DNA of 64,000 bases from Dehalococcoidia bacterium (GTDB lineage Bacteria > Chloroflexota > Dehalococcoidia > SM23-28-2 > RBG-16-64-32), in assembly GCA_963665775.2 (NCBI GenBank), contig CAXXTF010000002.1, forward strand, positions 736,001-800,000. Reading direction: 5' to 3'. The translations under genes were made by a program, and so were the position numbers. Below the pieces are notes generated by a model, which worked only from the letters and a program-made list of their open reading frames with translations, was not told the DNA's origin and made no database searches. The number at the start of each line of letters is the position of its first letter. Positions within the stretch are counted from its first letter, which is position 1. Shown here in pieces: positions 1 to 64,000 of this stretch.

Positions 1-1848
1 AACCCGGTGCTCATTGGCGAGGCCGGCGTCGGTAAGACCGCCATCGTGGAGGCCCTGGCCCAGCGCGTCGTCAACAGCGAAGTCCCGGATACGGTCACCG
101 GCCGCCGCATCGTGACCCTGGACATCGGCTCCCTGGTGGCTGGCACGAAGTACCGCGGCGAGTTCGAGGAGCGGCTGAAGAAGGTCATCGAGGAGCTGAA
201 GAACGCCAGCAACTGCATCCTCTTCATCGACGAGATGCACATGCTGGTGGGCGCCGGCGCCGCCGAGGGTGCCGTGGACGCCGCCAACATCCTCAAGCCA
301 TCCCTGGCCCGCGGCGAGATCCAATGTGTGGGCGCCACCACCCTGGATGACTACCGCAAACACATCGAAAGGGACGCCGCCCTGGAGCGCCGCCTCCAGC
401 CCATCATCGTCAACGAACCCTCTGCCGAAGAGAGCATCGAGATCCTCAAGGGGATCAAGAGCCGGTACGAGGAACACCACAAGCTCACCATTACCGATGA
501 GGCCGTGCAGGTTGCAGTCGAACTCGCCTCCCGCTACGTGCCGGATCGCTTCCTCCCGGACAAGGCCATCGATCTCATCGACGAGACCGCCTCCCGTGTG
601 CGCATCAAGCGCTCCTACTCGCCACCCTCGCTAAAGGAGGCCAACCAGCGGCTGGAGGACCTGCGCCGCGAGAAAGAGGCCGCCATCGCCGCCCAGCAGT
701 ATGAGCAGGCCGCCGAACTCCGCGACCGTGAGGTCAAGCTCCAAGACGAGCTCCAGGGTATGGAGAACGGCTGGGCCACAGAACGCGAGGAGAACAAGCC
801 GGAGGTCAGCGCAGAGGATGTCTGCGAGGTCCTCGCCATGTGGACCGGCATCCCCGTCACCCGCATCGCCTCCGAAGAGTCCCAGCGCCTACTGGGCATG
901 GAGGACGTCCTGCACGAGAAGGTCGTGGGCCAAGACGAGCCGATCCACCTGATCGCCAAGGCCGTCCGTCGCGCCCGCGCCGGCATCAAGGACCCCCGTC
1001 GGCCCATCGGCGCCTTCATGTTCCTGGGCCCTACCGGTGTCGGCAAAACGTATCTGGCCCGCATCCTGGCCGAGTTCATGTTCGGCAGCGAAGACGCCAT
1101 GATCAAGCTGGACATGTCCGAGTTCATGGAGAAGCACAACGTCTCCCGCCTCATCGGCGCCCCTCCTGGCTATGTCGGCTACGACGACGCCGGCCAGCTC
1201 ACCGACGCCGTCCGTCGCAAGTCCTACTGCCTCATCCTCCTGGACGAGATCGAGAAGGCCCACCCGGAGGTCTACAACATGCTGCTCCAGGTCTTCGATG
1301 ACGGCCACCTCACCGATGCCAAGGGCCGCCGCGTCGACTTCCGCAACACGATCATTATCATGACCTCCAACGTCGGATCTGACCTCATCCGCAAGGAGAC
1401 CACCCTGGGATTCTCCATCAAGACCGATGATTCCAAGACCGAAGAGGATCGGTACGAGAAGATGAAGGACAAAGTCCTTACCGCTATGAAAGGCGTCTTC
1501 CGTCCGGAGTTCCTCAACCGCTTGGACTCTACAGTCGTCTTCCATGCCCTGTCACACGAGCACATCCGCCAGATCGTCGAGAACGAGATGAAGGAGATCG
1601 AGAAGCAGATCGTGAGCAAGGGCGTCAAGCTTGAGATGACCGACGCCGCCAAAGACTGGATAGGCGAAAAGGGCTACGACCCGGTCTTCGGGGCACGCCC
1701 CCTCCGCCGCGTCATCCAGAGTGAGGTCGAGGACCCCCTCTCCGAGGCGATCCTGGCGGAACGCTTCCAGGATGGCGACACCGTCCGCGTAGACATCCAG
1801 AACGGCGAGATCGTCCTCACCACCGTCTCCGAGCCGGCCCTCGCCTGA
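1..1848 (+). CDS. clpC: ATP-dependent Clp protease ATPase ClpC (5' end outside window)
   Basis: Two AAA+ modules ([16 protein letters not shown]), [15 protein letters not shown] coiled coil ([15 protein letters not shown]), GARPLRR; reading frame is open from base 1. Confidence 0.95.
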
Positions 1849-1870
1849 CGGTGCAGAGTAGCAGCAAGAT

Positions 1871-1904
1871 GGAGCCGCCCGTTACGGGCGGCTCCCGGCT
1901 TTTC
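1871..1904 (+). terminator. Intrinsic terminator after clpC
   Basis: GGAGCCGCCCG-TTA-CGGGCGGCTCC perfect stem, with CTTTTCT shortly after. Confidence 0.7.
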
Positions 1905-2003
1905 TGAACCTCCCGATACGGAGCAGACTAAAGGCTGCTACGTTCATGCCGCAGCGCTGTTGGCGTCCCGCCCCCCGTCTGCCATAATGCCCCCGAGACC
2001 CCC

Positions 2004-3374
2004 ATGTCCAGTGCCAAGCCGCCCCGTACCGTCTTCACCTGCCAGGAGTGCGGTCATGAGAGCCCCAAATGGCTCGGCCGCTGCCCTGACTGCGCCTCCT
2101 GGAACAGCTTCACGGAGAGGACCAGCAGCCGCGGATCACGGGCCGCCGCCAGACCCCGCCCCAGCCTGCCGCCCGTCGAGCTGTCCCGCCTAGACCACGA
2201 CGACGAGCCCCGCCTCGCCCTCGGCCTCCCCGAGTTCGACCGCGTCCTCGGTGGCGGTATCGTACCCGGCTCCCTGGTCCTCATCGGCGGCGACCCCGGT
2301 ATCGGCAAGTCCACCCTCCTCCTTCAGATCGCCGCCCGCGCCGCCGGCAGCCAGGGCCATCCCGTCCTCTACCTCTCAGGCGAGGAGTCCGCCGCTCAGC
2401 TCAAGCTACGCGCCGCCCGCCTCGGCCTCCCCGGCGACGCCCTGTTCGTCCTTACGGAGACCGACCTGCAAGCCGCCCTGGCTGAGGCTGAGGCCCTCTC
2501 CCCCGCCCTCGTAATCGTCGACTCCATCCAGACCGTCTACAGCGCGGCCGCGCCCCAGGCCCCGGGCAGCGTGGCCCAGCTCCGCCAGTGCACCATGGAG
2601 CTCATGCGCTGGGCCAAGGGCTCCGCCGTCCCCGTCTTCATCGTCGGTCACGTCACCAAGGAGGGCGATATCGCCGGCCCCCGGCTCCTGGAGCACATCG
2701 TGGACGCCGTCCTCTACCTGGAGGGCGAACGGTTCAGCAACTACCGCCTCCTGCGCGGCGCCAAGAACCGCTTCGGCTCCATCGACGAAGTCGGCGTCTT
2801 CGAAATGACCGGCGAAGGGCTTCGCGGCGTCGACAACCCCTCGGAAGCGTTCATCGCCGAGCGGGCCAGCGATGCCGCGGGGTCCGTGATCGTCCCCACT
2901 GTAGAGGGCAGCCGGCCCCTTCTGGTTGAAATCCAGGCTCTCACGAACCCCACAGCCACTCCTACCCCCCGCCGTACTGCTAACGGCCTGGACCAGGGCC
3001 GCCTCCTTCTCGTATCCGCCGTCCTGAGCCGCCGTCTGGGCCTCCCGCTCGCTACCCAGGACATCATCGCCTCCGTGGTGGGCGGCCTGCGCGTGCAGGA
3101 ACCGGCCGCCGACCTGGCGCTGGCCCTGGCCATCGTCTCCTCCCATCGCGATAAGCCCGTCCCGCCCGACCTCGTCGCCCTGGGCGAGATCGGCCTCTCC
3201 GGCGAGCTACGCTCCGTCACCCAGCTTGACCGCCGCCTGGCGGAGGCCGAGCGGCTGGGCTTCCGCCGCTGCCTCCTGCCCCAGGCCGCCCTCCGCCGCC
3301 CGCCAGCCAAGACCGTGATGGAGCTGCTGCCAGCGGCCACCCTGCGGGAGGCGATCAAGACGGCGCTGGCTTAA
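2004..3374 (+). CDS. radA: DNA repair protein RadA/Sms
   Basis: Zn finger CQECG...CPDC, GDPGIGKST, KNRFG motif, Lon-like C-terminus. Confidence 0.97.
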   Translation: MSSAKPPRTVFTCQECGHESPKWLGRCPDCASWNSFTERTSSRGSRAAARPRPSLPPVELSRLDHDDEPRLALGLPEFDRVLGGGIVPGSLVLIGGDPGIGKSTLLLQIAARAAGSQGHPVLYLSGEESAAQLKLRAARLGLPGDALFVLTETDLQAALAEAEALSPALVIVDSIQTVYSAAAPQAPGSVAQLRQCTMELMRWAKGSAVPVFIVGHVTKEGDIAGPRLLEHIVDAVLYLEGERFSNYRLLRGAKNRFGSIDEVGVFEMTGEGLRGVDNPSEAFIAERASDAAGSVIVPTVEGSRPLLVEIQALTNPTATPTPRRTANGLDQGRLLLVSAVLSRRLGLPLATQDIIASVVGGLRVQEPAADLALALAIVSSHRDKPVPPDLVALGEIGLSGELRSVTQLDRRLAEAERLGFRRCLLPQAALRRPPAKTVMELLPAATLREAIKTALA

Positions 3375-3380
3375 TACGGC

Positions 3381-4493
3381 CTAGAACTCGATCTGCTTGT
3401 GCCGCAGGACTATCCCCTGCAACAGCCCCAACGCCACGAACAGCATGATCAGGGAGCTACCCCCCTGACTGATGAAGGGCAGAGGAATCCCCGTCACCGG
3501 CAGTAGCCGGATGTTCACCGCCACGTTGATGAACACCTGGAACAGGATCATGATCACGATCCCCGTCGCCACCAGCCGCCCGAACTGGTCTCGCGCCAGC
3601 GATGCCACCCGGATGCCCCGGAACAGCAGCGCGATGAACAGTCCGAACAGCACCAGCGCCCCCACGAGCCCCAACTCCTCCCCCAACACACTGAAGATAT
3701 AGTCCGTCGTCGGCGTCCGGAGGAAGTCGGACTGGATCTGCGTCCCTTCCGTCAGCCCCTTGCCGAACAGCCCGCCGGAGCCCACGCTGATCTCCGCCTG
3801 CAGTATGTTGAACCCTCCACCCAGGGGGTCTGCGTTGGGATTCAGCCACAGTCCGATGCGCTCCCGCTGGTAGTCGCCCATTATGGCCAGAGTAGCGAAC
3901 GGGATCACCGACACCATAAACCCGAACAGCACCATCATGTAGCGCATCGGAACCCCTGCCACTACCACCATGCCCAGCCAGATCGCCCCGAAGATGATCG
4001 CCGTCCCCATGTCCGGCTCTACCAGGACCAGCGCCGCCGGCAGCGCCGCCATCGCCAGCGAAACCAAGAAGACACGCAGCTGATGCATCTGCCCCTGGCG
4101 GTCGGCCAGGTAGCGGGCCAGCGCCACTATCATCAGCAGCTTGGCCACCTCCGAGGCCTGGATCTGCGTCCCCGCGAAGCTGAACCACCGCCGCGAGCCG
4201 AATGCGGGATCACCCACCACCAGCACCAACGCCAGCATCACTATGGCCAGGGCATATAGCACCGGTGCCATCTGACCGAAGATTCGGTAGTCCAGCCAGA
4301 CCACGAACGCCATCAAACCCAGCCCAGCCACCGCGAAGGCCGTCTGTTTCACCAGCGGATGCTCCAGGCTGGAGATGCCGTCCGGGTAGGAGTTCAGTGA
4401 CGCGCTGTAGAGGAGGAGAGCCCCGTACGAGACCAGCGCCGCCGCCAGGAGCAGCAGCGGTACGTCGAAGTGACGGATCAGCCGCCGCTCCAT
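3381..4493 (-). CDS. rodA: Rod shape-determining SEDS protein RodA
   Basis: Multi-TM, QASEVAK, PDMGT, TDYIFS, PVTGIPLPFISQGGSS; directly follows PBP2. Confidence 0.93.
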   Translation of the reverse strand: MERRLIRHFDVPLLLLAAALVSYGALLLYSASLNSYPDGISSLEHPLVKQTAFAVAGLGLMAFVVWLDYRIFGQMAPVLYALAIVMLALVLVVGDPAFGSRRWFSFAGTQIQASEVAKLLMIVALARYLADRQGQMHQLRVFLVSLAMAALPAALVLVEPDMGTAIIFGAIWLGMVVVAGVPMRYMMVLFGFMVSVIPFATLAIMGDYQRERIGLWLNPNADPLGGGFNILQAEISVGSGGLFGKGLTEGTQIQSDFLRTPTTDYIFSVLGEELGLVGALVLFGLFIALLFRGIRVASLARDQFGRLVATGIVIMILFQVFINVAVNIRLLPVTGIPLPFISQGGSSLIMLFVALGLLQGIVLRHKQIEF

Positions 4494-6404
4494 CTACTGC
4501 CCCCCCTCGGACTTCTGCGCCAGCTGAGCACCGTTGAAGTAATAATCAAGAATCTTAGCCGCCGCCGCCGCGTTCTGCCCGCCTTCCCCCCGCTGCACGA
4601 ACACCACTATCGCCACTTCCGGCTCCTCGTAGGGAGCAAACCCCACGAACCAGCCGTGTGTCTCAAAGGAGCCGTCCTCTCGTGCCAGCCCGAACTCCGC
4701 CGTCCCCGTCTTGCCCGCAACCGCCAATCCCGACACCGCCGCCGTATCGGCCACCCCGTTCGTCACCGACTGAAGCATCGCCTCTCCCACGATATCCAGA
4801 TAGGACCGCTCTACGGGCACCGTCCGGCGCACCTCCGTCTCCACCTGCTGCAGTATGTTGCCCTGATCGTCCCGCACCTCCATCAACAGATGCGGAATCA
4901 ACAGCTTGCCCCCGTTAGCGATGGCCGCCACAGCAGTCACCATCTGCAGCGGTGTCACCGAAAGATACCCCTGCCCGATCCCGAAGTTGTAGGTGTCGCC
5001 CAGCGTCCACGGATCGCCGACGGTCTCCTCCTTCCAGATCGCATCGGGCACGACACCCGCTGACTCCCCCGGCAGATCGATCCCCGATATCTCGCCCAGA
5101 CCGAACGCGCGCGCATACAGTGCGACCCGCTCCTCTCCCAGGCCACGGAATTCGTCCTCCGAATTCCCCCCAGCCAGGTAGTAGAAGTACACGTTGGAAG
5201 ACATCGCGAGGCCGCCATAGAAATCCAGCGCCCCCAGGGCGGCCCAGTCCGGGAACAGCTCCAGGGCGTTGGGATTGTACTCGTTCTGGACAAGGATATA
5301 CCCCTCGCTGATGATCACCGTCCCCGCCGTGGCTACGCCTTCCTGTAGGGCCGCCGCTCCCACGATGGGCTTGAAGCTGCTGCCCGGTGGATACCTCTCG
5401 GCGATGGTGTGGTTCACCAGGGGCTTGCCGACATCCTCAAGCACAGCTGCTAAATCCGCCTCACTCAGCGACCCCGTGAAGATGTTACTATCGAACGTCG
5501 GCAGGGACACCATCGCCAGCACCTCACCCGTGTGCACGTCCATCACCACCGCCGCCGCATTGTCGGAGGAGCCGGCGTACTGCGCCAGCACCCTCACCAC
5601 TTCGTTCTGCAGCTCCACGTCGATCGTCAGAACCAGGTTCGACCCGTCCAACGGCCGTCGCTCGGAGATCACCTCGAGTTCACGACCAGCGGCATTCACC
5701 TCTATCAACTTTTCCCCCGGCTTGCCCCGCAAGATCGGCTCGTAGAACAGCTCCACACCGCTCTTACCGATGAAATCCTGCACCAGGTACTCCAGCTCGC
5801 TAAAGGCCACGAACTCCTCTGCGGAGATCGGACCCACATAGCCCAGCACGTGCGACAGGCTGGACCCGGCCACGTAGCTCCGCGCCGGCTCCATCAGCAG
5901 CCTGAGACCGGGCGCGTGAGGCTCCAGCTCCTTCAGGATCAGCGCCGTCTCCCAATCAAGCCCCTCCTTGATCACCGCCGGACTGTACGCCCCCTCCCGC
6001 GCCTCACCTTCACTTACCCTCTCCTCGATCTCCGCCACCGGAACCCCGATCACCGACGCCAGCAACCGGTAAACGTCACCCTCGCCCCCCTCCGGCAGGT
6101 CGCCCGGCACGATCGCCGCCGAGAACACCGCCGAGTTCTGCACCAGGGGCCGCAGGTTCCGATCATAGATGAGGCCCCGCGCCGGCGGAATCTGTACCTC
6201 CCTCAGGGCATTTATCTCCGCCCGCTGAGCGTACTCATCGCCCTGGACCACCTGCATACGGACTAGCTGCACTATCAAGATCCCGAACAGCAGGATAACC
6301 AGCGCCCGTAGCCACGTGAACATCGGGCGCCCATCGCCAGACCGCTGCCGATCCGGCTTCGGCTTCTTGCTACGCCACCGTTTACGCCGCCCTGAAGTAT
6401 CCAT
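4494..6404 (-). CDS. mrdA: Penicillin-binding protein 2
   Basis: N-terminal TM, PARGLIYDRN, SSFK, SSN, KTG motifs. Confidence 0.93.
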   Translation of the reverse strand: MDTSGRRKRWRSKKPKPDRQRSGDGRPMFTWLRALVILLFGILIVQLVRMQVVQGDEYAQRAEINALREVQIPPARGLIYDRNLRPLVQNSAVFSAAIVPGDLPEGGEGDVYRLLASVIGVPVAEIEERVSEGEAREGAYSPAVIKEGLDWETALILKELEPHAPGLRLLMEPARSYVAGSSLSHVLGYVGPISAEEFVAFSELEYLVQDFIGKSGVELFYEPILRGKPGEKLIEVNAAGRELEVISERRPLDGSNLVLTIDVELQNEVVRVLAQYAGSSDNAAAVVMDVHTGEVLAMVSLPTFDSNIFTGSLSEADLAAVLEDVGKPLVNHTIAERYPPGSSFKPIVGAAALQEGVATAGTVIISEGYILVQNEYNPNALELFPDWAALGALDFYGGLAMSSNVYFYYLAGGNSEDEFRGLGEERVALYARAFGLGEISGIDLPGESAGVVPDAIWKEETVGDPWTLGDTYNFGIGQGYLSVTPLQMVTAVAAIANGGKLLIPHLLMEVRDDQGNILQQVETEVRRTVPVERSYLDIVGEAMLQSVTNGVADTAAVSGLAVAGKTGTAEFGLAREDGSFETHGWFVGFAPYEEPEVAIVVFVQRGEGGQNAAAAAKILDYYFNGAQLAQKSEGGQ

Positions 6405-6410
6405 CGCTCC

Positions 6411-6929
6411 CTACAGCGGCACCGTCCGGCCGAGCCTGGCCATTCCCTGCCCCGGCTCGGGGCTCAGCCAGCGTACCGGCAGATATACGATGGGCGTAAA
6501 CAATGCGTTCCCTATCGCTGTCGGCAGCATCACCCATAGCAGACCATCCACCCAGGGGACCCCCTGTCCTGTGGCGGTCAGGACAGTCATGCTAAGGAGA
6601 GCGTAAATCAGACTACCGGCCACCACCGCGATCAACGTGAGCACGAGATCCGATTCCACGGCCCGCAGCTCTCTTATGACTACCAGCAGCACTATGGGCG
6701 CCAAAGCCAGCACCGAGGTTCCCACCGGATCACTGGTGGTCAGGTCCTTCATGAGACCCGCCAGAGGAACGACCACTGCCGCCTCCCGCTGTCCCCGCAC
6801 CATCGTCCAGCACACCGCAAAGATCAGGATCAGGTCCGGCGTGACCCCCAGCACCTTCACGGAAGGCATAGCGGAAGCCCCCAGAACGGCCAGGAAGAAC
6901 GCGGCGCCGGCGGCCACTACGTATCTCAC
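6411..6929 (-). CDS. mreD: Rod shape-determining protein MreD
   Basis: Hydrophobic, GVTPDLILI, GLMKDL; lies between mreC and mrdA. Confidence 0.88.
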   Translation of the reverse strand: MRYVVAAGAAFFLAVLGASAMPSVKVLGVTPDLILIFAVCWTMVRGQREAAVVVPLAGLMKDLTTSDPVGTSVLALAPIVLLVVIRELRAVESDLVLTLIAVVAGSLIYALLSMTVLTATGQGVPWVDGLLWVMLPTAIGNALFTPIVYLPVRWLSPEPGQGMARLGRTVPL

Positions 6930-7777
6930 GGCCCTTCTAACCTCGCCGGCCGGAAGCTGGTCAGCACAAGCACCGTCTCCAGCGACGAAAGTGCCGCCGC
7001 CGGCTCTATGATCGCCCGCTTGAAGGGCGCCTGCGGCTGCTCCTCCACCGATTCCACACTGCCGATGAGAAGCGCACGTGGGTAGTTCCCGCCCAGACCC
7101 GAGGTTGTCACCAGACTCCCCTCGATCACCTCGGAATCCGAGGGTAGCAGCTCCAGGACCAACCCTCGACGCAGATCACCGCCAATCACCCCCTGTGCCG
7201 GCGAACCATCCTCCGGCTCCGATCCGCTACCAGCCACCTGCGCGTTCACCGCGCTGTCTGGATCCGTGACCAGGCGCACCCAAGCGAACCCCTCGTACGC
7301 ACGCGATATCGTCCCCACGAGACTGCCGTTTCTGGACAGCACCGCCATCCCCTCCTCCACACCATCGCTCACCCCCCGATCGATAGCGACGAACCGTTTT
7401 AGACCGGACGGGTCCCGCGCCGCCACGTTAGCCACCAGGAACTCGTCATCCGGTCGGCTCTGCTTCACGCCCAGCGCATCTTCCAGCTCCCGAATGCGTA
7501 GCTCGGCATCCTGCTCGGCCACCGTCTGCCCCTGCAGCCGTTCCAGCTCCTCCTTCAGCCGCCGGTTCTCCCGGACAAGTTCGCCCCGGTCCACGATCCC
7601 CTCGAAGAATTCGCTGACGGAGTTCGCTAGGTCGCGGAAGCCGCCCTCCACGGGCGATGTGATGCGCAGGGAGAAGTTCTCCAAAGGGTCTAGGGCACGC
7701 TGATGGGAGAGGACGATGCCCACTACGCTAACGGTTACCACCGTTAGCAACCACCACATCACTCGCACCCGGTACAT
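6926..7777 (-). CDS. mreC: Rod shape-determining protein MreC
   Basis: TM, coiled coil ENRRLKEEL, IDRG..DGV..GM, TSGLGGNYP. Confidence 0.92.
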   Translation of the reverse strand: MYRVRVMWWLLTVVTVSVVGIVLSHQRALDPLENFSLRITSPVEGGFRDLANSVSEFFEGIVDRGELVRENRRLKEELERLQGQTVAEQDAELRIRELEDALGVKQSRPDDEFLVANVAARDPSGLKRFVAIDRGVSDGVEEGMAVLSRNGSLVGTISRAYEGFAWVRLVTDPDSAVNAQVAGSGSEPEDGSPAQGVIGGDLRRGLVLELLPSDSEVIEGSLVTTSGLGGNYPRALLIGSVESVEEQPQAPFKRAIIEPAAALSSLETVLVLTSFRPARLEGP

Positions 7778-7840
7778 GGCCTCCGCACGTTCTTGGTCCC
7801 TTGGTGGCCCGTCCCACCGGCACCCACTGCCCCACGCCGC

Positions 7841-8899
7841 CTAACGCGGCGCCTTCCTCGTGTTCAGCCTCGCCTGCACCTTCCGCATAATCGCCACTTC
7901 CTCCAGCACCTCCGCCGCACCCCGGACCACACACGTCAGGGGCTCCTCCGACACGTACACCGGGAACCGCGTCTCCTGGGCCAGTCGGCGGTCCAGTCCC
8001 CGCAACTGCGCCCCCCCTCCGGCCAGAACGATCCCTCGGCTCATGATATCCGCCACCAGCTCCGGTGGCGTCATCTCTATCGTCTGTCGCACTCCATCCA
8101 CAACGGCACTCACCGTGCCCGACAGCGCATCCCGGATCTCGACGCTACTCACCTCAACCGCCTTCGGCAACCCTGTGACCAGGTCGCGACCCCTCAATTC
8201 TACGGTGGTCTCCGGCTCCAGGGTATAGGCTGAGCCCGCCTCGATCTTCACATCTTCCGCCGTCCGCTCGCCTATCAGCATGTTGTGTGCCTGACGCGCG
8301 TAAGACACGATCTTCGCATCCATCTCGTCCCCCGCCGTGCGGATAGACGTAGCTACCACAATGCCGCCCATGGAGATGACGGCCACCTCCGTCGTGCCAC
8401 CCCCGATATCCACGATCATCGAGCCGCCCGGCTCCATCACCGGCAGGCCGGCCCCTATGGCCGCCGCCATCGGCTCCTCCACCAGATAGGCCAGCCGAGC
8501 GCCCGCGTTCAGCGCCGCTTCGTGCACGGCTCGCTTCTCCACCTCCGTGACGCCCGAGGGGATGCCTATCGATACCCGGGGCCGCGGCAGACCGAGTCCG
8601 AGACGGTCGTGCACGGAGCGGATGAAGTAGTGCAGCATCCTCTCAGTTACCGCGAAATCGGAGATGACCCCGTCCTGTAACGGCCGCACCGCCACGATAT
8701 CCGCCGGCGTCCGCCCCACCATCCGCTTCGCTTCCGCGCCGATGGCCAGGATCCGCTTGTGGACGCGATCGATAGCCACCACAGACGGCTCATCTATGAC
8801 GATTCCCCGGCCTCTGACCATCACCAAGGTGTTAGCCGTCCCCAGGTCTATGGCTAGGTCATGCGAAAACAGGCCCAACAGGGCGTTGACCGGATTCAG
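7841..8899 (-). CDS. mreB: Actin-like protein MreB (start uncertain: CTG 8899 or TTG 8923)
   Basis: AIDLGTANT, EPSVVA, DIGGGTTEVA, LAGGGA. Confidence 0.95.
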   Translation of the reverse strand: MNPVNALLGLFSHDLAIDLGTANTLVMVRGRGIVIDEPSVVAIDRVHKRILAIGAEAKRMVGRTPADIVAVRPLQDGVISDFAVTERMLHYFIRSVHDRLGLGLPRPRVSIGIPSGVTEVEKRAVHEAALNAGARLAYLVEEPMAAAIGAGLPVMEPGGSMIVDIGGGTTEVAVISMGGIVVATSIRTAGDEMDAKIVSYARQAHNMLIGERTAEDVKIEAGSAYTLEPETTVELRGRDLVTGLPKAVEVSSVEIRDALSGTVSAVVDGVRQTIEMTPPELVADIMSRGIVLAGGGAQLRGLDRRLAQETRFPVYVSEEPLTCVVRGAAEVLEEVAIMRKVQARLNTRKAPR

Positions 8900-9051
8900 G
8901 GTTAACCTCTCCTCCCGCGGCAAGGGCTGAACTTAGGCAATTATAACCGACTATACCACCACCTGCAAAAGCTCTCCCCCTCGTCCAGATATAAAACGTC
9001 TCAACTGGGGCCAGCGCTACGCCCGCCTGCAATCAAATCCAGATTCGTCCC

Positions 9052-11792
<2,741 letters not shown>

Positions 11793-11943
11793 GCAGCGCC
11801 CGCAGCATCAACACGTTGCTACCGAATGACGGCACCTACGACGACATCCTGAAGAAGGGGGCAGTCTGGAGCTCTAGGCCACGGTTAGCGGAGAGCCCCT
11901 CGCCATGCCGCGGCCCCCTGGCTGCGGTACAATATTCCCCATC

Positions 11944-12675
11944 ATGGAGATCATCCCCGCCATCGACATCCGCGGCGGCCGCTGCGTTCGCCTGGAACAG
12001 GGCGATTACGGCCGCGAGACCGTCTTCGCCGAGGACCCCGCCGCAATGGCCCGCCGCTGGCAGAACGCCGGTGCCCGCCGCCTCCACGTCGTCGATCTCG
12101 ACGGCGCCCGCGCTGGACGCCCCATCAACCAGGGTGCGATCCAGCATCTGCTGACCGCCGTCTCCGTACCGACCCAGCTCGGCGGCGGCGTCCGCGATAT
12201 CGCCACCATCGAACGCTACGTGGAGGCCGGGGCCGATCGCCTCATCCTGGGCACCGCCGCCGTCAAACACCCGGCCATCCTTCTCGACGCCCTCGCCCGC
12301 TTCCGCGACCATATCGCGGTCGCCGTCGATGCCCGCGACGGCATCGTCGTCACCGAGGGCTGGCGCGAAAAATCCGACACGCTAGCCGCCGACCTGGTTG
12401 ACGAGCTCGTAGATATGGGCGCTACCTGCATCACGTATACCGATACCCTCCGCGACGGCACCCTTACCGGCCCCAACTTCGCCGCCATCGCAGCCCTCCT
12501 ATCCCACCTCTCGACCCTTCCCACTAGCCTTTCGCTCATCTGCGCCGGCGGCATCTCCTCCCTCGATGACCTGCACCGGCTGGCCTCTCTAGGCGTCGAA
12601 GCCGTTATCGTCGGCAAGGCCCTCTACACCGGCGACATCGATCTCCAGCAGGCCGTCGCCAGCCTGACCGCCTGA
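11944..12675 (+). CDS. hisA: ProFAR isomerase HisA
   Basis: IIPAIDIRGGRCVRLEQG, HVVDLDGA, VGKALY; ATG at 11944 matches the family start. Confidence 0.95.
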   Translation: MEIIPAIDIRGGRCVRLEQGDYGRETVFAEDPAAMARRWQNAGARRLHVVDLDGARAGRPINQGAIQHLLTAVSVPTQLGGGVRDIATIERYVEAGADRLILGTAAVKHPAILLDALARFRDHIAVAVDARDGIVVTEGWREKSDTLAADLVDELVDMGATCITYTDTLRDGTLTGPNFAAIAALLSHLSTLPTSLSLICAGGISSLDDLHRLASLGVEAVIVGKALYTGDIDLQQAVASLTA

Positions 12676-12701
12676 CGCTCCGTCAGACGCTGAATCAAAG
12701 C

Positions 12702-12730
12702 TGGACACAACCTGTAACGTTCATTAGAAT
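12702..12730 (+). promoter_or_regulatory. Sigma70-type promoter of rplU-rpmA-rpmE
   Basis: TGGACA-17 bp-TAGAAT. Confidence 0.65.
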
Positions 12731-12777
12731 TGATATTGAACCCCTTTTCAGCACCATCACTTCTCAGGAGAACTCAA

Positions 12778-13368
12778 ATCTACGCGATAGTGCGCGCCGG
12801 CGGCCGACAGTACCGGATCGAGCCTGACCAGCTCCTCGACGTCGACCTCCTGTCGGCAGCGGTCGGCTCCACCGTGGAACTCACGGACGTCCTCCTTCTC
12901 GGCGGAAACGGGGACGTGCGTGTAGGCACACCTACGCTGGACGGGGTGAGGGTTATCGCGGAGGTCGTGGAGCATGGGCGCGCCAAGAAGATCCTGGTCT
13001 ACAAGCAGAAATCAAAGACCCGCTATCGCCGCAAGCGGGGACACCGCCAGGGCTACACGCGCCTCTCTATCCGCCAGATAGTGACGGGCACAGAGGAGGC
13101 GGCGGCCGCCGAAACGGCGAAGCCTAAGGCTAAAGCAAAACCGAAGGCCACGGCAGAGGTCGAGAAGCCGCCGGCGAAAGCTACGATGAGAAGAACACGC
13201 CGAGCGCCCAAGGCGGAGGCTCCTGTGGAGGCGCCAGAGGCCGCCGGCAGCGCCCCCGAGCCCGCCGCGCAGCCGAAGCCCGCCCGCCGCACCCGGGCCC
13301 GGAAGACTCCGGCGAGCGAGGAGCCAGATACATCGACAAAACCGGATGAGAAAGCCGAGAGTGATTAG
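12778..13368 (+). CDS. rplU: 50S ribosomal protein L21 with Ala/Lys/Pro-rich C-terminal tail; probable ATC start
   Basis: [11 protein letters not shown]...KRGHRQGYT; SD AGGAG 7 nt before ATC. Confidence 0.93.
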
Positions 13369-13370
13369 AG

Positions 13371-13634
13371 ATGGCGCACAAAAAGAGCGGCGGTAGCGCC
13401 AAGAACGGCCGCGACTCCCAGTCCAAGCGGCTGGGCGTCAAGCGGTTCGACGGGGAGCTTGTGCTGCCGGGCACGATCATCGTGCGGCAACGCGGTACCC
13501 GCATCCACCCGGGACTTAACGTCGGCCTGGGGCGGGACTTCACGATCTTCGCCAAGAGCGAGGGGCGGGTGAAGTTCCAGCCGTATCGTAAAGGCGGTCG
13601 CAAGAAGGTAAGCATCTTACCCATAGGGGAATGA
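13371..13634 (+). CDS. rpmA: 50S ribosomal protein L27
   Basis: [24 protein letters not shown]. Confidence 0.98.
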
Positions 13635-13637
13635 TCT

Positions 13638-13838
13638 ATGAAGGCGGATATACACCCAGAGTACGTGGAGGCCACCGTCACCTGCGGTTGCGGCCACAGT
13701 TGGCAGACCCACGCCACCAAGCCGCAGCTGCGAGTGGAGGTCTGTAGCCAGTGCCACCCATTCTTCACCGGCGAGCACCGTATCGTGGATACAGCAGGAC
13801 GGGTAGAGCGATTTAAGCGTCGCTACGGTATGAAGTAA
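13638..13838 (+). CDS. rpmE: 50S ribosomal protein L31, Zn-binding type
   Basis: MKADIHPEY, CGCG, CSQCHPFFTG, GRVERF. Confidence 0.97.
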   Translation: MKADIHPEYVEATVTCGCGHSWQTHATKPQLRVEVCSQCHPFFTGEHRIVDTAGRVERFKRRYGMK

Positions 13839-13859
13839 AGCGAGCGAGGTAGGCAAATC

Positions 13860-13881
13860 GGGCCGGGGCGCGCTCCGGCCC
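13860..13881 (+). terminator. GC hairpin after rpmE
   Basis: GGGCCGGGGC-GC-GCTCCGGCCC inverted repeat; no clear U-tract. Confidence 0.4.
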
Positions 13882-13905
13882 GACATTCGTATAGCATCTA
13901 GATAC

Positions 13906-14805
13906 ATGGCTGAAAGACGCACCTACTACGGCGGGCAAGCGGTACTGGAAGGGGTCATGATTCGCGGCCCCCACACGGTGGTCGTAGCCTGCCGCCGTCC
14001 TGACGGCGATATCGTCTGCCGCAGCGAGGCGCTAGGCGGCGTCTACGTCGGACTCCTCCGACAAGTGCCCCTGATAAGGGGCTCCATCATCATGTGGGAG
14101 ACCCTCGCCCTGGGGATGCGGTCGCTCATCTTCTCGTCCAACGTGGCCCTGGGCGAGGACGAGAAGGAGATCAGCACCAGTGCCATCTGGGTTATGGTCT
14201 TGGTCTCCCTGGCCCTGGTCGGGGCCCTCTTCTTCGCCGGCCCTGTGCTGCTGAGCCGCTTGCTGGAGAGCCTGATAGAGAGCAACCTGCTGGTGGTGCT
14301 GATCGAAGGACTGATCAGGCTGACCCTGGTCGTTGGCTATATCGGCCTGATAGGGCTCCTGCCGGACGTGCGCCGTGTGTACGGCTACCATGGGGCGGAG
14401 CACAAGAGCATCCACGCCCTGGAGCACGGCGACCCCCTGGAGCCGGAATCGGTGCAGCGCCATCCCACGGCTCACGTGCGCTGCGGGACGAGCTTCCTGC
14501 TGACGGTCGTGGTGGTGGGCGTAATCGTATTTGCCGCCGTCGGAACGCCGGACCTATGGCTTCGGGTCGTCTCCCGCATCGCCCTTCTCCCCGTCATCGC
14601 CGCCATATCGTACGAGGTGATCCGCTTCGGCGGCGCCTTCCAGTCGAACCGCATCGTGCGGACGCTGATGTGGCCGAACCTGGCCCTACAGAGGCTGACC
14701 ACCCGACAGCCGGACGACGCTCAGGTGGAGGTAGCGCTGCGGGCGCTGCACGAGGTGCTGGCGGCGGAGGGCGCGGGGGCGGTGGCGACGAAGCAGCCAG
14801 ACTGA
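13906..14805 (+). CDS. DUF1385 family membrane protein
   Basis: YGGQAVLEGVMIRG, YHGAEHK, HVRCGTSF; commonly found after rpmE. Confidence 0.9.
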   Translation: MAERRTYYGGQAVLEGVMIRGPHTVVVACRRPDGDIVCRSEALGGVYVGLLRQVPLIRGSIIMWETLALGMRSLIFSSNVALGEDEKEISTSAIWVMVLVSLALVGALFFAGPVLLSRLLESLIESNLLVVLIEGLIRLTLVVGYIGLIGLLPDVRRVYGYHGAEHKSIHALEHGDPLEPESVQRHPTAHVRCGTSFLLTVVVVGVIVFAAVGTPDLWLRVVSRIALLPVIAAISYEVIRFGGAFQSNRIVRTLMWPNLALQRLTTRQPDDAQVEVALRALHEVLAAEGAGAVATKQPD

Positions 14806-14819
14806 CACGGACGACGCCC

Positions 14820-15146
14820 TCAGCTAGCTTCAGCCCCTTCTTCCAGCTCCCGGTAGAAGCAGCTCCGCTCGCCCGTGTGGCAGGCCGGGCCGGCCGGGTC
14901 CACCTTCAGAAGCAGCACGTCCTCGTCGCAGTCCACCCTCACCTCGCGCACGGCCAGCGTGTTGCCGGAGGTGGCGCCCTTATGCCACAGCTCCTGACGG
15001 CTGCGGCTCCAGAACCAGGCCTCGCCCGACTCCCTGGTTCGGCGAAGCGACTCCTCGCTCATGAAGGCGAACATCAGAATCTCGCCCGTCGTCGCGTCCT
15101 GGACTATGGCGGGGATCAGGCCACGGTCATCGAACTTCAGAAGCAT
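14820..15146 (-). CDS. hisI: Phosphoribosyl-AMP cyclohydrolase
   Basis: [31 protein letters not shown]. Confidence 0.96.
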
Positions 15147-15180
15147 CTCGATCCTTTCCGGTCATCATCGGCGGATCCAG

Positions 15181-15954
15181 CTAGAGCCGCACCGGAACGC
15201 CGCGCTCCGCCAGGTACTCCTTGACCTGGCGGATGGGGTGCGTGCCGAAGTGAAAGATGCTGGCGGCCAGGACGGCGTCGGCCTTGCCGTCCACAACAGC
15301 CTCATACATATGCTGCGGGTTGCCCGCGCCACCGGAGGCGATGACAGGGACGTCAACCACCTTGTTGAGCTCACGTAGCTGAACGACATCGTAGCCGTCA
15401 TGCGTTCCATCGCAGTCTATCGAGTTCATAACGATCTCCCCAGCGCCAAGTTGGAGACCTCTTGCGGCCCACTCCAGGAGGTCCATACCGGTTGGACGCC
15501 GACCGCCATGAGTGTAGACCTCCCAGCGAGGACGGGTCGTATTAAATGGCTGCACCCGCCGAGCATCGATGGAGAGCACGATGCACTGGGAGCCGAAACG
15601 GTCAGCGCCCTGGCTGATGAGATTAGGGTCGAGGACGGCGGATGTGTTGATGGAAACTTTGTCGGCCCCCGCCTTTAGCATGCGGTGCATATCCTCGACA
15701 GTACGCAGGCCGCCGCCGACGGTGAAGGGGATGAAGACCTCATCGGCCGTCCGTTCTACTACGTGAGTCAAGATCTCACGCTCATCGCTAGAGGCGGTGA
15801 TATCATAGAACACGAGCTCGTCCGCCCCCTCCGCATCGTAGACCCGGGCCATCTCCACAGGGTCGCCGGCATCGCGCAGGTTAAGGAAGCGCACTCCCTT
15901 TACCACCCGGCCATCCGCGACATCGAAGCAGGGGATCACACGCTTGGTCAGCAT
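15181..15954 (-). CDS. hisF: Imidazole glycerol phosphate synthase cyclase subunit
   Basis: [29 protein letters not shown]. Confidence 0.97.
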
Positions 15955-16241
15955 GATACGACTATCGTATCAGGCCAAGCCAGGCAGGGGCCAGGGGTAT
16001 ACGACGGCTAGCCTGACCGTCGGCCCCGGTCAAAAGCCCGGAACCAGCAGCGTACTGGTATTGCTTGGCGTTTTGCCTCTGCTAGAATAGAGACGGTCAC
16101 CTCCTAGCAGAAGGATACTGCATGCCTCGCAGAACAGCGGCGATTATCGGAGATGGCGTCAGTTCGCGCCCGCAGCGTCGCCTCGGGCTCCGATCTTACG
16201 GCCCACGACCACCCCACCCCAGGCAGGAGTAAGGCAGGAAC

Positions 16242-17450
16242 ATGGACAGCAAGCTGCTAGACAGGGCGAAAGACCACCTCGCCGCGCTGATCGAGGAACA
16301 GATCGCGCGCATCGAGCGCATGAAGATCGAAGACGAGTGGATCGACTACAGCCAGATCACCCCCGTCATCGGTATCTGCGGCGGCGACGGCATCGGCCCG
16401 TACATCTCCCAACACACGCAGACGGTGCTGGAGTTCTTACTGGCGCCGGAGGTGGCCAGCGGAAAGGTCACCTTCCGAAATATCGAGGGGCTTACCATCG
16501 AGAATCGGGCCGCGCACAATACGGCTATCCCAGAAGACGTACTGGATCAGCTCAAGCAGTGTCACGTGATTCTTAAGGGCCCTACCACGACTCCCCGCCG
16601 CGGCGACCCCTGGCCCAACATCGAGAGCGCCAACGTGGCCATGAGACGCGAGCTGGACCTGTTCGCCAACGTGAGGCCGGTGCGCGTACCCAGCGAGGGC
16701 ATCGACTGGACGTTCTTCCGCGAGAACACGGAAGGGGCGTACATCCTGGGCAGCAAAGGCATCCACGTCAACGACGACCTCGCCCTAGACTTCACGGTGA
16801 CCACTACGCAGGGAAGCGACCGCATCATCCGCCTCGCCTTCGAGTACGCGCAACGGAACGGCATCAACCGGCTGACCGTGGTCACCAAGGCCAACGTCAT
16901 CAAGACTACCGACGGCAAGTTCCTCGACATCGCACGCGAGATTGCCGAGGAGTACCCCGAGGTGGCCTGGGACGACTGGTATATCGACATCATGACCGCC
17001 AAGCTGGTCGATCCCAAGCGCCGACGGGACTTCAAGGTCGTCATTCTGCCCAACCTGTACGGCGATATCCTCACCGACGAGGCGGCCGAGTTCCAGGGCG
17101 GCGTAGGCACCGCCGGCAGCGCCAACATCGGCAGGCGCTACGCCATGTTCGAGGCGATCCACGGCAGCGCCCCCCGCATGGTCCAGGAAGGCCGCGCCGA
17201 TTACGCCAACCCCAGCAGCATCATCCGGGCCGGCGCCATGCTCCTGAACCACATCGGCTTCACTGACCGCGCCCACAGGCTGGAAATGGCCCTCGACCTC
17301 TGCGGCACATTCGAAAACAAGCTGGAAGTCACCGGCCGGCCCACCGGCGCCACCGGCGCCGCCTTCGCCGACTATCTCATGGAGACGATCCAGCAGCAGG
17401 GGCTGGAGGAGAGATGGCAGGGATACCAGGTTGAGGCAAAGGTGGGCTAG
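16242..17450 (+). CDS. icd: Isocitrate/isopropylmalate dehydrogenase family protein, probably isocitrate dehydrogenase by context
   Basis: GDGIGP, KGPTTTP, NLYGDILTD, EAIHGSAP; upstream of mdh and fumarase. Confidence 0.75.
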   Translation: MDSKLLDRAKDHLAALIEEQIARIERMKIEDEWIDYSQITPVIGICGGDGIGPYISQHTQTVLEFLLAPEVASGKVTFRNIEGLTIENRAAHNTAIPEDVLDQLKQCHVILKGPTTTPRRGDPWPNIESANVAMRRELDLFANVRPVRVPSEGIDWTFFRENTEGAYILGSKGIHVNDDLALDFTVTTTQGSDRIIRLAFEYAQRNGINRLTVVTKANVIKTTDGKFLDIAREIAEEYPEVAWDDWYIDIMTAKLVDPKRRRDFKVVILPNLYGDILTDEAAEFQGGVGTAGSANIGRRYAMFEAIHGSAPRMVQEGRADYANPSSIIRAGAMLLNHIGFTDRAHRLEMALDLCGTFENKLEVTGRPTGATGAAFADYLMETIQQQGLEERWQGYQVEAKVG

Positions 17451-17544
17451 CATTCCCTCTCTCTACCCATCCACGTTAGGCGGTGTGAACACCCACATCG
17501 GGCCACGACCCGCGTATCCGTAACAACCATAGGAGGCACCTCCC

Positions 17545-18483
17545 GTGCGCCGAAAAGTCACCATCGTAGGCGCCGGCATGACCGGCGGCACGATAGCCCA
17601 GCGGCTGGCCGAGACCGGCTACATAGACGTCACGATACACGACATCGTCGAGGGGCTACCGCAGGGCAAGGCCCTGGACATGGCCCAGTCGGCCCCGCAC
17701 ATAGGCTTTAGCGGTAGCATCGCCGGCACCAACGACTGGGCTGACACCGCCGGCTCTGACCTCGTCGTTATCACCTCCGGCCTGCCGCGCAAGCCGGGCA
17801 TTACCCGGGAGGAACTCCTGAACATCAACGCCGGCATTGTGCGGGACGTCGCTGCCAACGCCGTCAAACACTCGCCGGACGCCGTGATCATCATCTTCGC
17901 CAACCCCATGGACGCCATGTGCCACGTGGCGCTAGAGGCCACGGGACTGCCCAAGAGCCGCATCATCGGCCAGGGCGGGATGCTGGACACCGCCCGCTAT
18001 CGCACCTTCATCGCCTGGGAGACGCAGTCCTCCGTGCAGGACGTCCACGCTCAGGTGCTGGGCGGCCACACGGATGTCACTATGGTGCCCATCGTCAGCA
18101 CCGCCCACGTGGGCGGCGTGCCCTTGACCTCCCTCCTGCCCAAGGAGCGGATCGGGGCGGTCGTCCAGCGGACCCGTCAGGGTGGTACCGAGGTGGTCTC
18201 CCTCCTCAAGACCGGCTCCGCCTTCGTCGCCCCCGCAGCGGCCACCGTCGAGATGGTGGAGTCCGTGCTTCTGGACAAGAACCGGATCATACCCTGCGCC
18301 GCTTTTCTGAAGGGCGAGTTCGATATCCAGAACGCCTTTGTGGGAGTGCCCGTGAAGCTGGGCGCCTGCGGCATCGACCGCATCTACCAGCCGCCGCTCT
18401 GGGACGATGAGCTGGAGGGGCTGCACGCGGCCGCCGAAGCCGTCAAGAAGCTCGTCGGCCTCATCGAGACGAAGGCCCAGTAG
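17545..18483 (+). CDS. mdh: Malate dehydrogenase (LDH-like)
   Basis: GAGMTG, PRKPGITREEL, NPMD, LDTARY, GGH. Confidence 0.92.
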   Translation: MRRKVTIVGAGMTGGTIAQRLAETGYIDVTIHDIVEGLPQGKALDMAQSAPHIGFSGSIAGTNDWADTAGSDLVVITSGLPRKPGITREELLNINAGIVRDVAANAVKHSPDAVIIIFANPMDAMCHVALEATGLPKSRIIGQGGMLDTARYRTFIAWETQSSVQDVHAQVLGGHTDVTMVPIVSTAHVGGVPLTSLLPKERIGAVVQRTRQGGTEVVSLLKTGSAFVAPAAATVEMVESVLLDKNRIIPCAAFLKGEFDIQNAFVGVPVKLGACGIDRIYQPPLWDDELEGLHAAAEAVKKLVGLIETKAQ

Positions 18484-18501
18484 TGCTATGATAGAAGTGC
18501 C

Positions 18502-19347
18502 ATGCGTGAAGTGCACGTAGACCAGATCAAAGACACCGTCCGCCAGCTCTGCCAGGACGCCGCCTGCATCCTCCCCGAGGACGTCCTCGACGCCCTCAAG
18601 CGCGCCCGCCAGAAGGAGGAGGCTCCCCTGGCCCAGAAGGTGCTGGACCAGATCCTGCGCAACGCCGAGCTGGCCCGGGACGAGATGCTGCCCCTCTGTC
18701 AAGACACCGGCACCACCGTCATCTTCCTGGAAGTAGGCCAGGACCTACACATCGTCGGCGGGCCGCTAGCGGACGCCCTGCGCGAGGGCGTGGGCGCCGG
18801 TTACACTGAGGGCTTCCTGCGCGCCTCGATTGTGGAGAAACCGTTCTCGGAGCGGGTCAACACCAAGAACAACACCCCACCGGTGTTACACACCGAGATC
18901 GTCCCTGGCGACAGGCTGCGCATCAAGGTCATGCCCAAGGGAGGCGGCTGCGAGAACATGAGTCGTTTCACCGTCATGCTCCCTTCGGCCGGGAAGCCTG
19001 GGGTCGCGGAGTTCGTCCTCAAGACCGTGGAGGAATCCGGCGGCAACCCCTGTCCGCCCATCATCGTCGGCGTTGGCATCGGCGGCACAGCGGAGCACGC
19101 CATGTTCCTAGCCAAGCGCTCCCTCACCCGCAAAGTCGGGGAGCTGAACCCGGACGCCGAGACCGCCGCCTTCGAGACGGAGCTACTGGAGAAGGTGAAC
19201 GCCCTCGGCCTAGGCCCCCAGGCCGTCGGCGGCCGCACCACGGCCCTCGCCGTGCACATGGAGACCTACCCCACACATATCACCGCGCTACCCGTCGCCG
19301 TGAACCTCCAGTGCCACTCGGCCCGGCTCAAGGAGGCCCTGCTGTAA
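18502..19347 (+). CDS. Fe-S fumarate hydratase alpha subunit (class I, split type)
   Basis: PLCQDTG, KGGGCEN, GNPCPP, QCHSAR. Confidence 0.9.
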   Translation: MREVHVDQIKDTVRQLCQDAACILPEDVLDALKRARQKEEAPLAQKVLDQILRNAELARDEMLPLCQDTGTTVIFLEVGQDLHIVGGPLADALREGVGAGYTEGFLRASIVEKPFSERVNTKNNTPPVLHTEIVPGDRLRIKVMPKGGGCENMSRFTVMLPSAGKPGVAEFVLKTVEESGGNPCPPIIVGVGIGGTAEHAMFLAKRSLTRKVGELNPDAETAAFETELLEKVNALGLGPQAVGGRTTALAVHMETYPTHITALPVAVNLQCHSARLKEALL

Positions 19348-19349
19348 AC

Positions 19350-19655
19350 GTGTCCCGCCATCGCCTCGTCCCGGCCAGCGCGCCCGACTCCGAGCCGGTC
19401 TGCCGCCTGACCCCGGACGAGGGCCACCGCCGTCAGGCCGATATTGACCGCCTGTTCGCCGCCCTGGTGGAGCAGCGTGAGACGGTAGCTGGGCACGAGT
19501 TCATCTTCCGCGGCGACCCGGACTCCCTTTGGCAGGACATCTCCCTCTTCGTGGACGAGGAATCTCAGTGCTGCCCCTTCTTCACCTTCGAGCAGGTGGA
19601 GCGCGCCGACGGAGCCCTCTTGAGAGTCACCGGCATACCAGGCCAGGAGCGTTAA
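19350..19655 (+). CDS. Small hypothetical protein with VCRL and CCPFF cysteine motifs
   Basis: Fills the gap between the fumarase subunits (2 nt after one, 1 nt before the other); GTG start. Confidence 0.7.
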   Translation: MSRHRLVPASAPDSEPVCRLTPDEGHRRQADIDRLFAALVEQRETVAGHEFIFRGDPDSLWQDISLFVDEESQCCPFFTFEQVERADGALLRVTGIPGQER

Positions 19656-19656
19656 C

Positions 19657-20226
19657 GTGGCAGAGCACCACATTCAGCTCCCCCTCTCTGACGAGTCGAT
19701 CGAGAAGCTGCGCGCCGGCGACTATGTCTACCTGACAGGCGCCATCTACACCGCACGCGACGCCGCCCACAAACGCATGATCGGGGCGCTCCAGAGTGGC
19801 GAGCCCCTGCCCGTTGACATCCGCGGCCAGACGATCTACTACGTCGGGCCCACCCCGGCCAAGCCGGGCCAGATCATCGGCTCCGCCGGACCCACGACAG
19901 CCATGCGTATGGACCCCTTCACCCTACCCCTGCTGGAGGCGGGCCTGAAAGGGATCATCGGCAAGGGAGGGCGCGGCCCCCAGGTCCGAGAGGCCCTCCA
20001 GAAACACCGGGCCGTCTACTTCCTGGCGATCGGCGGCGCCGGCGCCATCCTCTCCAAGCAGATTCGCCACGTCGAGGTCGTCGCCTACGAGGAGCTGGGC
20101 ACCGAGGCGATACGGCGGATGGAGGTCGAGGAGTTCCCCGTGATCGTGTGCAACGACATCCACGGCGGCGATCTCCCGGCACAGGGAAAGGCCGACTGGC
20201 GCCAGGCCGACGTCCTGGAGCGCTAG
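19657..20226 (+). CDS. Fe-S fumarate hydratase beta subunit
   Basis: TARDAAHKRM, GPTTAMRMD, IGKG, ELGTEAI. Confidence 0.9.
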   Translation: MAEHHIQLPLSDESIEKLRAGDYVYLTGAIYTARDAAHKRMIGALQSGEPLPVDIRGQTIYYVGPTPAKPGQIIGSAGPTTAMRMDPFTLPLLEAGLKGIIGKGGRGPQVREALQKHRAVYFLAIGGAGAILSKQIRHVEVVAYEELGTEAIRRMEVEEFPVIVCNDIHGGDLPAQGKADWRQADVLER

Positions 20227-20254
20227 GTTAGGCCGCGAGCGCTGGGGCCTTCAG

Positions 20255-20587
20255 CTAACCGAACGCAACTGTGGCCGCCCATACCGTACCGGCCAGCGCC
20301 GTCAGGTAGGAGACGACTGCGATCGGCAATGCCAGCGGCTTGAGGCCGATGTCCACCAGGGTATGGCGGAAGCGGTGCGCCCAGTGGAAGAAGGTCAGGG
20401 ACGCCAGCCCGAACAGCACGATCCGAACCAGCACATTCGTGAAGATGTCGTTGAGGCGGTCGAACTCGATCTCCTCAGCGGGCACAACGAAGCCGGTGAG
20501 CACAATCAGGACCGGCACCAGCAGCGCCGCCACCACGCCGCCAGCGGAGAACAGCGACCAGAAGAGCGGTTCGTTTGATCTGCGCAT
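20255..20587 (-). CDS. frdD: Fumarate reductase membrane anchor subunit D
   Basis: RRSNEPLFWSLFSAGG, HWAHRFRH; SD GGAGGAG before ATG 20587. Confidence 0.88.
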   Translation of the reverse strand: MRRSNEPLFWSLFSAGGVVAALLVPVLIVLTGFVVPAEEIEFDRLNDIFTNVLVRIVLFGLASLTFFHWAHRFRHTLVDIGLKPLALPIAVVSYLTALAGTVWAATVAFG

Positions 20588-20603
20588 AGCAACTCCTCCG
20601 CGC

Positions 20604-20987
20604 TCAGAGCAGGAAGATGGCGGCAACGACAACGCTCACCACCAGCCAGCCAGCGTAGCTGGCACCTATAATCGCTGCTGGCGGCACTCGCTCCTCGCCG
20701 CGGCGGATCGGGAGCCCTTTGGGCATCGCCTGGAACCAGGTGACGGCGTGCAGCATCACGAACAGCAGCGCCACAACATGGAAACCGATGAATACCGGCG
20801 ATTGGAGGGTGTCTAGGTAGCCCTCGAACGCAGAGGCTCCGTCGTGCACCTTCGTCACCAGCACGAGCAGCAGCACGACGTAGGCGGCAACGAACACCGC
20901 CGACAGCTCGCGCAGCATGAAGATCCGGTACGGCCAACGCTTAAGCCACCAGGTCTTGGAGACGGTGCGGGGGTAGGGCCTAGCCAT
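20604..20987 (-). CDS. frdC: Fumarate reductase membrane anchor subunit C
   Basis: PYPR..TWWLKR.PYRIFMLRE, HAVTWF..PK. Confidence 0.88.
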   Translation of the reverse strand: MARPYPRTVSKTWWLKRWPYRIFMLRELSAVFVAAYVVLLLVLVTKVHDGASAFEGYLDTLQSPVFIGFHVVALLFVMLHAVTWFQAMPKGLPIRRGEERVPPAAIIGASYAGWLVVSVVVAAIFLL

Positions 20988-20994
20988 CGGGTAT

Positions 20995-21768
20995 TTACTC
21001 CTTGGCGGACTTGCCGCCGAACGGCATCACTAGCGACTGGAACCAGCCGATGGTGCTCTCCACCTTGGCCTGCTGGATGGCACCGGCCGGGTCTACGTGC
21101 TTTGGGCAGACGGTGCTGCACTCGCCGACGAAGGTGCAGTCCCAGATACCGTCGTCCGCCCACACTACCTCATTACGCAGGCGGTTCCCCTGGTCACGCG
21201 AGTCGAGATTGTAGCGCGCCGCCAGCGCCAGCGCGGCCGGGCCGATGAACTCCTCATTTGTCTCGTACACGGGGCAGGCCGCGTAGCAGAGCATGCAGTT
21301 GATGCACATGCTGTACTGCTCGAAGTTAGCCCGCTGCGCCGGGGTCTGCCGGTACTCACCCTCCTCAAGCGGCCGCTCGACGTCGCGGATGATCCAGGGC
21401 TTGACCGCCTGGAGCTTCCCCATGAAGTCGTCGAGCACGATCACGAGGTCGCGCTCAACCGGGAAGTTAGCTAGAGGCTCCACCCGGATCGGGCCCGGAT
21501 AGTAGTCGCGCAGGAACGCCGCGCAGGTCAGCTTCGGTACCCCGTTCACCATCATGCCGCAGCTGCCGCAGATACCCATCCGGCAGGACCAGCGGTAGGA
21601 GAGCGTGCCGTCTACCTCATCCTTCAGGTAGTTGAGGGCATCCAGCACCACCCACTCCGGGCGGTAGGGTACCTCGACCCGCTGGAAGGTGGGGCGCTCA
21701 TCCTGCTCGGGACGGTAGCGGGCCACCTCTAGAGTGACTGTCTGCTCGGTGACGGTGGCGTCAGTCAT
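20995..21768 (-). CDS. frdB: Fumarate reductase/succinate dehydrogenase Fe-S subunit
   Basis: [34 protein letters not shown]. Confidence 0.92.
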
Positions 21769-21797
21769 GGACCCTCCAAACCAGGGGGCTGCCGGCC

Positions 21798-23570
21798 CTA
21801 ATGATCCCTGCCATACACACGCTCGGCCGGCGGCCAGTTAGTGATAACCACATCCTGATACTCAATGCGTGGCGCACCCTCGGTCCGGTAGGCGAGCGAG
21901 TGCTTAAGGAAGCGCTCGTCGTCCCGCTCCGGATGGTCGGTGCGCTGGTGTGAGCCGCGAGACTCGGTACGGGCCAGGGCCGAGTGGGCCAGCGCCTCCG
22001 CGATCTCGATCATGAATTCCAGCTCAAGCGCCGCGATCAACTCCGTATTGAAGCTGAGACTGTGGTCATCCAGATGCACGTTGCGGAACCGCTCCTTGAT
22101 CTCGGCGATCTGCTCGGCGCAGGCACGCAGCGGCGCCTCACTCCGGAAGACGCCGGCGCCCGACTCCATCGCACTCTGGAGATCCCTGCGCAGCGTGGCG
22201 ATCCGCTCCGTGCCGTCCTGCTTGCGTATGAAGTCACGGGCGATGCGCTCCTGCTCGTCGGCAGCGAGCCGCTCGAGGGCCGCGACATCGAGCTCGGGAT
22301 GCTCACGCGCCCACCGTGCGGCGTTCTGCCCGGCGCGCGCCCCGAAAACCAGTAGCTCCGTCAGGGAGTTGGAGCCCAGCCGGTTCGCCCCGTTGATACT
22401 GACACAGGCGCACTCACCGGCGGCGTAGAGGCCGGGCAGCGGGGTTGCCGCCTCAATGTCCGTGTGCACCCCGCCCATCATGTAGTGGACCACCGGGCGC
22501 ACCGGGATCGGTTCGTACACGGGGTCTATGCCACCATAGCTTTTGGCGAGCTCCCGCACGAACGGGATCCGCTTGTCGATCTTCTTTTCGCCAAGGTGAC
22601 GCACGTCTAGATGGACGTAGGTCCCGTACGGCCCATCAAAGACGTTTCCCTTCTCCTCCTCCCTTATGAACGCCTGGGAGAGCCGGTCACGCGGACCCAG
22701 CTCCATCGCCCGCTTCTGCGGGTGGCGCGGGTCACGCACGTCTAGCGGCTCACCGAGGTCATAGTGGCGCAGGTAGCGGTCACCGTCCTTGTTAACCAGG
22801 ATGCCACCCTCAGAGCGGGCCGCCTCGGTGATCAGGATGCCGGTGCCGGGAAGGCCGGTCGGGTGATACTGCACGAACTCCAGGTCTTTGAGCGGCACGC
22901 CAGCCAGGTAGGCCATGCCCATGCCGTCACCGGTCTTGATTGCAGCGTTAGTAGTGAACGGAAAGATGCGGCCAGCGCCGCCGGTGCAGAGGATCAACGC
23001 CTTGCCCAGGATCGGTCGCACCTGGCCGGTGCGCAGCTCGATCGCGACCACACCTTGGCAGCGGCCGTTCTCGACCAGCAGGCGGGTGGCGAACCACTCG
23101 TCGTAGCGGCTGACGTTGGCGTACTTGAGCGAGGTCTGGAACAGCGTGTGCAGCATGTGGAAGCCGGTCTTGTCGGCGGCGAACCAGGTACGCTCGATCG
23201 CCATCCCGCCGAACGGGCGCACCGCTACGCTGCCATCGGGCTCCCGGCTCCACGAGCAGCCCCAGTGCTCCAGCTGAATCATCTCGTTCGGCGCCTCCCG
23301 CACGAAGGTCTCGACCGCGTCCTGGTCGGCCAGCCAGTCGGCGCCGGAGACGGTGTCGCCAATGTGGTCCTCCAGGGAATCGTTCGATTTGATGACGGCG
23401 GCGGCCCCGCCCTCCGCGGAGACAGTGTGGCTCCGCATCGGGTAAACCTTGGAGACGATCGCGATGTCGAGGTCGGGGTAGGTCTCGGCGGCAGCGATAG
23501 CGGCGCGCAGGCCGGCACCGCCTCCGCCTACGATCACAATGTCATGCTGGGGCAAACGAGCCTCCTTCAA
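21798..23570 (-). CDS. frdA: Fumarate reductase/succinate dehydrogenase flavoprotein
   Basis: [16 protein letters not shown] (covalent-FAD His), [22 protein letters not shown]. Confidence 0.92.
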
Positions 23571-23600
23571 CCGAAGCTCATTCTATCAAGCATGCTACGT

Positions 23601-24170
23601 CTATTCAATCGTGAATCCGCGCCCTTTCGCCGCCGCCCACGTCAATCCTATGATGCTCTTAGCGTCCTCAATCTGCCCCGACTCCACCAGGGCTAGCGCC
23701 TCCCCCACCGTCAGCCGCTCCACGACGATCTGCTCATCGGGATCGGCCTCGGCGGCGCTCGCCGAAAGCCCGCTGGCCAGGAACAGGTGCACGTACTCCG
23801 TGCAGTAACCCGGCGAGACGTAGAACCCGCCCAGCCGCTGCAGCCTGTCGGCGCGCTGGCCCGTCTCCTCTCGAAGCTCCCGCTGGGCCGCATCCTCCGC
23901 CCCCTCCCCAGCCTCGATGCCGCCGGCGGGCACCTCCAGCAGGGACCGGCCGGCAGCCAGGCGATACTGGCGCACCAGCAGCACTTGCCCCGCCGCATCC
24001 ACCGGAACGATGGCCACCACCTCCTCATGCTCCACCACCTCCCGTACCGCACGGCGGCCGTTGGCCAACTCCACGATGTCCTCCCGCAGGTTCAAGATGC
24101 GCCCCTCGTGAAGGCGGACGCTGGCGACCACGCGTTCAGGCGGCGGGTCTTGAGGGGGCCGGGAGCTCAC
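23601..24170 (-). CDS. NUDIX hydrolase (ADP-ribose pyrophosphatase-like)
   Basis: Nudix box GGIEAGE..EDAAQRELREETG, SPG, IEDAKS. Confidence 0.9.
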   Translation of the reverse strand: MSSRPPQDPPPERVVASVRLHEGRILNLREDIVELANGRRAVREVVEHEEVVAIVPVDAAGQVLLVRQYRLAAGRSLLEVPAGGIEAGEGAEDAAQRELREETGQRADRLQRLGGFYVSPGYCTEYVHLFLASGLSASAAEADPDEQIVVERLTVGEALALVESGQIEDAKSIIGLTWAAAKGRGFTIE

Positions 24171-25045
24171 TGGGGCGCGGCGCCCTTCATCTCGAACAGC
24201 TCCGGATGGTTGGTGGCGTTGAGGGCACGCAGCCAGTCCATCTGCTGGCCGAGCGTGGCGTAGTACTCCTCGCGCCCGGCGAAGCGGACGAAGCGGGCCA
24301 CGTGAGGGCTACGACAAACGGAGACGCGGTCGCCCCTGGCCAGAGGGCGATCCACCTCGCCATCGATGCTCACCACAGCCTCGGACTCCCCGTCTACCAC
24401 AAGACCAACCTCGGCCTGGGGCGGCAGCACCAGCGCCCGTGCAGAGGCCAGATGGGGGGCTACCGGCGTAATCACCATCTCCTGCGACTCCGGGTGGAGG
24501 ATAGGCCCCCCGGCGGACAGCGAGTAAGCCGTGCTGCCCGTGGCCGAGGCCACGATAACGGCGTCGCAGCGGTAGAGCGCCAAACGGGAGCCATCGACAA
24601 AGATGTCCATATATACGGGCCGCCCAGCGGAGCTGCGCCCCGCGACCACATCGTTCAGGGCGTGAAAGGTCAGGCCCCAGGCCGGCACCTGCGCCTGGAC
24701 CATCGTTCGCTCTTCGATGCGGCACCGGCCCTCCAGGACGTCCGGGAGCCGTTCCAGCAGCTCCTGGGGCCGCAGCTCGGCCAGAAAGCCCAGCCGCCCC
24801 ATGTTCACACCGAGGACGGGCACAGAGTGCGGGATGATCGTGCGGGCAGCCCAGAGCATCACCCCATCTCCGCCCAGGCAGATGAGCAGGTCCGTACCGG
24901 GGATCTGCTCCGGCGCCGCCTCGTCGTCCCAGGCGGCGGTCTGCCAGACCTCCTCAACCTTGCCGGTCAAGAAGGCCTCCACACCGTCCGCCAGGTCGCG
25001 GGCGGCGGTCCAGCGCGGGTGAACCAGGATGCCAACCTTCCTCAC
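24167..25045 (-). CDS. nadK: NAD kinase
   Basis: GGDG, GRLGFL, ND, TGSTAYSLSAGG; GTG at 25045 overlaps the tlyA stop. Confidence 0.93.
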   Translation of the reverse strand: MRKVGILVHPRWTAARDLADGVEAFLTGKVEEVWQTAAWDDEAAPEQIPGTDLLICLGGDGVMLWAARTIIPHSVPVLGVNMGRLGFLAELRPQELLERLPDVLEGRCRIEERTMVQAQVPAWGLTFHALNDVVAGRSSAGRPVYMDIFVDGSRLALYRCDAVIVASATGSTAYSLSAGGPILHPESQEMVITPVAPHLASARALVLPPQAEVGLVVDGESEAVVSIDGEVDRPLARGDRVSVCRSPHVARFVRFAGREEYYATLGQQMDWLRALNATNHPELFEMKGAAPQ

Positions 25046-25797
25046 GAGGACGCCGCCCCTTCGGCTTCGCTCGCGACAGGCATCAGCCGAAAGAAGAACT
25101 CGCGGTTGCCGGCTGCCCCCAGAATGGGCGAGGACGTGAGCCCTCGGATGCGAAACCCATCCCCCGCACACCAGCCTACGAAGCGCCCGATAAGGGTAGC
25201 GTGCAGGAGTGGCTCCCGCACTATCCCTCCCCTGGACACTTCCCCCTTCTTGGCTTCAAACTGAGGCTTGAACAGGGCCACGATAGAACCCCCCGGGCTG
25301 AGCAGGCGCCGCACCACCGGCAGCACCAGCCGCAGCGAGATGAAGGAGACATCCACCGTGGCGATCTCCACGGGCTCCGCCAGCCCCTCCAGATAGCGCA
25401 CGTTCACCCGCTCCATGACGACGACTCGCGGCTCCTGTCGCAGGCGGTAAGCCAGCTGGCCGTGGCCCACGTCGATCGCGTACACGCGAGAGGCTCCGTG
25501 CTGAAGCAGGCAGTCGGTGAAGCCCCCGGTCGAGGCGCCGATATCGGCGACGACGACTCCCCTCACATCCAACTCGAAGGCGCGCAGGGCGTGCTCCAGT
25601 TTATCGCCGCCGCGGCCCACGTAACGCTGCCGCTCGGCTACCTCCAGAGAGGCCCCCTCATCGACGAGGGTAGCCGGCCTGACGACCTTCTGCGCCTCCA
25701 CAAGCACCGAGCCGGCCATGACCAGGGCTTTCGCCCGCTCCCGACTGTCCGCCAGCCCTCGCTCCAGAAGCAGCACATCCAACCTCTGCTTGCCCAT
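25042..25797 (-). CDS. tlyA: TlyA family rRNA 2'-O-methyltransferase
   Basis: RLDVLL S4 domain, DIGASTGGFTD, DVSFISL, KPQFE, GNREF. Confidence 0.95.
   Translation of the reverse strand: MGKQRLDVLLLERGLADSRERAKALVMAGSVLVEAQKVVRPATLVDEGASLEVAERQRYVGRGGDKLEHALRAFELDVRGVVVADIGASTGGFTDCLLQHGASRVYAIDVGHGQLAYRLRQEPRVVVMERVNVRYLEGLAEPVEIATVDVSFISLRLVLPVVRRLLSPGGSIVALFKPQFEAKKGEVSRGGIVREPLLHATLIGRFVGWCAGDGFRIRGLTSSPILGAAGNREFFFRLMPVASEAEGAASS
25057..25080 (-). repeat. Mini-hairpin repeat copy in the tlyA 3' end
   Basis: Minus strand CCTGTCGCGAGCGAAGCCGAAGGG, encoding PVASEAEG. Confidence 0.7.
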
Positions 25798-25894
25798 AAG
25801 CGAATCTCAGCATAGAAGCCGCCCACGCCTCAAGTCAACCGCAAAAGCAGACTGTGCTTCCCTCGGAGACCGGCAGAGGCCTGTCCATAGAAGT

Positions 25895-26572
25895 CTACAA
25901 ACGGCTTACTGACCGTCTCCGCCACCACAAGGCAGCGATGACGCCCACCGCTGCGCCTGCGGTGACCAGCGGCCACCAAGAGAAACCGCCGCCCCCGTTG
26001 GGAGGGCCGCCCGTTGGGGGTAAAGACCCCGGGGACGGCAAAACGAAGCTGGCCGGCACCTCTACGCAGGCCTCATTGGAGGGGGCAGAGAGACCGTCGG
26101 CGTTCCCCGCGAACACCTGGTAGCAGTAGAGACCCTGCGCGGGAAAGCCACGGTCAATGGTTCCCGTGGTGTCCGGCGGTGTAATTATCGCTACGGGGGC
26201 CGGGGATGGTGGTCCTTCGGGAGGAAATGTTTTCACGACACCGAAGCAAATCTCGTTGTCAGCGTTGTCCTGCCAGGTGAGTATGACCTCAAGCTCTTCG
26301 GCGTTCAGGCTGACCTCCAGGTCGGACGGCGAAGCGATCGTCGGAGTAGGGACATCGTCCGGAGGCCAAGGAACACCGCAGTTCTCAAGCAGTCCAGGCG
26401 GCGGCTCTGGCGGCAGCGGGTTCGGCGAAGGCGTTGCCGTGGACGCCGGTGGCGGGGTCGGCGCCGGTCCCTGACCATGTACGGCGGACGCCGCCGCGAG
26501 GGCCACCGCGGCAAGCGAGGCGACTGTCAGGATGGCGGCAAACCGCCGGTTCAACACGATTCTTGAGAACAC
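25895..26572 (-). CDS. Exported Pro-rich, FN3-like protein with LPXTG sorting signal
   Basis: Signal peptide, LTWQDNADNE...YCYQVFAGN..G.SAPSNE, then LPPTG + TM + RRR tail. Confidence 0.75.
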   Translation of the reverse strand: MFSRIVLNRRFAAILTVASLAAVALAAASAVHGQGPAPTPPPASTATPSPNPLPPEPPPGLLENCGVPWPPDDVPTPTIASPSDLEVSLNAEELEVILTWQDNADNEICFGVVKTFPPEGPPSPAPVAIITPPDTTGTIDRGFPAQGLYCYQVFAGNADGLSAPSNEACVEVPASFVLPSPGSLPPTGGPPNGGGGFSWWPLVTAGAAVGVIAALWWRRRSVSRL

Positions 26573-26602
26573 CCGGACCCCTTCAGTGCGCCGACGGTCG
26601 CC

Positions 26603-27904
26603 CTAAGCCGTCTCGCCCCTGGCCTCGCCCTCCCAGATCTCAACCGCCTGGCCGGTACGCGTAAGCAGCAGCGGCCGCCGTCGGCCTCGGATCGCCTCCG
26701 CGTCCACCACGCACTTCTTGATATCGCCCCGAGAAGGGATCTCGAACATCACGTCCAACAGGCAATCCTCAAGGACGGTACGCAGCCCGCGGGCGCCGGT
26801 CTTGTGCCCCAGCGCCTCCTCAGCGGCGGCATCTACAGCCTCATCCGTCAGCACCATCTCCACGCCGTCTATGGCGAAGAACTGCCGGAACTGTTTGACC
26901 AGCGCATTCTTCGGCTCGGTGAGGACGCGGATGAGCGCTTCCTTATCCAGCGACTGTAGCGACACCATGATGGGGATCCGGCCAACGAACTCAGGGATCA
27001 GGCCGTACTGAAGCAGATCGTCATGCATAACGTGGGCCAGGAGATCATCGGCGGTCTTGGCCGGGTCCCACTCACGCCGGGCCGCCGACCGGAACCCCAG
27101 GCCACGGGTACCCTTGCCGATTCGCTTGCCGACGATAGCGTCCAGCCCCTGGAAGGCGCCGCCGCAGACGAAGAGGATGTTTGCGGTGTTGATCTGGATG
27201 AAGTCCTGATGCGGATGCTTGCGCCCCCCCTGAGGCGGCACGTTAGCGACACAACCCTCGACGATCTTGAGAAGCGCCTGTTGCACACCCTCGCCGGAGA
27301 CATCACGGGTGATAGAGGGGTTCTCCCCGCTCTTCCGGCCTATCTTGTCGATCTCATCGATATAGATGATGCCTCGTTCCGCCCTCGCCACATCGAAATC
27401 AGCGGCCTGGATCAGGCGCAAGAGGATGTTCTCCACGTCCTCTCCCACATACCCGGCCTCCGTAAGTGCCGTCGCATCCGCGATGGTGAACGGCACATCC
27501 AGAATATTGGCCAGGGTGCGCGCCAGCAGGGTCTTCCCTGAACCCGGCGGGCCCAGGAGCAGGATGTTGCTCTTCTCTAGCTCAACCTCCTTCTTCCCCT
27601 GGACACCGATGCGCTTGTAATGGTTGTAGACGGCCACGGAGAGCACCTTCTTCGCCTGCTCCTGGCCCACCACATACTCGCTCAGCTGTTCGTAGATCGC
27701 CTTGGGCGGCGGCACCCGCTGGGGCCGCACCTTGGCCCGGCCGGCGGCTGAAGCGTCCTTCTGGACGATCTCGCGACACAGCTCCACACACTCGTCGCAG
27801 ATATAGACGGAGCCCGGCCCGGCGATAAGCCTGCGGACCTGGTCCTGGCTCTTGCTGCAGAACGAGCAGCTATGGGCTACGCGGCTGCTGCCTTTGGCCG
27901 GCAT
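26603..27904 (-). CDS. clpX: Clp protease ATPase ClpX
   Basis: CSFC Zn finger, [29 protein letters not shown]. Confidence 0.97.
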
Positions 27905-27908
27905 AGGC

Positions 27909-28541
27909 TCACTCCTTGGCCTTGTCCCCAGACCCCGCTGCCGCCGCCACCCTCGATCCCTGCAGAATCTCGTCGATTATGCCGTACTCCTTGGCGCCCG
28001 CGGCATCCAAGAAGAAGTCTCGGTCCGTGTCACGGGCTATGCGCTCCACCTCCTGGCCCGTGTGCTCAGCCAGGATACGCCGGATAACCTCGTTCCGCCG
28101 GATCACCTCCCGCGCATGGATCTCGATGTCTGACGCCTGACCGGTAGCCCCACCGCGAGCCTGGTGCATGTGAATCGTGGAGTTGGGCAGGGCATAGCGC
28201 TTCCCCTTGCTCCCCGCCGTGAGCAGCACCGTGGCCATACTGGCGCACTCGCCCACGCAGATCGTAGCTATGTCAGAGCGCAGCAACTGCATCGTATCGT
28301 AGATCGCCAGGCCGGCGCTTATCACTCCACCCGGCGAGTGGATGTACATGTTGATGTCCTTATCCGGCTCTTCCCGCTCCAGATAGAGGAGCTGGGCGAT
28401 GATCAGGTTGGCGATCTGGTCGTCTATAGGAGTCCCCAGAAAGATGATTCGCTCTTTGAGCAGCAGCGAGAAGATGTCGAACGACCGCTCCCCGCGCGGG
28501 CTCTGCTCAACCACGAACGGTACCATAAGCTCTGGCCTCAC
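27909..28541 (-). CDS. clpP: Clp protease proteolytic subunit
   Basis: [18 protein letters not shown] catalytic Ser, MHQ. Confidence 0.97.
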
Positions 28542-29905
28542 GATTGCGCCTCCGTTCCTGCCTTCGTTGAACGCTTCTTTCGCTTTGTGGTGGCCGTTTT
28601 CCTAGCCCCTTTGGCCGTTTTGGCGGCCCTCTTCGTCACCCCTTGCCCAGCTATCTCGACCAGCCGGTCGAGCGTCTTGCGAGTCACGAGGGAGCTCCCT
28701 ATCGCCTCCCGCGCCTCGGGGCCCGAGAACATCTGACGCACCGGCTCCGCCTGCGGGCCCGAGGAGCTGACCAGCTTCTCGACCTCCGCGTCTATCTCAG
28801 CTGGCTCCACCTTGACCTCCTCCACCTCGGCCAGGCGGCTAAGCGCCAGGGAGTTACGAACCTGCTCCAGGGCCAGAGGCCGCAACTCCTCCTGCAGCTC
28901 CGCCGGAGAGCGGCCGACCATCTGGAGGTACCGCTCCACATCCTGGCCAACGGCCCGCGCCTGCCCCTGTACAAGCCTCTCCATCTCCCGCTCCACCAGC
29001 AGAGCCGGGAACTCTAACTTCTCGGCCTGCTCCGTCAAGGCAGCGAGAGCTTTCTGCCGATACGCATCTTCCGCCTCCGCCTCCAATCGCTCCCGCCGGT
29101 TGCTATTCAGCCGTTCGCGCAGAGCATCGAGAGTGGCGAAGCCCTCGCCGACCTCGCGCGCAAACTGGTCATCTAGCTCCGACAGGCGCTCCTCCTTCAC
29201 CTCCTTCACGATGACGGTGAAGGTGCCGCTCTCGCCCGAGAAGGGCTGTGAGCCCGATGGCGGCGTCACCGGCACCTCCTTGGAGACACCCTTCTCGGCT
29301 CCCACCAACCCCTCCGCGAAGCCGGGAAGGAGGATCACGGAGCCTTCTCTAAGGTGAAACTCGGCGTCCTCCACGGCGTAGACCTCGCGCCCATCTATGA
29401 CACCCCTCACGTCGGCTCGGACGATGTCACCCATCCGTACCGGCCGCTCCGCCGGCTCATGAATGGCGTAGCGATGGCGCAGATCCTCCAGATCGGCGTC
29501 TACCTCCTTCGGATCGACGGACACGGCCTCCCGCTCCACCCTCAGGCTGTTGTAGTCCCCCAACTCCACCGTGGGGCGCACCGGCACCGTAGCCTTGAAA
29601 GAGAGCGGCTCCTCCTGGACCAGCTCGATCGCCGGCTGGCCGATAGGGTCAATCTCGTGCTCGTCTATAGCAAGGTTGTAAGCCTCTGGAATGAGGCTAT
29701 CCAGCGCCTCCTGAACCAGCCGCCCGCGCCCAACGTGACGCTCCAGCATATTCCTGGGCGTCTTCCCCTTTCGGAAGCCGGGCACTACCACCCGTTGGAC
29801 CAGCTTGCGATAGGCCCTCTCCAGCGAGCGCTCCATCTGCTCCGCCTCGACCTCGATCTCCAGGACGACCTGGCTCTCGGGGAGGCGCTCTGTGGAAACC
29901 TTCAC
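28538..29905 (-). CDS. tig: Trigger factor (start GTG 29905 or ATG 29908)
   Basis: [10 protein letters not shown] ribosome-binding motif; tig-clpP-clpX synteny. Confidence 0.93.
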
Positions 29906-29997
29906 CATCCAATTATAGCAGGGATGCCCGCCCAGACAGAAGGCGTCGCCTTCTCCCCTGTCAGAACCTCCCCGCGCGCTCCGGTAATCATGCCGGA

Positions 29998-30966
29998 TTA
30001 GCGCCGCCGCGGCGATAAGATATCGGTCAGCACGTCGCCCAGTAGGTTGAAGGAGAGCATGAGGGCGGCCAGCACCGTGGCCGGAATGAGCAGCAGGCTG
30101 GGATGAGCATTCAGATTCGAAAGGCCGGACCCCTCGAAGATCATGACACCGAAGCTGGGATGGGGCGGCTGTATGCCGATGCCCAGCCAGGTCAGAGCCA
30201 CCTCCGTGCCGGCTGCGGCGCCCAGGGAGAGGGTGAGGGCCACCACGATGATATTCGAGACGTTCGGCAGGAGATGCCGGAACAGGATGCGAGCGGTGGA
30301 GGCCCCAGCGGAGCGTGCCGCCAGCACGTAATCGGACTCCCGCAAGGAGAGCACCTGGGAGCGAACCACTCGCGCCATCCCTACCCAGCCGAATATGGAC
30401 AGGGCGCCGAATATGAGAAGGTAGCTGGGCGCACCGGAGCTGACCAGCCCGCCGATGCCTGTCCACTCCTCCACGTTCCTGACGAAATCCGTCACCTTCT
30501 CGCTCATCGTGGCTGTGATGATGAGCAGGAGAAGTATCGTGGGCACGGCATAGAAGGCGTCGGCCAGGCGCATGATGAGGTTGTCCAGACGGCCGCCGGC
30601 GTAGCCGGAAAGGAGGCCCATCGTGACCCCCAGCGCCAGACCGCCGGTGACTATAGCCGCCCCCGACACGATGACCGTCGTCTGAGCCGACCAGATGACA
30701 CGGGAAAGCATGTCCCGGCCCAGCCGGTCCGTGCCCAGCGGATGCTCCCAACTGGGTCCCGCGAATATATTCCCGAAGTCCGCCTCCCGGAAGGAGTAGG
30801 GAGCCACCCAAGGCGCCAGGATTCCCGCCAGGTAGAACACGACGATGACGACCAGGGCCACCACCGCCAGCCGGCGGCGGGCCAACCGGCGCAACAGTAC
30901 GAACGAGGGAGAAGGCCGCGCCTGAGGCTGCTCCCAGGCTGGCGTGGAAGCTTCAGCGTAGGCCAT
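29998..30966 (-). CDS. Peptide/nickel ABC permease (OppC/DppC-like)
   Basis: HPLGTDRLGRDMLSR, ARVVRSQVL, RHLLPN; ATG at 30966. Confidence 0.9.
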   Translation of the reverse strand: MAYAEASTPAWEQPQARPSPSFVLLRRLARRRLAVVALVVIVVFYLAGILAPWVAPYSFREADFGNIFAGPSWEHPLGTDRLGRDMLSRVIWSAQTTVIVSGAAIVTGGLALGVTMGLLSGYAGGRLDNLIMRLADAFYAVPTILLLLIITATMSEKVTDFVRNVEEWTGIGGLVSSGAPSYLLIFGALSIFGWVGMARVVRSQVLSLRESDYVLAARSAGASTARILFRHLLPNVSNIIVVALTLSLGAAAGTEVALTWLGIGIQPPHPSFGVMIFEGSGLSNLNAHPSLLLIPATVLAALMLSFNLLGDVLTDILSPRRR

Positions 30967-31943
30967 CAGCGCACCTCCCCGCCCAGACGGATGCGCGGGT
31001 CTATGAAGCCATAGGTGATATCCACCAGCAGGTTGGCCCCGATGAAGGCGCCGCCGCCGAGAAGGACGATAGCCATAATGCTGTCGTAGTCCCGGCTCTT
31101 GACGGACTCGAAGGCGTAGGAACCGATGCCGGGAATGCCCAGCAGGGTCTCCAGGAAGATGGAGCCGGCGATGAGGGCCGCCAGCTCGAAGCCCAGAATA
31201 GTAACGATGGGCAGAAGGGCGTTGCGCGCCACGTGCCGGCTCACCACCGTGAAACCCTGAAGCCCCTTGGCGCGGGCGGTGCGAACGTAGTCCTGATCCA
31301 GTACCTCTAAAGTCTGAGCCCGCATATAGCGGGCCAGCCCCGCCACGCCCGGCAACGTCAAGATCAGCACCGGCAGGATGATCCGCTTGGAAAGCAGGCC
31401 GATCTCCACGCCGTAGAACTCGCGCACCTCCCAACCGCCCGACGGCAGCCAGCCCAGCTGCACGGCCAGCAACCACTGCAGGATCGGGATGGTCACCAGG
31501 ACCGGCACCGAGGCGAACAGGAGAAAGACGCCGATGGCCATGGGGTCCAGCCATGTCCCCCGCCTCAGTGCCGCCACGATACCGATGGGGATAGCGATCA
31601 CAAACGTCAGTAAGATAACCACGGCGTTATACTGAACCGTTACCCAGACCCGGGGCAGGATAACGTCTTCCACGGGCACCCCGCGATAGATGATGCTATC
31701 TCCAAAATCCCCCTGGAGAAAGTTCAATACATAGCTACCGTACTGCTGGTAAACGGGATCGTTGAGGCCGCGCGCCTCGCGAATGCGCTCGATAGTCTCG
31801 TTGCTGGCCCGCGGACCGGCCTGGAGCTCAACGTAATCCGAGGGGGCGAAGCGACCCAGGGAGAAGGCCACGACAGACACGGCGAACAGGATCACCGGCG
31901 CCCACAGGAGCCTCTGCAGGACGTAAGGGGCTAGACCCTGCAC
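30966..31943 (-). CDS. Peptide/nickel ABC permease (OppB/DppB-like)
   Basis: QDYVRTARAKGL, RNALLP, RDY. Confidence 0.92.
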   Translation of the reverse strand: MQGLAPYVLQRLLWAPVILFAVSVVAFSLGRFAPSDYVELQAGPRASNETIERIREARGLNDPVYQQYGSYVLNFLQGDFGDSIIYRGVPVEDVILPRVWVTVQYNAVVILLTFVIAIPIGIVAALRRGTWLDPMAIGVFLLFASVPVLVTIPILQWLLAVQLGWLPSGGWEVREFYGVEIGLLSKRIILPVLILTLPGVAGLARYMRAQTLEVLDQDYVRTARAKGLQGFTVVSRHVARNALLPIVTILGFELAALIAGSIFLETLLGIPGIGSYAFESVKSRDYDSIMAIVLLGGGAFIGANLLVDITYGFIDPRIRLGGEVR

Positions 31944-31960
31944 TGACTCGTCCCTCCGGC

Positions 31961-33643
31961 CTAGCGGCTGATGCTGATGTAACGGAGGTTAGGGATCACA
32001 AATGGCGGCACGACGTAGCCCTCTACGTACGGCTTGATGAGGGCATTGGCCTTGCCGTGGTACAACGGTATCCAGGGAGCATCCTGCACTATGATCGCCT
32101 CCGCCTCCCGATACAGCCGGAACCGCGTCTCCTCGACGGGCTCGGTGCGAGCCTGCTCCAAGAGCTCGTCCACCTGCGGGTTAGAGTAGGCCGTCTCATT
32201 GTTATCGCTCTGAGAGTGGAGCTTGATATCCAGGAAATTCTGCGGGTCCGGATAATCGGCGATCCAGCCCAGGTCGAACATATCGAAGTCGCCCTCGTCC
32301 AGATCCCGCAAGAACAGACCGAAGTCCTCCTGCTGCACCGTTATCGTCACGCCCAGGTTCTGCTCCCACATCAGCAGCAGCGCGTCCACGATGGGCCCTA
32401 GGCTGGCGCCGCGTCCGGAGGTGAGAAGGACCTTATCGTTGAGCAGCTCCGGGCCACCAGCATCATCAAGAAGCTCCAGCGCCCTGTCTGGATCATAGGG
32501 CAGCCCCTCCAGATTCGGATTGTAAGCGGGGATGCCGGGAGGCAGAATACCGTTGGCCGCCACCACCAGCTCCTTCAGAATAGTGTCGGCCAGAAACTCC
32601 TTATCGATGGCCATCGCCAGCGCCTGCCGCACCCGCCGGTCGTTGAAGGGTGGCTCCTGCGTATTGAAGCCGATATAGAAGGTGTCCATAGACTCCACCT
32701 CCACGAACTCCGCGTTCAGGGGGTCGTTGAGGTCACGAATGCGCTCGATATCGTTGACCCCGACGCCGGTGAGGTCGATCTCATCGGTTTCGTACATGAT
32801 GAGAGCGGAGCCCCCGGCCAGAATGTAGGTCACCTTGGCCAGAGACGGCATCGGGTCCAGGTAGTAGCGGCTGTTCGCTTCCAGCTCGATCCGCTGTCCC
32901 AGCGACCACTCCGCGAGCCTGAAGGGACCGGTGCCGTTCGGCCGCAGCGTCCAGTTCGCCCCCGAAAAGCAGGTGGAGTCGCCCACCTCACGCTGGTCCA
33001 CAACGAAGCCGGTGGGATAGCTGAGCTTGGCCAGGAAGTAGCTCTTGGGCGCGTCGATCGTGATCTCCAGGGTATTGTCGTCGATCACCCGGATGCCGGT
33101 GACCTCATTCGCCTCGCCGCTGACGAACGCCCGGGCGCCCACGATATCGTCCAGGTAGACCTCGCCCACCGTAGACTGGGTACGCGGGTTCAGGGCCCGC
33201 TCCATGGAGAACTTGAAGTCGGACGCCGTGACCCGCCGCGAGCCGTCGTGGAACTGGACGTTAGTGCGAAGGTGGAACGTATACACCGTGCCGTCGTCGC
33301 TGATATCCCAGCCACTAGCGATGTCCGGGATCAAGTTCAGCTCCCTGTCGAACGAGACCAGGCCGGAGAAGACCTCGACTATGTACTCCGCGGAGCCGGC
33401 GTCAGAAGCGCAGGCCGGGTCCAGGGTGATCGGGTCCGGCCCGAACAGCCGTAGCTCGCCCTCCACCCGATCGGGCAGAGGAGTGCTCCCAGCGGCGGGC
33501 GACGCCCCGGGCGAGGAGTCGCTACCGCTGCTTCCGTCATCGTCGCCCCCTCCAAGCAGGAGGACCGCGGAGAAGCCGCCGATGACGACGATAAGGGCGA
33601 CAGCGACGCCCGTAAGGACTAGGACGAGCTTACGTGATTCCAT
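31961..33643 (-). CDS. Family 5 ABC substrate-binding protein (OppA-like), N-terminally TM-anchored
   Basis: YTFHLR, NGTGPF, VRQALAMAIDK, WIADYPDP. Confidence 0.92.
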   Translation of the reverse strand: MESRKLVLVLTGVAVALIVVIGGFSAVLLLGGGDDDGSSGSDSSPGASPAAGSTPLPDRVEGELRLFGPDPITLDPACASDAGSAEYIVEVFSGLVSFDRELNLIPDIASGWDISDDGTVYTFHLRTNVQFHDGSRRVTASDFKFSMERALNPRTQSTVGEVYLDDIVGARAFVSGEANEVTGIRVIDDNTLEITIDAPKSYFLAKLSYPTGFVVDQREVGDSTCFSGANWTLRPNGTGPFRLAEWSLGQRIELEANSRYYLDPMPSLAKVTYILAGGSALIMYETDEIDLTGVGVNDIERIRDLNDPLNAEFVEVESMDTFYIGFNTQEPPFNDRRVRQALAMAIDKEFLADTILKELVVAANGILPPGIPAYNPNLEGLPYDPDRALELLDDAGGPELLNDKVLLTSGRGASLGPIVDALLLMWEQNLGVTITVQQEDFGLFLRDLDEGDFDMFDLGWIADYPDPQNFLDIKLHSQSDNNETAYSNPQVDELLEQARTEPVEETRFRLYREAEAIIVQDAPWIPLYHGKANALIKPYVEGYVVPPFVIPNLRYISISR

Positions 33644-33743
33644 ACTGCCTCTCTCTGGAGGGCGGGCGCGCTGGCGACACGCTTACCTAGCATCTTATCA
33701 GCGGCGAAACACCAGGTTCAAGCCACGAGCCACCGCTGGGCTA

Positions 33744-35552
33744 TCACGGCTCCTCCTCCGTATCTGTTACGGCCAGGTGAAGCTCGGCCAGTTGCTCGGG
33801 CGCGACCGGCGCCGGAGCGCCCATCAGGGGATCCACGGCGCTCTTGGTCTTGGGGAAGGCGATCACCTCACGAATATCGGACTGGCGCGTCAGGACCGCC
33901 ATCAGCCGGTCGATGCCGGCCCCGATGCCCGCGTGGGGCGGCGCCCCGTACTCGAACGCCTCCAGCATGTGCCCAAAGCGGCGGCGGACCTCCTCCGGCC
34001 CGATGCCCAGCCGCTCGAACACCTTCTCCTGCACCTCCCGCCGGTGGATACGGATCGACCCGCTGAACAGCTCCCAGCCGTTGCACACGAGGTCGTAGGC
34101 ATGGGAGCGGACGCGGCCCGGATCCGTGTCTATGAGAGGAAGATCCTCCTCCCGCGGCAAGGTGAAAGGATGATGGGAAGAGACCCACCGGCCCTCCGTC
34201 TCGCTCCACTGGAACTGTGGGTACTGGACCACGAAGGCGAAGGCCAGGGTATCGGGGTCCGCCAGATGGAGCTGGTCGCCCAGTTCCCGGCGGAGGGCGT
34301 CCAGGGCGCGGTTGGCCACCGCCGCCTGGTCGGCCACCATCAGAAACATGTCGCCCCGGCCGGCCCCGGCCAGGCGAGCCATCTCCTTCGCCTGCTCTAG
34401 CGTGAAGTACTTGGCCAGGGGCGAGCGGATATCCTCTTGGGAGAGGGAGTCCAGACCACCATCCCCCAGGAGAGCCAGAGAGACCAGCCCCTTGGCGCCG
34501 TACTGCTGGACGAATTTCGTCAAGTCGTCAGTCTGCTTGCGGCTGAAGGCAGCGCCTCCCGGAACGCAGATCGCCCGCACCACGCCGCCGCCGCCGATGC
34601 TCTGTCGGAAGATGGCGAACTCGCTCTGCCGGAGCACCTCGGTGAAATCCACCAGCTCCAGACCGAAGCGGAGATCCGGCTTGTCCGTACCGAAGCGCCG
34701 CACCGCCTCCTCATAGGTCAGGCGCGGAAAGGGATAAGTCTGCACCGTGAACTCCGGCCTGACCGCCTGCACTAGCCGGCGGTACATCTCCTCCATGAGC
34801 CCCAGGATGTCCTCTTCGTCGGACACGAAGCTCAGCTCCAGGTCCAGCTGCGTGTGCTCCGGCTGTCGGTCCGCCCGCAGGTCCTCGTCACGCAGGCAGC
34901 GGGCGATCTGGAAGTAGCGCTCGAATCCGGCCACCATCAGCAGCTGCTTCATCTGCTGCGGTGACTGGGGCAAAGCGTAGAAGTGGCCCGGGTGCACGCG
35001 GCTGGGCACCAGGTAGTCGCGGGCTCCCTCGGGAGTCGGAGCCGTGAGAATCGGTGTCTCGATCTCCGTGAAGCCGCGCTCCGTGAGGAAATCGCGGATG
35101 AACTTCACCACCTTGGCGCGGAGAACCAGGTTCCGGTGAATCGTCTCGCGCCGAAGGTCCAGATAGCGATACTTAAGGCGCAGAAGCTCGTCCACCTCCG
35201 TCTCTTCGGCGATATAGAACGGCGGGGTCTTCGCCGAGTTCAGGATCTGGGCGGCCAGAGCCTTGACCTCGATCTGGCCCGTCGGGAGCTGGTCGTTCTC
35301 CGTGCCCTTGGGACGCCGCGACACAGCACCCCGCACCTGCAGCACGTACTCTCCCCGCACCGAGTCGGCCACGGCGTAGGCCTCCGCCGCCTCCTTCGGG
35401 TTGAACACCACCTGGGCGACGCCGTCGTGGTCGCGCAGGTCGATGAAGATAAGCCCTCCGTGGTCACGCCGGCGGTGGACCCAACCGGCCAGCGTCACCT
35501 CCTGCCCCTCGTAACTGGTGCGCAGTTCACCGCAGGAATGAGTCTTGAGCAT
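33744..35552 (-). CDS. aspS: Aspartate--tRNA ligase
   Basis: HSCGELR, RRDHGGLIFIDLRD, LPQSPQ, RDEDLRADRQPE, GAPPHAG. Confidence 0.97.
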   Translation of the reverse strand: MLKTHSCGELRTSYEGQEVTLAGWVHRRRDHGGLIFIDLRDHDGVAQVVFNPKEAAEAYAVADSVRGEYVLQVRGAVSRRPKGTENDQLPTGQIEVKALAAQILNSAKTPPFYIAEETEVDELLRLKYRYLDLRRETIHRNLVLRAKVVKFIRDFLTERGFTEIETPILTAPTPEGARDYLVPSRVHPGHFYALPQSPQQMKQLLMVAGFERYFQIARCLRDEDLRADRQPEHTQLDLELSFVSDEEDILGLMEEMYRRLVQAVRPEFTVQTYPFPRLTYEEAVRRFGTDKPDLRFGLELVDFTEVLRQSEFAIFRQSIGGGGVVRAICVPGGAAFSRKQTDDLTKFVQQYGAKGLVSLALLGDGGLDSLSQEDIRSPLAKYFTLEQAKEMARLAGAGRGDMFLMVADQAAVANRALDALRRELGDQLHLADPDTLAFAFVVQYPQFQWSETEGRWVSSHHPFTLPREEDLPLIDTDPGRVRSHAYDLVCNGWELFSGSIRIHRREVQEKVFERLGIGPEEVRRRFGHMLEAFEYGAPPHAGIGAGIDRLMAVLTRQSDIREVIAFPKTKSAVDPLMGAPAPVAPEQLAELHLAVTDTEEEP

Positions 35553-35638
35553 GGCAAGGCGAGTGTCGCACGCGTCGGGGCGGAGCGTCAACGAGCCGCA
35601 GGTGGAGGGCGGAACCTGAAACCTGCTATTATGCCCTC

Positions 35639-36883
35639 ATGAAGCCTGACCCCCTGAGCCTCTACCTCCACATCCCTTTCTGCTCCCTGAAGTGCCGCTA
35701 TTGCGACTTCAACGCCTACGCCGGGCTGGACAAGCTCGTGCCGCCTTACGTGGACGCCCTCATCGCCGAGATGGGGCTCTGGCGGCAGGCCGTCCGCGGG
35801 CGGCCCGTCCCTACCGTCTTCTTCGGCGGCGGCACCCCCAGCCTGCTGCCCCTTCCCGAACTCGAGCGCATCATCGCGGCCTTGCGAGACAGCTTCGACC
35901 TCGACCCGGAGGCGGAGCTGACCCTGGAAGCGAACCCCGGCACCGTCGACCTCCCCTACCTCCAGAGGCTGCTGAGCCTCGGTGTGAACCGCCTGAGCCT
36001 GGGCGTCCAGTCCTTCCACGACGACGAGCTGGCGGCCCTCGACCGCATCCACTCGGCCCAGGATGCGAAGGACGCCTATCTGTGGGCCCGCCAGGCCGGA
36101 TTCCACCGCCTCAGCCTCGACCTCATCTATGGCCTGTCCCAGCAGCCCCAGGAGCGCTGGCAGGCCACCCTGGAGCAGGCGATCGAACTGGCACCCGACC
36201 ACCTGTCGCTCTACGCCCTCACGGTAGAGGAGGGCACCGGGCTCGCCTACGACGTCGATCACGGCCGCGTGCCGTCGCCGGACGCCGATGCCCAGGCCTC
36301 CATGTACGAGTGGTCCGAGGAACGGCTGGCCCGAGCGGGCTACCGCCAGTACGAGATCTCCAACTGGGCGCGGCCCGTCCTGAGCGAAGCCTCTCCTGAG
36401 CGTAGTCGAAGGGCCGAAGGGCCGGGACAGGAGTGCCAACACAACCTCGTCTACTGGCGGAACGGCGACTGGCTGGGGCTGGGCGCCGGCGCCCACTCCC
36501 ACCTCGACGGCATCCGCTTCGCGGACGTGTACTCGCCCCGGCAGTATATACGTCGCCTGCAGCAGACCGCCGAGCGCGGCCTGCCCGAGGGCGGCGGCAC
36601 CTACGCCCTGCTGAAGGCGATGGGGCAGGTGACCTACCTGGAGGAGGGCTCGCCGGAGATGGCGATGGCGGATACCGCCATCCTGGCCCTCCGGCTGAAC
36701 GAAGGATTGAACCCAGCCCACTTCAGCGCTCGCTTCGGCCGGACTCTGGAAGAGGTGTACGGGCCGACTCTCGCCGAGCTGACCACCCTAGGGCTCATCG
36801 AGAGCACCGACTCTCGCCTCCGCCTGACCCCTCGCGGCCGCCTCCTGGCCAACGAGGTGTTCGTCTGCCTGCTACCGGACTAG
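35639..36883 (+). CDS. hemW: Radical SAM heme chaperone HemW with a 16-aa repeat-derived insert
   Basis: [35 protein letters not shown]. Confidence 0.92.
   Translation: [414 protein letters not shown]
36374..36421 (+). repeat. Two nested 24-bp mini-hairpin repeats, in frame in hemW
   Basis: CCCGTCCTGAGCGAAGCC[TCTCCTGAGCGTAGTCGAAGG]GCCGAAGGG. Confidence 0.85.
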
Positions 36884-37920
36884 CCGCCAGCCAGCCCCTG
36901 CGCCCGCTTTGCTGCCGCCAGCAGGGCCGCGATGTCGGGGCCAGGCGCCTGCGGGCCAAGGCCGTGAGGGTCTTCCGCGAACGGGTTCCCCAGCAGCGTG
37001 TCGATGCAGGCCCGCACCGACCAGGCCAGCGCCGTATGGTCGTAGCCACCCTCCAGGGCATAGACGACCCGCCCCTCGCATGCCTCGTCGGCCAGCTCCC
37101 GCAGCGTGGAGGCGATCCCGTAGTAGCCGCGGACGCTGAGCAGCATCCCGGCCAGCGGATCGGCGAAGTGGGCATCGAACCCGGCCGACACCAGCAGGAG
37201 CTGCGGGCCAAAGCGCCGCACCACGGGCGCGCACACCTCCCGGTAGACGCGCAGGTACTCCTCGTCGCCGCAGCCACCGGGCAGCGGCAGGTTCAGCGTC
37301 GCGCCCAGGCCTGCACCCTCACCCGCCTCGCTCCCCGCCCCTGTTCCGGGATAGTGAGGATACTGGTGGGTGGAGACGTAGAGGACCTGTGGGTCGGCGT
37401 AGAAGGCGTCCTGCGTGCCGTTCCCGTGATGGACATCGAAGTCGACGATCGCCACCCGCTTCAGCCCGCGCCCTTCGATGGCGTGCGCGGCCGCGATGGC
37501 CACATTGTTGAACAGACAGAATCCCATGGACCGACCGGGTCCGGCGTGGTGCCCCGGCGGCCTCACCAGGCAGAACGCCGACCGTACGGCACCGTCCAGC
37601 ACACCGTCCACCGCGGCCACCACACCACCAGCGGCACGGACGGCAGCGTCATAGGAGCGATCGCCGACGTACGTGTCCGGGTCCAGCCAGCCATCGCCCC
37701 CCTTCGCTAGGCGGCGCACGCGGTCTATCACCTCGGTAGCGTGCACGCGCTGGATCTCGGCGACGGTGGCGTCTCGCGGCTGCACCGCGACCATCTGCGC
37801 CAGCACCCCAGACTCCTCCAGGTGCGACATGATCGCCTGGAGCCGGGACGGCGTCTCCGGATGCCCCGCGACGCCGTGCTCCAGGTAGAGGGAGTCGTAC
37901 ACGTAGCCCACCGCTGGCAT
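36880..37920 (-). CDS. Histone deacetylase-family protein deacylase
   Basis: HPE, RPPGHHA, GFCLFNN, DFDVHHGNGTQ, SAGFD, LEGGY. Confidence 0.93.
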   Translation of the reverse strand: MPAVGYVYDSLYLEHGVAGHPETPSRLQAIMSHLEESGVLAQMVAVQPRDATVAEIQRVHATEVIDRVRRLAKGGDGWLDPDTYVGDRSYDAAVRAAGGVVAAVDGVLDGAVRSAFCLVRPPGHHAGPGRSMGFCLFNNVAIAAAHAIEGRGLKRVAIVDFDVHHGNGTQDAFYADPQVLYVSTHQYPHYPGTGAGSEAGEGAGLGATLNLPLPGGCGDEEYLRVYREVCAPVVRRFGPQLLLVSAGFDAHFADPLAGMLLSVRGYYGIASTLRELADEACEGRVVYALEGGYDHTALAWSVRACIDTLLGNPFAEDPHGLGPQAPGPDIAALLAAAKRAQGLAGG

Positions 37921-37973
37921 GCTGAACGCATGTTACCAAACGGCCGAGCGCCAGTGCTAGAATCGAAGCAGTC

Positions 37974-39842
37974 ATGTACACCATCGGCACCGCTGGCCAC
38001 GTCGACCACGGCAAGTCGGCCCTGGTCCAGGCCCTCACCGGCATCGACCCCGACCGCCTGCGCGAGGAGAAGGAGCGCGGCCTCACCATCGACCTCGGCT
38101 TCGCCTGGCTCAAGCTCCCCGGCGGCCAGGAGATCAGCATCGTGGACGTGCCCGGCCACGAGCGCTTCATCAAGAACATGCTGGCCGGCGTGGGCGGTAT
38201 CGACCTCGCCCTCCTGGTCATCGCTGCCGACGAGGCGGTCATGCCCCAGACCCGCGAGCACCTGGCGATCATCGACCTGCTGGACATCTCGCACGGCGTA
38301 GTCGCCGTCACCAAGTCGGACCTGGTCGAGCCCGACTTCCTTGAGCTGGTGAAGGCCGACGCCGAGGAGCTGCTACGGGGCACCGCCCTCGAGGGCGCGC
38401 CCGTCGTCACCTGCTCCGCCCTGAAGCGACAGGGGCTGGACGAGCTCCTCGCCACCGTCGAGCGCGAGCTGGCCAAGACCCCCCCCAAGAAGGACATCGG
38501 TCGGCCGCGCCTCCCCATCGACCGGGCCTTCACCATCGCCGGCTTCGGCACCGTAGTCACCGGCACCCTCATCGACGGCGCCCTCCGGCTGGGCCAGGAC
38601 GTAGAGATCGTGCCGGGCGGTCTACGCTCGCGGGCCCGCGGGCTCCAGGCCCACGAGCAGGCGCTGGAGGTGGCGTCGCCCGGTCGCCGCACGGCGCTGA
38701 ACCTGGCCGGCCTCTCGCTGGAACAGCTTCACCGAGGGATGGTGGCTACCACCCCAGGTTGGCTAGAGCCCACCACCGCCGTGGATGTGCGGCTGCGGGC
38801 CGTCCGCTACCTGGGCCGCCCCATCCGCCACAACCTATCGGTGACCTTCCACACCGGCTCGGCCGAGGTCGAGGGCCGCATTCTACTCTTGGACAACGAT
38901 GCCCTCTCGCCCGGCGAGCTGGCCTGGGCCCAGATCCGCCTCAGCGAGCCGGTAGCGACCGTGAAAGGCGATCGCTTCATCGTCCGCGACCCCAACGACA
39001 CCCTCGGCGGCGGCCGCATCGTCGACACCCACGTGCGGCGGCACCGCCGCTTCCATCAGCCCACCCTGGACGCCCTCGAAACCCTGGAACGGGGCTCGCC
39101 GGAGGAGCTGGTACGGGTCGCCATCGCTCGCGCTGAGCCGGTCGAGCTGCGGGAGGCGCTCCGTCGCCTGGAGCTGGAGCCGGACGAGGCACGGGCGGCG
39201 ATCGAGAGGCTGGTCGCGGACGGGGAGCTACTGCTGCTTGACGGCGCCCCGCCCACCGACCCATCCCTCCTGTGTACGGCGGACGGCTTTCAGGCGCTAA
39301 CGGAGCGACTACAGGACATCCTGGCCGCCTACCACCGTCAGTTCCCTCTCCGCCGCGGGATCCCTCGAGAGGAGCTGCGCAGCCGACTGCGCCTGGAACC
39401 ACGCCCCTTCGACCAGGCCCTGGCCCTCTGCACCCGCCGCGGCCAGGCGAACGAGGTCGCCGGAGCCGTTGCCCTGCCGGGCCACGAGCCGCGCCCCAAT
39501 CCGGAGCAGGATGCACGGGCGCAAGCGTTCCTCCTCTCCCTGGGAACGCAACCCTTCGCCCCGCCCACGGACAACCCGCCGGAGGAAGCGATCGTGGCCT
39601 ACCTGGAAGACCGGGGCGACATCGTCCGTGTCGGCGACGGCATAACCTTCGCCGCCGAAGCCTACCGCCAGATGGTGGAGCGCATCGTCGCCCACCTGCG
39701 ACAGCGGCAGACGATAACCCTGGCCCAGGTGCGAGACATGTTCGGCACCAGCCGCAAGTACGCCCAGGCCATCCTGGAGCACATGGACGACCAGCGGGTT
39801 ACCCGCCGCCAGGGAGACGAGCGGGTGCTGCGCCGGGGATAA
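37974..39842 (+). CDS. selB: Selenocysteine-specific elongation factor SelB
   Basis: GTAGHVDHGKS, EEKERGLTIDLGF, DVPGHERF, C-terminal winged helix TSRKYA. Confidence 0.96.
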   Translation: MYTIGTAGHVDHGKSALVQALTGIDPDRLREEKERGLTIDLGFAWLKLPGGQEISIVDVPGHERFIKNMLAGVGGIDLALLVIAADEAVMPQTREHLAIIDLLDISHGVVAVTKSDLVEPDFLELVKADAEELLRGTALEGAPVVTCSALKRQGLDELLATVERELAKTPPKKDIGRPRLPIDRAFTIAGFGTVVTGTLIDGALRLGQDVEIVPGGLRSRARGLQAHEQALEVASPGRRTALNLAGLSLEQLHRGMVATTPGWLEPTTAVDVRLRAVRYLGRPIRHNLSVTFHTGSAEVEGRILLLDNDALSPGELAWAQIRLSEPVATVKGDRFIVRDPNDTLGGGRIVDTHVRRHRRFHQPTLDALETLERGSPEELVRVAIARAEPVELREALRRLELEPDEARAAIERLVADGELLLLDGAPPTDPSLLCTADGFQALTERLQDILAAYHRQFPLRRGIPREELRSRLRLEPRPFDQALALCTRRGQANEVAGAVALPGHEPRPNPEQDARAQAFLLSLGTQPFAPPTDNPPEEAIVAYLEDRGDIVRVGDGITFAAEAYRQMVERIVAHLRQRQTITLAQVRDMFGTSRKYAQAILEHMDDQRVTRRQGDERVLRRG

Positions 39843-39851
39843 GCGCCCCGC

Positions 39852-42482
39852 CTAGCCGACCTCCCGCCCTTGCACCTCCGTCGGCACCGGCCGCCCCGGC
39901 AGGATGCGCCTGTATAGCCGTCCCAGCTCCCCTTCCTCCCACACGATCAGGAGCTGGCTGGCGATGAAGATGGAGCTGTAGGTCCCGGCGATCACGCCCA
40001 GCAGCATCACCACCAGCAACGCGTCTATCCCGGCCCCCCCTATCATCAGCAGCGATACGATCGTGAACACGAGGGTCACCGACGTGTTCAAGGAGCGACC
40101 CAGCGTCTCCGTCAGGCTGGCATTCACCACCTCGGCGAACGGCACATCCGGGTGCTGACTTACGTTCTCCCTGATCCGATCGAAGACGACGATCGTGTCA
40201 TGGACGCTGAAGCCGATGATCGTCAGGACACCGGTGATGAACATCGTGTTCACCTCGGTGCCCAGCAGCTTCCCGAAAATCGAGAAAGCGCCCACGATGA
40301 ACAGAGCGTCGTGCATGGCGGCGACGATAGCCGCCACCCCGTACCGGTAGGACTTGGGCACGTTACGGAACGAATAAGTTATGTAAAGGAGGATAGCGAC
40401 AGAGGCGGCCGCCACGGCGATCGCGGCATCGCGCCCGATCTCCCGCGATACGATCTCGGAAACCGAGTTGAAGTTCTGGAACGAGTCCGTGACCTCACCG
40501 TTGAGGTTGACCAGCGGGCCGAACCTACCGATAAGGGCCTCCCGTATGGTGTCCACTTCCGAAGGAGGGGCGGGCCCCACCGGCGGCCCGACCACACCCG
40601 CCAGCGCCGAGGTGCGAACGATGAACGCGCCGTCACTAGTCCTCTGCACCCTCGCCTCGTCGTGACCCAGGTCGCCCAGGGCATCTCGAACCTCAGCCTG
40701 CGTCACACCAGCGTCCTCATCAAACTGCACCGTGAAGGTGGCGCCACTGCTGAACTCGATCCCAGGCTCCAGGGACGGCGGAATCAAGAGCGAGATCACG
40801 CCCGGTAACAGAACCACCGCCGAGAGGACGAAGTAGAAGCGCCGTCGCTTCACGAAGTCCAGCATGAAGGGGGAGCGGCGACCGCGCCGCAGGCCGCCAT
40901 CGGCGCCCGGACCCGCCGCGGCAGCGGCCGGCGCTGCCTCCGCATCGAGATCAGGGGCGAAGAGCCACAGCCTGCGGGCCGCCGGCGTGCCCACCAGCAG
41001 CCGCAGCAGCGTCCGCGTGACGATGATCGCCGAGAACATGCTGATGATAACGCCGATGCCCAGGGTCAGGGCAAACCCCTTCACCAGGTTGGCCCCGAAC
41101 TGGTCCCCGAACCACCACAGGATAACGCAGATGATCAGCGTGGCGACGTTGCTGGCCCGGATGGAGCTCCAGGCACGATCGAATCCATGCTCGATCGCCC
41201 CCGCCAGGTTGCGACCGGCCCGCAGCTCCTCCTTCATCCGTTCAAAGACGAGAACGTTGGCGTCCACTGCCATCCCGACCGACAGCACCAAGCCGGCGAT
41301 GCCCGCCAGAGTGATCGTCACTGGCCCAATGAGGGGCCCCACCTTGAAGAGCATCATTACGGTGGAGATGTAGGTGATAAGGGCCAGGGAGGCCAGGACA
41401 CCCGGCAACCGATAGTAGACGATCATGAACGCCATAACGGCCAGGATGCCAATGATCCCGGCCTGAACGCTGCGGACCAGGGTGTCCTGGCCCAGCGTAG
41501 CGTCCACCTCCGTACTCTGAATCTCGCGCAGGGGAACAGGAAGAGCGCCCGCGTTGAGCTGAACCCTCAAGCGCCGCGCCTCGTCCAGATCCAGGCCGGT
41601 GATGATCGACTGGCCCGCCGAGATCTGCGCCTGCACTCTGGGGGCGCTGATCAGCTCTTCGTCCAGGAAGATGCCCAGGGGCAAACGCTCGGGGGCCAGC
41701 CGCCCGGTGATCTCCTGGAACAGCAGGCCGCCGTCACCGCTGAACTCGATCCCGACGCACGAGGGAGTCCCCCCGCAGTCCAGCGGATCGGCGGAGACGG
41801 AGGCGTTGGGCCGCAGGAACCGCCCCGTTAGGACCCGCACCTCCCCCTGGCCGTCGGTGCCGGTGGCCGGCTCCCAGAGCACGTCACCGATCTCTCCCTC
41901 GCTGCCAATGCACTGCACCACCCGCTCACCATCGATGCCATCAACGACCCCGTACTGGCTCCCTGACACCGAGAACTGGCTGCCGTCCGGCGCCTGGCAC
42001 ACGATATCGAGATTCTCATCCAGCACCGGCTGGCGAAACTCCAGCAGCGCTATCCTGCCGACCAGCTCACGGGCCTCGTCCGGAGGGATGCCGGGCAGCT
42101 GCACGGCCAGCCGGTCCTTCCCCTCGATGGTGACCTCCGTCTCGGAGACGCCGAAGGCGTTCACCCGCCGCTCGATCACCTCCTTCACCCCCTCCATCGC
42201 CTCGGCGGGGTCGACCCCAGGCGGGATATCGGCCTTCAGCAGAAGGTGGGTGCCACCGTTCAGGTCCAGCCCCAGCCGCATCGCCTGGCGCTCGAAGTCG
42301 CCGGTGTCATCTATGAGACCCAGGGTCACGATCTGGACAACCCCGTTAAGGCCGTTGCCCTCCGGCCAGGACACGAACTCCGGCAGGTAGCGCTTCGGCG
42401 CCGACGGCCACACCACGAAGATGGAGAAAACGGTCAGGGCGGTGATGAGGGCCAGGATCACCAGGTTCCAGCGGTTACGCAT
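39852..42482 (-). CDS. secDF: Fused SecDF translocase subunit
   Basis: LGLDLNGG, IERRVN, AVDANVLVFERMKEE, GIEFSSG, HDTIVVFDRIRE. Confidence 0.93.
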   Translation of the reverse strand: MRNRWNLVILALITALTVFSIFVVWPSAPKRYLPEFVSWPEGNGLNGVVQIVTLGLIDDTGDFERQAMRLGLDLNGGTHLLLKADIPPGVDPAEAMEGVKEVIERRVNAFGVSETEVTIEGKDRLAVQLPGIPPDEARELVGRIALLEFRQPVLDENLDIVCQAPDGSQFSVSGSQYGVVDGIDGERVVQCIGSEGEIGDVLWEPATGTDGQGEVRVLTGRFLRPNASVSADPLDCGGTPSCVGIEFSGDGGLLFQEITGRLAPERLPLGIFLDEELISAPRVQAQISAGQSIITGLDLDEARRLRVQLNAGALPVPLREIQSTEVDATLGQDTLVRSVQAGIIGILAVMAFMIVYYRLPGVLASLALITYISTVMMLFKVGPLIGPVTITLAGIAGLVLSVGMAVDANVLVFERMKEELRAGRNLAGAIEHGFDRAWSSIRASNVATLIICVILWWFGDQFGANLVKGFALTLGIGVIISMFSAIIVTRTLLRLLVGTPAARRLWLFAPDLDAEAAPAAAAAGPGADGGLRRGRRSPFMLDFVKRRRFYFVLSAVVLLPGVISLLIPPSLEPGIEFSSGATFTVQFDEDAGVTQAEVRDALGDLGHDEARVQRTSDGAFIVRTSALAGVVGPPVGPAPPSEVDTIREALIGRFGPLVNLNGEVTDSFQNFNSVSEIVSREIGRDAAIAVAAASVAILLYITYSFRNVPKSYRYGVAAIVAAMHDALFIVGAFSIFGKLLGTEVNTMFITGVLTIIGFSVHDTIVVFDRIRENVSQHPDVPFAEVVNASLTETLGRSLNTSVTLVFTIVSLLMIGGAGIDALLVVMLLGVIAGTYSSIFIASQLLIVWEEGELGRLYRRILPGRPVPTEVQGREVG

Positions 42483-42488
42483 CGGGCC

Positions 42489-42809
42489 TTATCCTCGCTC
42501 CCCTTCCCCAGCGCCGGATTCGCTTTCCGGCACTGATTTCAGCCGTTCGACTATACCTGAGGCGACAGCCCGCACCTCGAAGCCTCCCAGATCCAGAATG
42601 ATCTCCGTAGGCCCCTGCTCTTCCGGGATCCTGATCTCCTTTATGACGGCGATGAGTCCGCCCTGGGTGAGCACCTCGTCGCCCACGCGCAGGCTCGCCA
42701 GCTCCTGCCGCTGCCGCTTACGTTGCTGCTGCACGGGACGGAGAAAGGCGAAGTAGAACAGCACCGCGATAGCGGCCGGATAGGCGATCGCCAGCAGAAG
42801 GACGCTCAT
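42489..42809 (-). CDS. yajC: Preprotein translocase subunit YajC
   Basis: TM, FLRPVQQQRK, GDEVLTQGG; upstream of secDF. Confidence 0.88.
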   Translation of the reverse strand: MSVLLLAIAYPAAIAVLFYFAFLRPVQQQRKRQRQELASLRVGDEVLTQGGLIAVIKEIRIPEEQGPTEIILDLGGFEVRAVASGIVERLKSVPESESGAGEGERG

Positions 42810-44365
42810 CTACCTATCTCTCTCCGGTCGTCGGTCACACCTATCCCCTCACCATGCAGCGCCTTGCGCGCCAGCACCAGCGCCTCTTCTCGTGTCGTAA
42901 CCTCGCCGGCCGCCCCGGCCTCCCGGATCAGCTCCAGGAGCTCTCCCACCTGCGGCCCCGGCGACAACTCCAGTGCGGCCATCAACTCATCGCCCCGCAC
43001 CAGCTTCCGCGGGGCCAGCACGGCCTCCTCCTGGTACCGCTTCACGAGTATATAGTTTACCAGCGATACGTGTTGCCGCCAGCCCGACAGACTGACCCGC
43101 GGCCCTACCGTGCCCAGATGATCCGCCAGGGAGAGGAACAGGGTATCGATAGCCGCATCTCCACAGTCACGGAAGTAGCGATAAAGGGCCCTTCGCGTGG
43201 GCGCGCCCTGCTGGCCCATCTGCACGGGGCGCAGGTGGGCCTTGATCATCGTCTCAACCAGCTCCACCTCTCGCGCCGAGAAGTGCATCCGGCGCAGGAT
43301 GCGCGCCGCCTTCTCAGCTCCCAGGTCGGCGTGACCGAAGAAGCGCATCCGCCCCGTCTCATCGAAGCTCTTGGTATCGGGCTTCGCGATGTCATGCAGA
43401 AGGCCACCCAGCTTGACCACCGCCGAGCGTGGCGTTCCCGGCACTACCTCTTGGCGGAAGTGAGCACGGGCATCGCTCCACCAGGCCAGTTGACCCCAGA
43501 GCTCCCGCCACAGGTCAGGCCAGAGACTGCCCTGTGCCTGTCCAAGGGGCTGATCCGCGGCCTCCTCCTCGGCCAGCAGCACCTCCAGGTTGCGCACCGT
43601 CTCCAGGCTGTGGTTCAGAACATCCCAGTAGTGCTCCTTTGGCTGCTGCACCTCCCGAGTAGCCGCCAGCTCCGGCAACACCTGGTCCAGGAGGCCCAGC
43701 TCATCCAGGAGACGTACCCCCTCACCGGCCCGCCCTGACCCCATGATGCGCATCAGCTCATCCCGCTGTCGCTCCACGGCCACTGTCGGAACAAGAGAGG
43801 CGTACCGCCGGATCAGGTCAGCGGTGGCAGGCTCGATGTCGAAACCCATCTCGGCGGCCAGACGCACACCCCGTAGGGGCCGCAGAGGGTCCTGGCGGAA
43901 GCTCTCCTCACGAACCACCCGCACTAGCCGTCGGCGAATGTCCTGCCGCCCGCCTGTGGGATCGATGAGCTCCACGCTGCCGGACCACGCCTCCTCCAAG
44001 CGAGCCGCCATCGCATCGATCGTGTAGTCCCGCTGCCAGAGGTCCGCCCGGATGTCGCCGGCAAGAGGGAGCAGGTCTACGTGGAGCTGGCGGTCAGGGA
44101 GGACGACACGCGCCATATTCCGCCCCTCAGCCAGCGGGAAGTAGTGACCGCCGAACGCGTCGGCCAGCTCCCTGCCCACCTGGAGCGGATCCGCGCTCAC
44201 GGAGAGGTCGATATCGTGGCACTCGCGGTCCTGCAGGGCGTCGCGCAGGATACCTCCTACAGCATAGGTCTCGACGCCGCGGGCCGCGAAGAACGCGCCC
44301 AGCTCCGACAGAGTGTCCCGCAGCCTCCGCTCCAGGTGAAGCCTGGTTCGGTTCCCCACCGCCAT
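42806..44365 (-). CDS. CCA-adding/poly(A) polymerase family nucleotidyltransferase with HD domain
   Basis: VGGILRD, DIDL, RDYTIDAMA, DPLR, LLHDIAKP. Confidence 0.9.
   Translation of the reverse strand: MAVGNRTRLHLERRLRDTLSELGAFFAARGVETYAVGGILRDALQDRECHDIDLSVSADPLQVGRELADAFGGHYFPLAEGRNMARVVLPDRQLHVDLLPLAGDIRADLWQRDYTIDAMAARLEEAWSGSVELIDPTGGRQDIRRRLVRVVREESFRQDPLRPLRGVRLAAEMGFDIEPATADLIRRYASLVPTVAVERQRDELMRIMGSGRAGEGVRLLDELGLLDQVLPELAATREVQQPKEHYWDVLNHSLETVRNLEVLLAEEEAADQPLGQAQGSLWPDLWRELWGQLAWWSDARAHFRQEVVPGTPRSAVVKLGGLLHDIAKPDTKSFDETGRMRFFGHADLGAEKAARILRRMHFSAREVELVETMIKAHLRPVQMGQQGAPTRRALYRYFRDCGDAAIDTLFLSLADHLGTVGPRVSLSGWRQHVSLVNYILVKRYQEEAVLAPRKLVRGDELMAALELSPGPQVGELLELIREAGAAGEVTTREEALVLARKALHGEGIGVTDDRREIGR
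43527..43548 (+). repeat. Degenerate mini-hairpin repeat copy in the CCA/HD gene
   Basis: CTGCCCTGTGCCTGTCCAAGGG, two mismatches to CTGCCCTGAGCCTGTCGAAGGG. Confidence 0.6.
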
Positions 44366-44422
44366 AGCCGCAGCCGATCCGCCCCACCGTAGCGCCCCGT
44401 CCAGCCGGGGCCGACCGGAGGG

Positions 44423-44917
44423 CTAGCGCCGGGCCGGTTCCTCCTCAACTTCAGTCTTGACCAGCGCGTCCAGGCTCGGCAGGTGGTCTATGTACAGAAC
44501 TCCGTTAATATGATCGATCTCGTGCTCCAGGGCCTGAGCCAGGAGGTCATCCTTGCCCCTCAACCGTATCGGCTTCCCCTGCTCGTCCAGCCCCTTCGCC
44601 ACCACCGTGACGGAGCGGGTGAGATCCGCCCGGTAGCCCGGTAACGACAGGCACCCCTCATCCAGCGTCCGCTCCCCCGACCGTTTCACGATCTGCGGAT
44701 TGATCACGGCGAACGGCTCCTCATCCGGCAGGCCAATGACGATGACTCGCAGCGAAACACCGATCTGAGGCGCCGCCAGCCCCACCCCGCTGGCCACCCG
44801 CATGCTCTCTACCATCTCCTCAATGAGCTTGCGGATGGAGGCATCGACCTTGGGGACCCGCTTCGCCTTCTGGCGGAGGACCGGATCACCCACTATCCGG
44901 ATATCGTGAGCGACCAA
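44423..44917 (-). CDS. def: Peptide deformylase
   Basis: GVGLAAPQIG, EGCLS, HEIDH. Confidence 0.96.
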   Translation of the reverse strand: MVAHDIRIVGDPVLRQKAKRVPKVDASIRKLIEEMVESMRVASGVGLAAPQIGVSLRVIVIGLPDEEPFAVINPQIVKRSGERTLDEGCLSLPGYRADLTRSVTVVAKGLDEQGKPIRLRGKDDLLAQALEHEIDHINGVLYIDHLPSLDALVKTEVEEEPARR

Positions 44918-44975
44918 ACTACACCTCCAGCTGCGACTGACGCTAATTCTAGCCTATCGGCCCGCCAGTGTCGCC

Positions 44976-47459
44976 TCACAGCAGCGAGATGGGATCCACA
45001 TCCAGCGTCCAGCCGCGGGGCAGGGGCAGATCCCACAGCAGGGCCGCCGGATCGTCGCCCCGAAGCACGATCTGCCACCGCCAGCGACCCCGCAACCGCG
45101 CCACGAAGGCCGGCGCCGGCCCCAGGATGTCCAGGTTCGGCAATCCCAGCCGATCCCGCTCTCCCTTCAGATGGCGGACCATGGCCGTCGCCTGCTCCTG
45201 CGAGTAGGCCGCGCCTGTGTGGGCGTAGACCAGACGGATCAACCGCCCGAAGGGGGGATATCCCAGCCGTCGCCGTAGCCTCACCTCTCGCTCGTACAGA
45301 GCCTGGAAATCGTGCGCCGCCGCCGCCACCACCGCGTAGTGGTCGGGGCTATAGCTCTGGATAATCACCCGTCCGCCCTTGGGCCCCCGTCCGGCGCGAC
45401 CGGCCACCTGCTCCAGAAGCTGGAACGTACGCTCGCCGGAGCGAAAGTCCGGGAAGTGGAGAGCGACATCTGCGGACACAATCCCCGCCAGGGTCACCAG
45501 GGGTATATCCAGCCCCTTAGCGATCATCTGCGTACCCACGAGGATATCCGCCTCCTGCGCCAGGAAGCGAGCCAGGATAGCCTCGTGCGAGTGCCGACCC
45601 CGAGTCACGTCCCGATCCCAGCGAAGGGTTCGCGCCCCCGGGAAGGCCCGTCGCGCCTCCTCCTCCACTCCCTCCGTCCCCAGCCCCAGCCTGCGGATGC
45701 GGCGACTGCCACAGCGGGCGCAGGCCTTAGGCGATGCGACTTGGCGGCGGCAGTAATGACATACCAGAGCGGCTTCCGAGGCGTGATACGTTAGCGACAC
45801 CGCACAGGATCGACACTGGGGAACCTCTCCGCAGTCACGACACTGAACGAAGGCGGCCGTCCCCCGCCGGTTCAGGAAGAGGATGACCTGCTCCCCCCTT
45901 GCCAGCGCCTGTTCCACGCCCCGGCTCAGGGCGCGGCTGAAGATGCTGCGGTTCCCCTCCTTCAGCTCCACGCGCAGATCGACTACCTCCACCTCCGGCA
46001 GCGGACTCGGCACTACGGAGCCATCCTCCAGCTGGTGCAGCCGCTGGGGCAGCTCCAGCAGCCGATAAGCGCCCTCCTCGGCACGGAAACGGCTCTCCAC
46101 GTCCGGCGTCGCCGAGCCCAGCACCAGGACGGCGCCCGACAGCCGACACAGCTCCTCGGCAGTGCGCCGGGCGTGATAGCGGGGAGAACCCTCCTGCTGC
46201 TTGTAGGACCACTCGTGCTCCTCATCGATGATCACCAGCCCCAGGTCCGGCTGAGGGGCGAAGAGGGCTCCCCGCGGCCCAATGACGACACCGTACCGAC
46301 CCTCCCGCACCTCGTGCCACATATCGAAGTGCTCCCCCAGCGAGAGGCCGCTGTGCATCACCGCCACCTGACCCGGAAACCGCTCGCCGAAGCGGCGAAC
46401 GGTCTGCGGTGTCAGCGATATCTCAGGCACCAGAACGATCGCCCGCCGGCCCAGCGCCAGCGCCCCCTCCAGGGCCGCCAGATACACCTCCGTCTTACCG
46501 CTTCCCGTAACCCCCTGCAGCAGGAAAGGGGGAGCGGGCGGGCCGGGTCCCGCCGCCTCCAGCGCCTTCACGACGGCCGAGGACGCCGATCCCTGGTCGT
46601 CCGTGAGCGCCGACGCCGGCCGCTGCCGGTAGACCCGGCCCGCCAGGGGATCGCGGATCACAGTGACATCCTCCACCACAGCCAGCCCTTCCCCTTCCAG
46701 ATCCCGCAGTACCGCCGCCGTGAGCCCCCGATCGCGCAGCCGCGCCAGGGGCAAGGAGCCCTCTTCGGCCAGAGCCTCCAGCACCGCCGCCCGGCGCCGG
46801 CGCCGCCCTGAGCCTGCCGAAGCGGCACCTGCTGAGCCATCCTGGCGCAGCCCGCTCGCCCGGGCCAGCGCCTCATCGGCGGCGACCAGCAGGCGCAGGT
46901 GGGGCACCACCTTAGGCCTCACCTGCGGCCGCGCCAGCCGATACGAGCGCTGGATCAAGCCTCGACGGAGGAGGGCGCCCACAAGGCTCGGCGTGTTGGT
47001 CAGCCCCAGCCCCCTCCGCAGCTCCTCCGCCTCGACCTCCCCGCGCTCGATAACGTAGGCCAGCACCCTCTGCTGTTTATCCGTAAGCGACAGCCGTGGC
47101 AGCTCCTCCAGAGAGGCCAGCGGACGTAGCAGAGCGAGAGGCCGGCGGTTGAATCCGGGCGGCAGAAAGAGAGAGACGCAGTCGAACAGGGGAGCCAGAT
47201 AGTGGTCACTGAGCCAACGAGCCACCTCCACCTGCGCCGGCGAAAGCATTGGCCTGGAATCGATGACGGCCTCGATCTCCCGGACCTCCACCAGCCCAGT
47301 CTCCGCCGCTAACTCCACCACCACGCCCTGAAGGGTGCGCCTCCCGAACGGGACGTACACGGCCTGCCCCGGCACCACGGACAGCCCATCCGGCACACCG
47401 TAGGTGAAGGTCTGACGCAGCGGCGCCGCAGCGTTGACGGCCACTTCAGCGTAAGGCAT
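44976..47459 (-). CDS. priA: Primosomal protein N' PriA
   Basis: GVTGSGKTEVY, DEEH, two Cys4 clusters, GTQMIAKG, QVAGRAGR. Confidence 0.97.
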   Translation of the reverse strand: MPYAEVAVNAAAPLRQTFTYGVPDGLSVVPGQAVYVPFGRRTLQGVVVELAAETGLVEVREIEAVIDSRPMLSPAQVEVARWLSDHYLAPLFDCVSLFLPPGFNRRPLALLRPLASLEELPRLSLTDKQQRVLAYVIERGEVEAEELRRGLGLTNTPSLVGALLRRGLIQRSYRLARPQVRPKVVPHLRLLVAADEALARASGLRQDGSAGAASAGSGRRRRRAAVLEALAEEGSLPLARLRDRGLTAAVLRDLEGEGLAVVEDVTVIRDPLAGRVYRQRPASALTDDQGSASSAVVKALEAAGPGPPAPPFLLQGVTGSGKTEVYLAALEGALALGRRAIVLVPEISLTPQTVRRFGERFPGQVAVMHSGLSLGEHFDMWHEVREGRYGVVIGPRGALFAPQPDLGLVIIDEEHEWSYKQQEGSPRYHARRTAEELCRLSGAVLVLGSATPDVESRFRAEEGAYRLLELPQRLHQLEDGSVVPSPLPEVEVVDLRVELKEGNRSIFSRALSRGVEQALARGEQVILFLNRRGTAAFVQCRDCGEVPQCRSCAVSLTYHASEAALVCHYCRRQVASPKACARCGSRRIRRLGLGTEGVEEEARRAFPGARTLRWDRDVTRGRHSHEAILARFLAQEADILVGTQMIAKGLDIPLVTLAGIVSADVALHFPDFRSGERTFQLLEQVAGRAGRGPKGGRVIIQSYSPDHYAVVAAAAHDFQALYEREVRLRRRLGYPPFGRLIRLVYAHTGAAYSQEQATAMVRHLKGERDRLGLPNLDILGPAPAFVARLRGRWRWQIVLRGDDPAALLWDLPLPRGWTLDVDPISLL
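46803..46825 (+). repeat. Mini-hairpin repeat copy in priA
   Basis: CCGCCCTGAGCCTGCCGAAGCGG. Confidence 0.65.
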
Positions 47460-47552
47460 ACGGCTACCTCCAGCGCCAATATAGCACCGAAGGCCCTCGA
47501 GCCCGCAGCGGCCGCCGTCACCCCGCCCGTTCAGCGCCCAGAAACGAGTAAT

Positions 47553-47571
47553 GCCCCGGCCTAGCCGGGGC
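47553..47571 (-). terminator. Hairpin downstream of rplS
   Basis: GCCCCGGC-CTA-GCCGGGGC with a weak T-rich tail on the minus strand. Confidence 0.5.
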
Positions 47572-47597
47572 TCCCTTCGGCATTCGGAGACCGCTCC

Positions 47598-48152
47598 TTA
47601 GCTCTTCTCCTCCCCCTCCGCCTCTCCTTCTGGCTCTTCCGCCTCGGCCTCAGCCTCTACGACCTCCCCCTCCTCAGCGAGCTCCTCTTGCCCATCCCCC
47701 GCCGCTGCCTCGTCCGCGACGACCTCCGCCGCCGCCTCGGCCTCTTCCTCGACGGCCGCCTCCTCCTCTGGCTCCAACGGTGGCGCCACCGCCGTCAGCT
47801 CCTGGAGACGGGCACGCGAGCCGGCCTTGATGCGGGCCGCCCTGCCGACCCGGTCGCGCAGATAGTACAGCTTCGCCCGACGTACCCGACCAACCCGCGT
47901 CACCTGCACCCTCTCGATCAGCGGCGAGTAATACGGGAACGTGCGCTCCACGCCCACGCCATGGCTCACCCGTCGCACGGTGAACGACGAGCCGATGCCG
48001 CGACGGCGGATACGGATGACCACCCCCTCGAACGCCTGCACGCGCTCTCGATCCCCCTCCACTATCTTGGCGAACACCCGCACCGTGTCCCCCGGCCGGA
48101 AGTCCGGGATGTTGGGCGTATCCTTGAGCTCAACGAGCGATCTCATATCCAT
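47598..48152 (-). CDS. rplS: 50S ribosomal protein L19 with acidic C-terminal tail
   Basis: [34 protein letters not shown]. Confidence 0.97.
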
Positions 48153-48218
48153 GGCAACCTTGCCCAGTCTACTGTCCGATAGACTCTAGAGCAAGCAGCC
48201 GCACCCGCCTACCGGCCC

Positions 48219-49043
48219 CTATCTCCAGAGGGCCGTAAGCCCGGCCAGCAGGGGCGCCCGCCCCGTCCTTGTCTGCATCGAGGGCAGGATGAGCGAGCGC
48301 AGGCGAGCGCTCAGGTAATCCACAGCCATGACCACGGCTAAGGTAAGGAGGATCGCCGTCATCAGGTTCTGATACTGCAGGAGCTGGAGATAGCCCAGCA
48401 TGAAGAAGCCGATGCCTCCGGCCCCGACAAACCCCATGATCGTCGAAGCACGAATGTTGTATTCGAACATGAACAGCAGCTGACTGATCACAGCGTTCGC
48501 CGCCTCCGGCAGGACGGCGTAGGTGATGAGCTGCGGCCGGTTGCTGCCCACGCTCCTTACCGCCTCCAGAACCTCCGGATCAACGCCTTCGAACGCCTCG
48601 TAATACAGCTTCCCCAGATAGCCCACCGTGTAGAGCGAGACGGCGAGCGCTCCCGCCGCCGGCCCCAGACCAAAGCCCACCACGAACACCACCCCCCACA
48701 GAAGCGAGGGGATCGTGCGGATGCTTCCGATGAACAGCCGCGCGCCGCCGCTCACCCAGGGGCCGAAAAGCGTCCTCGTCCCCAGGAACGCCAGCGGCAG
48801 CGAGATCACAAAGCCCAGCAGCGTCCCTACAAAGGCGATCTCGATCGTCTCTACCATCGCCTTCAATAGCGTGGGGAGGACGCCGGTATCCGGCGGCAGG
48901 AGCGAAGCCGAGAACTCTGCCAGGCGGGAGGCGGCCGGCCCCAGTTCGCCCGGATCCAGCAGGCCCATACGGTAGAGGGAAATCCCGGCGCCAGCGACGA
49001 TCAGAAGATAGACCGCCCGGCTTACCATCAGGCGCCGGTTCAC
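48219..49043 (-). CDS. phnE: Phosphate/phosphite/phosphonate ABC permease (PhnE-like)
   Basis: IRTIPSLLW, GKLYYEAFE, FEYNIRAST.MGFVGAGGIG. Confidence 0.85.
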   Translation of the reverse strand: MNRRLMVSRAVYLLIVAGAGISLYRMGLLDPGELGPAASRLAEFSASLLPPDTGVLPTLLKAMVETIEIAFVGTLLGFVISLPLAFLGTRTLFGPWVSGGARLFIGSIRTIPSLLWGVVFVVGFGLGPAAGALAVSLYTVGYLGKLYYEAFEGVDPEVLEAVRSVGSNRPQLITYAVLPEAANAVISQLLFMFEYNIRASTIMGFVGAGGIGFFMLGYLQLLQYQNLMTAILLTLAVVMAVDYLSARLRSLILPSMQTRTGRAPLLAGLTALWR

Positions 49044-49831
49044 CGCAGAAGCTCCAGCATCTCGTCCATGGAAACGGCCTCACCGGGACCATCGTGGCTG
49101 ATAGTGCCCTGCTGCACGACGACCACGCGATCGGCGTATTTGGCCACCACATCCGTCTCGTGCGTCGTGATCAGGAACCCCACGCCGCCTTCCCGGGCGA
49201 TACCCCGCATCATCTCCAGGATCCCCTCCGCCGTGATGGGATCTAGCTGAGAGACGCACTCGTCGGCGAGAATCAGGGCCGGCTGCTGCATGAGGGCACG
49301 GGCGATCGCCACCCGCTGCCGCTCGCCGCCGCTCAGCCTGAACACCTGCTCGTCCGTCTTGTCGGCCAGGCCGAGGCTAGTCAACGTTTCGTGGGCCTCC
49401 TCCACAACTCGTCTGGGAAAGCTCCTGACAAGGGTGCGCATGGTGCCCACGCGGCCCAGCGCTCCGGCCAGCGCGTTCTCCAGGGCGGTCATATTTCGGA
49501 CGAGGCCCAGGGTCTGCGGCACATAGGCCACACTACCCCGGGGCTGGCTGCCCTGGACAACCTGCTCCGGGGCGAGAAGACGCACGTAGCCCCGCTGAGG
49601 CGACAGGAGCCCTTGGAGCACCTTCAGAAGCGTCGTCTTGCCGCTGCCGCTACGGCCCAGGATCATCGTCATCAGGCCGCGCTGCACCGTCAGATCTACC
49701 CCCTGCAATATATTGGCCTTCCCGTCATACGAGAACCAGAGGTCACGCGCCTCCATGCCGGCGCCCCTGCCCCCCCGGCCCTTACCTGCTTCCCGCACAG
49801 TCGTACTTGGAACGGTAGGTGAACTGGCCAT
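49040..49831 (-). CDS. phnC: ABC ATPase (PhnC-like)
   Basis: GRSGSGKT, LSGGERQRVAIARAL, LADE. Confidence 0.8.
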   Translation of the reverse strand: MASSPTVPSTTVREAGKGRGGRGAGMEARDLWFSYDGKANILQGVDLTVQRGLMTMILGRSGSGKTTLLKVLQGLLSPQRGYVRLLAPEQVVQGSQPRGSVAYVPQTLGLVRNMTALENALAGALGRVGTMRTLVRSFPRRVVEEAHETLTSLGLADKTDEQVFRLSGGERQRVAIARALMQQPALILADECVSQLDPITAEGILEMMRGIAREGGVGFLITTHETDVVAKYADRVVVVQQGTISHDGPGEAVSMDEMLELLR

Positions 49832-49834
49832 GAC

Positions 49835-50782
49835 TCACTCTATCTTCTCGGTGAAAGATAGGCCGGTCGCCTCAAGGTAGCCGTTCAGCGAGCCCAGGTG
49901 CCCCTCGGTCGTCGCTGGCTCAAATCGAACGAAGATGCCGGAAATGAACCTCCGCATCAGCCCCCTGTGCTCGGGCTCGCCCAACTCCATGAGGGCGCTC
50001 AGAAGATCAGAGCGGAGCGGATCCTTAAGATCCTCGCTGAACAGCACGGCGTGCGAGGGAAGCGGCCCCTGCTCCTCCAGAATTCGCGTGTTATCCAGGA
50101 CCTCCCGGTAGAGCTCCGCGGGGACATCGCCGGCGATGACGCTCACGTCCACCTGGCCCCGCTTCAGGGACGCCCAGGCCTGCGCATAGCCGCCCGCGAA
50201 GAACACATCGGAGAAGAACTCGCCGGGATCGGCCTCGCCGCCCACCGCCGGCGTCAGCAACCCCAGTTCCACCAGCCGAGCCACCGGCGCCACATACCCG
50301 GACGTCGACAGCTGGCTAGAGAAAGCGACCTTCTTCCCGCGCAGCTCCTCCAGGCTGTCGTAGGGGCTGTCCTCAGGCACAACCCAGTACGAGAAGTAGA
50401 ACGGAGCCTCGGTCTTATCCTCTCCCAGGGTGACCTCTCGCACCTCCGCCAGCACAACCTCGGCCCCGGCGTGCTTGTTGGCCAGGGCGGCGGGCCAGGC
50501 GCCCATGAACGCCGCATCCGCATGGCCGAAACGGAGCGCCTCAATGACGCCGGCGTAGGTGGTGGGGAACCGGATCTCAACATCGACATCCAAACGGTCC
50601 TCCAGGAACTCCTCCAGCTCGCTGGCCTGGCTGCTTAGCTCCTGCGCCGTGGACGTGGGCTGTACGACGATGACCAGCGTCTCCGCGCTGCCGCCGCCGC
50701 AGGCCGCCGCCAGCATAACGATAGCCAGCCCCGCGGACAGGACGATAAGTAGCAGCCCTGTTCGATCGAATCCTGCCTTCAT
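49835..50782 (-). CDS. phnD: PhnD/PtxB-type substrate-binding lipoprotein
   Basis: Lipobox LAAAC, YAGVIEALRFG, STSG motif. Confidence 0.8.
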   Translation of the reverse strand: MKAGFDRTGLLLIVLSAGLAIVMLAAACGGGSAETLVIVVQPTSTAQELSSQASELEEFLEDRLDVDVEIRFPTTYAGVIEALRFGHADAAFMGAWPAALANKHAGAEVVLAEVREVTLGEDKTEAPFYFSYWVVPEDSPYDSLEELRGKKVAFSSQLSTSGYVAPVARLVELGLLTPAVGGEADPGEFFSDVFFAGGYAQAWASLKRGQVDVSVIAGDVPAELYREVLDNTRILEEQGPLPSHAVLFSEDLKDPLRSDLLSALMELGEPEHRGLMRRFISGIFVRFEPATTEGHLGSLNGYLEATGLSFTEKIE

Positions 50783-50854
50783 AATCCCCTCTCCAGAGAA
50801 ACCTATTGTTCCGGAGCCCGCAATCTCCGATGTATCGCCATCGAGCTTTCATTA

Positions 50855-50882
50855 TGGTCTGCTAATGTCATCTGTATGTCAA
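50855..50882 (-). promoter_or_regulatory. Pho-box-like 11-bp-period direct repeat upstream of phnD
   Basis: Minus strand TTGACA-tacag-ATGACA-ttagc-AGACCA, abutting CATAAT. Confidence 0.5.
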
Positions 50883-51009
50883 CCACAATACAGCCCCAGA
50901 TCGTGAACACTCTCCCACAGCACATGAAACGCCGACTCCTGATGCTATACTAATATCACGCATAGACACCGAGCCTGATGGAAATATTCCCCTCGATCAG
51001 TGAACGCAA

Positions 51010-51023
51010 TTAGGCTCCGCTAA
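51010..51023. promoter_or_regulatory. Candidate DtxR-family operator TTAG-N6-CTAA
   Basis: TTAGGCTCCGCTAA, 26 nt upstream of the regulator start codon. Confidence 0.4.
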
Positions 51024-51049
51024 CAGCGAGGTTTGGAGAAAGGGTACTC

Positions 51050-51742
51050 ATGACACATCCCACCACAACCGTTGAGGACTACTTGCAGTGCATCTTCAGC
51101 CTGGAGGGCGAGGCCGAGACCGTTATCTCGGCCCGACTCGCCCGCCGCATGCGAGTGACCCCCCCGACAGCCTGGGCCACGGTGCGCCGCATGGCTCGCG
51201 ACGAACTCGTCACCCTGGACGACAAGAAGGTAATTCACTTCACGCCCAGAGGACAGGAGCTGGCCGAGGACATCGTCAGGCGGCACCGCCTGGCCGAACG
51301 GTTCCTCTGTGACGTCCTCGGTCTCGGCTGGGCGGAGGCCCACGAGGAGGCTCACATCTTCGAACACGCCATCACGCCCCGGCTGGAGCCCGGCATCTTC
51401 GCCCTGGCCGGCAACCCCACTACCTGCCCCCACGGCAGCCCCATTCCCGGTACAGACGGGAGGGTCGCAACCGACCTGGTGCCCCTGAGCACCCTGGCGG
51501 CAGGCGACTACGCCACCGTCGAGTTCATCTCGGAGGAGCTGGAGGAAGACCCGGAGCTGCTGGGCTACCTGGAGCGAGGGGGAGTCGTACCGGGAAGCCG
51601 TATCCGGGTGGTGGAGGTAGCGCCCTATACGGGAGTGGTCATCCTGGAGCAGGACGGCACCCAGGTACCTCTAGGGCTCCCCGTCGCCGCCAAAATAAGG
51701 GCGCGGCGTCAGGCTCAGCCCACCCCCCCATCATCTGTTTGA
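51050..51742 (+). CDS. DtxR/MntR-family metal-dependent regulator with C-terminal FeoA-like domain
   Basis: VEDYL, RRHRLAERFL, HEEAH.FEH, CPHGSPIPG. Confidence 0.93.
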   Translation: MTHPTTTVEDYLQCIFSLEGEAETVISARLARRMRVTPPTAWATVRRMARDELVTLDDKKVIHFTPRGQELAEDIVRRHRLAERFLCDVLGLGWAEAHEEAHIFEHAITPRLEPGIFALAGNPTTCPHGSPIPGTDGRVATDLVPLSTLAAGDYATVEFISEELEEDPELLGYLERGGVVPGSRIRVVEVAPYTGVVILEQDGTQVPLGLPVAAKIRARRQAQPTPPSSV

Positions 51743-51767
51743 CGGCCACACGACCCCATGCTAGACT
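51739..51767 (+). promoter_or_regulatory. Sigma70-type promoter for the metE pair
   Basis: TTGACG-17 bp-TAGACT with extended TG. Confidence 0.6.
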
Positions 51768-51888
51768 GACGTAGCTCCTGGCCTGATGGGCCGTCGCAGC
51801 CGCGACAAGGTCGCTGCGGCGGCCTGCTTTATCGGTGCGCACGGCGATCCTTCCTGAACGAGGGCCAAGTCTGAGATCGACGACTCCT

Positions 51889-52863
51889 ATGCTTACCACC
51901 GTTGTCGGCAACTACCCCAAGATCCCCAACCGCCCGCGACCGGCCCGCTTGCGCCAGGCCATCGCCCGGCTGGACCGAGGTGAGATCACGCCCGAACAGC
52001 TGGCCCAGGTCGCTGACGAGGTCACCATCGACGTGATCCAGGAGCAGGTAGAGGCGGGAGTCGACCTCATCTCCGACGGCCAGATCCGCTGGGATGATGA
52101 CCAGACGTACCTCATGAGGCGGCTGGCCGGCGTGAAGATCGGCGGCCTTATCCGCTACTTCGACACCAATACCTACTACCGGCAGCCGGAGGTAGTGGGG
52201 CCCCTCTCCTGGCAGGAGCCCACCCTAGTGCGCGACTACGAGTTCGCCTCCCAGCACAGCCCCAAGCCGGTGAAGGCGATCCTCACCGGACCGTTCACCC
52301 TGGCCGCCCTGTCGATGAACAGGCACTACAGCAGCCTCCGTGAGCTGGTCCTGGCCCTCGCATCCACACTCCGTAACGAGATGCTGGCCCTGGCCCAGGC
52401 CGGAGCGCCCCTCATCCAGATCAACGAGCCGGCCATCGTCCGACACAAGGAGGACATAGCTCTGCTGACAGAGGCCATAGGTCGGCTAGTGGAAGGTGTT
52501 CAGGCGGAAACCGCCCTCTACACCTGGTTCGGCGATGTGAACGGCATCCTGCCACCCCTCCTCGACCTCCCCGTCGACACCATCGGCCTGGACTTCGTCG
52601 GCGGGCCGGACAACTGGGCCGCCCTGCAGCAGGTGCGGTTCGAGAAGAAGCTGGGGTTCGGCATCATCGACGCCCGCAATACGAAGCTGGAGTCCCTGGA
52701 TCAGATCGAGGGTGCGATCCGCCGCGTGACCGCGTTCGTGCCGGCCGAGCGGCTGTACGTGAACCCATCCTGCGGGCTCGAGTACCTGCCGCGAGAGGCG
52801 GCCCGGGAGAAACTGAAGAGGATGGCCGACGGCGTTCACCGCGCTCAAGGGGTCGCGGTCTAG
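51889..52863 (+). CDS. MetE-family single barrel lacking the HxC Zn ligands (split MetE, non-catalytic half)
   Basis: TTVVGNYP, DGQIRWDD, RYFDTNTYYRQP, TGPFTL, NPSCGL; YTW where HxC is expected. Confidence 0.8.
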   Translation: MLTTVVGNYPKIPNRPRPARLRQAIARLDRGEITPEQLAQVADEVTIDVIQEQVEAGVDLISDGQIRWDDDQTYLMRRLAGVKIGGLIRYFDTNTYYRQPEVVGPLSWQEPTLVRDYEFASQHSPKPVKAILTGPFTLAALSMNRHYSSLRELVLALASTLRNEMLALAQAGAPLIQINEPAIVRHKEDIALLTEAIGRLVEGVQAETALYTWFGDVNGILPPLLDLPVDTIGLDFVGGPDNWAALQQVRFEKKLGFGIIDARNTKLESLDQIEGAIRRVTAFVPAERLYVNPSCGLEYLPREAAREKLKRMADGVHRAQGVAV

Positions 52864-52908
52864 CGCCTGATGACAGAGTTCCGCGTCCTATGAAGCCGAT
52901 AAGAGACC

Positions 52909-53034
52909 CCCTTCGAAAGGTTCAGGGCGGACCTCGCTGTCCGGACGGGCCCGTCCGGGCGCCCGGAGTGACAGTGCGGCCCGCAGTCATTCTGGCCCCT
53001 TCAGGCCCTGTCATTCTGGGCGCAGCGAAGAATC
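52909..53034. repeat. Cluster of palindromic repeats between the metE halves
   Basis: CCCTTCGAAAGGTTCAGGGCG; perfect palindrome CCGGACGGGCCCGTCCGG; GTCATTCTGG twice 24 bp apart; GTCATTCTGGGCGCAGCGAAGAATC. Confidence 0.7.
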
Positions 53035-53085
53035 CCGGTTCCCGCCCGAACTACGACGGCTCTATTCACTAGCATCGGAGGCGAG

Positions 53086-54078
53086 ATGCCAGGCTTGCTG
53101 ACCACCGCCGTCGGGAGCTACCCCCGGCCCGACTACTTGACCCGGGCCCGCAACCAATTCTCCCAGGGCAAGTTAAGCCGCGAGGAACTCCAGAAGCTGG
53201 AGCGGCAGGCGACCGAGCACTGGATTCGCGCTCAAGAGCGGGCTGGCCTCGACATCCTGGTACACGGCGAGATGGAGCGGGGCGACATGGTCGCCTACTT
53301 CGCCGGCGAGCTCGGCGTCAGCCTCCTCGACGGCATGCGGCTCGGCGGCCTCGTTCGCTCTTACGGCAACCGCTACTACCACAAGCCGATCATCGCTGAC
53401 AAGCTCCGCTGGCCGGGGCCCATGACCGTCGACATGTGGCGCTTCGCCCAGGGGCTGACGGAAAAGCCGGTGAAGGGGATGCTCACCGGCCCCTACACCA
53501 TGGTGGACTGGTCCTTCGACGAGCACTACCCTTCGCGACGGGAGGCCGTCCTGGACATGGCCCTGGTCATCCGCCGCGAGGCGGAGGAGCTGGTGAAGGC
53601 GGGCGCCCGCTACGTCCAGGTGGACGAGCCCGCCGCCTCCACCCGGCCCGATGAGATGGGGCTGGTCTCGGAAGGGCTCGGCGTTGTGACCAAGGGCCTC
53701 GGCGCCAGGACCATCACCCACATCTGCTACGGCGACTTCCAGACCGTCTTCGACCAGCTCATAGACCTCCCGGTAGACCAGATCGACCTGGAGATGACCA
53801 ACAGCGACTTCGACCTGCTGGAGTTGGTCCGCCGGCACAAGGGCGAGTTCCGTAAAGAGCTGGCCATGGGCGTCGTCGACGTCCACTCCCACGTCATCGA
53901 GAACGTAGAGCAGGTGAAGGCCAGCATCGTGAAGGGGCTGGCCGTGCTGCCGCCCGAGCGGCTCTACATCGACCCCGACTGCGGCCTCAAGACCCGCACC
54001 CCGGAGGAGGCCGAGGCCAAGCTCCGGGTCATGGTGGAGGCCGTCCGCCAGGTCAAGCGCGAGCTGGCGATAGAGTGA
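53086..54078 (+). CDS. metE: Cobalamin-independent methionine synthase catalytic barrel
   Basis: TTAVGSYP, HGEMERGDMV, KGMLTGPYT, HICYG, PDCGLKT. Confidence 0.88.
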   Translation: MPGLLTTAVGSYPRPDYLTRARNQFSQGKLSREELQKLERQATEHWIRAQERAGLDILVHGEMERGDMVAYFAGELGVSLLDGMRLGGLVRSYGNRYYHKPIIADKLRWPGPMTVDMWRFAQGLTEKPVKGMLTGPYTMVDWSFDEHYPSRREAVLDMALVIRREAEELVKAGARYVQVDEPAASTRPDEMGLVSEGLGVVTKGLGARTITHICYGDFQTVFDQLIDLPVDQIDLEMTNSDFDLLELVRRHKGEFRKELAMGVVDVHSHVIENVEQVKASIVKGLAVLPPERLYIDPDCGLKTRTPEEAEAKLRVMVEAVRQVKRELAIE

Positions 54079-54106
54079 GCGCTGCCGAAGCCAGTAAGCC
54101 CACGCG

Positions 54107-54136
54107 TTGACCGCCCGCCCCGTCGCCTGATAGAAT
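54107..54136 (+). promoter_or_regulatory. Sigma70-type promoter
   Basis: TTGACC-18 bp-TAGAAT with extended TG. Confidence 0.55.
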
Positions 54137-54210
54137 CGCCCTCGGAGTTCACGCGCACCTGAAAGTCGGACGAGGGCCATCCCACGGCCCTCGCTCTGTG
54201 TGAGGCACGG

Positions 54211-55728
54211 ATGGCGGGACAGGAAATCGAAGCTCCCACCGAGGGCGGGACCGCAACCCCCTCCACAAGTCCAGGGCAAGCCCTGGACTACATCTTCCAC
54301 CCCCGCTCTGTGGCCGTCGTCGGCGCCTCGCGCGCTCAGCCGGGCGGCCCCGCCACTAACTTCGTAGTGACCCTCAAGAAGATGGGCTGCCCCCTCATCT
54401 ACCCCGTCAACCCCAAATACCAGGAGCTCGACGGCCTCAAATGCTACCCCAGCCTCCAGAAGATCGAGGGTCCGGTAGACCACGTCATCTCCAGCGTGCC
54501 CGCTCACATCGTCCCCCAGCTCGTGGAGGACTCCATCGCCAAAGGGGTGAAGACCATCCATCTCTTCACCGCCGGCTTCAGCGAGACGGGCGAAGACGAG
54601 CGCGCGGCGCTGGAATCGCGGCTAGTCGCTCGCGCCAAAGAGGCGGGAATCCGGATCCTGGGACCCAATTGCATGGGCCTATACGTGCCCCAGTCGGGGC
54701 TCTCCTTCACCCTCGGTTTCCCCAAAGAGCCTGGCTCCGTCGGCCTCATTTCCCAGAGCGGTGGCAACGCCAGCGAAACGGTGATCAGCTCCGCCGTACG
54801 CGGCATTCGCTACTCCAAGGTGATAAGCTACGGCAACGCCGCCGACATCGATGAGAGCGAGCTGCTGGAGTACCTGGCCTGGGACCCGGAGACGGAGATC
54901 ATCGCCGCCTACATCGAGGGGGTCAGAGGCGGCCGCCGCTTCCTCCCCGCGATGCGCGCGGCGGCCGCGACCAAGCCTCTGCTGGTGCTGAAGGGCGGCC
55001 GCACGGAGACCGGCGCCCGCGCCGCCTACTCCCATACGGCCAGCCTCGCCGGCTCCATCCAAATATTCGACGCCCTCTGCCGGCAGGTCGGCGCCGTGCG
55101 CGCTGGCAGTGTGGAGGAGCTCGTGGATCTCATCGTGGCCTTCCGTTGCCTGGCCCTGTCCGCCGGCAGCCGCTGGCTCCCGGCGGGGCCCCGGGTGGCG
55201 GTGGTTGGCGCCGGCGGCGGCTCCAGCGTCTTCGCCGCCGATGAGATCGACGAGGCCGGCCTGCGTTGTCCCCCCCTGCCGGAGCGTACCCAGATCAGCC
55301 TAAGAGAGTTAATCCCCGTGGCCGGCACCAGCATTCGCAACCCGGTGGACGCCACATCCATCTCGGAGCCCTCCAACCTCGGGCAGATCATGCGGCTGGC
55401 GGGCCAGGCGGAGAACATAGACCTGGTCATCTATCACCTCAACATCGGCTGGGGCTGGAACCTCTCAGCCCGTAACACTACCGGCGGCGACCCCGACCAA
55501 CGGGCCCACCCGATGATGGACGCGATTCTGCGGGCGCGAGAGGCGATCGCCAAGCCGATAGTGGTAACGATACGCTCGCCCCTGGACGTTAGCGGCATGG
55601 AGCGAGCCCTCGCCTTTCAGGAGAACTGCTGGCGCGCCGACATCCCGGTCTTCCCCTCCCTGCCGCGAGCGGCCAACGCCGTCGCCAAGCTGCTACGCTG
55701 GCAGCAAGGTCGAATGGAGGTCGAGTAG
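54211..55728 (+). CDS. NDP-forming acyl-CoA synthetase alpha-type subunit (CoA-binding)
   Basis: PRSVAVVGAS, YPVNP, GPNCMG, SQSGG, SHTASLAG phospho-His, NPVD; no ATP-grasp domain. Confidence 0.88.
   Translation: MAGQEIEAPTEGGTATPSTSPGQALDYIFHPRSVAVVGASRAQPGGPATNFVVTLKKMGCPLIYPVNPKYQELDGLKCYPSLQKIEGPVDHVISSVPAHIVPQLVEDSIAKGVKTIHLFTAGFSETGEDERAALESRLVARAKEAGIRILGPNCMGLYVPQSGLSFTLGFPKEPGSVGLISQSGGNASETVISSAVRGIRYSKVISYGNAADIDESELLEYLAWDPETEIIAAYIEGVRGGRRFLPAMRAAAATKPLLVLKGGRTETGARAAYSHTASLAGSIQIFDALCRQVGAVRAGSVEELVDLIVAFRCLALSAGSRWLPAGPRVAVVGAGGGSSVFAADEIDEAGLRCPPLPERTQISLRELIPVAGTSIRNPVDATSISEPSNLGQIMRLAGQAENIDLVIYHLNIGWGWNLSARNTTGGDPDQRAHPMMDAILRAREAIAKPIVVTIRSPLDVSGMERALAFQENCWRADIPVFPSLPRAANAVAKLLRWQQGRMEVE
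54258..54284 (+). repeat. Diverged mini-hairpin repeat copy in the CoA-ligase N-terminus
   Basis: CCCCTCCACAAGTCCAGGGCAAGCCCT, encoding PSTSPGQA. Confidence 0.5.
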
Positions 55729-55871
55729 CGGGCAACCGGCCCGGCCGGGTATTGACTGCGCCCTGAACACCGGCAAACTAGTGGTTGGAGGTTGCCTGGC
55801 TAACGCGGGAGGTCCCAAACGTTGGCATCGGACTCTAGGGGGGCATCTCCCCTGAAAGGTGGCCGTTCGCT

Positions 55872-57422
55872 GTGGGCAAGCTAGTGATGCTTCACCTTCC
55901 TCGCCTCGTGGATTCGCGAGCCCTGATCCTGACTGCCACCGTCCTCGCCCTGCTGCTGATGCGGCCATTCAGCGGCAGTCAAGCCGAAGCGGTCGTGACC
56001 AACCCCGGCTTCGAGTCGAACAGCCTCTTCGCCTGGACTACGGGCGCCACCCAGGAGGGCGTGTTCGTCGTGGGCACCGACGTCATCAACGCCGCCGAGG
56101 GGGTCTTCCAGACACCCTTCGAGGGTAACTTCATGGCTCGCCTGGGCAACACCCAGCCCTCGGCCGCCGAGACCCAGCCGCTGGGGCCGAACGAGCTGAT
56201 TCAGGACTTCATCATCGCCGGCCCCAGCGTCAGGCTCGCCTATAACATCTGGACATACGACGTTACCGGCTTCGACAGCTTCTCTGTCGAGCTGCTTCTC
56301 GTCATACCGAACGAGGTAATCTACACCCTTAGCGAGCAGGCCTGGAGCTCCTCCCCCCAGGATACCTCCCGCAAAAGCACCGGCTGGCGAGTCCTCAATA
56401 TCCCCGTCTCAACCCAGCAGCAGGGCCAGTTGGCCCGCCTGACCATCAGATCTGGCGGCACCGTCGATAACCGAAACGCCTTCTGGGCCTACATCGACTC
56501 CGCGGCCGCCGCCCTCCCCCCCACCCTCGTCGACACCTCGGAACTGGAGGTCAACGGCTACCATCCTAGAATCGATCAGGCGAGCGGTAACGTGCATATC
56601 ACCGCCCTGCCGGGCTCCCCGCCAATTCATATCGAGGCGCCCGTACTCTGCCCGGAGGGCGGCACACCCGATCCCGTTACCGCGATCTTGGCGACCCGCC
56701 CTCCCCTCACCGTAGTGCCCTTGCTGAGGGGGATCAACAATCTCTGGGAAGGCGACATCCCCATCCCCTCGGAGGCCGATACCGGAGCCAGCTGGCCCCT
56801 CGCCTTCCTCCTCCTGTGCGACGGCGTAACTGTGCCGGCTACCGTAGGCACCGTCACTTTCGTCGAGCCCAGCGGCCGTGTCACCGACGCCCAGACCGGC
56901 GCCTCAATTCGGGGGGCGACGGTCACCTTACAGCGTCTGGACGGCAGCACTTGGGTCACGGCGAACCCCTTCGCCCTCCTTGCTGGTAGCCCCTCAGTGA
57001 ACCCGCAGGTGAACCCCCAACTCACCGGCGGCGATGGCCGCTTCGGCTGGAACGTCGCCGCCGGCTCCTACCGGGTCATAGCCACCGCAGCCGGCTACCT
57101 TGGCCAGATCAGCGCCCCCGCCACAGCGCCCCCTCTCTCGGACCTCAACGTGGCCCTCGTGCCGCTATCGGCCACTCAAGCCTGGGACGTAGACTGCGAT
57201 GGCGACGTCGACGCTGTCGATTCCCTCAAGCTCCTGCGCCACATCGTGGGCCTCTCGGTGAGCCAGACCGATCCCTGCCCGGAGATCGGCAGCCCCGGCG
57301 CCGCCGTGTTTGGAGATGTGGACTGCGACGGCGACGTAGACGCCGTCGACTCCCTGAAGATGCTGCGAAACATCGTAGGCCTCCTGCTGATCCTGCCCCC
57401 CGGCTGCCCGCCCCTAAACTGA
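55872..57422 (+). CDS. Exported protein with carboxypeptidase-regulatory-like domain and C-terminal dockerin-like duplicated Ca-binding motif
   Basis: Signal-like N-terminus, NPGFE, GRVTDAQTGASIRGATVTL, two copies of DVDCDGDVDAVDSLKxLRxIVGL. Confidence 0.75.
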   Translation: MGKLVMLHLPRLVDSRALILTATVLALLLMRPFSGSQAEAVVTNPGFESNSLFAWTTGATQEGVFVVGTDVINAAEGVFQTPFEGNFMARLGNTQPSAAETQPLGPNELIQDFIIAGPSVRLAYNIWTYDVTGFDSFSVELLLVIPNEVIYTLSEQAWSSSPQDTSRKSTGWRVLNIPVSTQQQGQLARLTIRSGGTVDNRNAFWAYIDSAAAALPPTLVDTSELEVNGYHPRIDQASGNVHITALPGSPPIHIEAPVLCPEGGTPDPVTAILATRPPLTVVPLLRGINNLWEGDIPIPSEADTGASWPLAFLLLCDGVTVPATVGTVTFVEPSGRVTDAQTGASIRGATVTLQRLDGSTWVTANPFALLAGSPSVNPQVNPQLTGGDGRFGWNVAAGSYRVIATAAGYLGQISAPATAPPLSDLNVALVPLSATQAWDVDCDGDVDAVDSLKLLRHIVGLSVSQTDPCPEIGSPGAAVFGDVDCDGDVDAVDSLKMLRNIVGLLLILPPGCPPLN

Positions 57423-57456
57423 TCGCCCCACGACCCGACGGGAGGCGACCCGCAGG

Positions 57457-58536
57457 CTAGCGGCGAGCCCGGATGCGTCTCGCCAAGACGACTGAGCCGC
57501 CCACAAACCCCGCGGCGGCGGAGACTCCTACCACCAGCGCCGCGATCATCCCGGCACTCATGCCGTCGGCGGTTGCCGTCGTCGGCGTCACCGGCCCCTC
57601 TCGCTCATCCGATGAGGCCCCTGCCTCCATTACGGCCGTCGTCGGCGCCGCCGGCCCCTCTCGCCCATCCAATTAGGCTCCTGCCTCCGTTACGGCCGTC
57701 GTCGGCGCCGCCGGCCCCTCCAACCCCTCAGGCGAGGCCGCCGTCGCCAGCGCCTTCGAGATCACGCTATCGAGCCCCTCAGTCGTCGCGAAGTAGTAGG
57801 GCGTACGATCATCGCCCGCGTAACCACCGGACCAAAAGCGCCCCCTACGACCATCGGCCGGAGGAGTGTAGAATCCCAGCACGCCGCCGTAGCCGGTGCC
57901 GTTCACCTTGCCCTTCAAATTGATGGTGAGCGACCGCGACTCGTCCGTCGGCACCCGCGGCGAGCGGCTCACCGTCTCGATCAGCTGGCGCACGAACGCC
58001 TCGGCCTCCGCTCCGCTCAGCACCCCGCCGCCCGGCGATACGGTGTAGGTCATCTCGAACAGGTGCCTCGCCCGGAAGTCGGCGGCGATGGGACCGACTT
58101 CCAGTTGCCCCTTCGCTCCCAAGGCCAGAGCATCTTCGGTGGACGCGTCCAGGAACGCGGCCAATTCCAGCGATAGACTGAACCAGCGACCGGTCGAGCG
58201 CTCATGGATCATCTGGGCCTCAGGATAGTAACGCAGCTTCGGGCCGCCGTTAGCTAGCTGATAAGGCACGCTCAGAGTTCCCCCGGACTGGTACAGATCA
58301 TAGGCCAGGGACGGTAGCGGCTGCGGCGCGTCCACCTCTCGTGCATCAGAGCCCGGCAGCTCTTCTACCCATTCCCCACTCTCCGTGATGCCGTAGAACT
58401 GGTAGGCGTATGCGCCCAGCTCGCCGCCAGCAATGATGTAGCTGGGCGACTTGGCCACCGCGCTTCCGGCAGGCAGCGCCAGCAACGCGACCACCAGAGC
58501 GATCACAAACCGTCGCACGTTCATATTTCCATCCAC
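57457..58536 (-). pseudogene. Exported protein with repeat linker and C-terminal TM anchor, interrupted by in-frame TAA at 57673-57675
   Basis: ORFs 57673..58536 and 57457..57672 are contiguous and in the same frame; signal peptide at the start, TM + RRIRARR at the end. Confidence 0.65.
57575..57721. repeat. 60-bp tandem repeat, about 2.4 copies
   Basis: GCCGTCGTCGGCG..CCGGCCCCTC recurs at 60-bp spacing; encodes EGPAAPTTAVxEAGA. Confidence 0.9.
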
Positions 58537-58598
58537 GAAGCATTATACAGCGCCTGGCCAGCGCCGGTATCGCAGTGTCGGCGGTGAGAACGGCTCTT

Positions 58599-60314
58599 CT
58601 AGCGCCGCCCGAACTCCCGCGCCAGGAGTTCGCCGCTCATGTGGATCATCGTCGGACGGCCGTGTGGGCAGGTGTTCGGCGCCTCCGATCCCTCCAGCTG
58701 ACGCACCAGCTCCCGCATCTCCTCCACCGCCAGCGTCTTGCCGGCGCGCACGGCGCCGTGGCAGGCCAGCGACATCGCCACCCGATCCCGTCGATCCCCC
58801 TCCTCCTCTTCCAGCATCAGCTCCAGGAACTGGAGAACCGTCTGCCCGACATCTGCCGTGGCCAGCGAGCGCGGCAGCGAGCGCAGGAGATAGGCCCCGT
58901 CACCGAAAGGCTCGATCTCGAAGCCGTGCTCGCGCAGGGGCCCACCCTCTTCGGCCAGGAGCGCCCTCTGTCGGGGCGGCACCTCCACCGTCACTGGCTC
59001 CAGCAGCCCCTGCACCTCCGGTGCGCGATCTCGCCGGAGGCGGCAGAAACGCTCGTATAATACCCGCTCGTGGGCGGCATGCTGGTCGATGAGGTACATC
59101 CCGTCGGGCCCCTCCGCCACCACGTACGTCCCGCCGAACTGGCCGATGACCCGCAGCGCCGGCAGCGCCTGCGACGGCGTCGCCGCCGCCCGCTCCCCGC
59201 TCGCGACCCCCGGTTCCAGCCGCTCCTCCTGTCGCTGCCTGGCCCGCCGCCACAGGGGCAGCGTCGAAGCCTCTCCCCCCAGCGCCAGCGGTGACGCCCC
59301 ACCACCCATCGAAGCGCTGGGCACCGGCGACCCCGCCAGCAGGGCCTCCCGCACCACCCGCTGCAGGACAGCGAATATCGCTGACTCATCCCGAAAGCGA
59401 ACCTCAGCCTTCGTTGGGTGCACGTTGACGTCCACCTCCTCGTACGGCAGCCGCAGATCGAGAACGGCGACCGGATGGCGGCCCACCATCAGCAGCCCCT
59501 GGTACGCCTCCTCCACGGCGAAGGTCAGGCGACGGCTCTGCACCCAGCGTCGGTTCACGAACAGACTGACATAGCCGCCCCTGGCGCGGGAGACGTCGGG
59601 AGCGGCCGCCAACCCCTGGACCACGATCGGCCCCTCCCCGGACGAGACCGGGAGCATCGCCGCCGCCATATTCGCCCCGTAGACCGCGGCCACGGCGTCC
59701 GTTAGCTCCCCGCTGCCGGACGTGTTCAGCCCCTGCCGGCCGTCCAGCGATAGGCTGAAGCGCACCTCCGGGTAGGCCAGGGCGTAATGGCTGACCACGC
59801 CGCTCACGGCGTTGCCCTCGCTGCCGGGAGAGCGCAGGAACTTGCGGCGCGCGGGCTGCCGCGCGAAGAGACGGCGTACGCTGACCGACGTGCCCACGGG
59901 GGCGCCGCGGCTGCCCCCCTCCGGCGGCGCTTCCGGCCTCAGGCGCAGGTAGGCAGCGGCCTCCTCCCCTGAAGGCCGCGACACCATCTCCACTTCAGCC
60001 ACGGCGGCGATGCTCGGTAGCGCCTCGCCCCGAAAGCCCAGGGTCAGGATGCGAGAGAGGTCGGGGCTATCGTCCAGCTTGCTGGTGGCGTGGCGGGCGA
60101 AGGCCAGCTCCAGATCGTCCGCCGCGATGCCACAGCCGTCGTCCGTGACCCGGATCGATTCCAGGCCGCCGCCTTTGACCTCCACCGCGATGCGGGAGGC
60201 GCCAGCGTCCAGCGCGTTCTCCACCAGCTCCTTGACCACAGAGGCCGGCCGCTCCACCACCTCACCGGCGGCGATGCGGGCGGCGACCTCGGGCAGCAGT
60301 ACGCGGATAGTCAA
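58599..60314 (-). CDS. mutL: DNA mismatch repair endonuclease MutL
   Basis: IAAGEVVERP, GFRGEAL, DQHAAHERVLYE, ACH, CPHGRP. Confidence 0.97.
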   Translation of the reverse strand: MTIRVLLPEVAARIAAGEVVERPASVVKELVENALDAGASRIAVEVKGGGLESIRVTDDGCGIAADDLELAFARHATSKLDDSPDLSRILTLGFRGEALPSIAAVAEVEMVSRPSGEEAAAYLRLRPEAPPEGGSRGAPVGTSVSVRRLFARQPARRKFLRSPGSEGNAVSGVVSHYALAYPEVRFSLSLDGRQGLNTSGSGELTDAVAAVYGANMAAAMLPVSSGEGPIVVQGLAAAPDVSRARGGYVSLFVNRRWVQSRRLTFAVEEAYQGLLMVGRHPVAVLDLRLPYEEVDVNVHPTKAEVRFRDESAIFAVLQRVVREALLAGSPVPSASMGGGASPLALGGEASTLPLWRRARQRQEERLEPGVASGERAAATPSQALPALRVIGQFGGTYVVAEGPDGMYLIDQHAAHERVLYERFCRLRRDRAPEVQGLLEPVTVEVPPRQRALLAEEGGPLREHGFEIEPFGDGAYLLRSLPRSLATADVGQTVLQFLELMLEEEEGDRRDRVAMSLACHGAVRAGKTLAVEEMRELVRQLEGSEAPNTCPHGRPTMIHMSGELLAREFGRR

Positions 60315-60379
60315 GCGGATGCTCCTGGCAGCGATTGTAGCACAGACGTTCAGACAGGGAAACGATAGCCGGAGTGCGG

Positions 60380-60802
60380 TCAGGCCTTATCTTCCGCCGA
60401 TTCCCGCAGAATCACCACGGGGATATCTCGCTTGCTGCGCCTCGCGTACCCCTCATAGGCGGGGAACATCGCCACAAACCGGGGCCACAGGCGGGCCTTC
60501 TCCTCCGGACCCGCCTCTCGCGCCACCACCGATAACGTCCGGCGCCTCACCCGCACCCTGGCCCGCCGATCGCCCTTCAGGTTCAGCCACCACATGGGAT
60601 GGCGATCGCTGCCGGCATTGGACGCGGCAACCGCCAGGCTTTCGCCATCGGCTACGTACATGAGCGGCTTCGTCCGCGCCCTGCCGCTCCTCCGGCCGGT
60701 CGTGGTCAGAAGGAGGATCGGCGCCTTGCCGTACCTCCCGCCCAGGAACCCCCCACTTAGCCGGTACAGGAAGGCGTGAAGGGCGGGAAAGAGCCTCTGC
60801 AA
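60380..60802 (-). CDS. F420-dependent nitroreductase/quinone reductase (Ddn family)
   Basis: LLLTTTGRRSG..RTKPL, ASNAG..HPMWWLNL, RDIPVVIL. Confidence 0.88.
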   Translation of the reverse strand: MQRLFPALHAFLYRLSGGFLGGRYGKAPILLLTTTGRRSGRARTKPLMYVADGESLAVAASNAGSDRHPMWWLNLKGDRRARVRVRRRTLSVVAREAGPEEKARLWPRFVAMFPAYEGYARRSKRDIPVVILRESAEDKA

Positions 60803-60835
60803 CAGCCGGTTATCGATCGGCGGTGGCCCCCGTGC

Positions 60836-63457
60836 CTACGTTCCACTCTTCCGCGCCCGCTCCGCCAGCTCGTACAGCTTTGTGATCGCCTGCAGCGGCG
60901 TCAGCGAATCCACTTCCAGCTCCGCCAGCTCTCGCGCCAGGACGCCGTCCGCTGCGAACAGGGGGAGCTGCGGCGCCTCCTCTCGCCGACGTCGTGACGC
61001 TGGCGGTGCGCGCCGGTCGGCGGCGGCCTCTAGCTCCTCCAGAAGCTCCTGGGCGCGCAGCACGACCGCCCGCGGCAGGCCGGCCAACTGCGCCACGTGC
61101 ACCCCATAGGAGCGATTGGCGCCGCCCGGGAGGATCCGGTGCAGGAAGACGACCCGGCCCTCCTCCTCCGCCACCGCCACGTTGAAGTTGCGCACCCGGG
61201 GCAGAAACGCGGCCATCGCCACCAGCTCGTGGTAGTGGGTAGCGAACAGCGTCTTCGCCGCCGCCTCCGGCCGGCCGTGGATGAACTCCACCACCGCCCG
61301 CGCGATCGCCATCCCGTCGTAGGTGCTCGTCCCCCGGCCGATCTCGTCGAACAGGAGCAGAGAGCGCGGCGAAGCGCCGTGCAGGATCGCCGCCGTCTCC
61401 AGCATCTCCACCATGAAGGTGGAATGGCCGGCGCCGATGTCATCCAGGGCTCCCAGCCGGCTGAATATCCGGTCCACCAGACCGATGCGTGCCTCGGCCG
61501 CGGGGACGAACGAGCCGACCTGGGCCAACAGAACGACGAGGGCTACCTGGCGCAGGTAGGTGGACTTACCGGCCATGTTGGGGCCGGTAAGGACGATGAT
61601 CTGCGCCTCGCCGCCCGACATCTGCACGTCGTTAGGCACGAACGAGCCCTCGGCCAACATCCGCTCCACCACTGGGTGACGCCCGTCGCGGATCACGATC
61701 TCGTCGCCGTCATCGACGCTGGGACGCACGTAGCCGTAGCGGGCGGCCGCCTCCGCCAGACCGCAGTACACATCGACGACAGCCACCACGGCAGCGGTCT
61801 CCAGGATGCGCCGCCCCTGGGCGGCTACCTGAGCGCAGACCTGACGCAGCAGATTCTGCTCCAGCTCCTGCTGGCGCTCCTGAGCATGCAGGACGCGGAA
61901 CTCGTACTCCTGGAGCTCTGCCAGCGTGAAGCGCTCCCCGCCCACCAGGGTCTGGCGGCGCTGATAATCCGACGGCACGTGCTCCAGGTTCGCCTTCGAC
62001 ACCTCGACGTAGTAACCGAACACCCTGTTGTAACCCACCTTGAGGTTCCTGATACCCGTGCGCTCCCGCTCCCGCCGCTCCAGGTCGGCCAGGTAGCGGC
62101 GGGCATCGCGAGCCGTGGCCCGCAGCCCGTCCAGCTCCTCCGAGAAGCCCGCTCGGATGACCGCCCCCTGCTGCGGGTCGTCGGCGATGGCCCGCGCGAT
62201 GAGATCCGCCGCCTCCCGACAAGGGTGCAGGCCCAATGTCAGCTCCTCGTAGACCGCCTGTTTCCCTCCCAGCGAGGCCGGGTCATGGTCCAGCGCCTCC
62301 CGCAGGGACGGCACGATCTCCAGACCCCGGCGCAGGGCCACCAGATCGCGGGGAACGCTCGCGGCCCCAGCGGCCGCTGCGGCGGCAGAGATGCGCGCCA
62401 GCACCCGCTCCAGATCGGGAATCTTGGCCAGCAGGGCCGCACAGAGACCGCGCCGCACCGCCGAATCGAAGAAAAGCTGCACCCCATCCTGACGCTGACC
62501 TATCGCTGTTATGTCAAGCAGGGGCTGGCCCAGCCACCTCCGCAGGAGGCGCACGCCCATCGGCGTCCTGGTCTGATCCAGTACGGAGAACAGGGAGATC
62601 GCCTCCCCGTCCGACCGCAGTGTCTGAAACAGCTCCAGATTCCGCCGGGTGTTGACGTCCAGCGCCATGAATCCCCCCGCCTGGTAGGGCGAGAGGCGAG
62701 AGATATGGCCCAGGACGGCCCGCTGGCTCTCCTGAAGATAGGCCAGGACGGCACCGGCGGCCCTCGCCGCCAGGGTCAGGCCGGCCAAACCCAACCCCTC
62801 CAGCGACGGCGTCCCGAAGTGCTCCAGAAGGCGCTGAACCGCCCCCTCCGACTCGAAGCTGTCATTGGAGAGAGGGGTCACGCTGGCCGTGACCCCAGCC
62901 GGCGAAGAACCCCCCTCTGGCAGCAACAGCTCAGCGGGGCGCAGCCGCTCCAGTTCGGCGGCCACAGCGTCGGTATCAACCTGGGTACAGGCGAACTCGC
63001 CGGTCGACACGTCCACGTGGGCCAGGCCGGCTTGGCCGTCGCCCGGGAGAACGGCGACCAGGTAGTTGTTGGTGCCGCGGCTCAGGAGGTTCTCCTCAAC
63101 CAACGTGCCCGGGGTCACCACCCGCACCACCTGGCGATCCACCAGCTTCTTCCCCTGGCCCGGCTCACCTGCCCTGAGCGCAGTCGAAGGCTCCATCTGC
63201 TCGCAGATCGCCACCTTGTACCCCTTGCCGATGAGCCGGGCCAGGTACGAGTCCAGAGCGTGATAGGGGATGCCCGCCAGCGGCACCCGCTGTCCCTTCC
63301 CCACCGGCCGCGAGGTAAGGGTGATCTCCAGCTCCCGGGCTATGGTTTCGGCGTCCTCGTCGAACGTCTCGTAGAAATCGCCCAGCCGAAAGAACAGGAT
63401 GGCATGGGGATAGCGCCGCTTCATATCCAGATACTGGCGGCGTAGAGGCGTGGTCAC
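60836..63457 (-). CDS. mutS: DNA mismatch repair protein MutS
   Basis: FFRLGDFYETF, TGPNMAGKST, STFMVEM, DEIGRGT, ATHYHEL. Confidence 0.97.
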   Translation of the reverse strand: MTTPLRRQYLDMKRRYPHAILFFRLGDFYETFDEDAETIARELEITLTSRPVGKGQRVPLAGIPYHALDSYLARLIGKGYKVAICEQMEPSTALRAGEPGQGKKLVDRQVVRVVTPGTLVEENLLSRGTNNYLVAVLPGDGQAGLAHVDVSTGEFACTQVDTDAVAAELERLRPAELLLPEGGSSPAGVTASVTPLSNDSFESEGAVQRLLEHFGTPSLEGLGLAGLTLAARAAGAVLAYLQESQRAVLGHISRLSPYQAGGFMALDVNTRRNLELFQTLRSDGEAISLFSVLDQTRTPMGVRLLRRWLGQPLLDITAIGQRQDGVQLFFDSAVRRGLCAALLAKIPDLERVLARISAAAAAAGAASVPRDLVALRRGLEIVPSLREALDHDPASLGGKQAVYEELTLGLHPCREAADLIARAIADDPQQGAVIRAGFSEELDGLRATARDARRYLADLERRERERTGIRNLKVGYNRVFGYYVEVSKANLEHVPSDYQRRQTLVGGERFTLAELQEYEFRVLHAQERQQELEQNLLRQVCAQVAAQGRRILETAAVVAVVDVYCGLAEAAARYGYVRPSVDDGDEIVIRDGRHPVVERMLAEGSFVPNDVQMSGGEAQIIVLTGPNMAGKSTYLRQVALVVLLAQVGSFVPAAEARIGLVDRIFSRLGALDDIGAGHSTFMVEMLETAAILHGASPRSLLLFDEIGRGTSTYDGMAIARAVVEFIHGRPEAAAKTLFATHYHELVAMAAFLPRVRNFNVAVAEEEGRVVFLHRILPGGANRSYGVHVAQLAGLPRAVVLRAQELLEELEAAADRRAPPASRRRREEAPQLPLFAADGVLARELAELEVDSLTPLQAITKLYELAERARKSGT
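63167..63190 (+). repeat. 24-bp mini-hairpin repeat in frame in mutS
   Basis: ACCTGCCCTGAGCGCAGTCGAAGG; adds PSTALRAG on the coding strand. Confidence 0.8.
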
Positions 63458-63615
63458 AGTCGAACCGCTCCTCCCAAGGCTTAGCGCCGGGGCTCGAGCC
63501 GTATTATACAGCGGCGAGCGATAGGAGTGACTGATCCCGGACTACGGCCGGGACAGAGGCAGTCCGGCTTACCCTCTTCCCGCCCGCCACAGCGGTAATG
63601 CGACCACCGACAACC

Positions 63616-64000
63616 CTAGTCTTTGCTATCGCTCCGTCCGGAGGATGACAGCGTCGTGCGGCGCTTCTTGACCTTTCGAGCCTTGGGCAGCTTGGCATTG
63701 TACGCCCCAACCCCCTGTTTCTCCCGGTAGCCCATCTCCCCTTGCCGCTCCCCCCACTCCTGCTGACTCGCCGCCGCATCCCCCTTCGTGACCGTAGGCC
63801 GTTGCTTGGGCACCTCCAGCTCCGGGTGCACCGTCCCCCCCGACATACGCTTCGCCCTCTTCTGCACCTCCGTCCCGAAGTGCCAGTACGTCCCCTTATC
63901 CGGCAGACGACGCGGATACCCTTCCCGGTAGGTGAAGGCACTGAAGGCAGACATCACCCTCTCACCATCCCGATCACATTCCGGACACGGCACCGCCAGC
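63616..64000 (-). CDS. FmdB-like zinc-ribbon protein (5' end outside window)
   Basis: CPEC..GERVMSAF pattern; frame runs off the window edge. Confidence 0.55.
   Translation of the reverse strand, partial: LAVPCPECDRDGERVMSAFSAFTYREGYPRRLPDKGTYWHFGTEVQKRAKRMSGGTVHPELEVPKQRPTVTKGDAAASQQEWGERQGEMGYREKQGVGAYNAKLPKARKVKKRRTTLSSSGRSDSKD

Follow-up and report, generated by a model that had tools for sequence, protein, structure and literature searches.

A family of 24-nt hairpin repeats inserted in frame into housekeeping genes of a Dehalococcoidia bacterium and its association with a small GIY-YIG nuclease gene

Several housekeeping genes in a stretch of 64,000 nucleotides from a Dehalococcoidia bacterium (contig CAXXTF010000002.1, positions 736,001 to 800,000; hereafter the window) carry a short motif, CCTGAGC-N2-3-GYCGAAGG, within their reading frames. 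The questions raised by this locus are whether the motif defines a genuine repeat family, whether its copies were inserted into the genes that contain them, and what may have spread them.

Two exact cores lie in the window, one in hemW (36395) and one in mutS (63173), the dinucleotide-shuffle expectation being 0.00. The motif is commoner than in controls: the 2.35-Mb genome contains 25 exact cores, the reversed and shuffled controls none, and a looser core pattern gave 30 genome copies against 0 control matches. A position-weight matrix (PWM) trained on 30 genome copies, with seven conserved upstream bases included, recognized 46 copies at ≥18 bits and gave 57 matches at ≥16 bits; the corresponding figures for the reversed genome were 0 and 4. 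A 24-base hairpin repeat family is present in this genome. The core was also found in 40 of 81 genomes of a second phylum, and the hairpin core is nearly invariant across the two phyla. According to a crude two-flank coding test, at least 19 of the 46 copies lie inside genes. As had been claimed, copies occur in both orientations and in several frames, and the host frame is left intact.

The motif might instead be put down to chance, to base composition or to convergent selection of a peptide linker rich in Gly, Ser and Pro. Simple mismatch searches of the window did find degenerate sites at close to the shuffle expectation (11 versus 9.05 expected; 18 versus 8.6), and antisense copies mostly read as the linker-like PSTGSG. 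This reading is effectively refuted by the controls (none versus 25–46 real copies), the same DNA unit is read in at least five different frames and is also found between genes, and the insertions are exact 24-nt blocks; we regard it as scarcely credible.

PWM matches at ≥14 bits numbered six in the window, all of them at sites already listed by the initial annotation, which had counted about eight units. Seven of the eight are supported, including the second (outer) hemW unit, which receives no PWM score because a nested insertion splits it. The eighth, in a CoA-ligase gene (54258), scored <14 bits and corresponds to a gap of just one residue relative to the orthologue in G016, so a copy there is unsupported. 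Window copies of the repeat have decayed by 1–2 core changes, exact cores being kept in hemW and mutS. The copies are as follows:

25055..25081, minus strand: degenerate copy (PWM 21.8 bits) in a tlyA-like methyltransferase ORF, forming its last codons (VASEAEG...)
36373..36388, plus strand: left-hand 16 nt of the outer hemW unit, a 24-nt unit interrupted by the nested inner unit
36389..36412, plus strand: inner 24-nt hemW unit with exact core (PWM 35.0 bits), read as SPERSRR and adjoining the loop of the outer unit
36413..36420, plus strand: right-hand 8 nt of the outer hemW unit, completing the split unit
43526..43549, plus strand: degenerate 24-nt unit (PWM 18.4 bits) in the gene of the CCA-adding/HD enzyme, running antisense to it and translated as PLGQAQGS
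46801..46826, plus strand: degenerate priA unit (PWM 17.6 bits), running antisense to priA and translated as ASAGSGRR
52907..52932, minus strand: degenerate copy (PWM 19.3 bits) assigned to no gene by the crude two-flank coding test, which scored it intergenic or ambiguous
63167..63190, plus strand: 24-nt unit in mutS domain I with exact core (PWM 28.8 bits) and unambiguous boundaries, running antisense to mutS and translated as PSTALRAG

Pfam agrees with the host gene names assigned earlier; the tlyA-like ORF, for example, contains S4 and FtsJ domains.

Comparison with orthologues bore out the proposal that the added length is a multiple of 24 bp, and empty sites were found for hemW, mutS, the CCA-adding/HD enzyme and priA. 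The two nested units add 48 bp to hemW, and all 21 orthologues compared show a gap of 16 residues there; the boundaries can be placed to within 4 nt, and removal of 36389–36412 regenerates one perfect unit. In public runs, contigs from related organisms are 48 nt shorter across the place of the inner unit, and the source strain's own contigs, which are unable to reveal rare alleles, contain the insertion. The 24 bp added to mutS are missing in 25 of 27 orthologous or paralogous matches and separate two Glu codons that adjoin each other in the closest orthologues; no duplicated target bases were found at this insertion. The 24 bp in the CCA-adding/HD enzyme gene correspond to an exact 8-codon gap in four of five relatives, the remaining one having a gap of six codons, and those in priA to an exact 8-codon gap in five of five. 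At the end of tlyA, the orthologues of G002 and G017 have the same element at the matching place (DLSEVEG and ALSGVEG, respectively), and that of G016 ends earlier with the element absent.

The same pattern extends to other genes and genomes. A class I tRNA synthetase shows an 8-codon gap relative to G018, and the tRNA synthetase of G017 contains a family insertion that its congener G002 lacks. The mutS genes of G027 (GPVLSLSKG) and G023 carry independent family insertions at the same loop, units are stacked in an FAD-binding enzyme of G016 and G017, and dnaX contains a tandem array of five units with a 24-bp period. Insertion boundaries are clean at the codon level and the added blocks are exact 24-nt quanta. 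That orthologues lack precisely 8 or 16 codons, at cleanly empty sites, supports the view that the units are insertions. Their age cannot be given because the nearest relatives belong to different genera. The description of the units as non-autonomous additions of 8-residue stretches was likewise upheld, as they are gene-free and appear in proteins as blocks of 8 or 16 codons.

Each 24-nt unit consists of a conserved 5′ tail of 7–8 nt (NCCTGYC-like) followed by a stem-loop. In the stem, an invariant TGAGC...GYCGAA core, able to form U/T-A, G·A, A·G and G-C pairs, is enclosed by two to three outer pairs that covary, and the loop, of the GNA or YYG type, is 3 or 5 nt long. Many copies have YGYC-like upstream bases, two of which pair with the 3′ side. 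With the inner core alone fixed (135 copies), pairing at the three outer positions was seen in 91, 96 and 92 copies, compared with maxima of 87, 81 and 88 in shuffles; C-G to G-C swaps at outer stem pairs were seen in 10 and 21 copies of this set. Such covariation does support pairing of the predicted hairpin stem. The claim that these are unusually stable mini-hairpins was not sustained by DNA nearest-neighbour folding, which gave no excess stability (z-scores −0.21 to +1.08) with parameters that model sheared G·A pairs and GNA loops poorly. The conserved state of the units may be single-stranded DNA and not RNA.

The repeat might be retained mainly for a host function, either as a nuclease mark that tunes how single-stranded DNA is taken up or recombined, a role put forward for NTS/SsnA in Neisseria, or as a signal at the RNA level. 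The near-invariance of the core in two phyla is in keeping with this, as are the modulation of natural transformation by the Neisseria repeat/nuclease pair described in PMC11893778 and the occurrence of copies in DNA replication and repair genes (mutS, priA, uvrD-like, dnaX, rarA-like and mutS2, as named by Pfam). Against it, the distribution is patchy, with 3 to 107 copies per genome among neighbouring genomes of family f1 and none in all five genomes of family f2; copies stand in either orientation to the host gene and therefore specify no consistent RNA; and their location in variable loops, with decay, fits neutral or slightly harmful passengers. We consider a host function improbable as the main reason for the repeat.

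A possible agent of spread lies outside the window. The genome has one small single-domain GIY-YIG gene (G000:C2:1387001-1387294), specifying a 98-aa protein, P0003, in which the Pfam GIY-YIG domain covers residues 3–74 (E = 2e-18) with no second domain, and which keeps Tyr, Tyr, Gly, Arg and His at the conserved columns. On the 5′ side an exact core is found 23 nt from the gene; at the 3′ end its last codons are overlapped by a degenerate copy in inverted orientation, with GG..CC in place of CC..GG; and there is a local cluster of hairpin copies. With hairpins inverted on its two sides, the cassette therefore resembles a miniature insertion sequence. Six further loci (L033, L036, L037, L276, L278 and L286) likewise have the hairpin on both sides of the nuclease gene, and the cassettes of G012, G002 and G023 are laid out in the same way.

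Among P0003 homologues with at least 57% identity, the motif lies within ~320 nt in seven of seven; the other 23 loci have no exact core, and degenerate pattern matches alone within 400 nt in three. Of 201 genomes sampled from the phylum, 29 of the 36 with at least five copies have a homologue, versus 27 of the other 165. The 31 relatives, G000 included, divide into 23 with both repeat and gene, five with neither, three with the motif only and none with the gene only. Both sets of counts ignore shared ancestry, by which the co-occurrence is confounded. Different nuclease subclades are paired with different hairpin variants.

It is unlikely, in our estimation, that the hairpins spread by another route, such as a Y1/HUH or other transposase, replication slippage or templated repair at hairpins, with the GIY-YIG cassette merely carrying or seeking them. 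The hairpins would then be landing sites or ends of the cassette, so that co-occurrence would not be causal. With P0003 as query, no homologue was found in seven of the 36 motif-rich genomes of the phylum sample (G053, G066, G120, G125, G128, G192 and G200) or in three of the 26 motif-bearing relatives, G000 included (G022, G025 and G029); the dnaX array represents local amplification with no need of a transposase; and there is a weak Y1_Tnp match (20.8 bits) at C2:1417671. That match is partial, however, and has no PWM copy of ≥14 bits within 20 kb. Both ends of the cassette are complete hairpins, not halves, so it has not simply landed in a hairpin loop, and the hairpin variants differ by nuclease subclade, as cognate pairs should.

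The explanation that we favour, and think probable, is that the repeat is the non-autonomous hairpin component of an Ssn-like nuclease/repeat system, and that its solitary units are produced or spread in trans by the GIY-YIG nuclease. Most likely P0003 would act on single-stranded DNA, the presumed active form of the repeat, and cut at the hairpin; units arriving in frame at gene ends, or in surface loops that tolerate them, would survive and be translated as eight residues. The initial annotation had the repeat spread by an enzyme encoded elsewhere and named GIY-YIG among the types to look for: the lone small GIY-YIG gene, the hairpins on both its sides and the local cluster of copies were found, and co-occurrence suggests that P0003 may mobilize the units. 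A bolder version is possible, if somewhat doubtful: the GIY-YIG cassette with its hairpin ends could be a true transposon of an unrecognized class, with a GIY-YIG nuclease of single-stranded DNA as transposase, and the 24-nt solitary hairpins could be the smallest known mobile DNA units, moving via single-stranded DNA across bacterial phyla and, in proteins of replication and repair, remodelling the same surface loops again and again.

If the nuclease does move the units, Ssn-type enzymes would be, beyond site-specific nucleases, the engine of a widespread class of very small mobile DNA, and the 24-nt insertions, being clean and having known empty sites, would offer a concrete substrate and footprint for studying that movement. 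The 8 or 16 extra residues in conserved proteins such as MutS, PriA and HemW can mislead alignments, annotation and structure prediction.

Among known systems, miniature inverted-repeat elements (MITEs) measure 70–300 bp and have terminal inverted repeats of known insertion sequences; the unit has 24 nt, and the mutS insertion no target-site duplication. REP elements, short hairpin repeats thought to be mobile as single-stranded DNA, are served by RAYTs (IS200/IS605-type Y1 transposases) whose gene is flanked by the repeats. The present system shares an enzyme gene with flanking repeats, the partner here being a GIY-YIG enzyme; the consensus contains no GTAG, the tag typical of REP elements, and the motif does not flank the Y1_Tnp match mentioned above, the only one in the genome. 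Rickettsia RPE-1 elements are ~100–150 bp long, several times the 24-nt unit. Like the unit, they are selfish palindromic DNA, lying in frame in housekeeping genes and translated (PMC3733652); the account of Rickettsia palindromic elements given there shows no nuclease partner.

The CGTC-tagged palindromic repeats (dRS3, Rickettsia RPE-4 and RPE-6; Di Nocera et al. 2013, PMC3733652), for which that account knew no dedicated transposase in 2013, are also short stem-loops with a conserved 5′ tag. They occur inside genes of known proteins, DNA repair included, with in-frame reading, and their tag is variable (TGTC, CCTC), comparable to the YGYC upstream bases of the 24-nt unit. Features of their own in that description are perfect stems of 8–9 bp starting with A-T pairs, loops of 4–5 nt, a CCA tail and mostly dimeric arrangement. 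The units are single, nested or tandem, with no leading A-T pairs, loops of 3 or 5 nt and no CCA tail, and two bases of the ‘tag’ are paired; they were not assigned to this superfamily.

With d(GCGNAGC) DNA mini-hairpins (PMC13037366), scored here by the presence of GCGNAGC or GCGNNAGC, the GNA-loop copies in which GCC follows, such as the outer hemW unit, have the exact GCGNAGC in common. The likeness is partial because GTC copies read GCGNAGT, the YYG-loop subtype is without the motif, and excess folding stability is lacking.

Closest are the Ssn nuclease/repeat pairs, first described in 2025 (Chenal et al. 2025, PMC11893778). In that description SsnA, whose gene is flanked by its hairpin repeat, cuts just upstream of the repeat in single-stranded DNA and leaves double-stranded DNA and RNA uncut, and a role in transposition is raised in the Discussion, not demonstrated; P0003 is a candidate for such activity. 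Ssn proteins are defined there as BLAST homologues of N. meningitidis SsnA (E < 1e-10, ≥75% cover) or by cd10448 as top CDD hit. The sole small GIY-YIG ORF found in N. lactamica with P0003 as query, P0004, is the presumed orthologue of Neisseria SsnA (CAX49033.1); it is just 25% identical to P0003 (38.9 bits, pairwise E = 2e-10 over 87 residues, so that a proteome-wide search would probably miss 1e-10), and both match the UPF0213 structures 1zg2 and 1ywl. The initial suggestion that similar repeats may already be catalogued thus holds in kind, for Ssn-related motifs (SRM) and CGTC repeats; no description of the CCTGAGC-N2-3-GYCGAAGG core itself was found. The published degenerate SRM pattern gave 24 matches in the genome versus 17 in its reverse, with 0 overlap with this family; it misses the CCTGAGC-type core, and the reach of Ssn-type systems is therefore probably underestimated. 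The two systems, as far as the published account describes Ssn, differ in core sequence, the stem here having two G·A mismatches, in unit length (24 versus ~28–30 nt) and in the proportion of copies inside genes (at least 19 of 46 versus the 2% reported for NTS). They are alike in a single-domain GIY-YIG protein of ~95 aa (~94 in N. meningitidis, 98 for P0003), in inverted hairpin repeats on both sides of its gene, in dispersal of that repeat in tens to hundreds of copies, in a hairpin direction set by a conserved unpaired 5′ flank, and in a patchy distribution across phyla that includes repeat-rich genomes without the gene.

The exact core CCTGAGC-N2-3-GYCGAAGG occurs at two sites in the window, 36395 (hemW) and 63173 (mutS), against a dinucleotide-shuffle expectation of 0.00. 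The host genome as a whole (G000; 2.35 Mb, two contigs, 63% G+C) contains 25 exact cores (20 on the plus strand and 5 on the minus strand), and the same pattern read backwards is absent. A slightly looser pattern returned 30 exact copies genome-wide as compared with none for two decoy patterns. Plain mismatch searches of the window (11 matches versus 9.05 expected, and 18 versus 8.6) left degenerate copies indistinguishable from chance, and a position weight matrix (PWM) including the flanks was therefore used instead. This was built from the 30 copies, in which the bases upstream of the core are conserved (GCCTGYC or CGCTCRYC type) and which, having trained the matrix, necessarily score high. 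The genome contains 46 copies at ≥18 bits versus none in the reversed genome, 57 versus 4 at ≥16 bits, and 64 versus 10 at ≥14 bits. The family described in the initial annotation is thus real, and the alternative, that the motif is no commoner than in controls, is contradicted by 25 to 46 copies against none.

Six matches in the window reach 14 bits, at 25055, 36389, 43525, 46801, 52907 and 63167, all of them among the sites listed initially. The second hemW unit, being split by a nested insertion, is not scored by the PWM. The one proposed site that was not supported is the N-terminus of the CoA-ligase, which scores below 14 bits and can be aligned to its counterpart in G016, a relative, with a single 1-residue gap. 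Rfam at gathering thresholds gave no match in the window.

The copies of the host genome are unevenly divided between the strands, the ratio at ≥18 bits being 32 to 14. Most other genomes are strand-balanced, G011 (68:38) also being skewed. GC skew gave no clear signal for the origin or terminus of G000 to which copy orientation might be related; the bias might reflect a preference for antisense placement in genes.

Comparison with orthologs, the nearest of which belong to other genera, revealed empty sites in several of the window genes. In hemW an exact 16-residue gap is present in 21 of 21 orthologous matches (from 21 related genomes) where G000 reads VLSEASPERSRRAEGP, between the conserved flanks ...EISNWARP and GQEC.... 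The 48 extra bases correspond to two 24-nt units, and deletion of 36389–36412 gives back one perfect unit, which indicates that the inner unit inserted beside the loop of the outer one. In four public runs, analyzed as contigs and hence blind to rare within-strain alleles, the contigs of related organisms are 48 nt shorter at this site and those of the strain itself carry the insertion; small-share marine runs served as a source of related contigs only. In mutS, G000 reads ...CEQME-PSTALRAG-EPGQGKK..., and the insertion is absent from 25 of 27 matches, which are 5–10 residues shorter at this point, the gap being exactly 8 residues in most. Since the two Glu codons are adjacent in the closest orthologs, the ends of the 24-nt block (63167–63190) are unambiguous, and no target bases were duplicated. 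The other two matches, from G027 and G023 (one genus), have insertions of their own from this repeat family in that mutS loop, the G027 copy lying in the opposite orientation and reading GPVLSLSKG. The CCA-adding/HD enzyme is eight codons longer than in four of five close relatives and six longer than in the fifth, and priA is eight codons longer than in all five. The 3'-terminal copy in the TlyA-like gene is common to two genomes of another genus and absent in G016, which marks it as older. The initial claim that hemW and mutS had each gained a multiple of 24 bp is therefore borne out (48 and 24), and the empty-site orthologs that it proposed to look for were found in hemW, mutS, priA and, at eight codons, in four of five relatives for the CCA/HD enzyme.

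Several relatives carry other in-frame insertions in hemW at a different position, following ...GAHSH(L/V/W), for example GRKEEGGRGKEGVTY and GWKEEGGRRKEY (loci L010, L008, L020 and L015 of G015, G005, G029 and G018, respectively). These look like a different repeat family.

Across the genome genes were called by a home-made codon-usage test, and its crude requirement for a coding signal on both flanks places at least 19 of the 46 copies within genes (12 antisense and 7 sense); several copies classed as ambiguous also fall within long ORFs, such as the dnaX array. Antisense copies mostly translate as PSTGSG, the remaining frames giving LSLSKG/LSEAEG, PEPVEG/PERSRR, FDKLR and LRQAQ; one sense frame holds a TGA and is never used among the copies. 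Both orientations and several frames are thus employed, as had been noted from the window. Host genes identified by Pfam include those for a class I tRNA synthetase, AlaRS, the RNA polymerase beta' subunit, the glycine-cleavage P protein, a UvrD-like helicase, an MgsA/RarA-like ATPase, CofD, a FAD-binding (NadB/Sdh-like) enzyme and ornithine/aspartate carbamoyltransferase, among others. In dnaX, 2.2 kb past the end of the window (L099 1531–1653; G000:C2:802230–802352), five tandem 24-bp units read (PSVGSGEA)x5, which shows local amplification by period-24 slippage. The same protein loops are targeted repeatedly in relatives: the tRNA synthetase carries a PSTGSGQ unit in G017 and none in its congener G002, stacked units are found in the FAD-binding enzyme of G016 and G017, that of G002 and G018 having none, and the presence of units in AlaRS is similarly variable.

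Two further arrangements were observed in the host genome. Two IS copies (L294 about 1596–1621, G000:C1:295995; and G000:C2:107299) carry a unit inside the ORF of an IS3-family (rve) transposase, other partial copies of the element stopping before the position of the unit. Identical 34-nt copies lie inverted and 11 kb apart (L295 about 1081–1160 and L296 about 1200–1281; G000:C2:1342082 and 1353252), each followed by a second hairpin subtype (ATTCTGAG...).

The initial annotation had suggested looking for a nuclease gene flanked by dense copies, and a candidate was found. The genome contains two GIY-YIG matches, a 622-aa UvrC-like ORF and one small gene (C2:1387001–1387294), the 98-aa product of which (P0003) matches Pfam GIY-YIG (E = 2e-18) and the UPF0213 structure 1zg2 (E = 1.2e-18); NCBIfam has no family for it. 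The gene is preceded at 23 nt by an exact core, and its last codons (...HGSTGSP*), a tail kept in related genomes, overlap an inverted degenerate copy. Four exact cores, including the upstream one, lie within about 8 kb (1386963 to 1394798). A RAYT/HUH partner was rejected: the sole Y1_Tnp (IS200-type) match (L273, G000:C2:1417671–1417847; 20.8 bits, in a 285-aa frame) is weak and partial, with no motif copy nearby.

The cassette formed by this gene and its bracketing hairpins is situated outside the window, 13 codons into a mutS2-like gene (L030 1407–1444 and 1836–1873; G000:C2). Behind it comes a 38-bp direct repeat of that gene's 5' end, which restores the reading frame and leaves the ORF intact. 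As an insertion footprint, 38 bp is an unusually long duplication. The idea that the cassette had landed in the loop of a single hairpin was discarded, both ends being complete hairpins. In three relatives (G012, G002 and G023) a cassette lies just upstream of mutS2; the fetched loci of the remaining 16 genomes with a mutS2 match contain no cassette, two of these loci beginning inside the gene with the upstream region unseen.

Among 30 homolog loci in a phylum-wide sample, the motif lies within about 320 nt of all seven with ≥57% identity. The exact core is found at none of the other 23, three of which have degenerate pattern matches within 400 nt. A search for exact inverted repeats around the distant homologs was mostly empty; by inspection, the 23 loci include some with a long-loop form of this core and others with different hairpins, one of which resembles the Neisseria repeat NTS and likewise has tandem G.A pairs. 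In the sample of 201 genomes, as tallied by hand from two tables, a homolog (E ≤ 0.001) is present in 29 of 36 genomes with at least five copies versus 27 of 165 others. The 31 close relatives, G000 included, comprise 23 with both motif and gene, five with neither (all of family f2), three with the motif only and none with the gene only. Because the genomes are related to one another, these co-occurrence figures overstate independence. That this GIY-YIG nuclease mobilises the units is inferred from the co-occurrence.

Three close nuclease homologs (L034, L035 and L044 of G209, G191 and G182) reside within arrays of a longer hairpin relative, in which an outer stem GTGG...CCAC encloses the same TGAGC...GTCGAA core and the loop spans about 20 nt.

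Covariation was analyzed in 135 copies from the genome and all fetched loci, some chance matches included, with the inner core TGAGC-N2-4-YCGAA fixed. Outside the core, the three base pairs can form in 91, 96 and 92 copies (shuffle means 73.6, 67.3 and 75.3; shuffle maxima 87, 81 and 88); pairs 4 and 5 were not significant. C-G to G-C swaps occur in 10 and 21 copies, the third pair alternating between C-G, T-A and T-G. At the nuclease gene the 3' copy shows GG...CC in place of CC...GG, and the outer stem in some relatives is GC...GC or GTGG...CCAC. This covariation and the compensatory stem swaps indicate that a folded strand is under selection. The hairpin proposed initially is accordingly backed as regards pairing but not as regards unusual stability, which nearest-neighbor DNA folding of seven window sites did not predict (z from –0.21 to +1.08), with parameters that treat sheared G.A pairs and GNA loops poorly. 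Covariation fits single-stranded DNA and RNA alike; the occurrence of copies in either orientation relative to the host gene argues against a consistent RNA role.

In the phylum of the host genome the exact core is present in 65 of 201 sampled genomes, at up to 189 copies each, with controls near 0. In a second phylum (that of G237, reached through a record titled Nitrospirae bacterium) it is present in 40 of 81 genomes, at up to 70 copies each, with two control matches in total across the 81. Single MAGs of Verrucomicrobia and Peribacteria contain five copies and one copy, respectively; one Planctomycetaceae and one Gemmatimonadetes MAG have none. In a contig scan with the exact Neisseria NTS consensus, the matches listed (L143–L222) bear titles from a wide range of phyla, and several Dehalococcoidia, Chloroflexia and Thermoflexales MAGs are among them.

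Hairpin repeats with CGTC or GTAG tags have been catalogued, dRS3, RPE-4 and RPE-6 being CGTC repeats, and both types occur within genes, those for DNA repair included; the pertinent passages of that 2013 survey identify no transposase serving CGTC repeats (PMC3733652; Di Nocera et al. 2013). A closer parallel is SsnA of N. meningitidis, a 94-aa single-domain GIY-YIG protein which cleaves single-stranded DNA immediately 5' of NTS, a hairpin repeat (PMC11893778; Chenal et al. 2025). Ssn-related motifs (SRM) commonly flank ssnA genes, a layout which the pertinent passages of that article compare to an insertion sequence, mobility not being demonstrated there, and NTS is intragenic in only 2% of cases (PMC11893778). 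The core, or in-frame hairpins linked to a GIY-YIG gene, were not found described in the literature covered; related motifs may be listed in the supplements of PMC11893778 (SRM-bearing genomes and curated SRMs) and PMC3733652 (intragenic repeats). The present family shares the overall logic of the Ssn pairs, a GIY-YIG gene flanked by a dispersed hairpin repeat, and P0003 matches the same two UPF0213 structures as a small GIY-YIG ORF of N. lactamica, taken as the SsnA ortholog. However, no copy of the present repeat fits the published SRM pattern, and P0003 shares only 25% identity with the N. lactamica ORF (38.9 bits, pairwise E = 2e-10). On these grounds the family is placed as a variant of the Ssn-type nuclease/hairpin kind, with P0003 a candidate member of the Ssn clade proper. 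What stands out is the 24-nt quantum, the core containing G.A pairs, the large share of in-frame copies and the reach across phyla.

Follow-up and report, generated by a model that had tools for sequence, protein, structure and literature searches.

Small GIY-YIG nucleases of the Ssn type have been described that cut single-stranded DNA beside hairpin repeats (NTS/SRM); these repeats flank the Ssn genes and are also scattered through genomes, and the authors remark on an IS-like repeat-gene-repeat layout and report that the NTS is rarely intragenic (Chenal et al., Nat Commun 2025, PMC11893778). Judged from sequence layout, the 24-nt unit and the GIY-YIG genes reported in this paper appear to resemble that system. 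Both have a small single-domain GIY-YIG gene (~95-107 aa) with short inverted repeats of hairpin type on either side, and both have many scattered copies, far above chance, that carry an oriented upstream leader and are found across phyla. The two differ in sequence: the SRM string given there, HGTCWYN(0-2)YYVSBRHN(0-5)WNVSBRGN(0-2)RNCYNB, matches 0 of 131 copies of our unit, and has no match in the hemW region or in the GIY-YIG cassette of the genome studied here. In the ten supplementary files searched (PMC11893778) the 18-nt core of our unit is absent. They also differ in setting, as most of our copies lie in frame in essential genes, be they solo units of 24 nt, nested copies or 24-nt arrays; and filled and empty sites are demonstrated below. 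We suggest that the published repeat definition misses a large class of repeats across phyla.

Small dispersed repeats (SDR) of 21-27 nt are reported from Nostoc and its relatives by Elhai and co-workers (Genome Research, 2008). They are reportedly inserted into their own copies and embedded in heptamer tandem repeats, and their mobility was reportedly inferred from filled and empty sites. Compared with these features, our unit has a similar length (24 nt), is nested in itself (five copies, one junction) and is found in heptamer contexts; it is unlike the SDR in being found in Chloroflexota and many other phyla, in being linked to a candidate enzyme gene, and in lying mostly inside coding sequence. 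A MITE is roughly 50-500 bp long, ends in two terminal inverted repeats and is flanked by a target duplication of fixed size, whereas our unit is a single 24-nt piece, and the triplets that flank it are unequal at mutS and aroK-aroB.

Rickettsia palindromic elements (RPE) are ~105-146 bp long and are confined to Rickettsia (Ogata et al. 2000, per Delihas 2011, PMC3184786). The sole feature they share with our unit is that of a selfish in-frame repeat in protein genes whose added peptide is tolerated; the unit has 24 nt in place of their length, and its core spans many phyla. REP/REPIN sequences are extragenic repeats beside Y1 (RAYT) transposase genes (Bertels and Rainey 2011, PMC3116915), and they parallel our unit in being short hairpin-type repeats, in their tandem or clustered arrangement, in the single-strand mechanism proposed for them and in flanking an enzyme gene that is present in single copy. 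We regard REP/RAYT as a weaker fit: our units lie around GIY-YIG genes and in coding sequence, and the palindromes at the RAYT-like gene of the genome studied here differ from them.

We propose that the 48 bases by which hemW is extended in the DNA studied here are two copies of a dispersed 24-nt repeat, one nested in the other, and that the family of this repeat forms the terminal inverted repeats of GIY-YIG genes in an Ssn/SRM-like architecture. Taken as a whole this reading is probably correct; the nested double insertion in hemW and its mobility are well supported. The hemW site is a clean natural example, with alleles of 0, 24 and 48 bp, of a 24-base sequence acting as mobile DNA in an essential gene, and it connects this sequence with a candidate enzyme family.

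The nested insert and its host gene

The window (the whole stretch of DNA that was analysed, 64,000 nt long) includes hemW, the product of which matches the Pfam domains Radical_SAM (1.6e-25) and HemN_C (1.1e-17) and has close homologues that the sources name HemW. In this gene 48 additional bases, 36373-36420, lie in frame, and the residues that they encode sit after ...YEISNWAR in the protein. HemW was detected in 36 of the 41 related genomes; among the 29 of these loci that were aligned at the site, none has residues there, and they read ...NWAR-PGQEC..., the empty site of the relatives being GCG CGG CCG GGA, or ARPG.

Table 1. Positions of the features discussed (window coordinates, except for the last row, which gives a contig of the same genome)
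Feature	Position	Strand	Basis or remark
hemW (radical SAM heme chaperone), which carries the insert	35639..36883	+	ORF, 414 aa
Outer unit, left 16 nt (GCCCGT leader + CCTGAGCGAA)	36373..36388	+	with 36413-36420 gives a perfect core
Inner unit, 24 nt (GCCTCT leader + core CCTGAGCGTAGTCGAAGG)	36389..36412	+	directly 5' of the outer unit's GCC
Outer unit, right 8 nt (GCCGAAGG)	36413..36420	+	X1 and X9 contigs skip exactly 36373-36420
GCC after the insert: target, or short repeat common to the unit start	36421..36423	+	sequence
Unit (ACCTGC + CCTGAGCGCAGTCGAAGG) in mutS of the opposite strand, adding PSTALRAG	63167..63190	+	core match
Decayed unit (GCCTGT + CGCGAGCGAAGCCGAAGG, 2 mismatches), C-terminal end of FtsJ/S4-domain methyltransferase	25058..25081	-	core match, Pfam
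FtsJ/S4-domain methyltransferase ORF, C-terminus extended by the decayed unit	25042-25797	-	ORF, Pfam
Only small GIY-YIG gene of the genome (G000)	C2:1387001-1387297		98 aa, single domain, Pfam GIY-YIG 1.9e-18

The insert is one 24-nt unit lodged within a second 24-nt unit, each unit being made up of a 6-nt leader (usually GCCTGY) and an 18-nt core, CCTGAGCGNAGYCGAAGG. A preliminary description of this DNA, made from its letters, had noticed the two copies and the short repeats around them, and its details are correct to the base: TCTCCTGAGCGTAGTCGAAGG lies at 36392-36412 between GCC at 36389-91 and GCC at 36413-15, and the outer copy lies between GGCC at 36372-75 and GGCC at 36420-23. Excision of the inner 24 nt, for which there are four equivalent cut positions, leaves a perfect outer core, CCTGAGCGAAGCCGAAGG, and the flanking GGCC leaves a latitude of -1 to +3 bases in the placement of the outer unit. 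Inner and outer copy differ at 4 of 21 positions, and thus the one is not a fresh duplication of the other.

The same description had proposed two successive insertions, one within the other, and this stands: each adds 24 bases, deletion of the inner one restores the outer core, and the alleles that it predicted were found. It further divided each insertion into 21 bp and a 3-bp target duplication, which we could not establish, as the flanks of the copies in mutS (ACC...CTC) and in aroK-aroB (CCC...GCT) are unequal triplets; the GCC beside both hemW insertions would be seen just as well if a unit of 24 nt, with GCC as its first bases, had landed on the 5' side of a GCC. The keeping of the reading frame, which had been ascribed to the 21 bp plus 3 bp, is accounted for by the length of the unit, since 24 nt are added each time.

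We modelled the protein with AlphaFold2 from a 120-row HemW alignment (mean pLDDT 90.5). In this model the insert is predicted to be a low-confidence loop between short beta strands, with residues 249-261 below a pLDDT of 50, and the loop stands directly before the invariant H268-N269-L270-x-Y272-W273, the HNxxYW motif beside which the insert had been placed. Distant HemW relatives carry unrelated inserts, heptamer repeats among them, in the same loop, which is a generally permissive spot.

The unit in other genes, genomes and phyla

Within the window the core is found three times when up to two mismatches are allowed, against 0.12 expected, and 0 of 100 shuffles reached three. The 2.35-Mb genome to which the window belongs has seven exact core copies, and a wider repeat family of 33 members as against two for the reversed control. 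Of the copies with 0-2 mismatches, 9 of the 11 that were placed are within coding sequence; the copies other than those in hemW sit in Pfam-confirmed housekeeping genes. As regards a replication strand bias, GC skew is weak on the two contigs and only ~10 copies are available.

Comparison of the other host genes with up to five relatives gave further filled and empty sites. The mutS gene (Pfam MutS_I, II, III) has exactly 24 nt (8 codons) more than five of five relatives, all of which are empty at the site; aroK-aroB likewise has exactly 24 additional bases (8 codons), with four of four relatives empty; and an M20 peptidase gene has 24 additional bases (8 codons), with three of four relatives empty, the site being filled in one relative (G016) yet empty in another of the same genus (G022). 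The larC gene is 8 codons longer than in five of five relatives, in a stretch that is variable, and the C-terminus of pyrR is also extended by a copy of the unit. In ftsY the copy lies within a variable N-terminal stretch, where no clean empty site can be defined. A single placement fits all filled/empty pairs, namely a 6-nt leader (GCCTGY, or in hemW GCCCGT and GCCTCT) followed by the 18-nt core. The triplet after the unit is GCC in six of eight comparisons (hemW outer and inner, L007, L033, and the M20 gene in G000 and in G016), GCT in aroK-aroB and CTC in mutS.

The copies are found in both orientations and in several reading frames (LRLRSG is one of the resulting peptides), and a stop codon is met in just one of the unit's six frames. 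This, with a length of 24 nt, or 8 codons, for solo units in this Chloroflexota clade, allows them to survive in the loops of essential proteins. The 8-residue indels that are a common nuisance in Chloroflexota metagenome proteins, PSASLRTG for example, are explained by the unit.

Beyond this genome, the exact core is present in 28 of the 41 related genomes, at 0-61 copies per genome, and the reversed control pattern has 0 matches in all 41. When one genome per species was scanned, at least 123 stretches, spread over many phyla, contained the exact core; among the matches listed are Cyanobacteria, Acidobacteriota, Bacteroidota, Alpha- and Gammaproteobacteria, Spirochaetes, Planctomycetes, Armatimonadetes, candidate-phyla bacteria and Chloroflexota. 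Five genomes of other phyla have 4-30 core copies each, with 0 for the control. The GCCTGY leader precedes 28 of the 131 core copies that were read; other copies have a GTCAY-type leader and stand at the tip of longer variable stems, and in four cyanobacterial and Anaerolineales loci (L173, L203, L224, L239) the core lies within heptamer arrays. An Rfam search of 20 loci (E up to 1) gave no matching family, the matches being to unrelated RNase P RNA, tRNA and sub-threshold microRNA models, and the literature searched by sequence or by peptide yielded no mention of the core or its peptides.

We place the unit in a family of short repeats of hairpin type, members of which occur in many bacterial phyla. 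Compensatory swaps of stem bases are seen in locus L272 and in the downstream copy of the GIY-YIG cassette of our genome, and the core of locus L163, which stands on a longer variable stem, has a fold z of -1.8 as DNA and -2.3 as RNA. For the bare 24-nt unit a stable hairpin is not predicted, its nearest-neighbour fold being no better than that of shuffles.

Small GIY-YIG genes and the movement of the unit

A plasmid BLAST search with a natural triple array of the unit gave one match, at the end of a GIY-YIG nuclease gene on a Sphingomonas plasmid. Upstream of this gene (106 aa) is an inverted pair of elements with compensatory stem changes, and its 3' end overlaps a reverse copy of the element; the same type of GIY-YIG protein adjoins the core in loci L188 and L225. 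The only small GIY-YIG gene of our own genome (Table 1) is preceded by CTCATCCTGAGCCTGTCGAAGGACGAG, and downstream of it the loop recurs in inverted orientation, its stem bases swapped. The whole forms a cassette of 390 nt, on the two sides of which stand the copies of a 37-nt duplication from the beginning of a mutS2-like gene. The solved structures nearest to its product are those of the UPF0213 proteins 1ZG2 and 1YWL, and none of the NCBIfam models matches it.

We examined 30 GIY-YIG loci, in 16 of which the protein is at least 54% identical to that of our genome. In 10 of these 16 the motif GAGC(N3-4)YCGAA is present forward upstream and reverse downstream of the gene, and in 13 of the 16 on at least one side, against a background of 8 matches in 59.8 kb. 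A second subfamily (10 loci) has other inverted motifs in place of this one, and 4 of the 30 loci have no local match. In six places (L272, L188, L225, G042:C3, G044:C1 and G008:C38) a small GIY-YIG gene has the exact 18-nt core no more than 300 nt away, and in L272, L188 and G042:C3 the core flanks the gene. The related genomes have 0-7 small GIY-YIG ORFs each; in one family of them (f2) there are neither core copies nor small GIY-YIG genes, and across genomes the number of core copies goes with the number of GIY-YIG genes at a rho of 0.41, which is modest and confounded by kinship.

Some findings count against the link. The cassette of our genome carries a 17-nt variant of the core (GAGCCTGTCGA) and not the 18-nt GNAGY type of hemW; in G035, a genome 81% complete that has 28 core copies, a small GIY-YIG gene was not found; and G005, G014 and G021 have 4-5 small GIY-YIG genes and no exact core. 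Adjacency in several phyla supports the link between the unit and the GIY-YIG cassettes.

As to how the units move, we infer the following chemistry. A GIY-YIG single-strand nuclease would bind the unit in single-stranded DNA and cut at or near its 5' edge, and pieces of unit length might then be copied, or re-inserted, beside GCC during replication or repair. No GIY-YIG nuclease is known to join DNA. In hemW the first unit would have entered at GCGCG^GCCGGG, in what is probably a surface loop, and the second would then have entered the first, directly 5' of its internal GCC.

A more far-reaching possibility, which we put forward tentatively and think rather doubtful, is that the small GIY-YIG cassettes are true transposable elements and that no mobile DNA unit yet seen is smaller than their 24-nt solo hairpin, which would be a minimal site for the nuclease, moving as a single strand and inserting beside GCC, into itself as well. 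If this were true, the unit would be a source of 8-residue insertions in essential proteins, within their loops, throughout the Chloroflexota, one 18-nt core would be common to many bacterial phyla, and Ssn-type nucleases would have a selfish origin and a role in the evolution of protein length.

The movement could instead be the work of a REP-associated tyrosine (Y1, IS200-like) transposase, with the hairpin excised as a single strand and inserted by a short target without duplication, a scheme that has been put forward for REP/REPIN elements; we consider this unlikely. The absence of a clear duplication, the short preferred target and the precise empty sites are all compatible with Y1 chemistry, and Y1_Tnp is present in 23 of the 41 relatives, in 19 of the 28 genomes with the core as against 4 of the 13 without it, its count correlating with that of the core at a rho of 0.50. 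Within family f1, however, this correlation falls to 0.36 (p 0.075); G009 and G026, with 13 and 7 copies, have no Y1 match, and G005, with four Y1 matches, has no core. Our genome does have one RAYT-like gene (its match to NF047646, at 56 bits, falls short of the cut-off of 80), but inside and beside it are GTAG...CTAC palindromes and no 24-nt unit, and it is GIY-YIG genes, not Y1 genes, that the units directly surround. Reverse transcriptase, another driver considered, was rejected: PF00078 is found in 5 of the 41 relatives, among which are none of those with high copy numbers (G008, G015, G035 and G011).

Alleles of the hemW site and self-targeting of the unit

From the insertion of one element into another, the preliminary description had predicted hemW alleles of 0, 24 and 48 bp, and all three were found: the first in the protein P0002 and in contigs of the runs X1 and X9, the second in the protein P0003 and the third in the window. 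Both proteins are among the best 120 homologues of HemW from a very large protein collection. P0002 (89% identical, 398 aa) lacks the insert; at the same codon P0003 (82% identical, 406 aa) has PVLSEAEG and nothing more, the product of the outer unit by itself, in an allele known from protein only. Related peptides occupy the site in P0006 (PALSDAEG; the DNA, from locus L033, is CCTGCCCTGAGCGACGCCGAAGGG) and in P0033, P0039 and P0046 (PVLSGVEG).

A quick maximum-likelihood tree was made from the best 60 of the 120 rows, with the insert columns removed. It groups (P0003,(P0001,P0002)), with SH-aLRT values of 99 and 99, and on it the insert label changes six times for six labelled rows, at least four of these changes being forced by well-supported branches. 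It follows that this site has undergone either repeated hits or precise emptying; the existence of empty contigs that are nearly identical to the window speaks for recent gains in its lineage.

These contigs are from four public runs that were compared with positions 36100-36700 of the window. Record 9 of X15 and record 16 of X18, from two studies, have 0 differences over this region and may be the window's own source, and record 24 of X9, a 151-nt contig from a third study, has the insert unchanged. In other contigs of X1 and X9 base 36372 is followed at once by 36421, so that exactly 48 bases are skipped, with a 3-base ambiguity; the empty-site contig of X1 has eight differences in the next 280 bases, and thus a relative ~97% identical to the window has an empty hemW site. 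A 24-nt skip is not listed among the contigs of the four runs, contigs being apt to drop rare variants.

The scatter of related inserts over lineages, with its six label changes for six rows and at least four of them forced, might also be expected if the whole hemW allele, insert included, had been imported from another strain by recombination. We think this improbable: in its flanks the window's allele most resembles P0002 and the X1 contigs, both of which are without the insert, and an import would merely shift the insertion events to the donor.

Insertion of units within the lineage of the window, one into the other, is the reading that we prefer, and the same arrangement occurs elsewhere. 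Searching 41 genomes for a left fragment of the core followed within 20 nt by a full core gave 19 matches in five genomes, of which five are nested, 13 tandem and one a variant. The five nested copies (that in hemW, and G011:C4:53028, G008:C8:3565, G008:C24:12460 and G012:C4:4550 in relatives) share an identical point, between CCTGAGCGNAG and CC-TGT/TCT-CCTGAGCG..., directly 5' of GCC. At the 13 tandem junctions the spacer is always GCCTGT, and the period is thus 24 nt. The shared nesting point suggests that the internal GCC of the unit, present when Y is C, is a preferred landing place, and landing there would account for both the nesting and the tandem arrays.

That tandem arrays exist, and that the pieces of the hemW insert are flanked by the short repeats GCC and CGAAGGGC, might be taken to favour a single insertion whose second 24 bases came from replication slippage or local duplication inside the one element. 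Yet the order of the pieces is left-left-right-right and not head-to-tail, so that two duplications, of 16 nt and of 8 nt, would be needed; the copies differ at 4 of 21 positions; and four more nested copies, in three other genomes, have the same junction. We regard slippage as very improbable, and favour two separate insertions. An assembly artefact, for which there is nothing to be said beyond the general risk that repeats bring to metagenome assemblies and which had been named as a possible refutation, can be dismissed with near certainty, as the frame is kept, homologous alleles with a single unit exist, and the same insert, unchanged, is found in contigs from the runs of three studies.

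In-frame repeats in HemW of related genomes

HemW of relatives carries repeats at places other than the nested insert of the window, in which one copy of the 24-nt dispersed unit lies within another. In many relatives a second loop, which follows GAHSH..G at reference residue 291, holds in-frame tandem repeats of heptamer type, with runs such as AAGGAGG, GGAACAA, GGGAAAT and AAGATGG that encode, for example, KEEGGRRKE, NKEQGT and KMEDGRWKM. These runs are a further class of in-frame repeat insertion.

At reference residue 168, which is another site than that of the window's insert, the unit itself is present in reverse orientation (PFDSAQD type). These copies are themselves interrupted (FDS-PSAALRAA-QDE), and the point of interruption differs from the nesting point in the window's hemW. 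A tandem pair of copies is present in the HemW homologue P0022.

Positions of the repeats and genes described (C2, coordinates in the genome that holds the window; L, extracted loci; P, HemW homologues)
Feature	C2 position	Locus or protein	Strand	Remark
Heptamer-type repeats, HemW residue 291		L009, L011, L012, L027, L032, L045, L049, L056, L058, L063, L066		
Unit copies, HemW residue 168		P0077, P0092, P0106, P0109, P0117, P0120; L038, L044, L052		
Tandem array, 24-nt period	802230-802350			2.2 kb past the window's end
Intergenic copy, GTTTAT leader	1342082		+	
Intergenic copy, GTTTAT leader	1353252		-	
GIY-YIG cassette region	1386914-1387378	L281:1408-1872		outside the window
RAYT-like gene	1417341-1417958	L271:1342-1959		NF047646 56 bits, under cut-off; Y1_Tnp 22.6 bits

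Variants of the unit and other frequent repeats

Each unit of the tandem array consists of GCCTCC, the 17-nt core variant CCTGAGCCCACCGAAGG and a final A, and the period stays at 24 nt despite a core that is one base shorter. Both copies with a GTTTAT leader are enclosed by a longer repeated stretch, and the copy at C2:1342082 is followed at a distance of 47 nt by another variant, CATCATTCTGAGCGAACCGAAGAATC. The most frequent 14-mers of the whole genome (36 copies) are part of a repeat that is about 21 nt long, GTCCTTCGGTGGATTCGGGCT.

The GIY-YIG cassette and a second subfamily

A mutS2-like gene has the GIY-YIG cassette at its 5′ end, where 37 nt of the gene start are duplicated in direct orientation and bracket the cassette. 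The same place is also occupied by a GIY-YIG cassette in the related genome G002; in G017 the gene start is duplicated, the two copies lying about 130 nt apart without a nuclease gene, and in G022 and G016 a solo inverted end is retained upstream.

Relatives also have small GIY-YIG genes that form a second subfamily (L287, L291, L293, L297), with 31-43% identity to the cassette's protein. The inverted motifs that flank these genes, for example CTGTCATTCCGAGGAGYGSAGCGACGAGGAATCT, differ from those of the cassette type and, as judged by eye, are similar to the frame GTCATTCC...GGAATC in the NTS hairpin repeats of Neisseria.

Palindromes in the RAYT-like gene

Within the gene resembling REP-associated Y1-type transposases (RAYT), a palindrome about 80 nt long lies in frame near the HUH region, NHLRG. 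Its arms span L271:1596-1633 and 1640-1677; read by eye, from GTAGGGGCAGG through CCCCTAC, the palindrome measures about 62 nt. The 3′ end of the gene bears a GTAGGGACGCACGG/CCGCGCGTCCCTAC palindrome.
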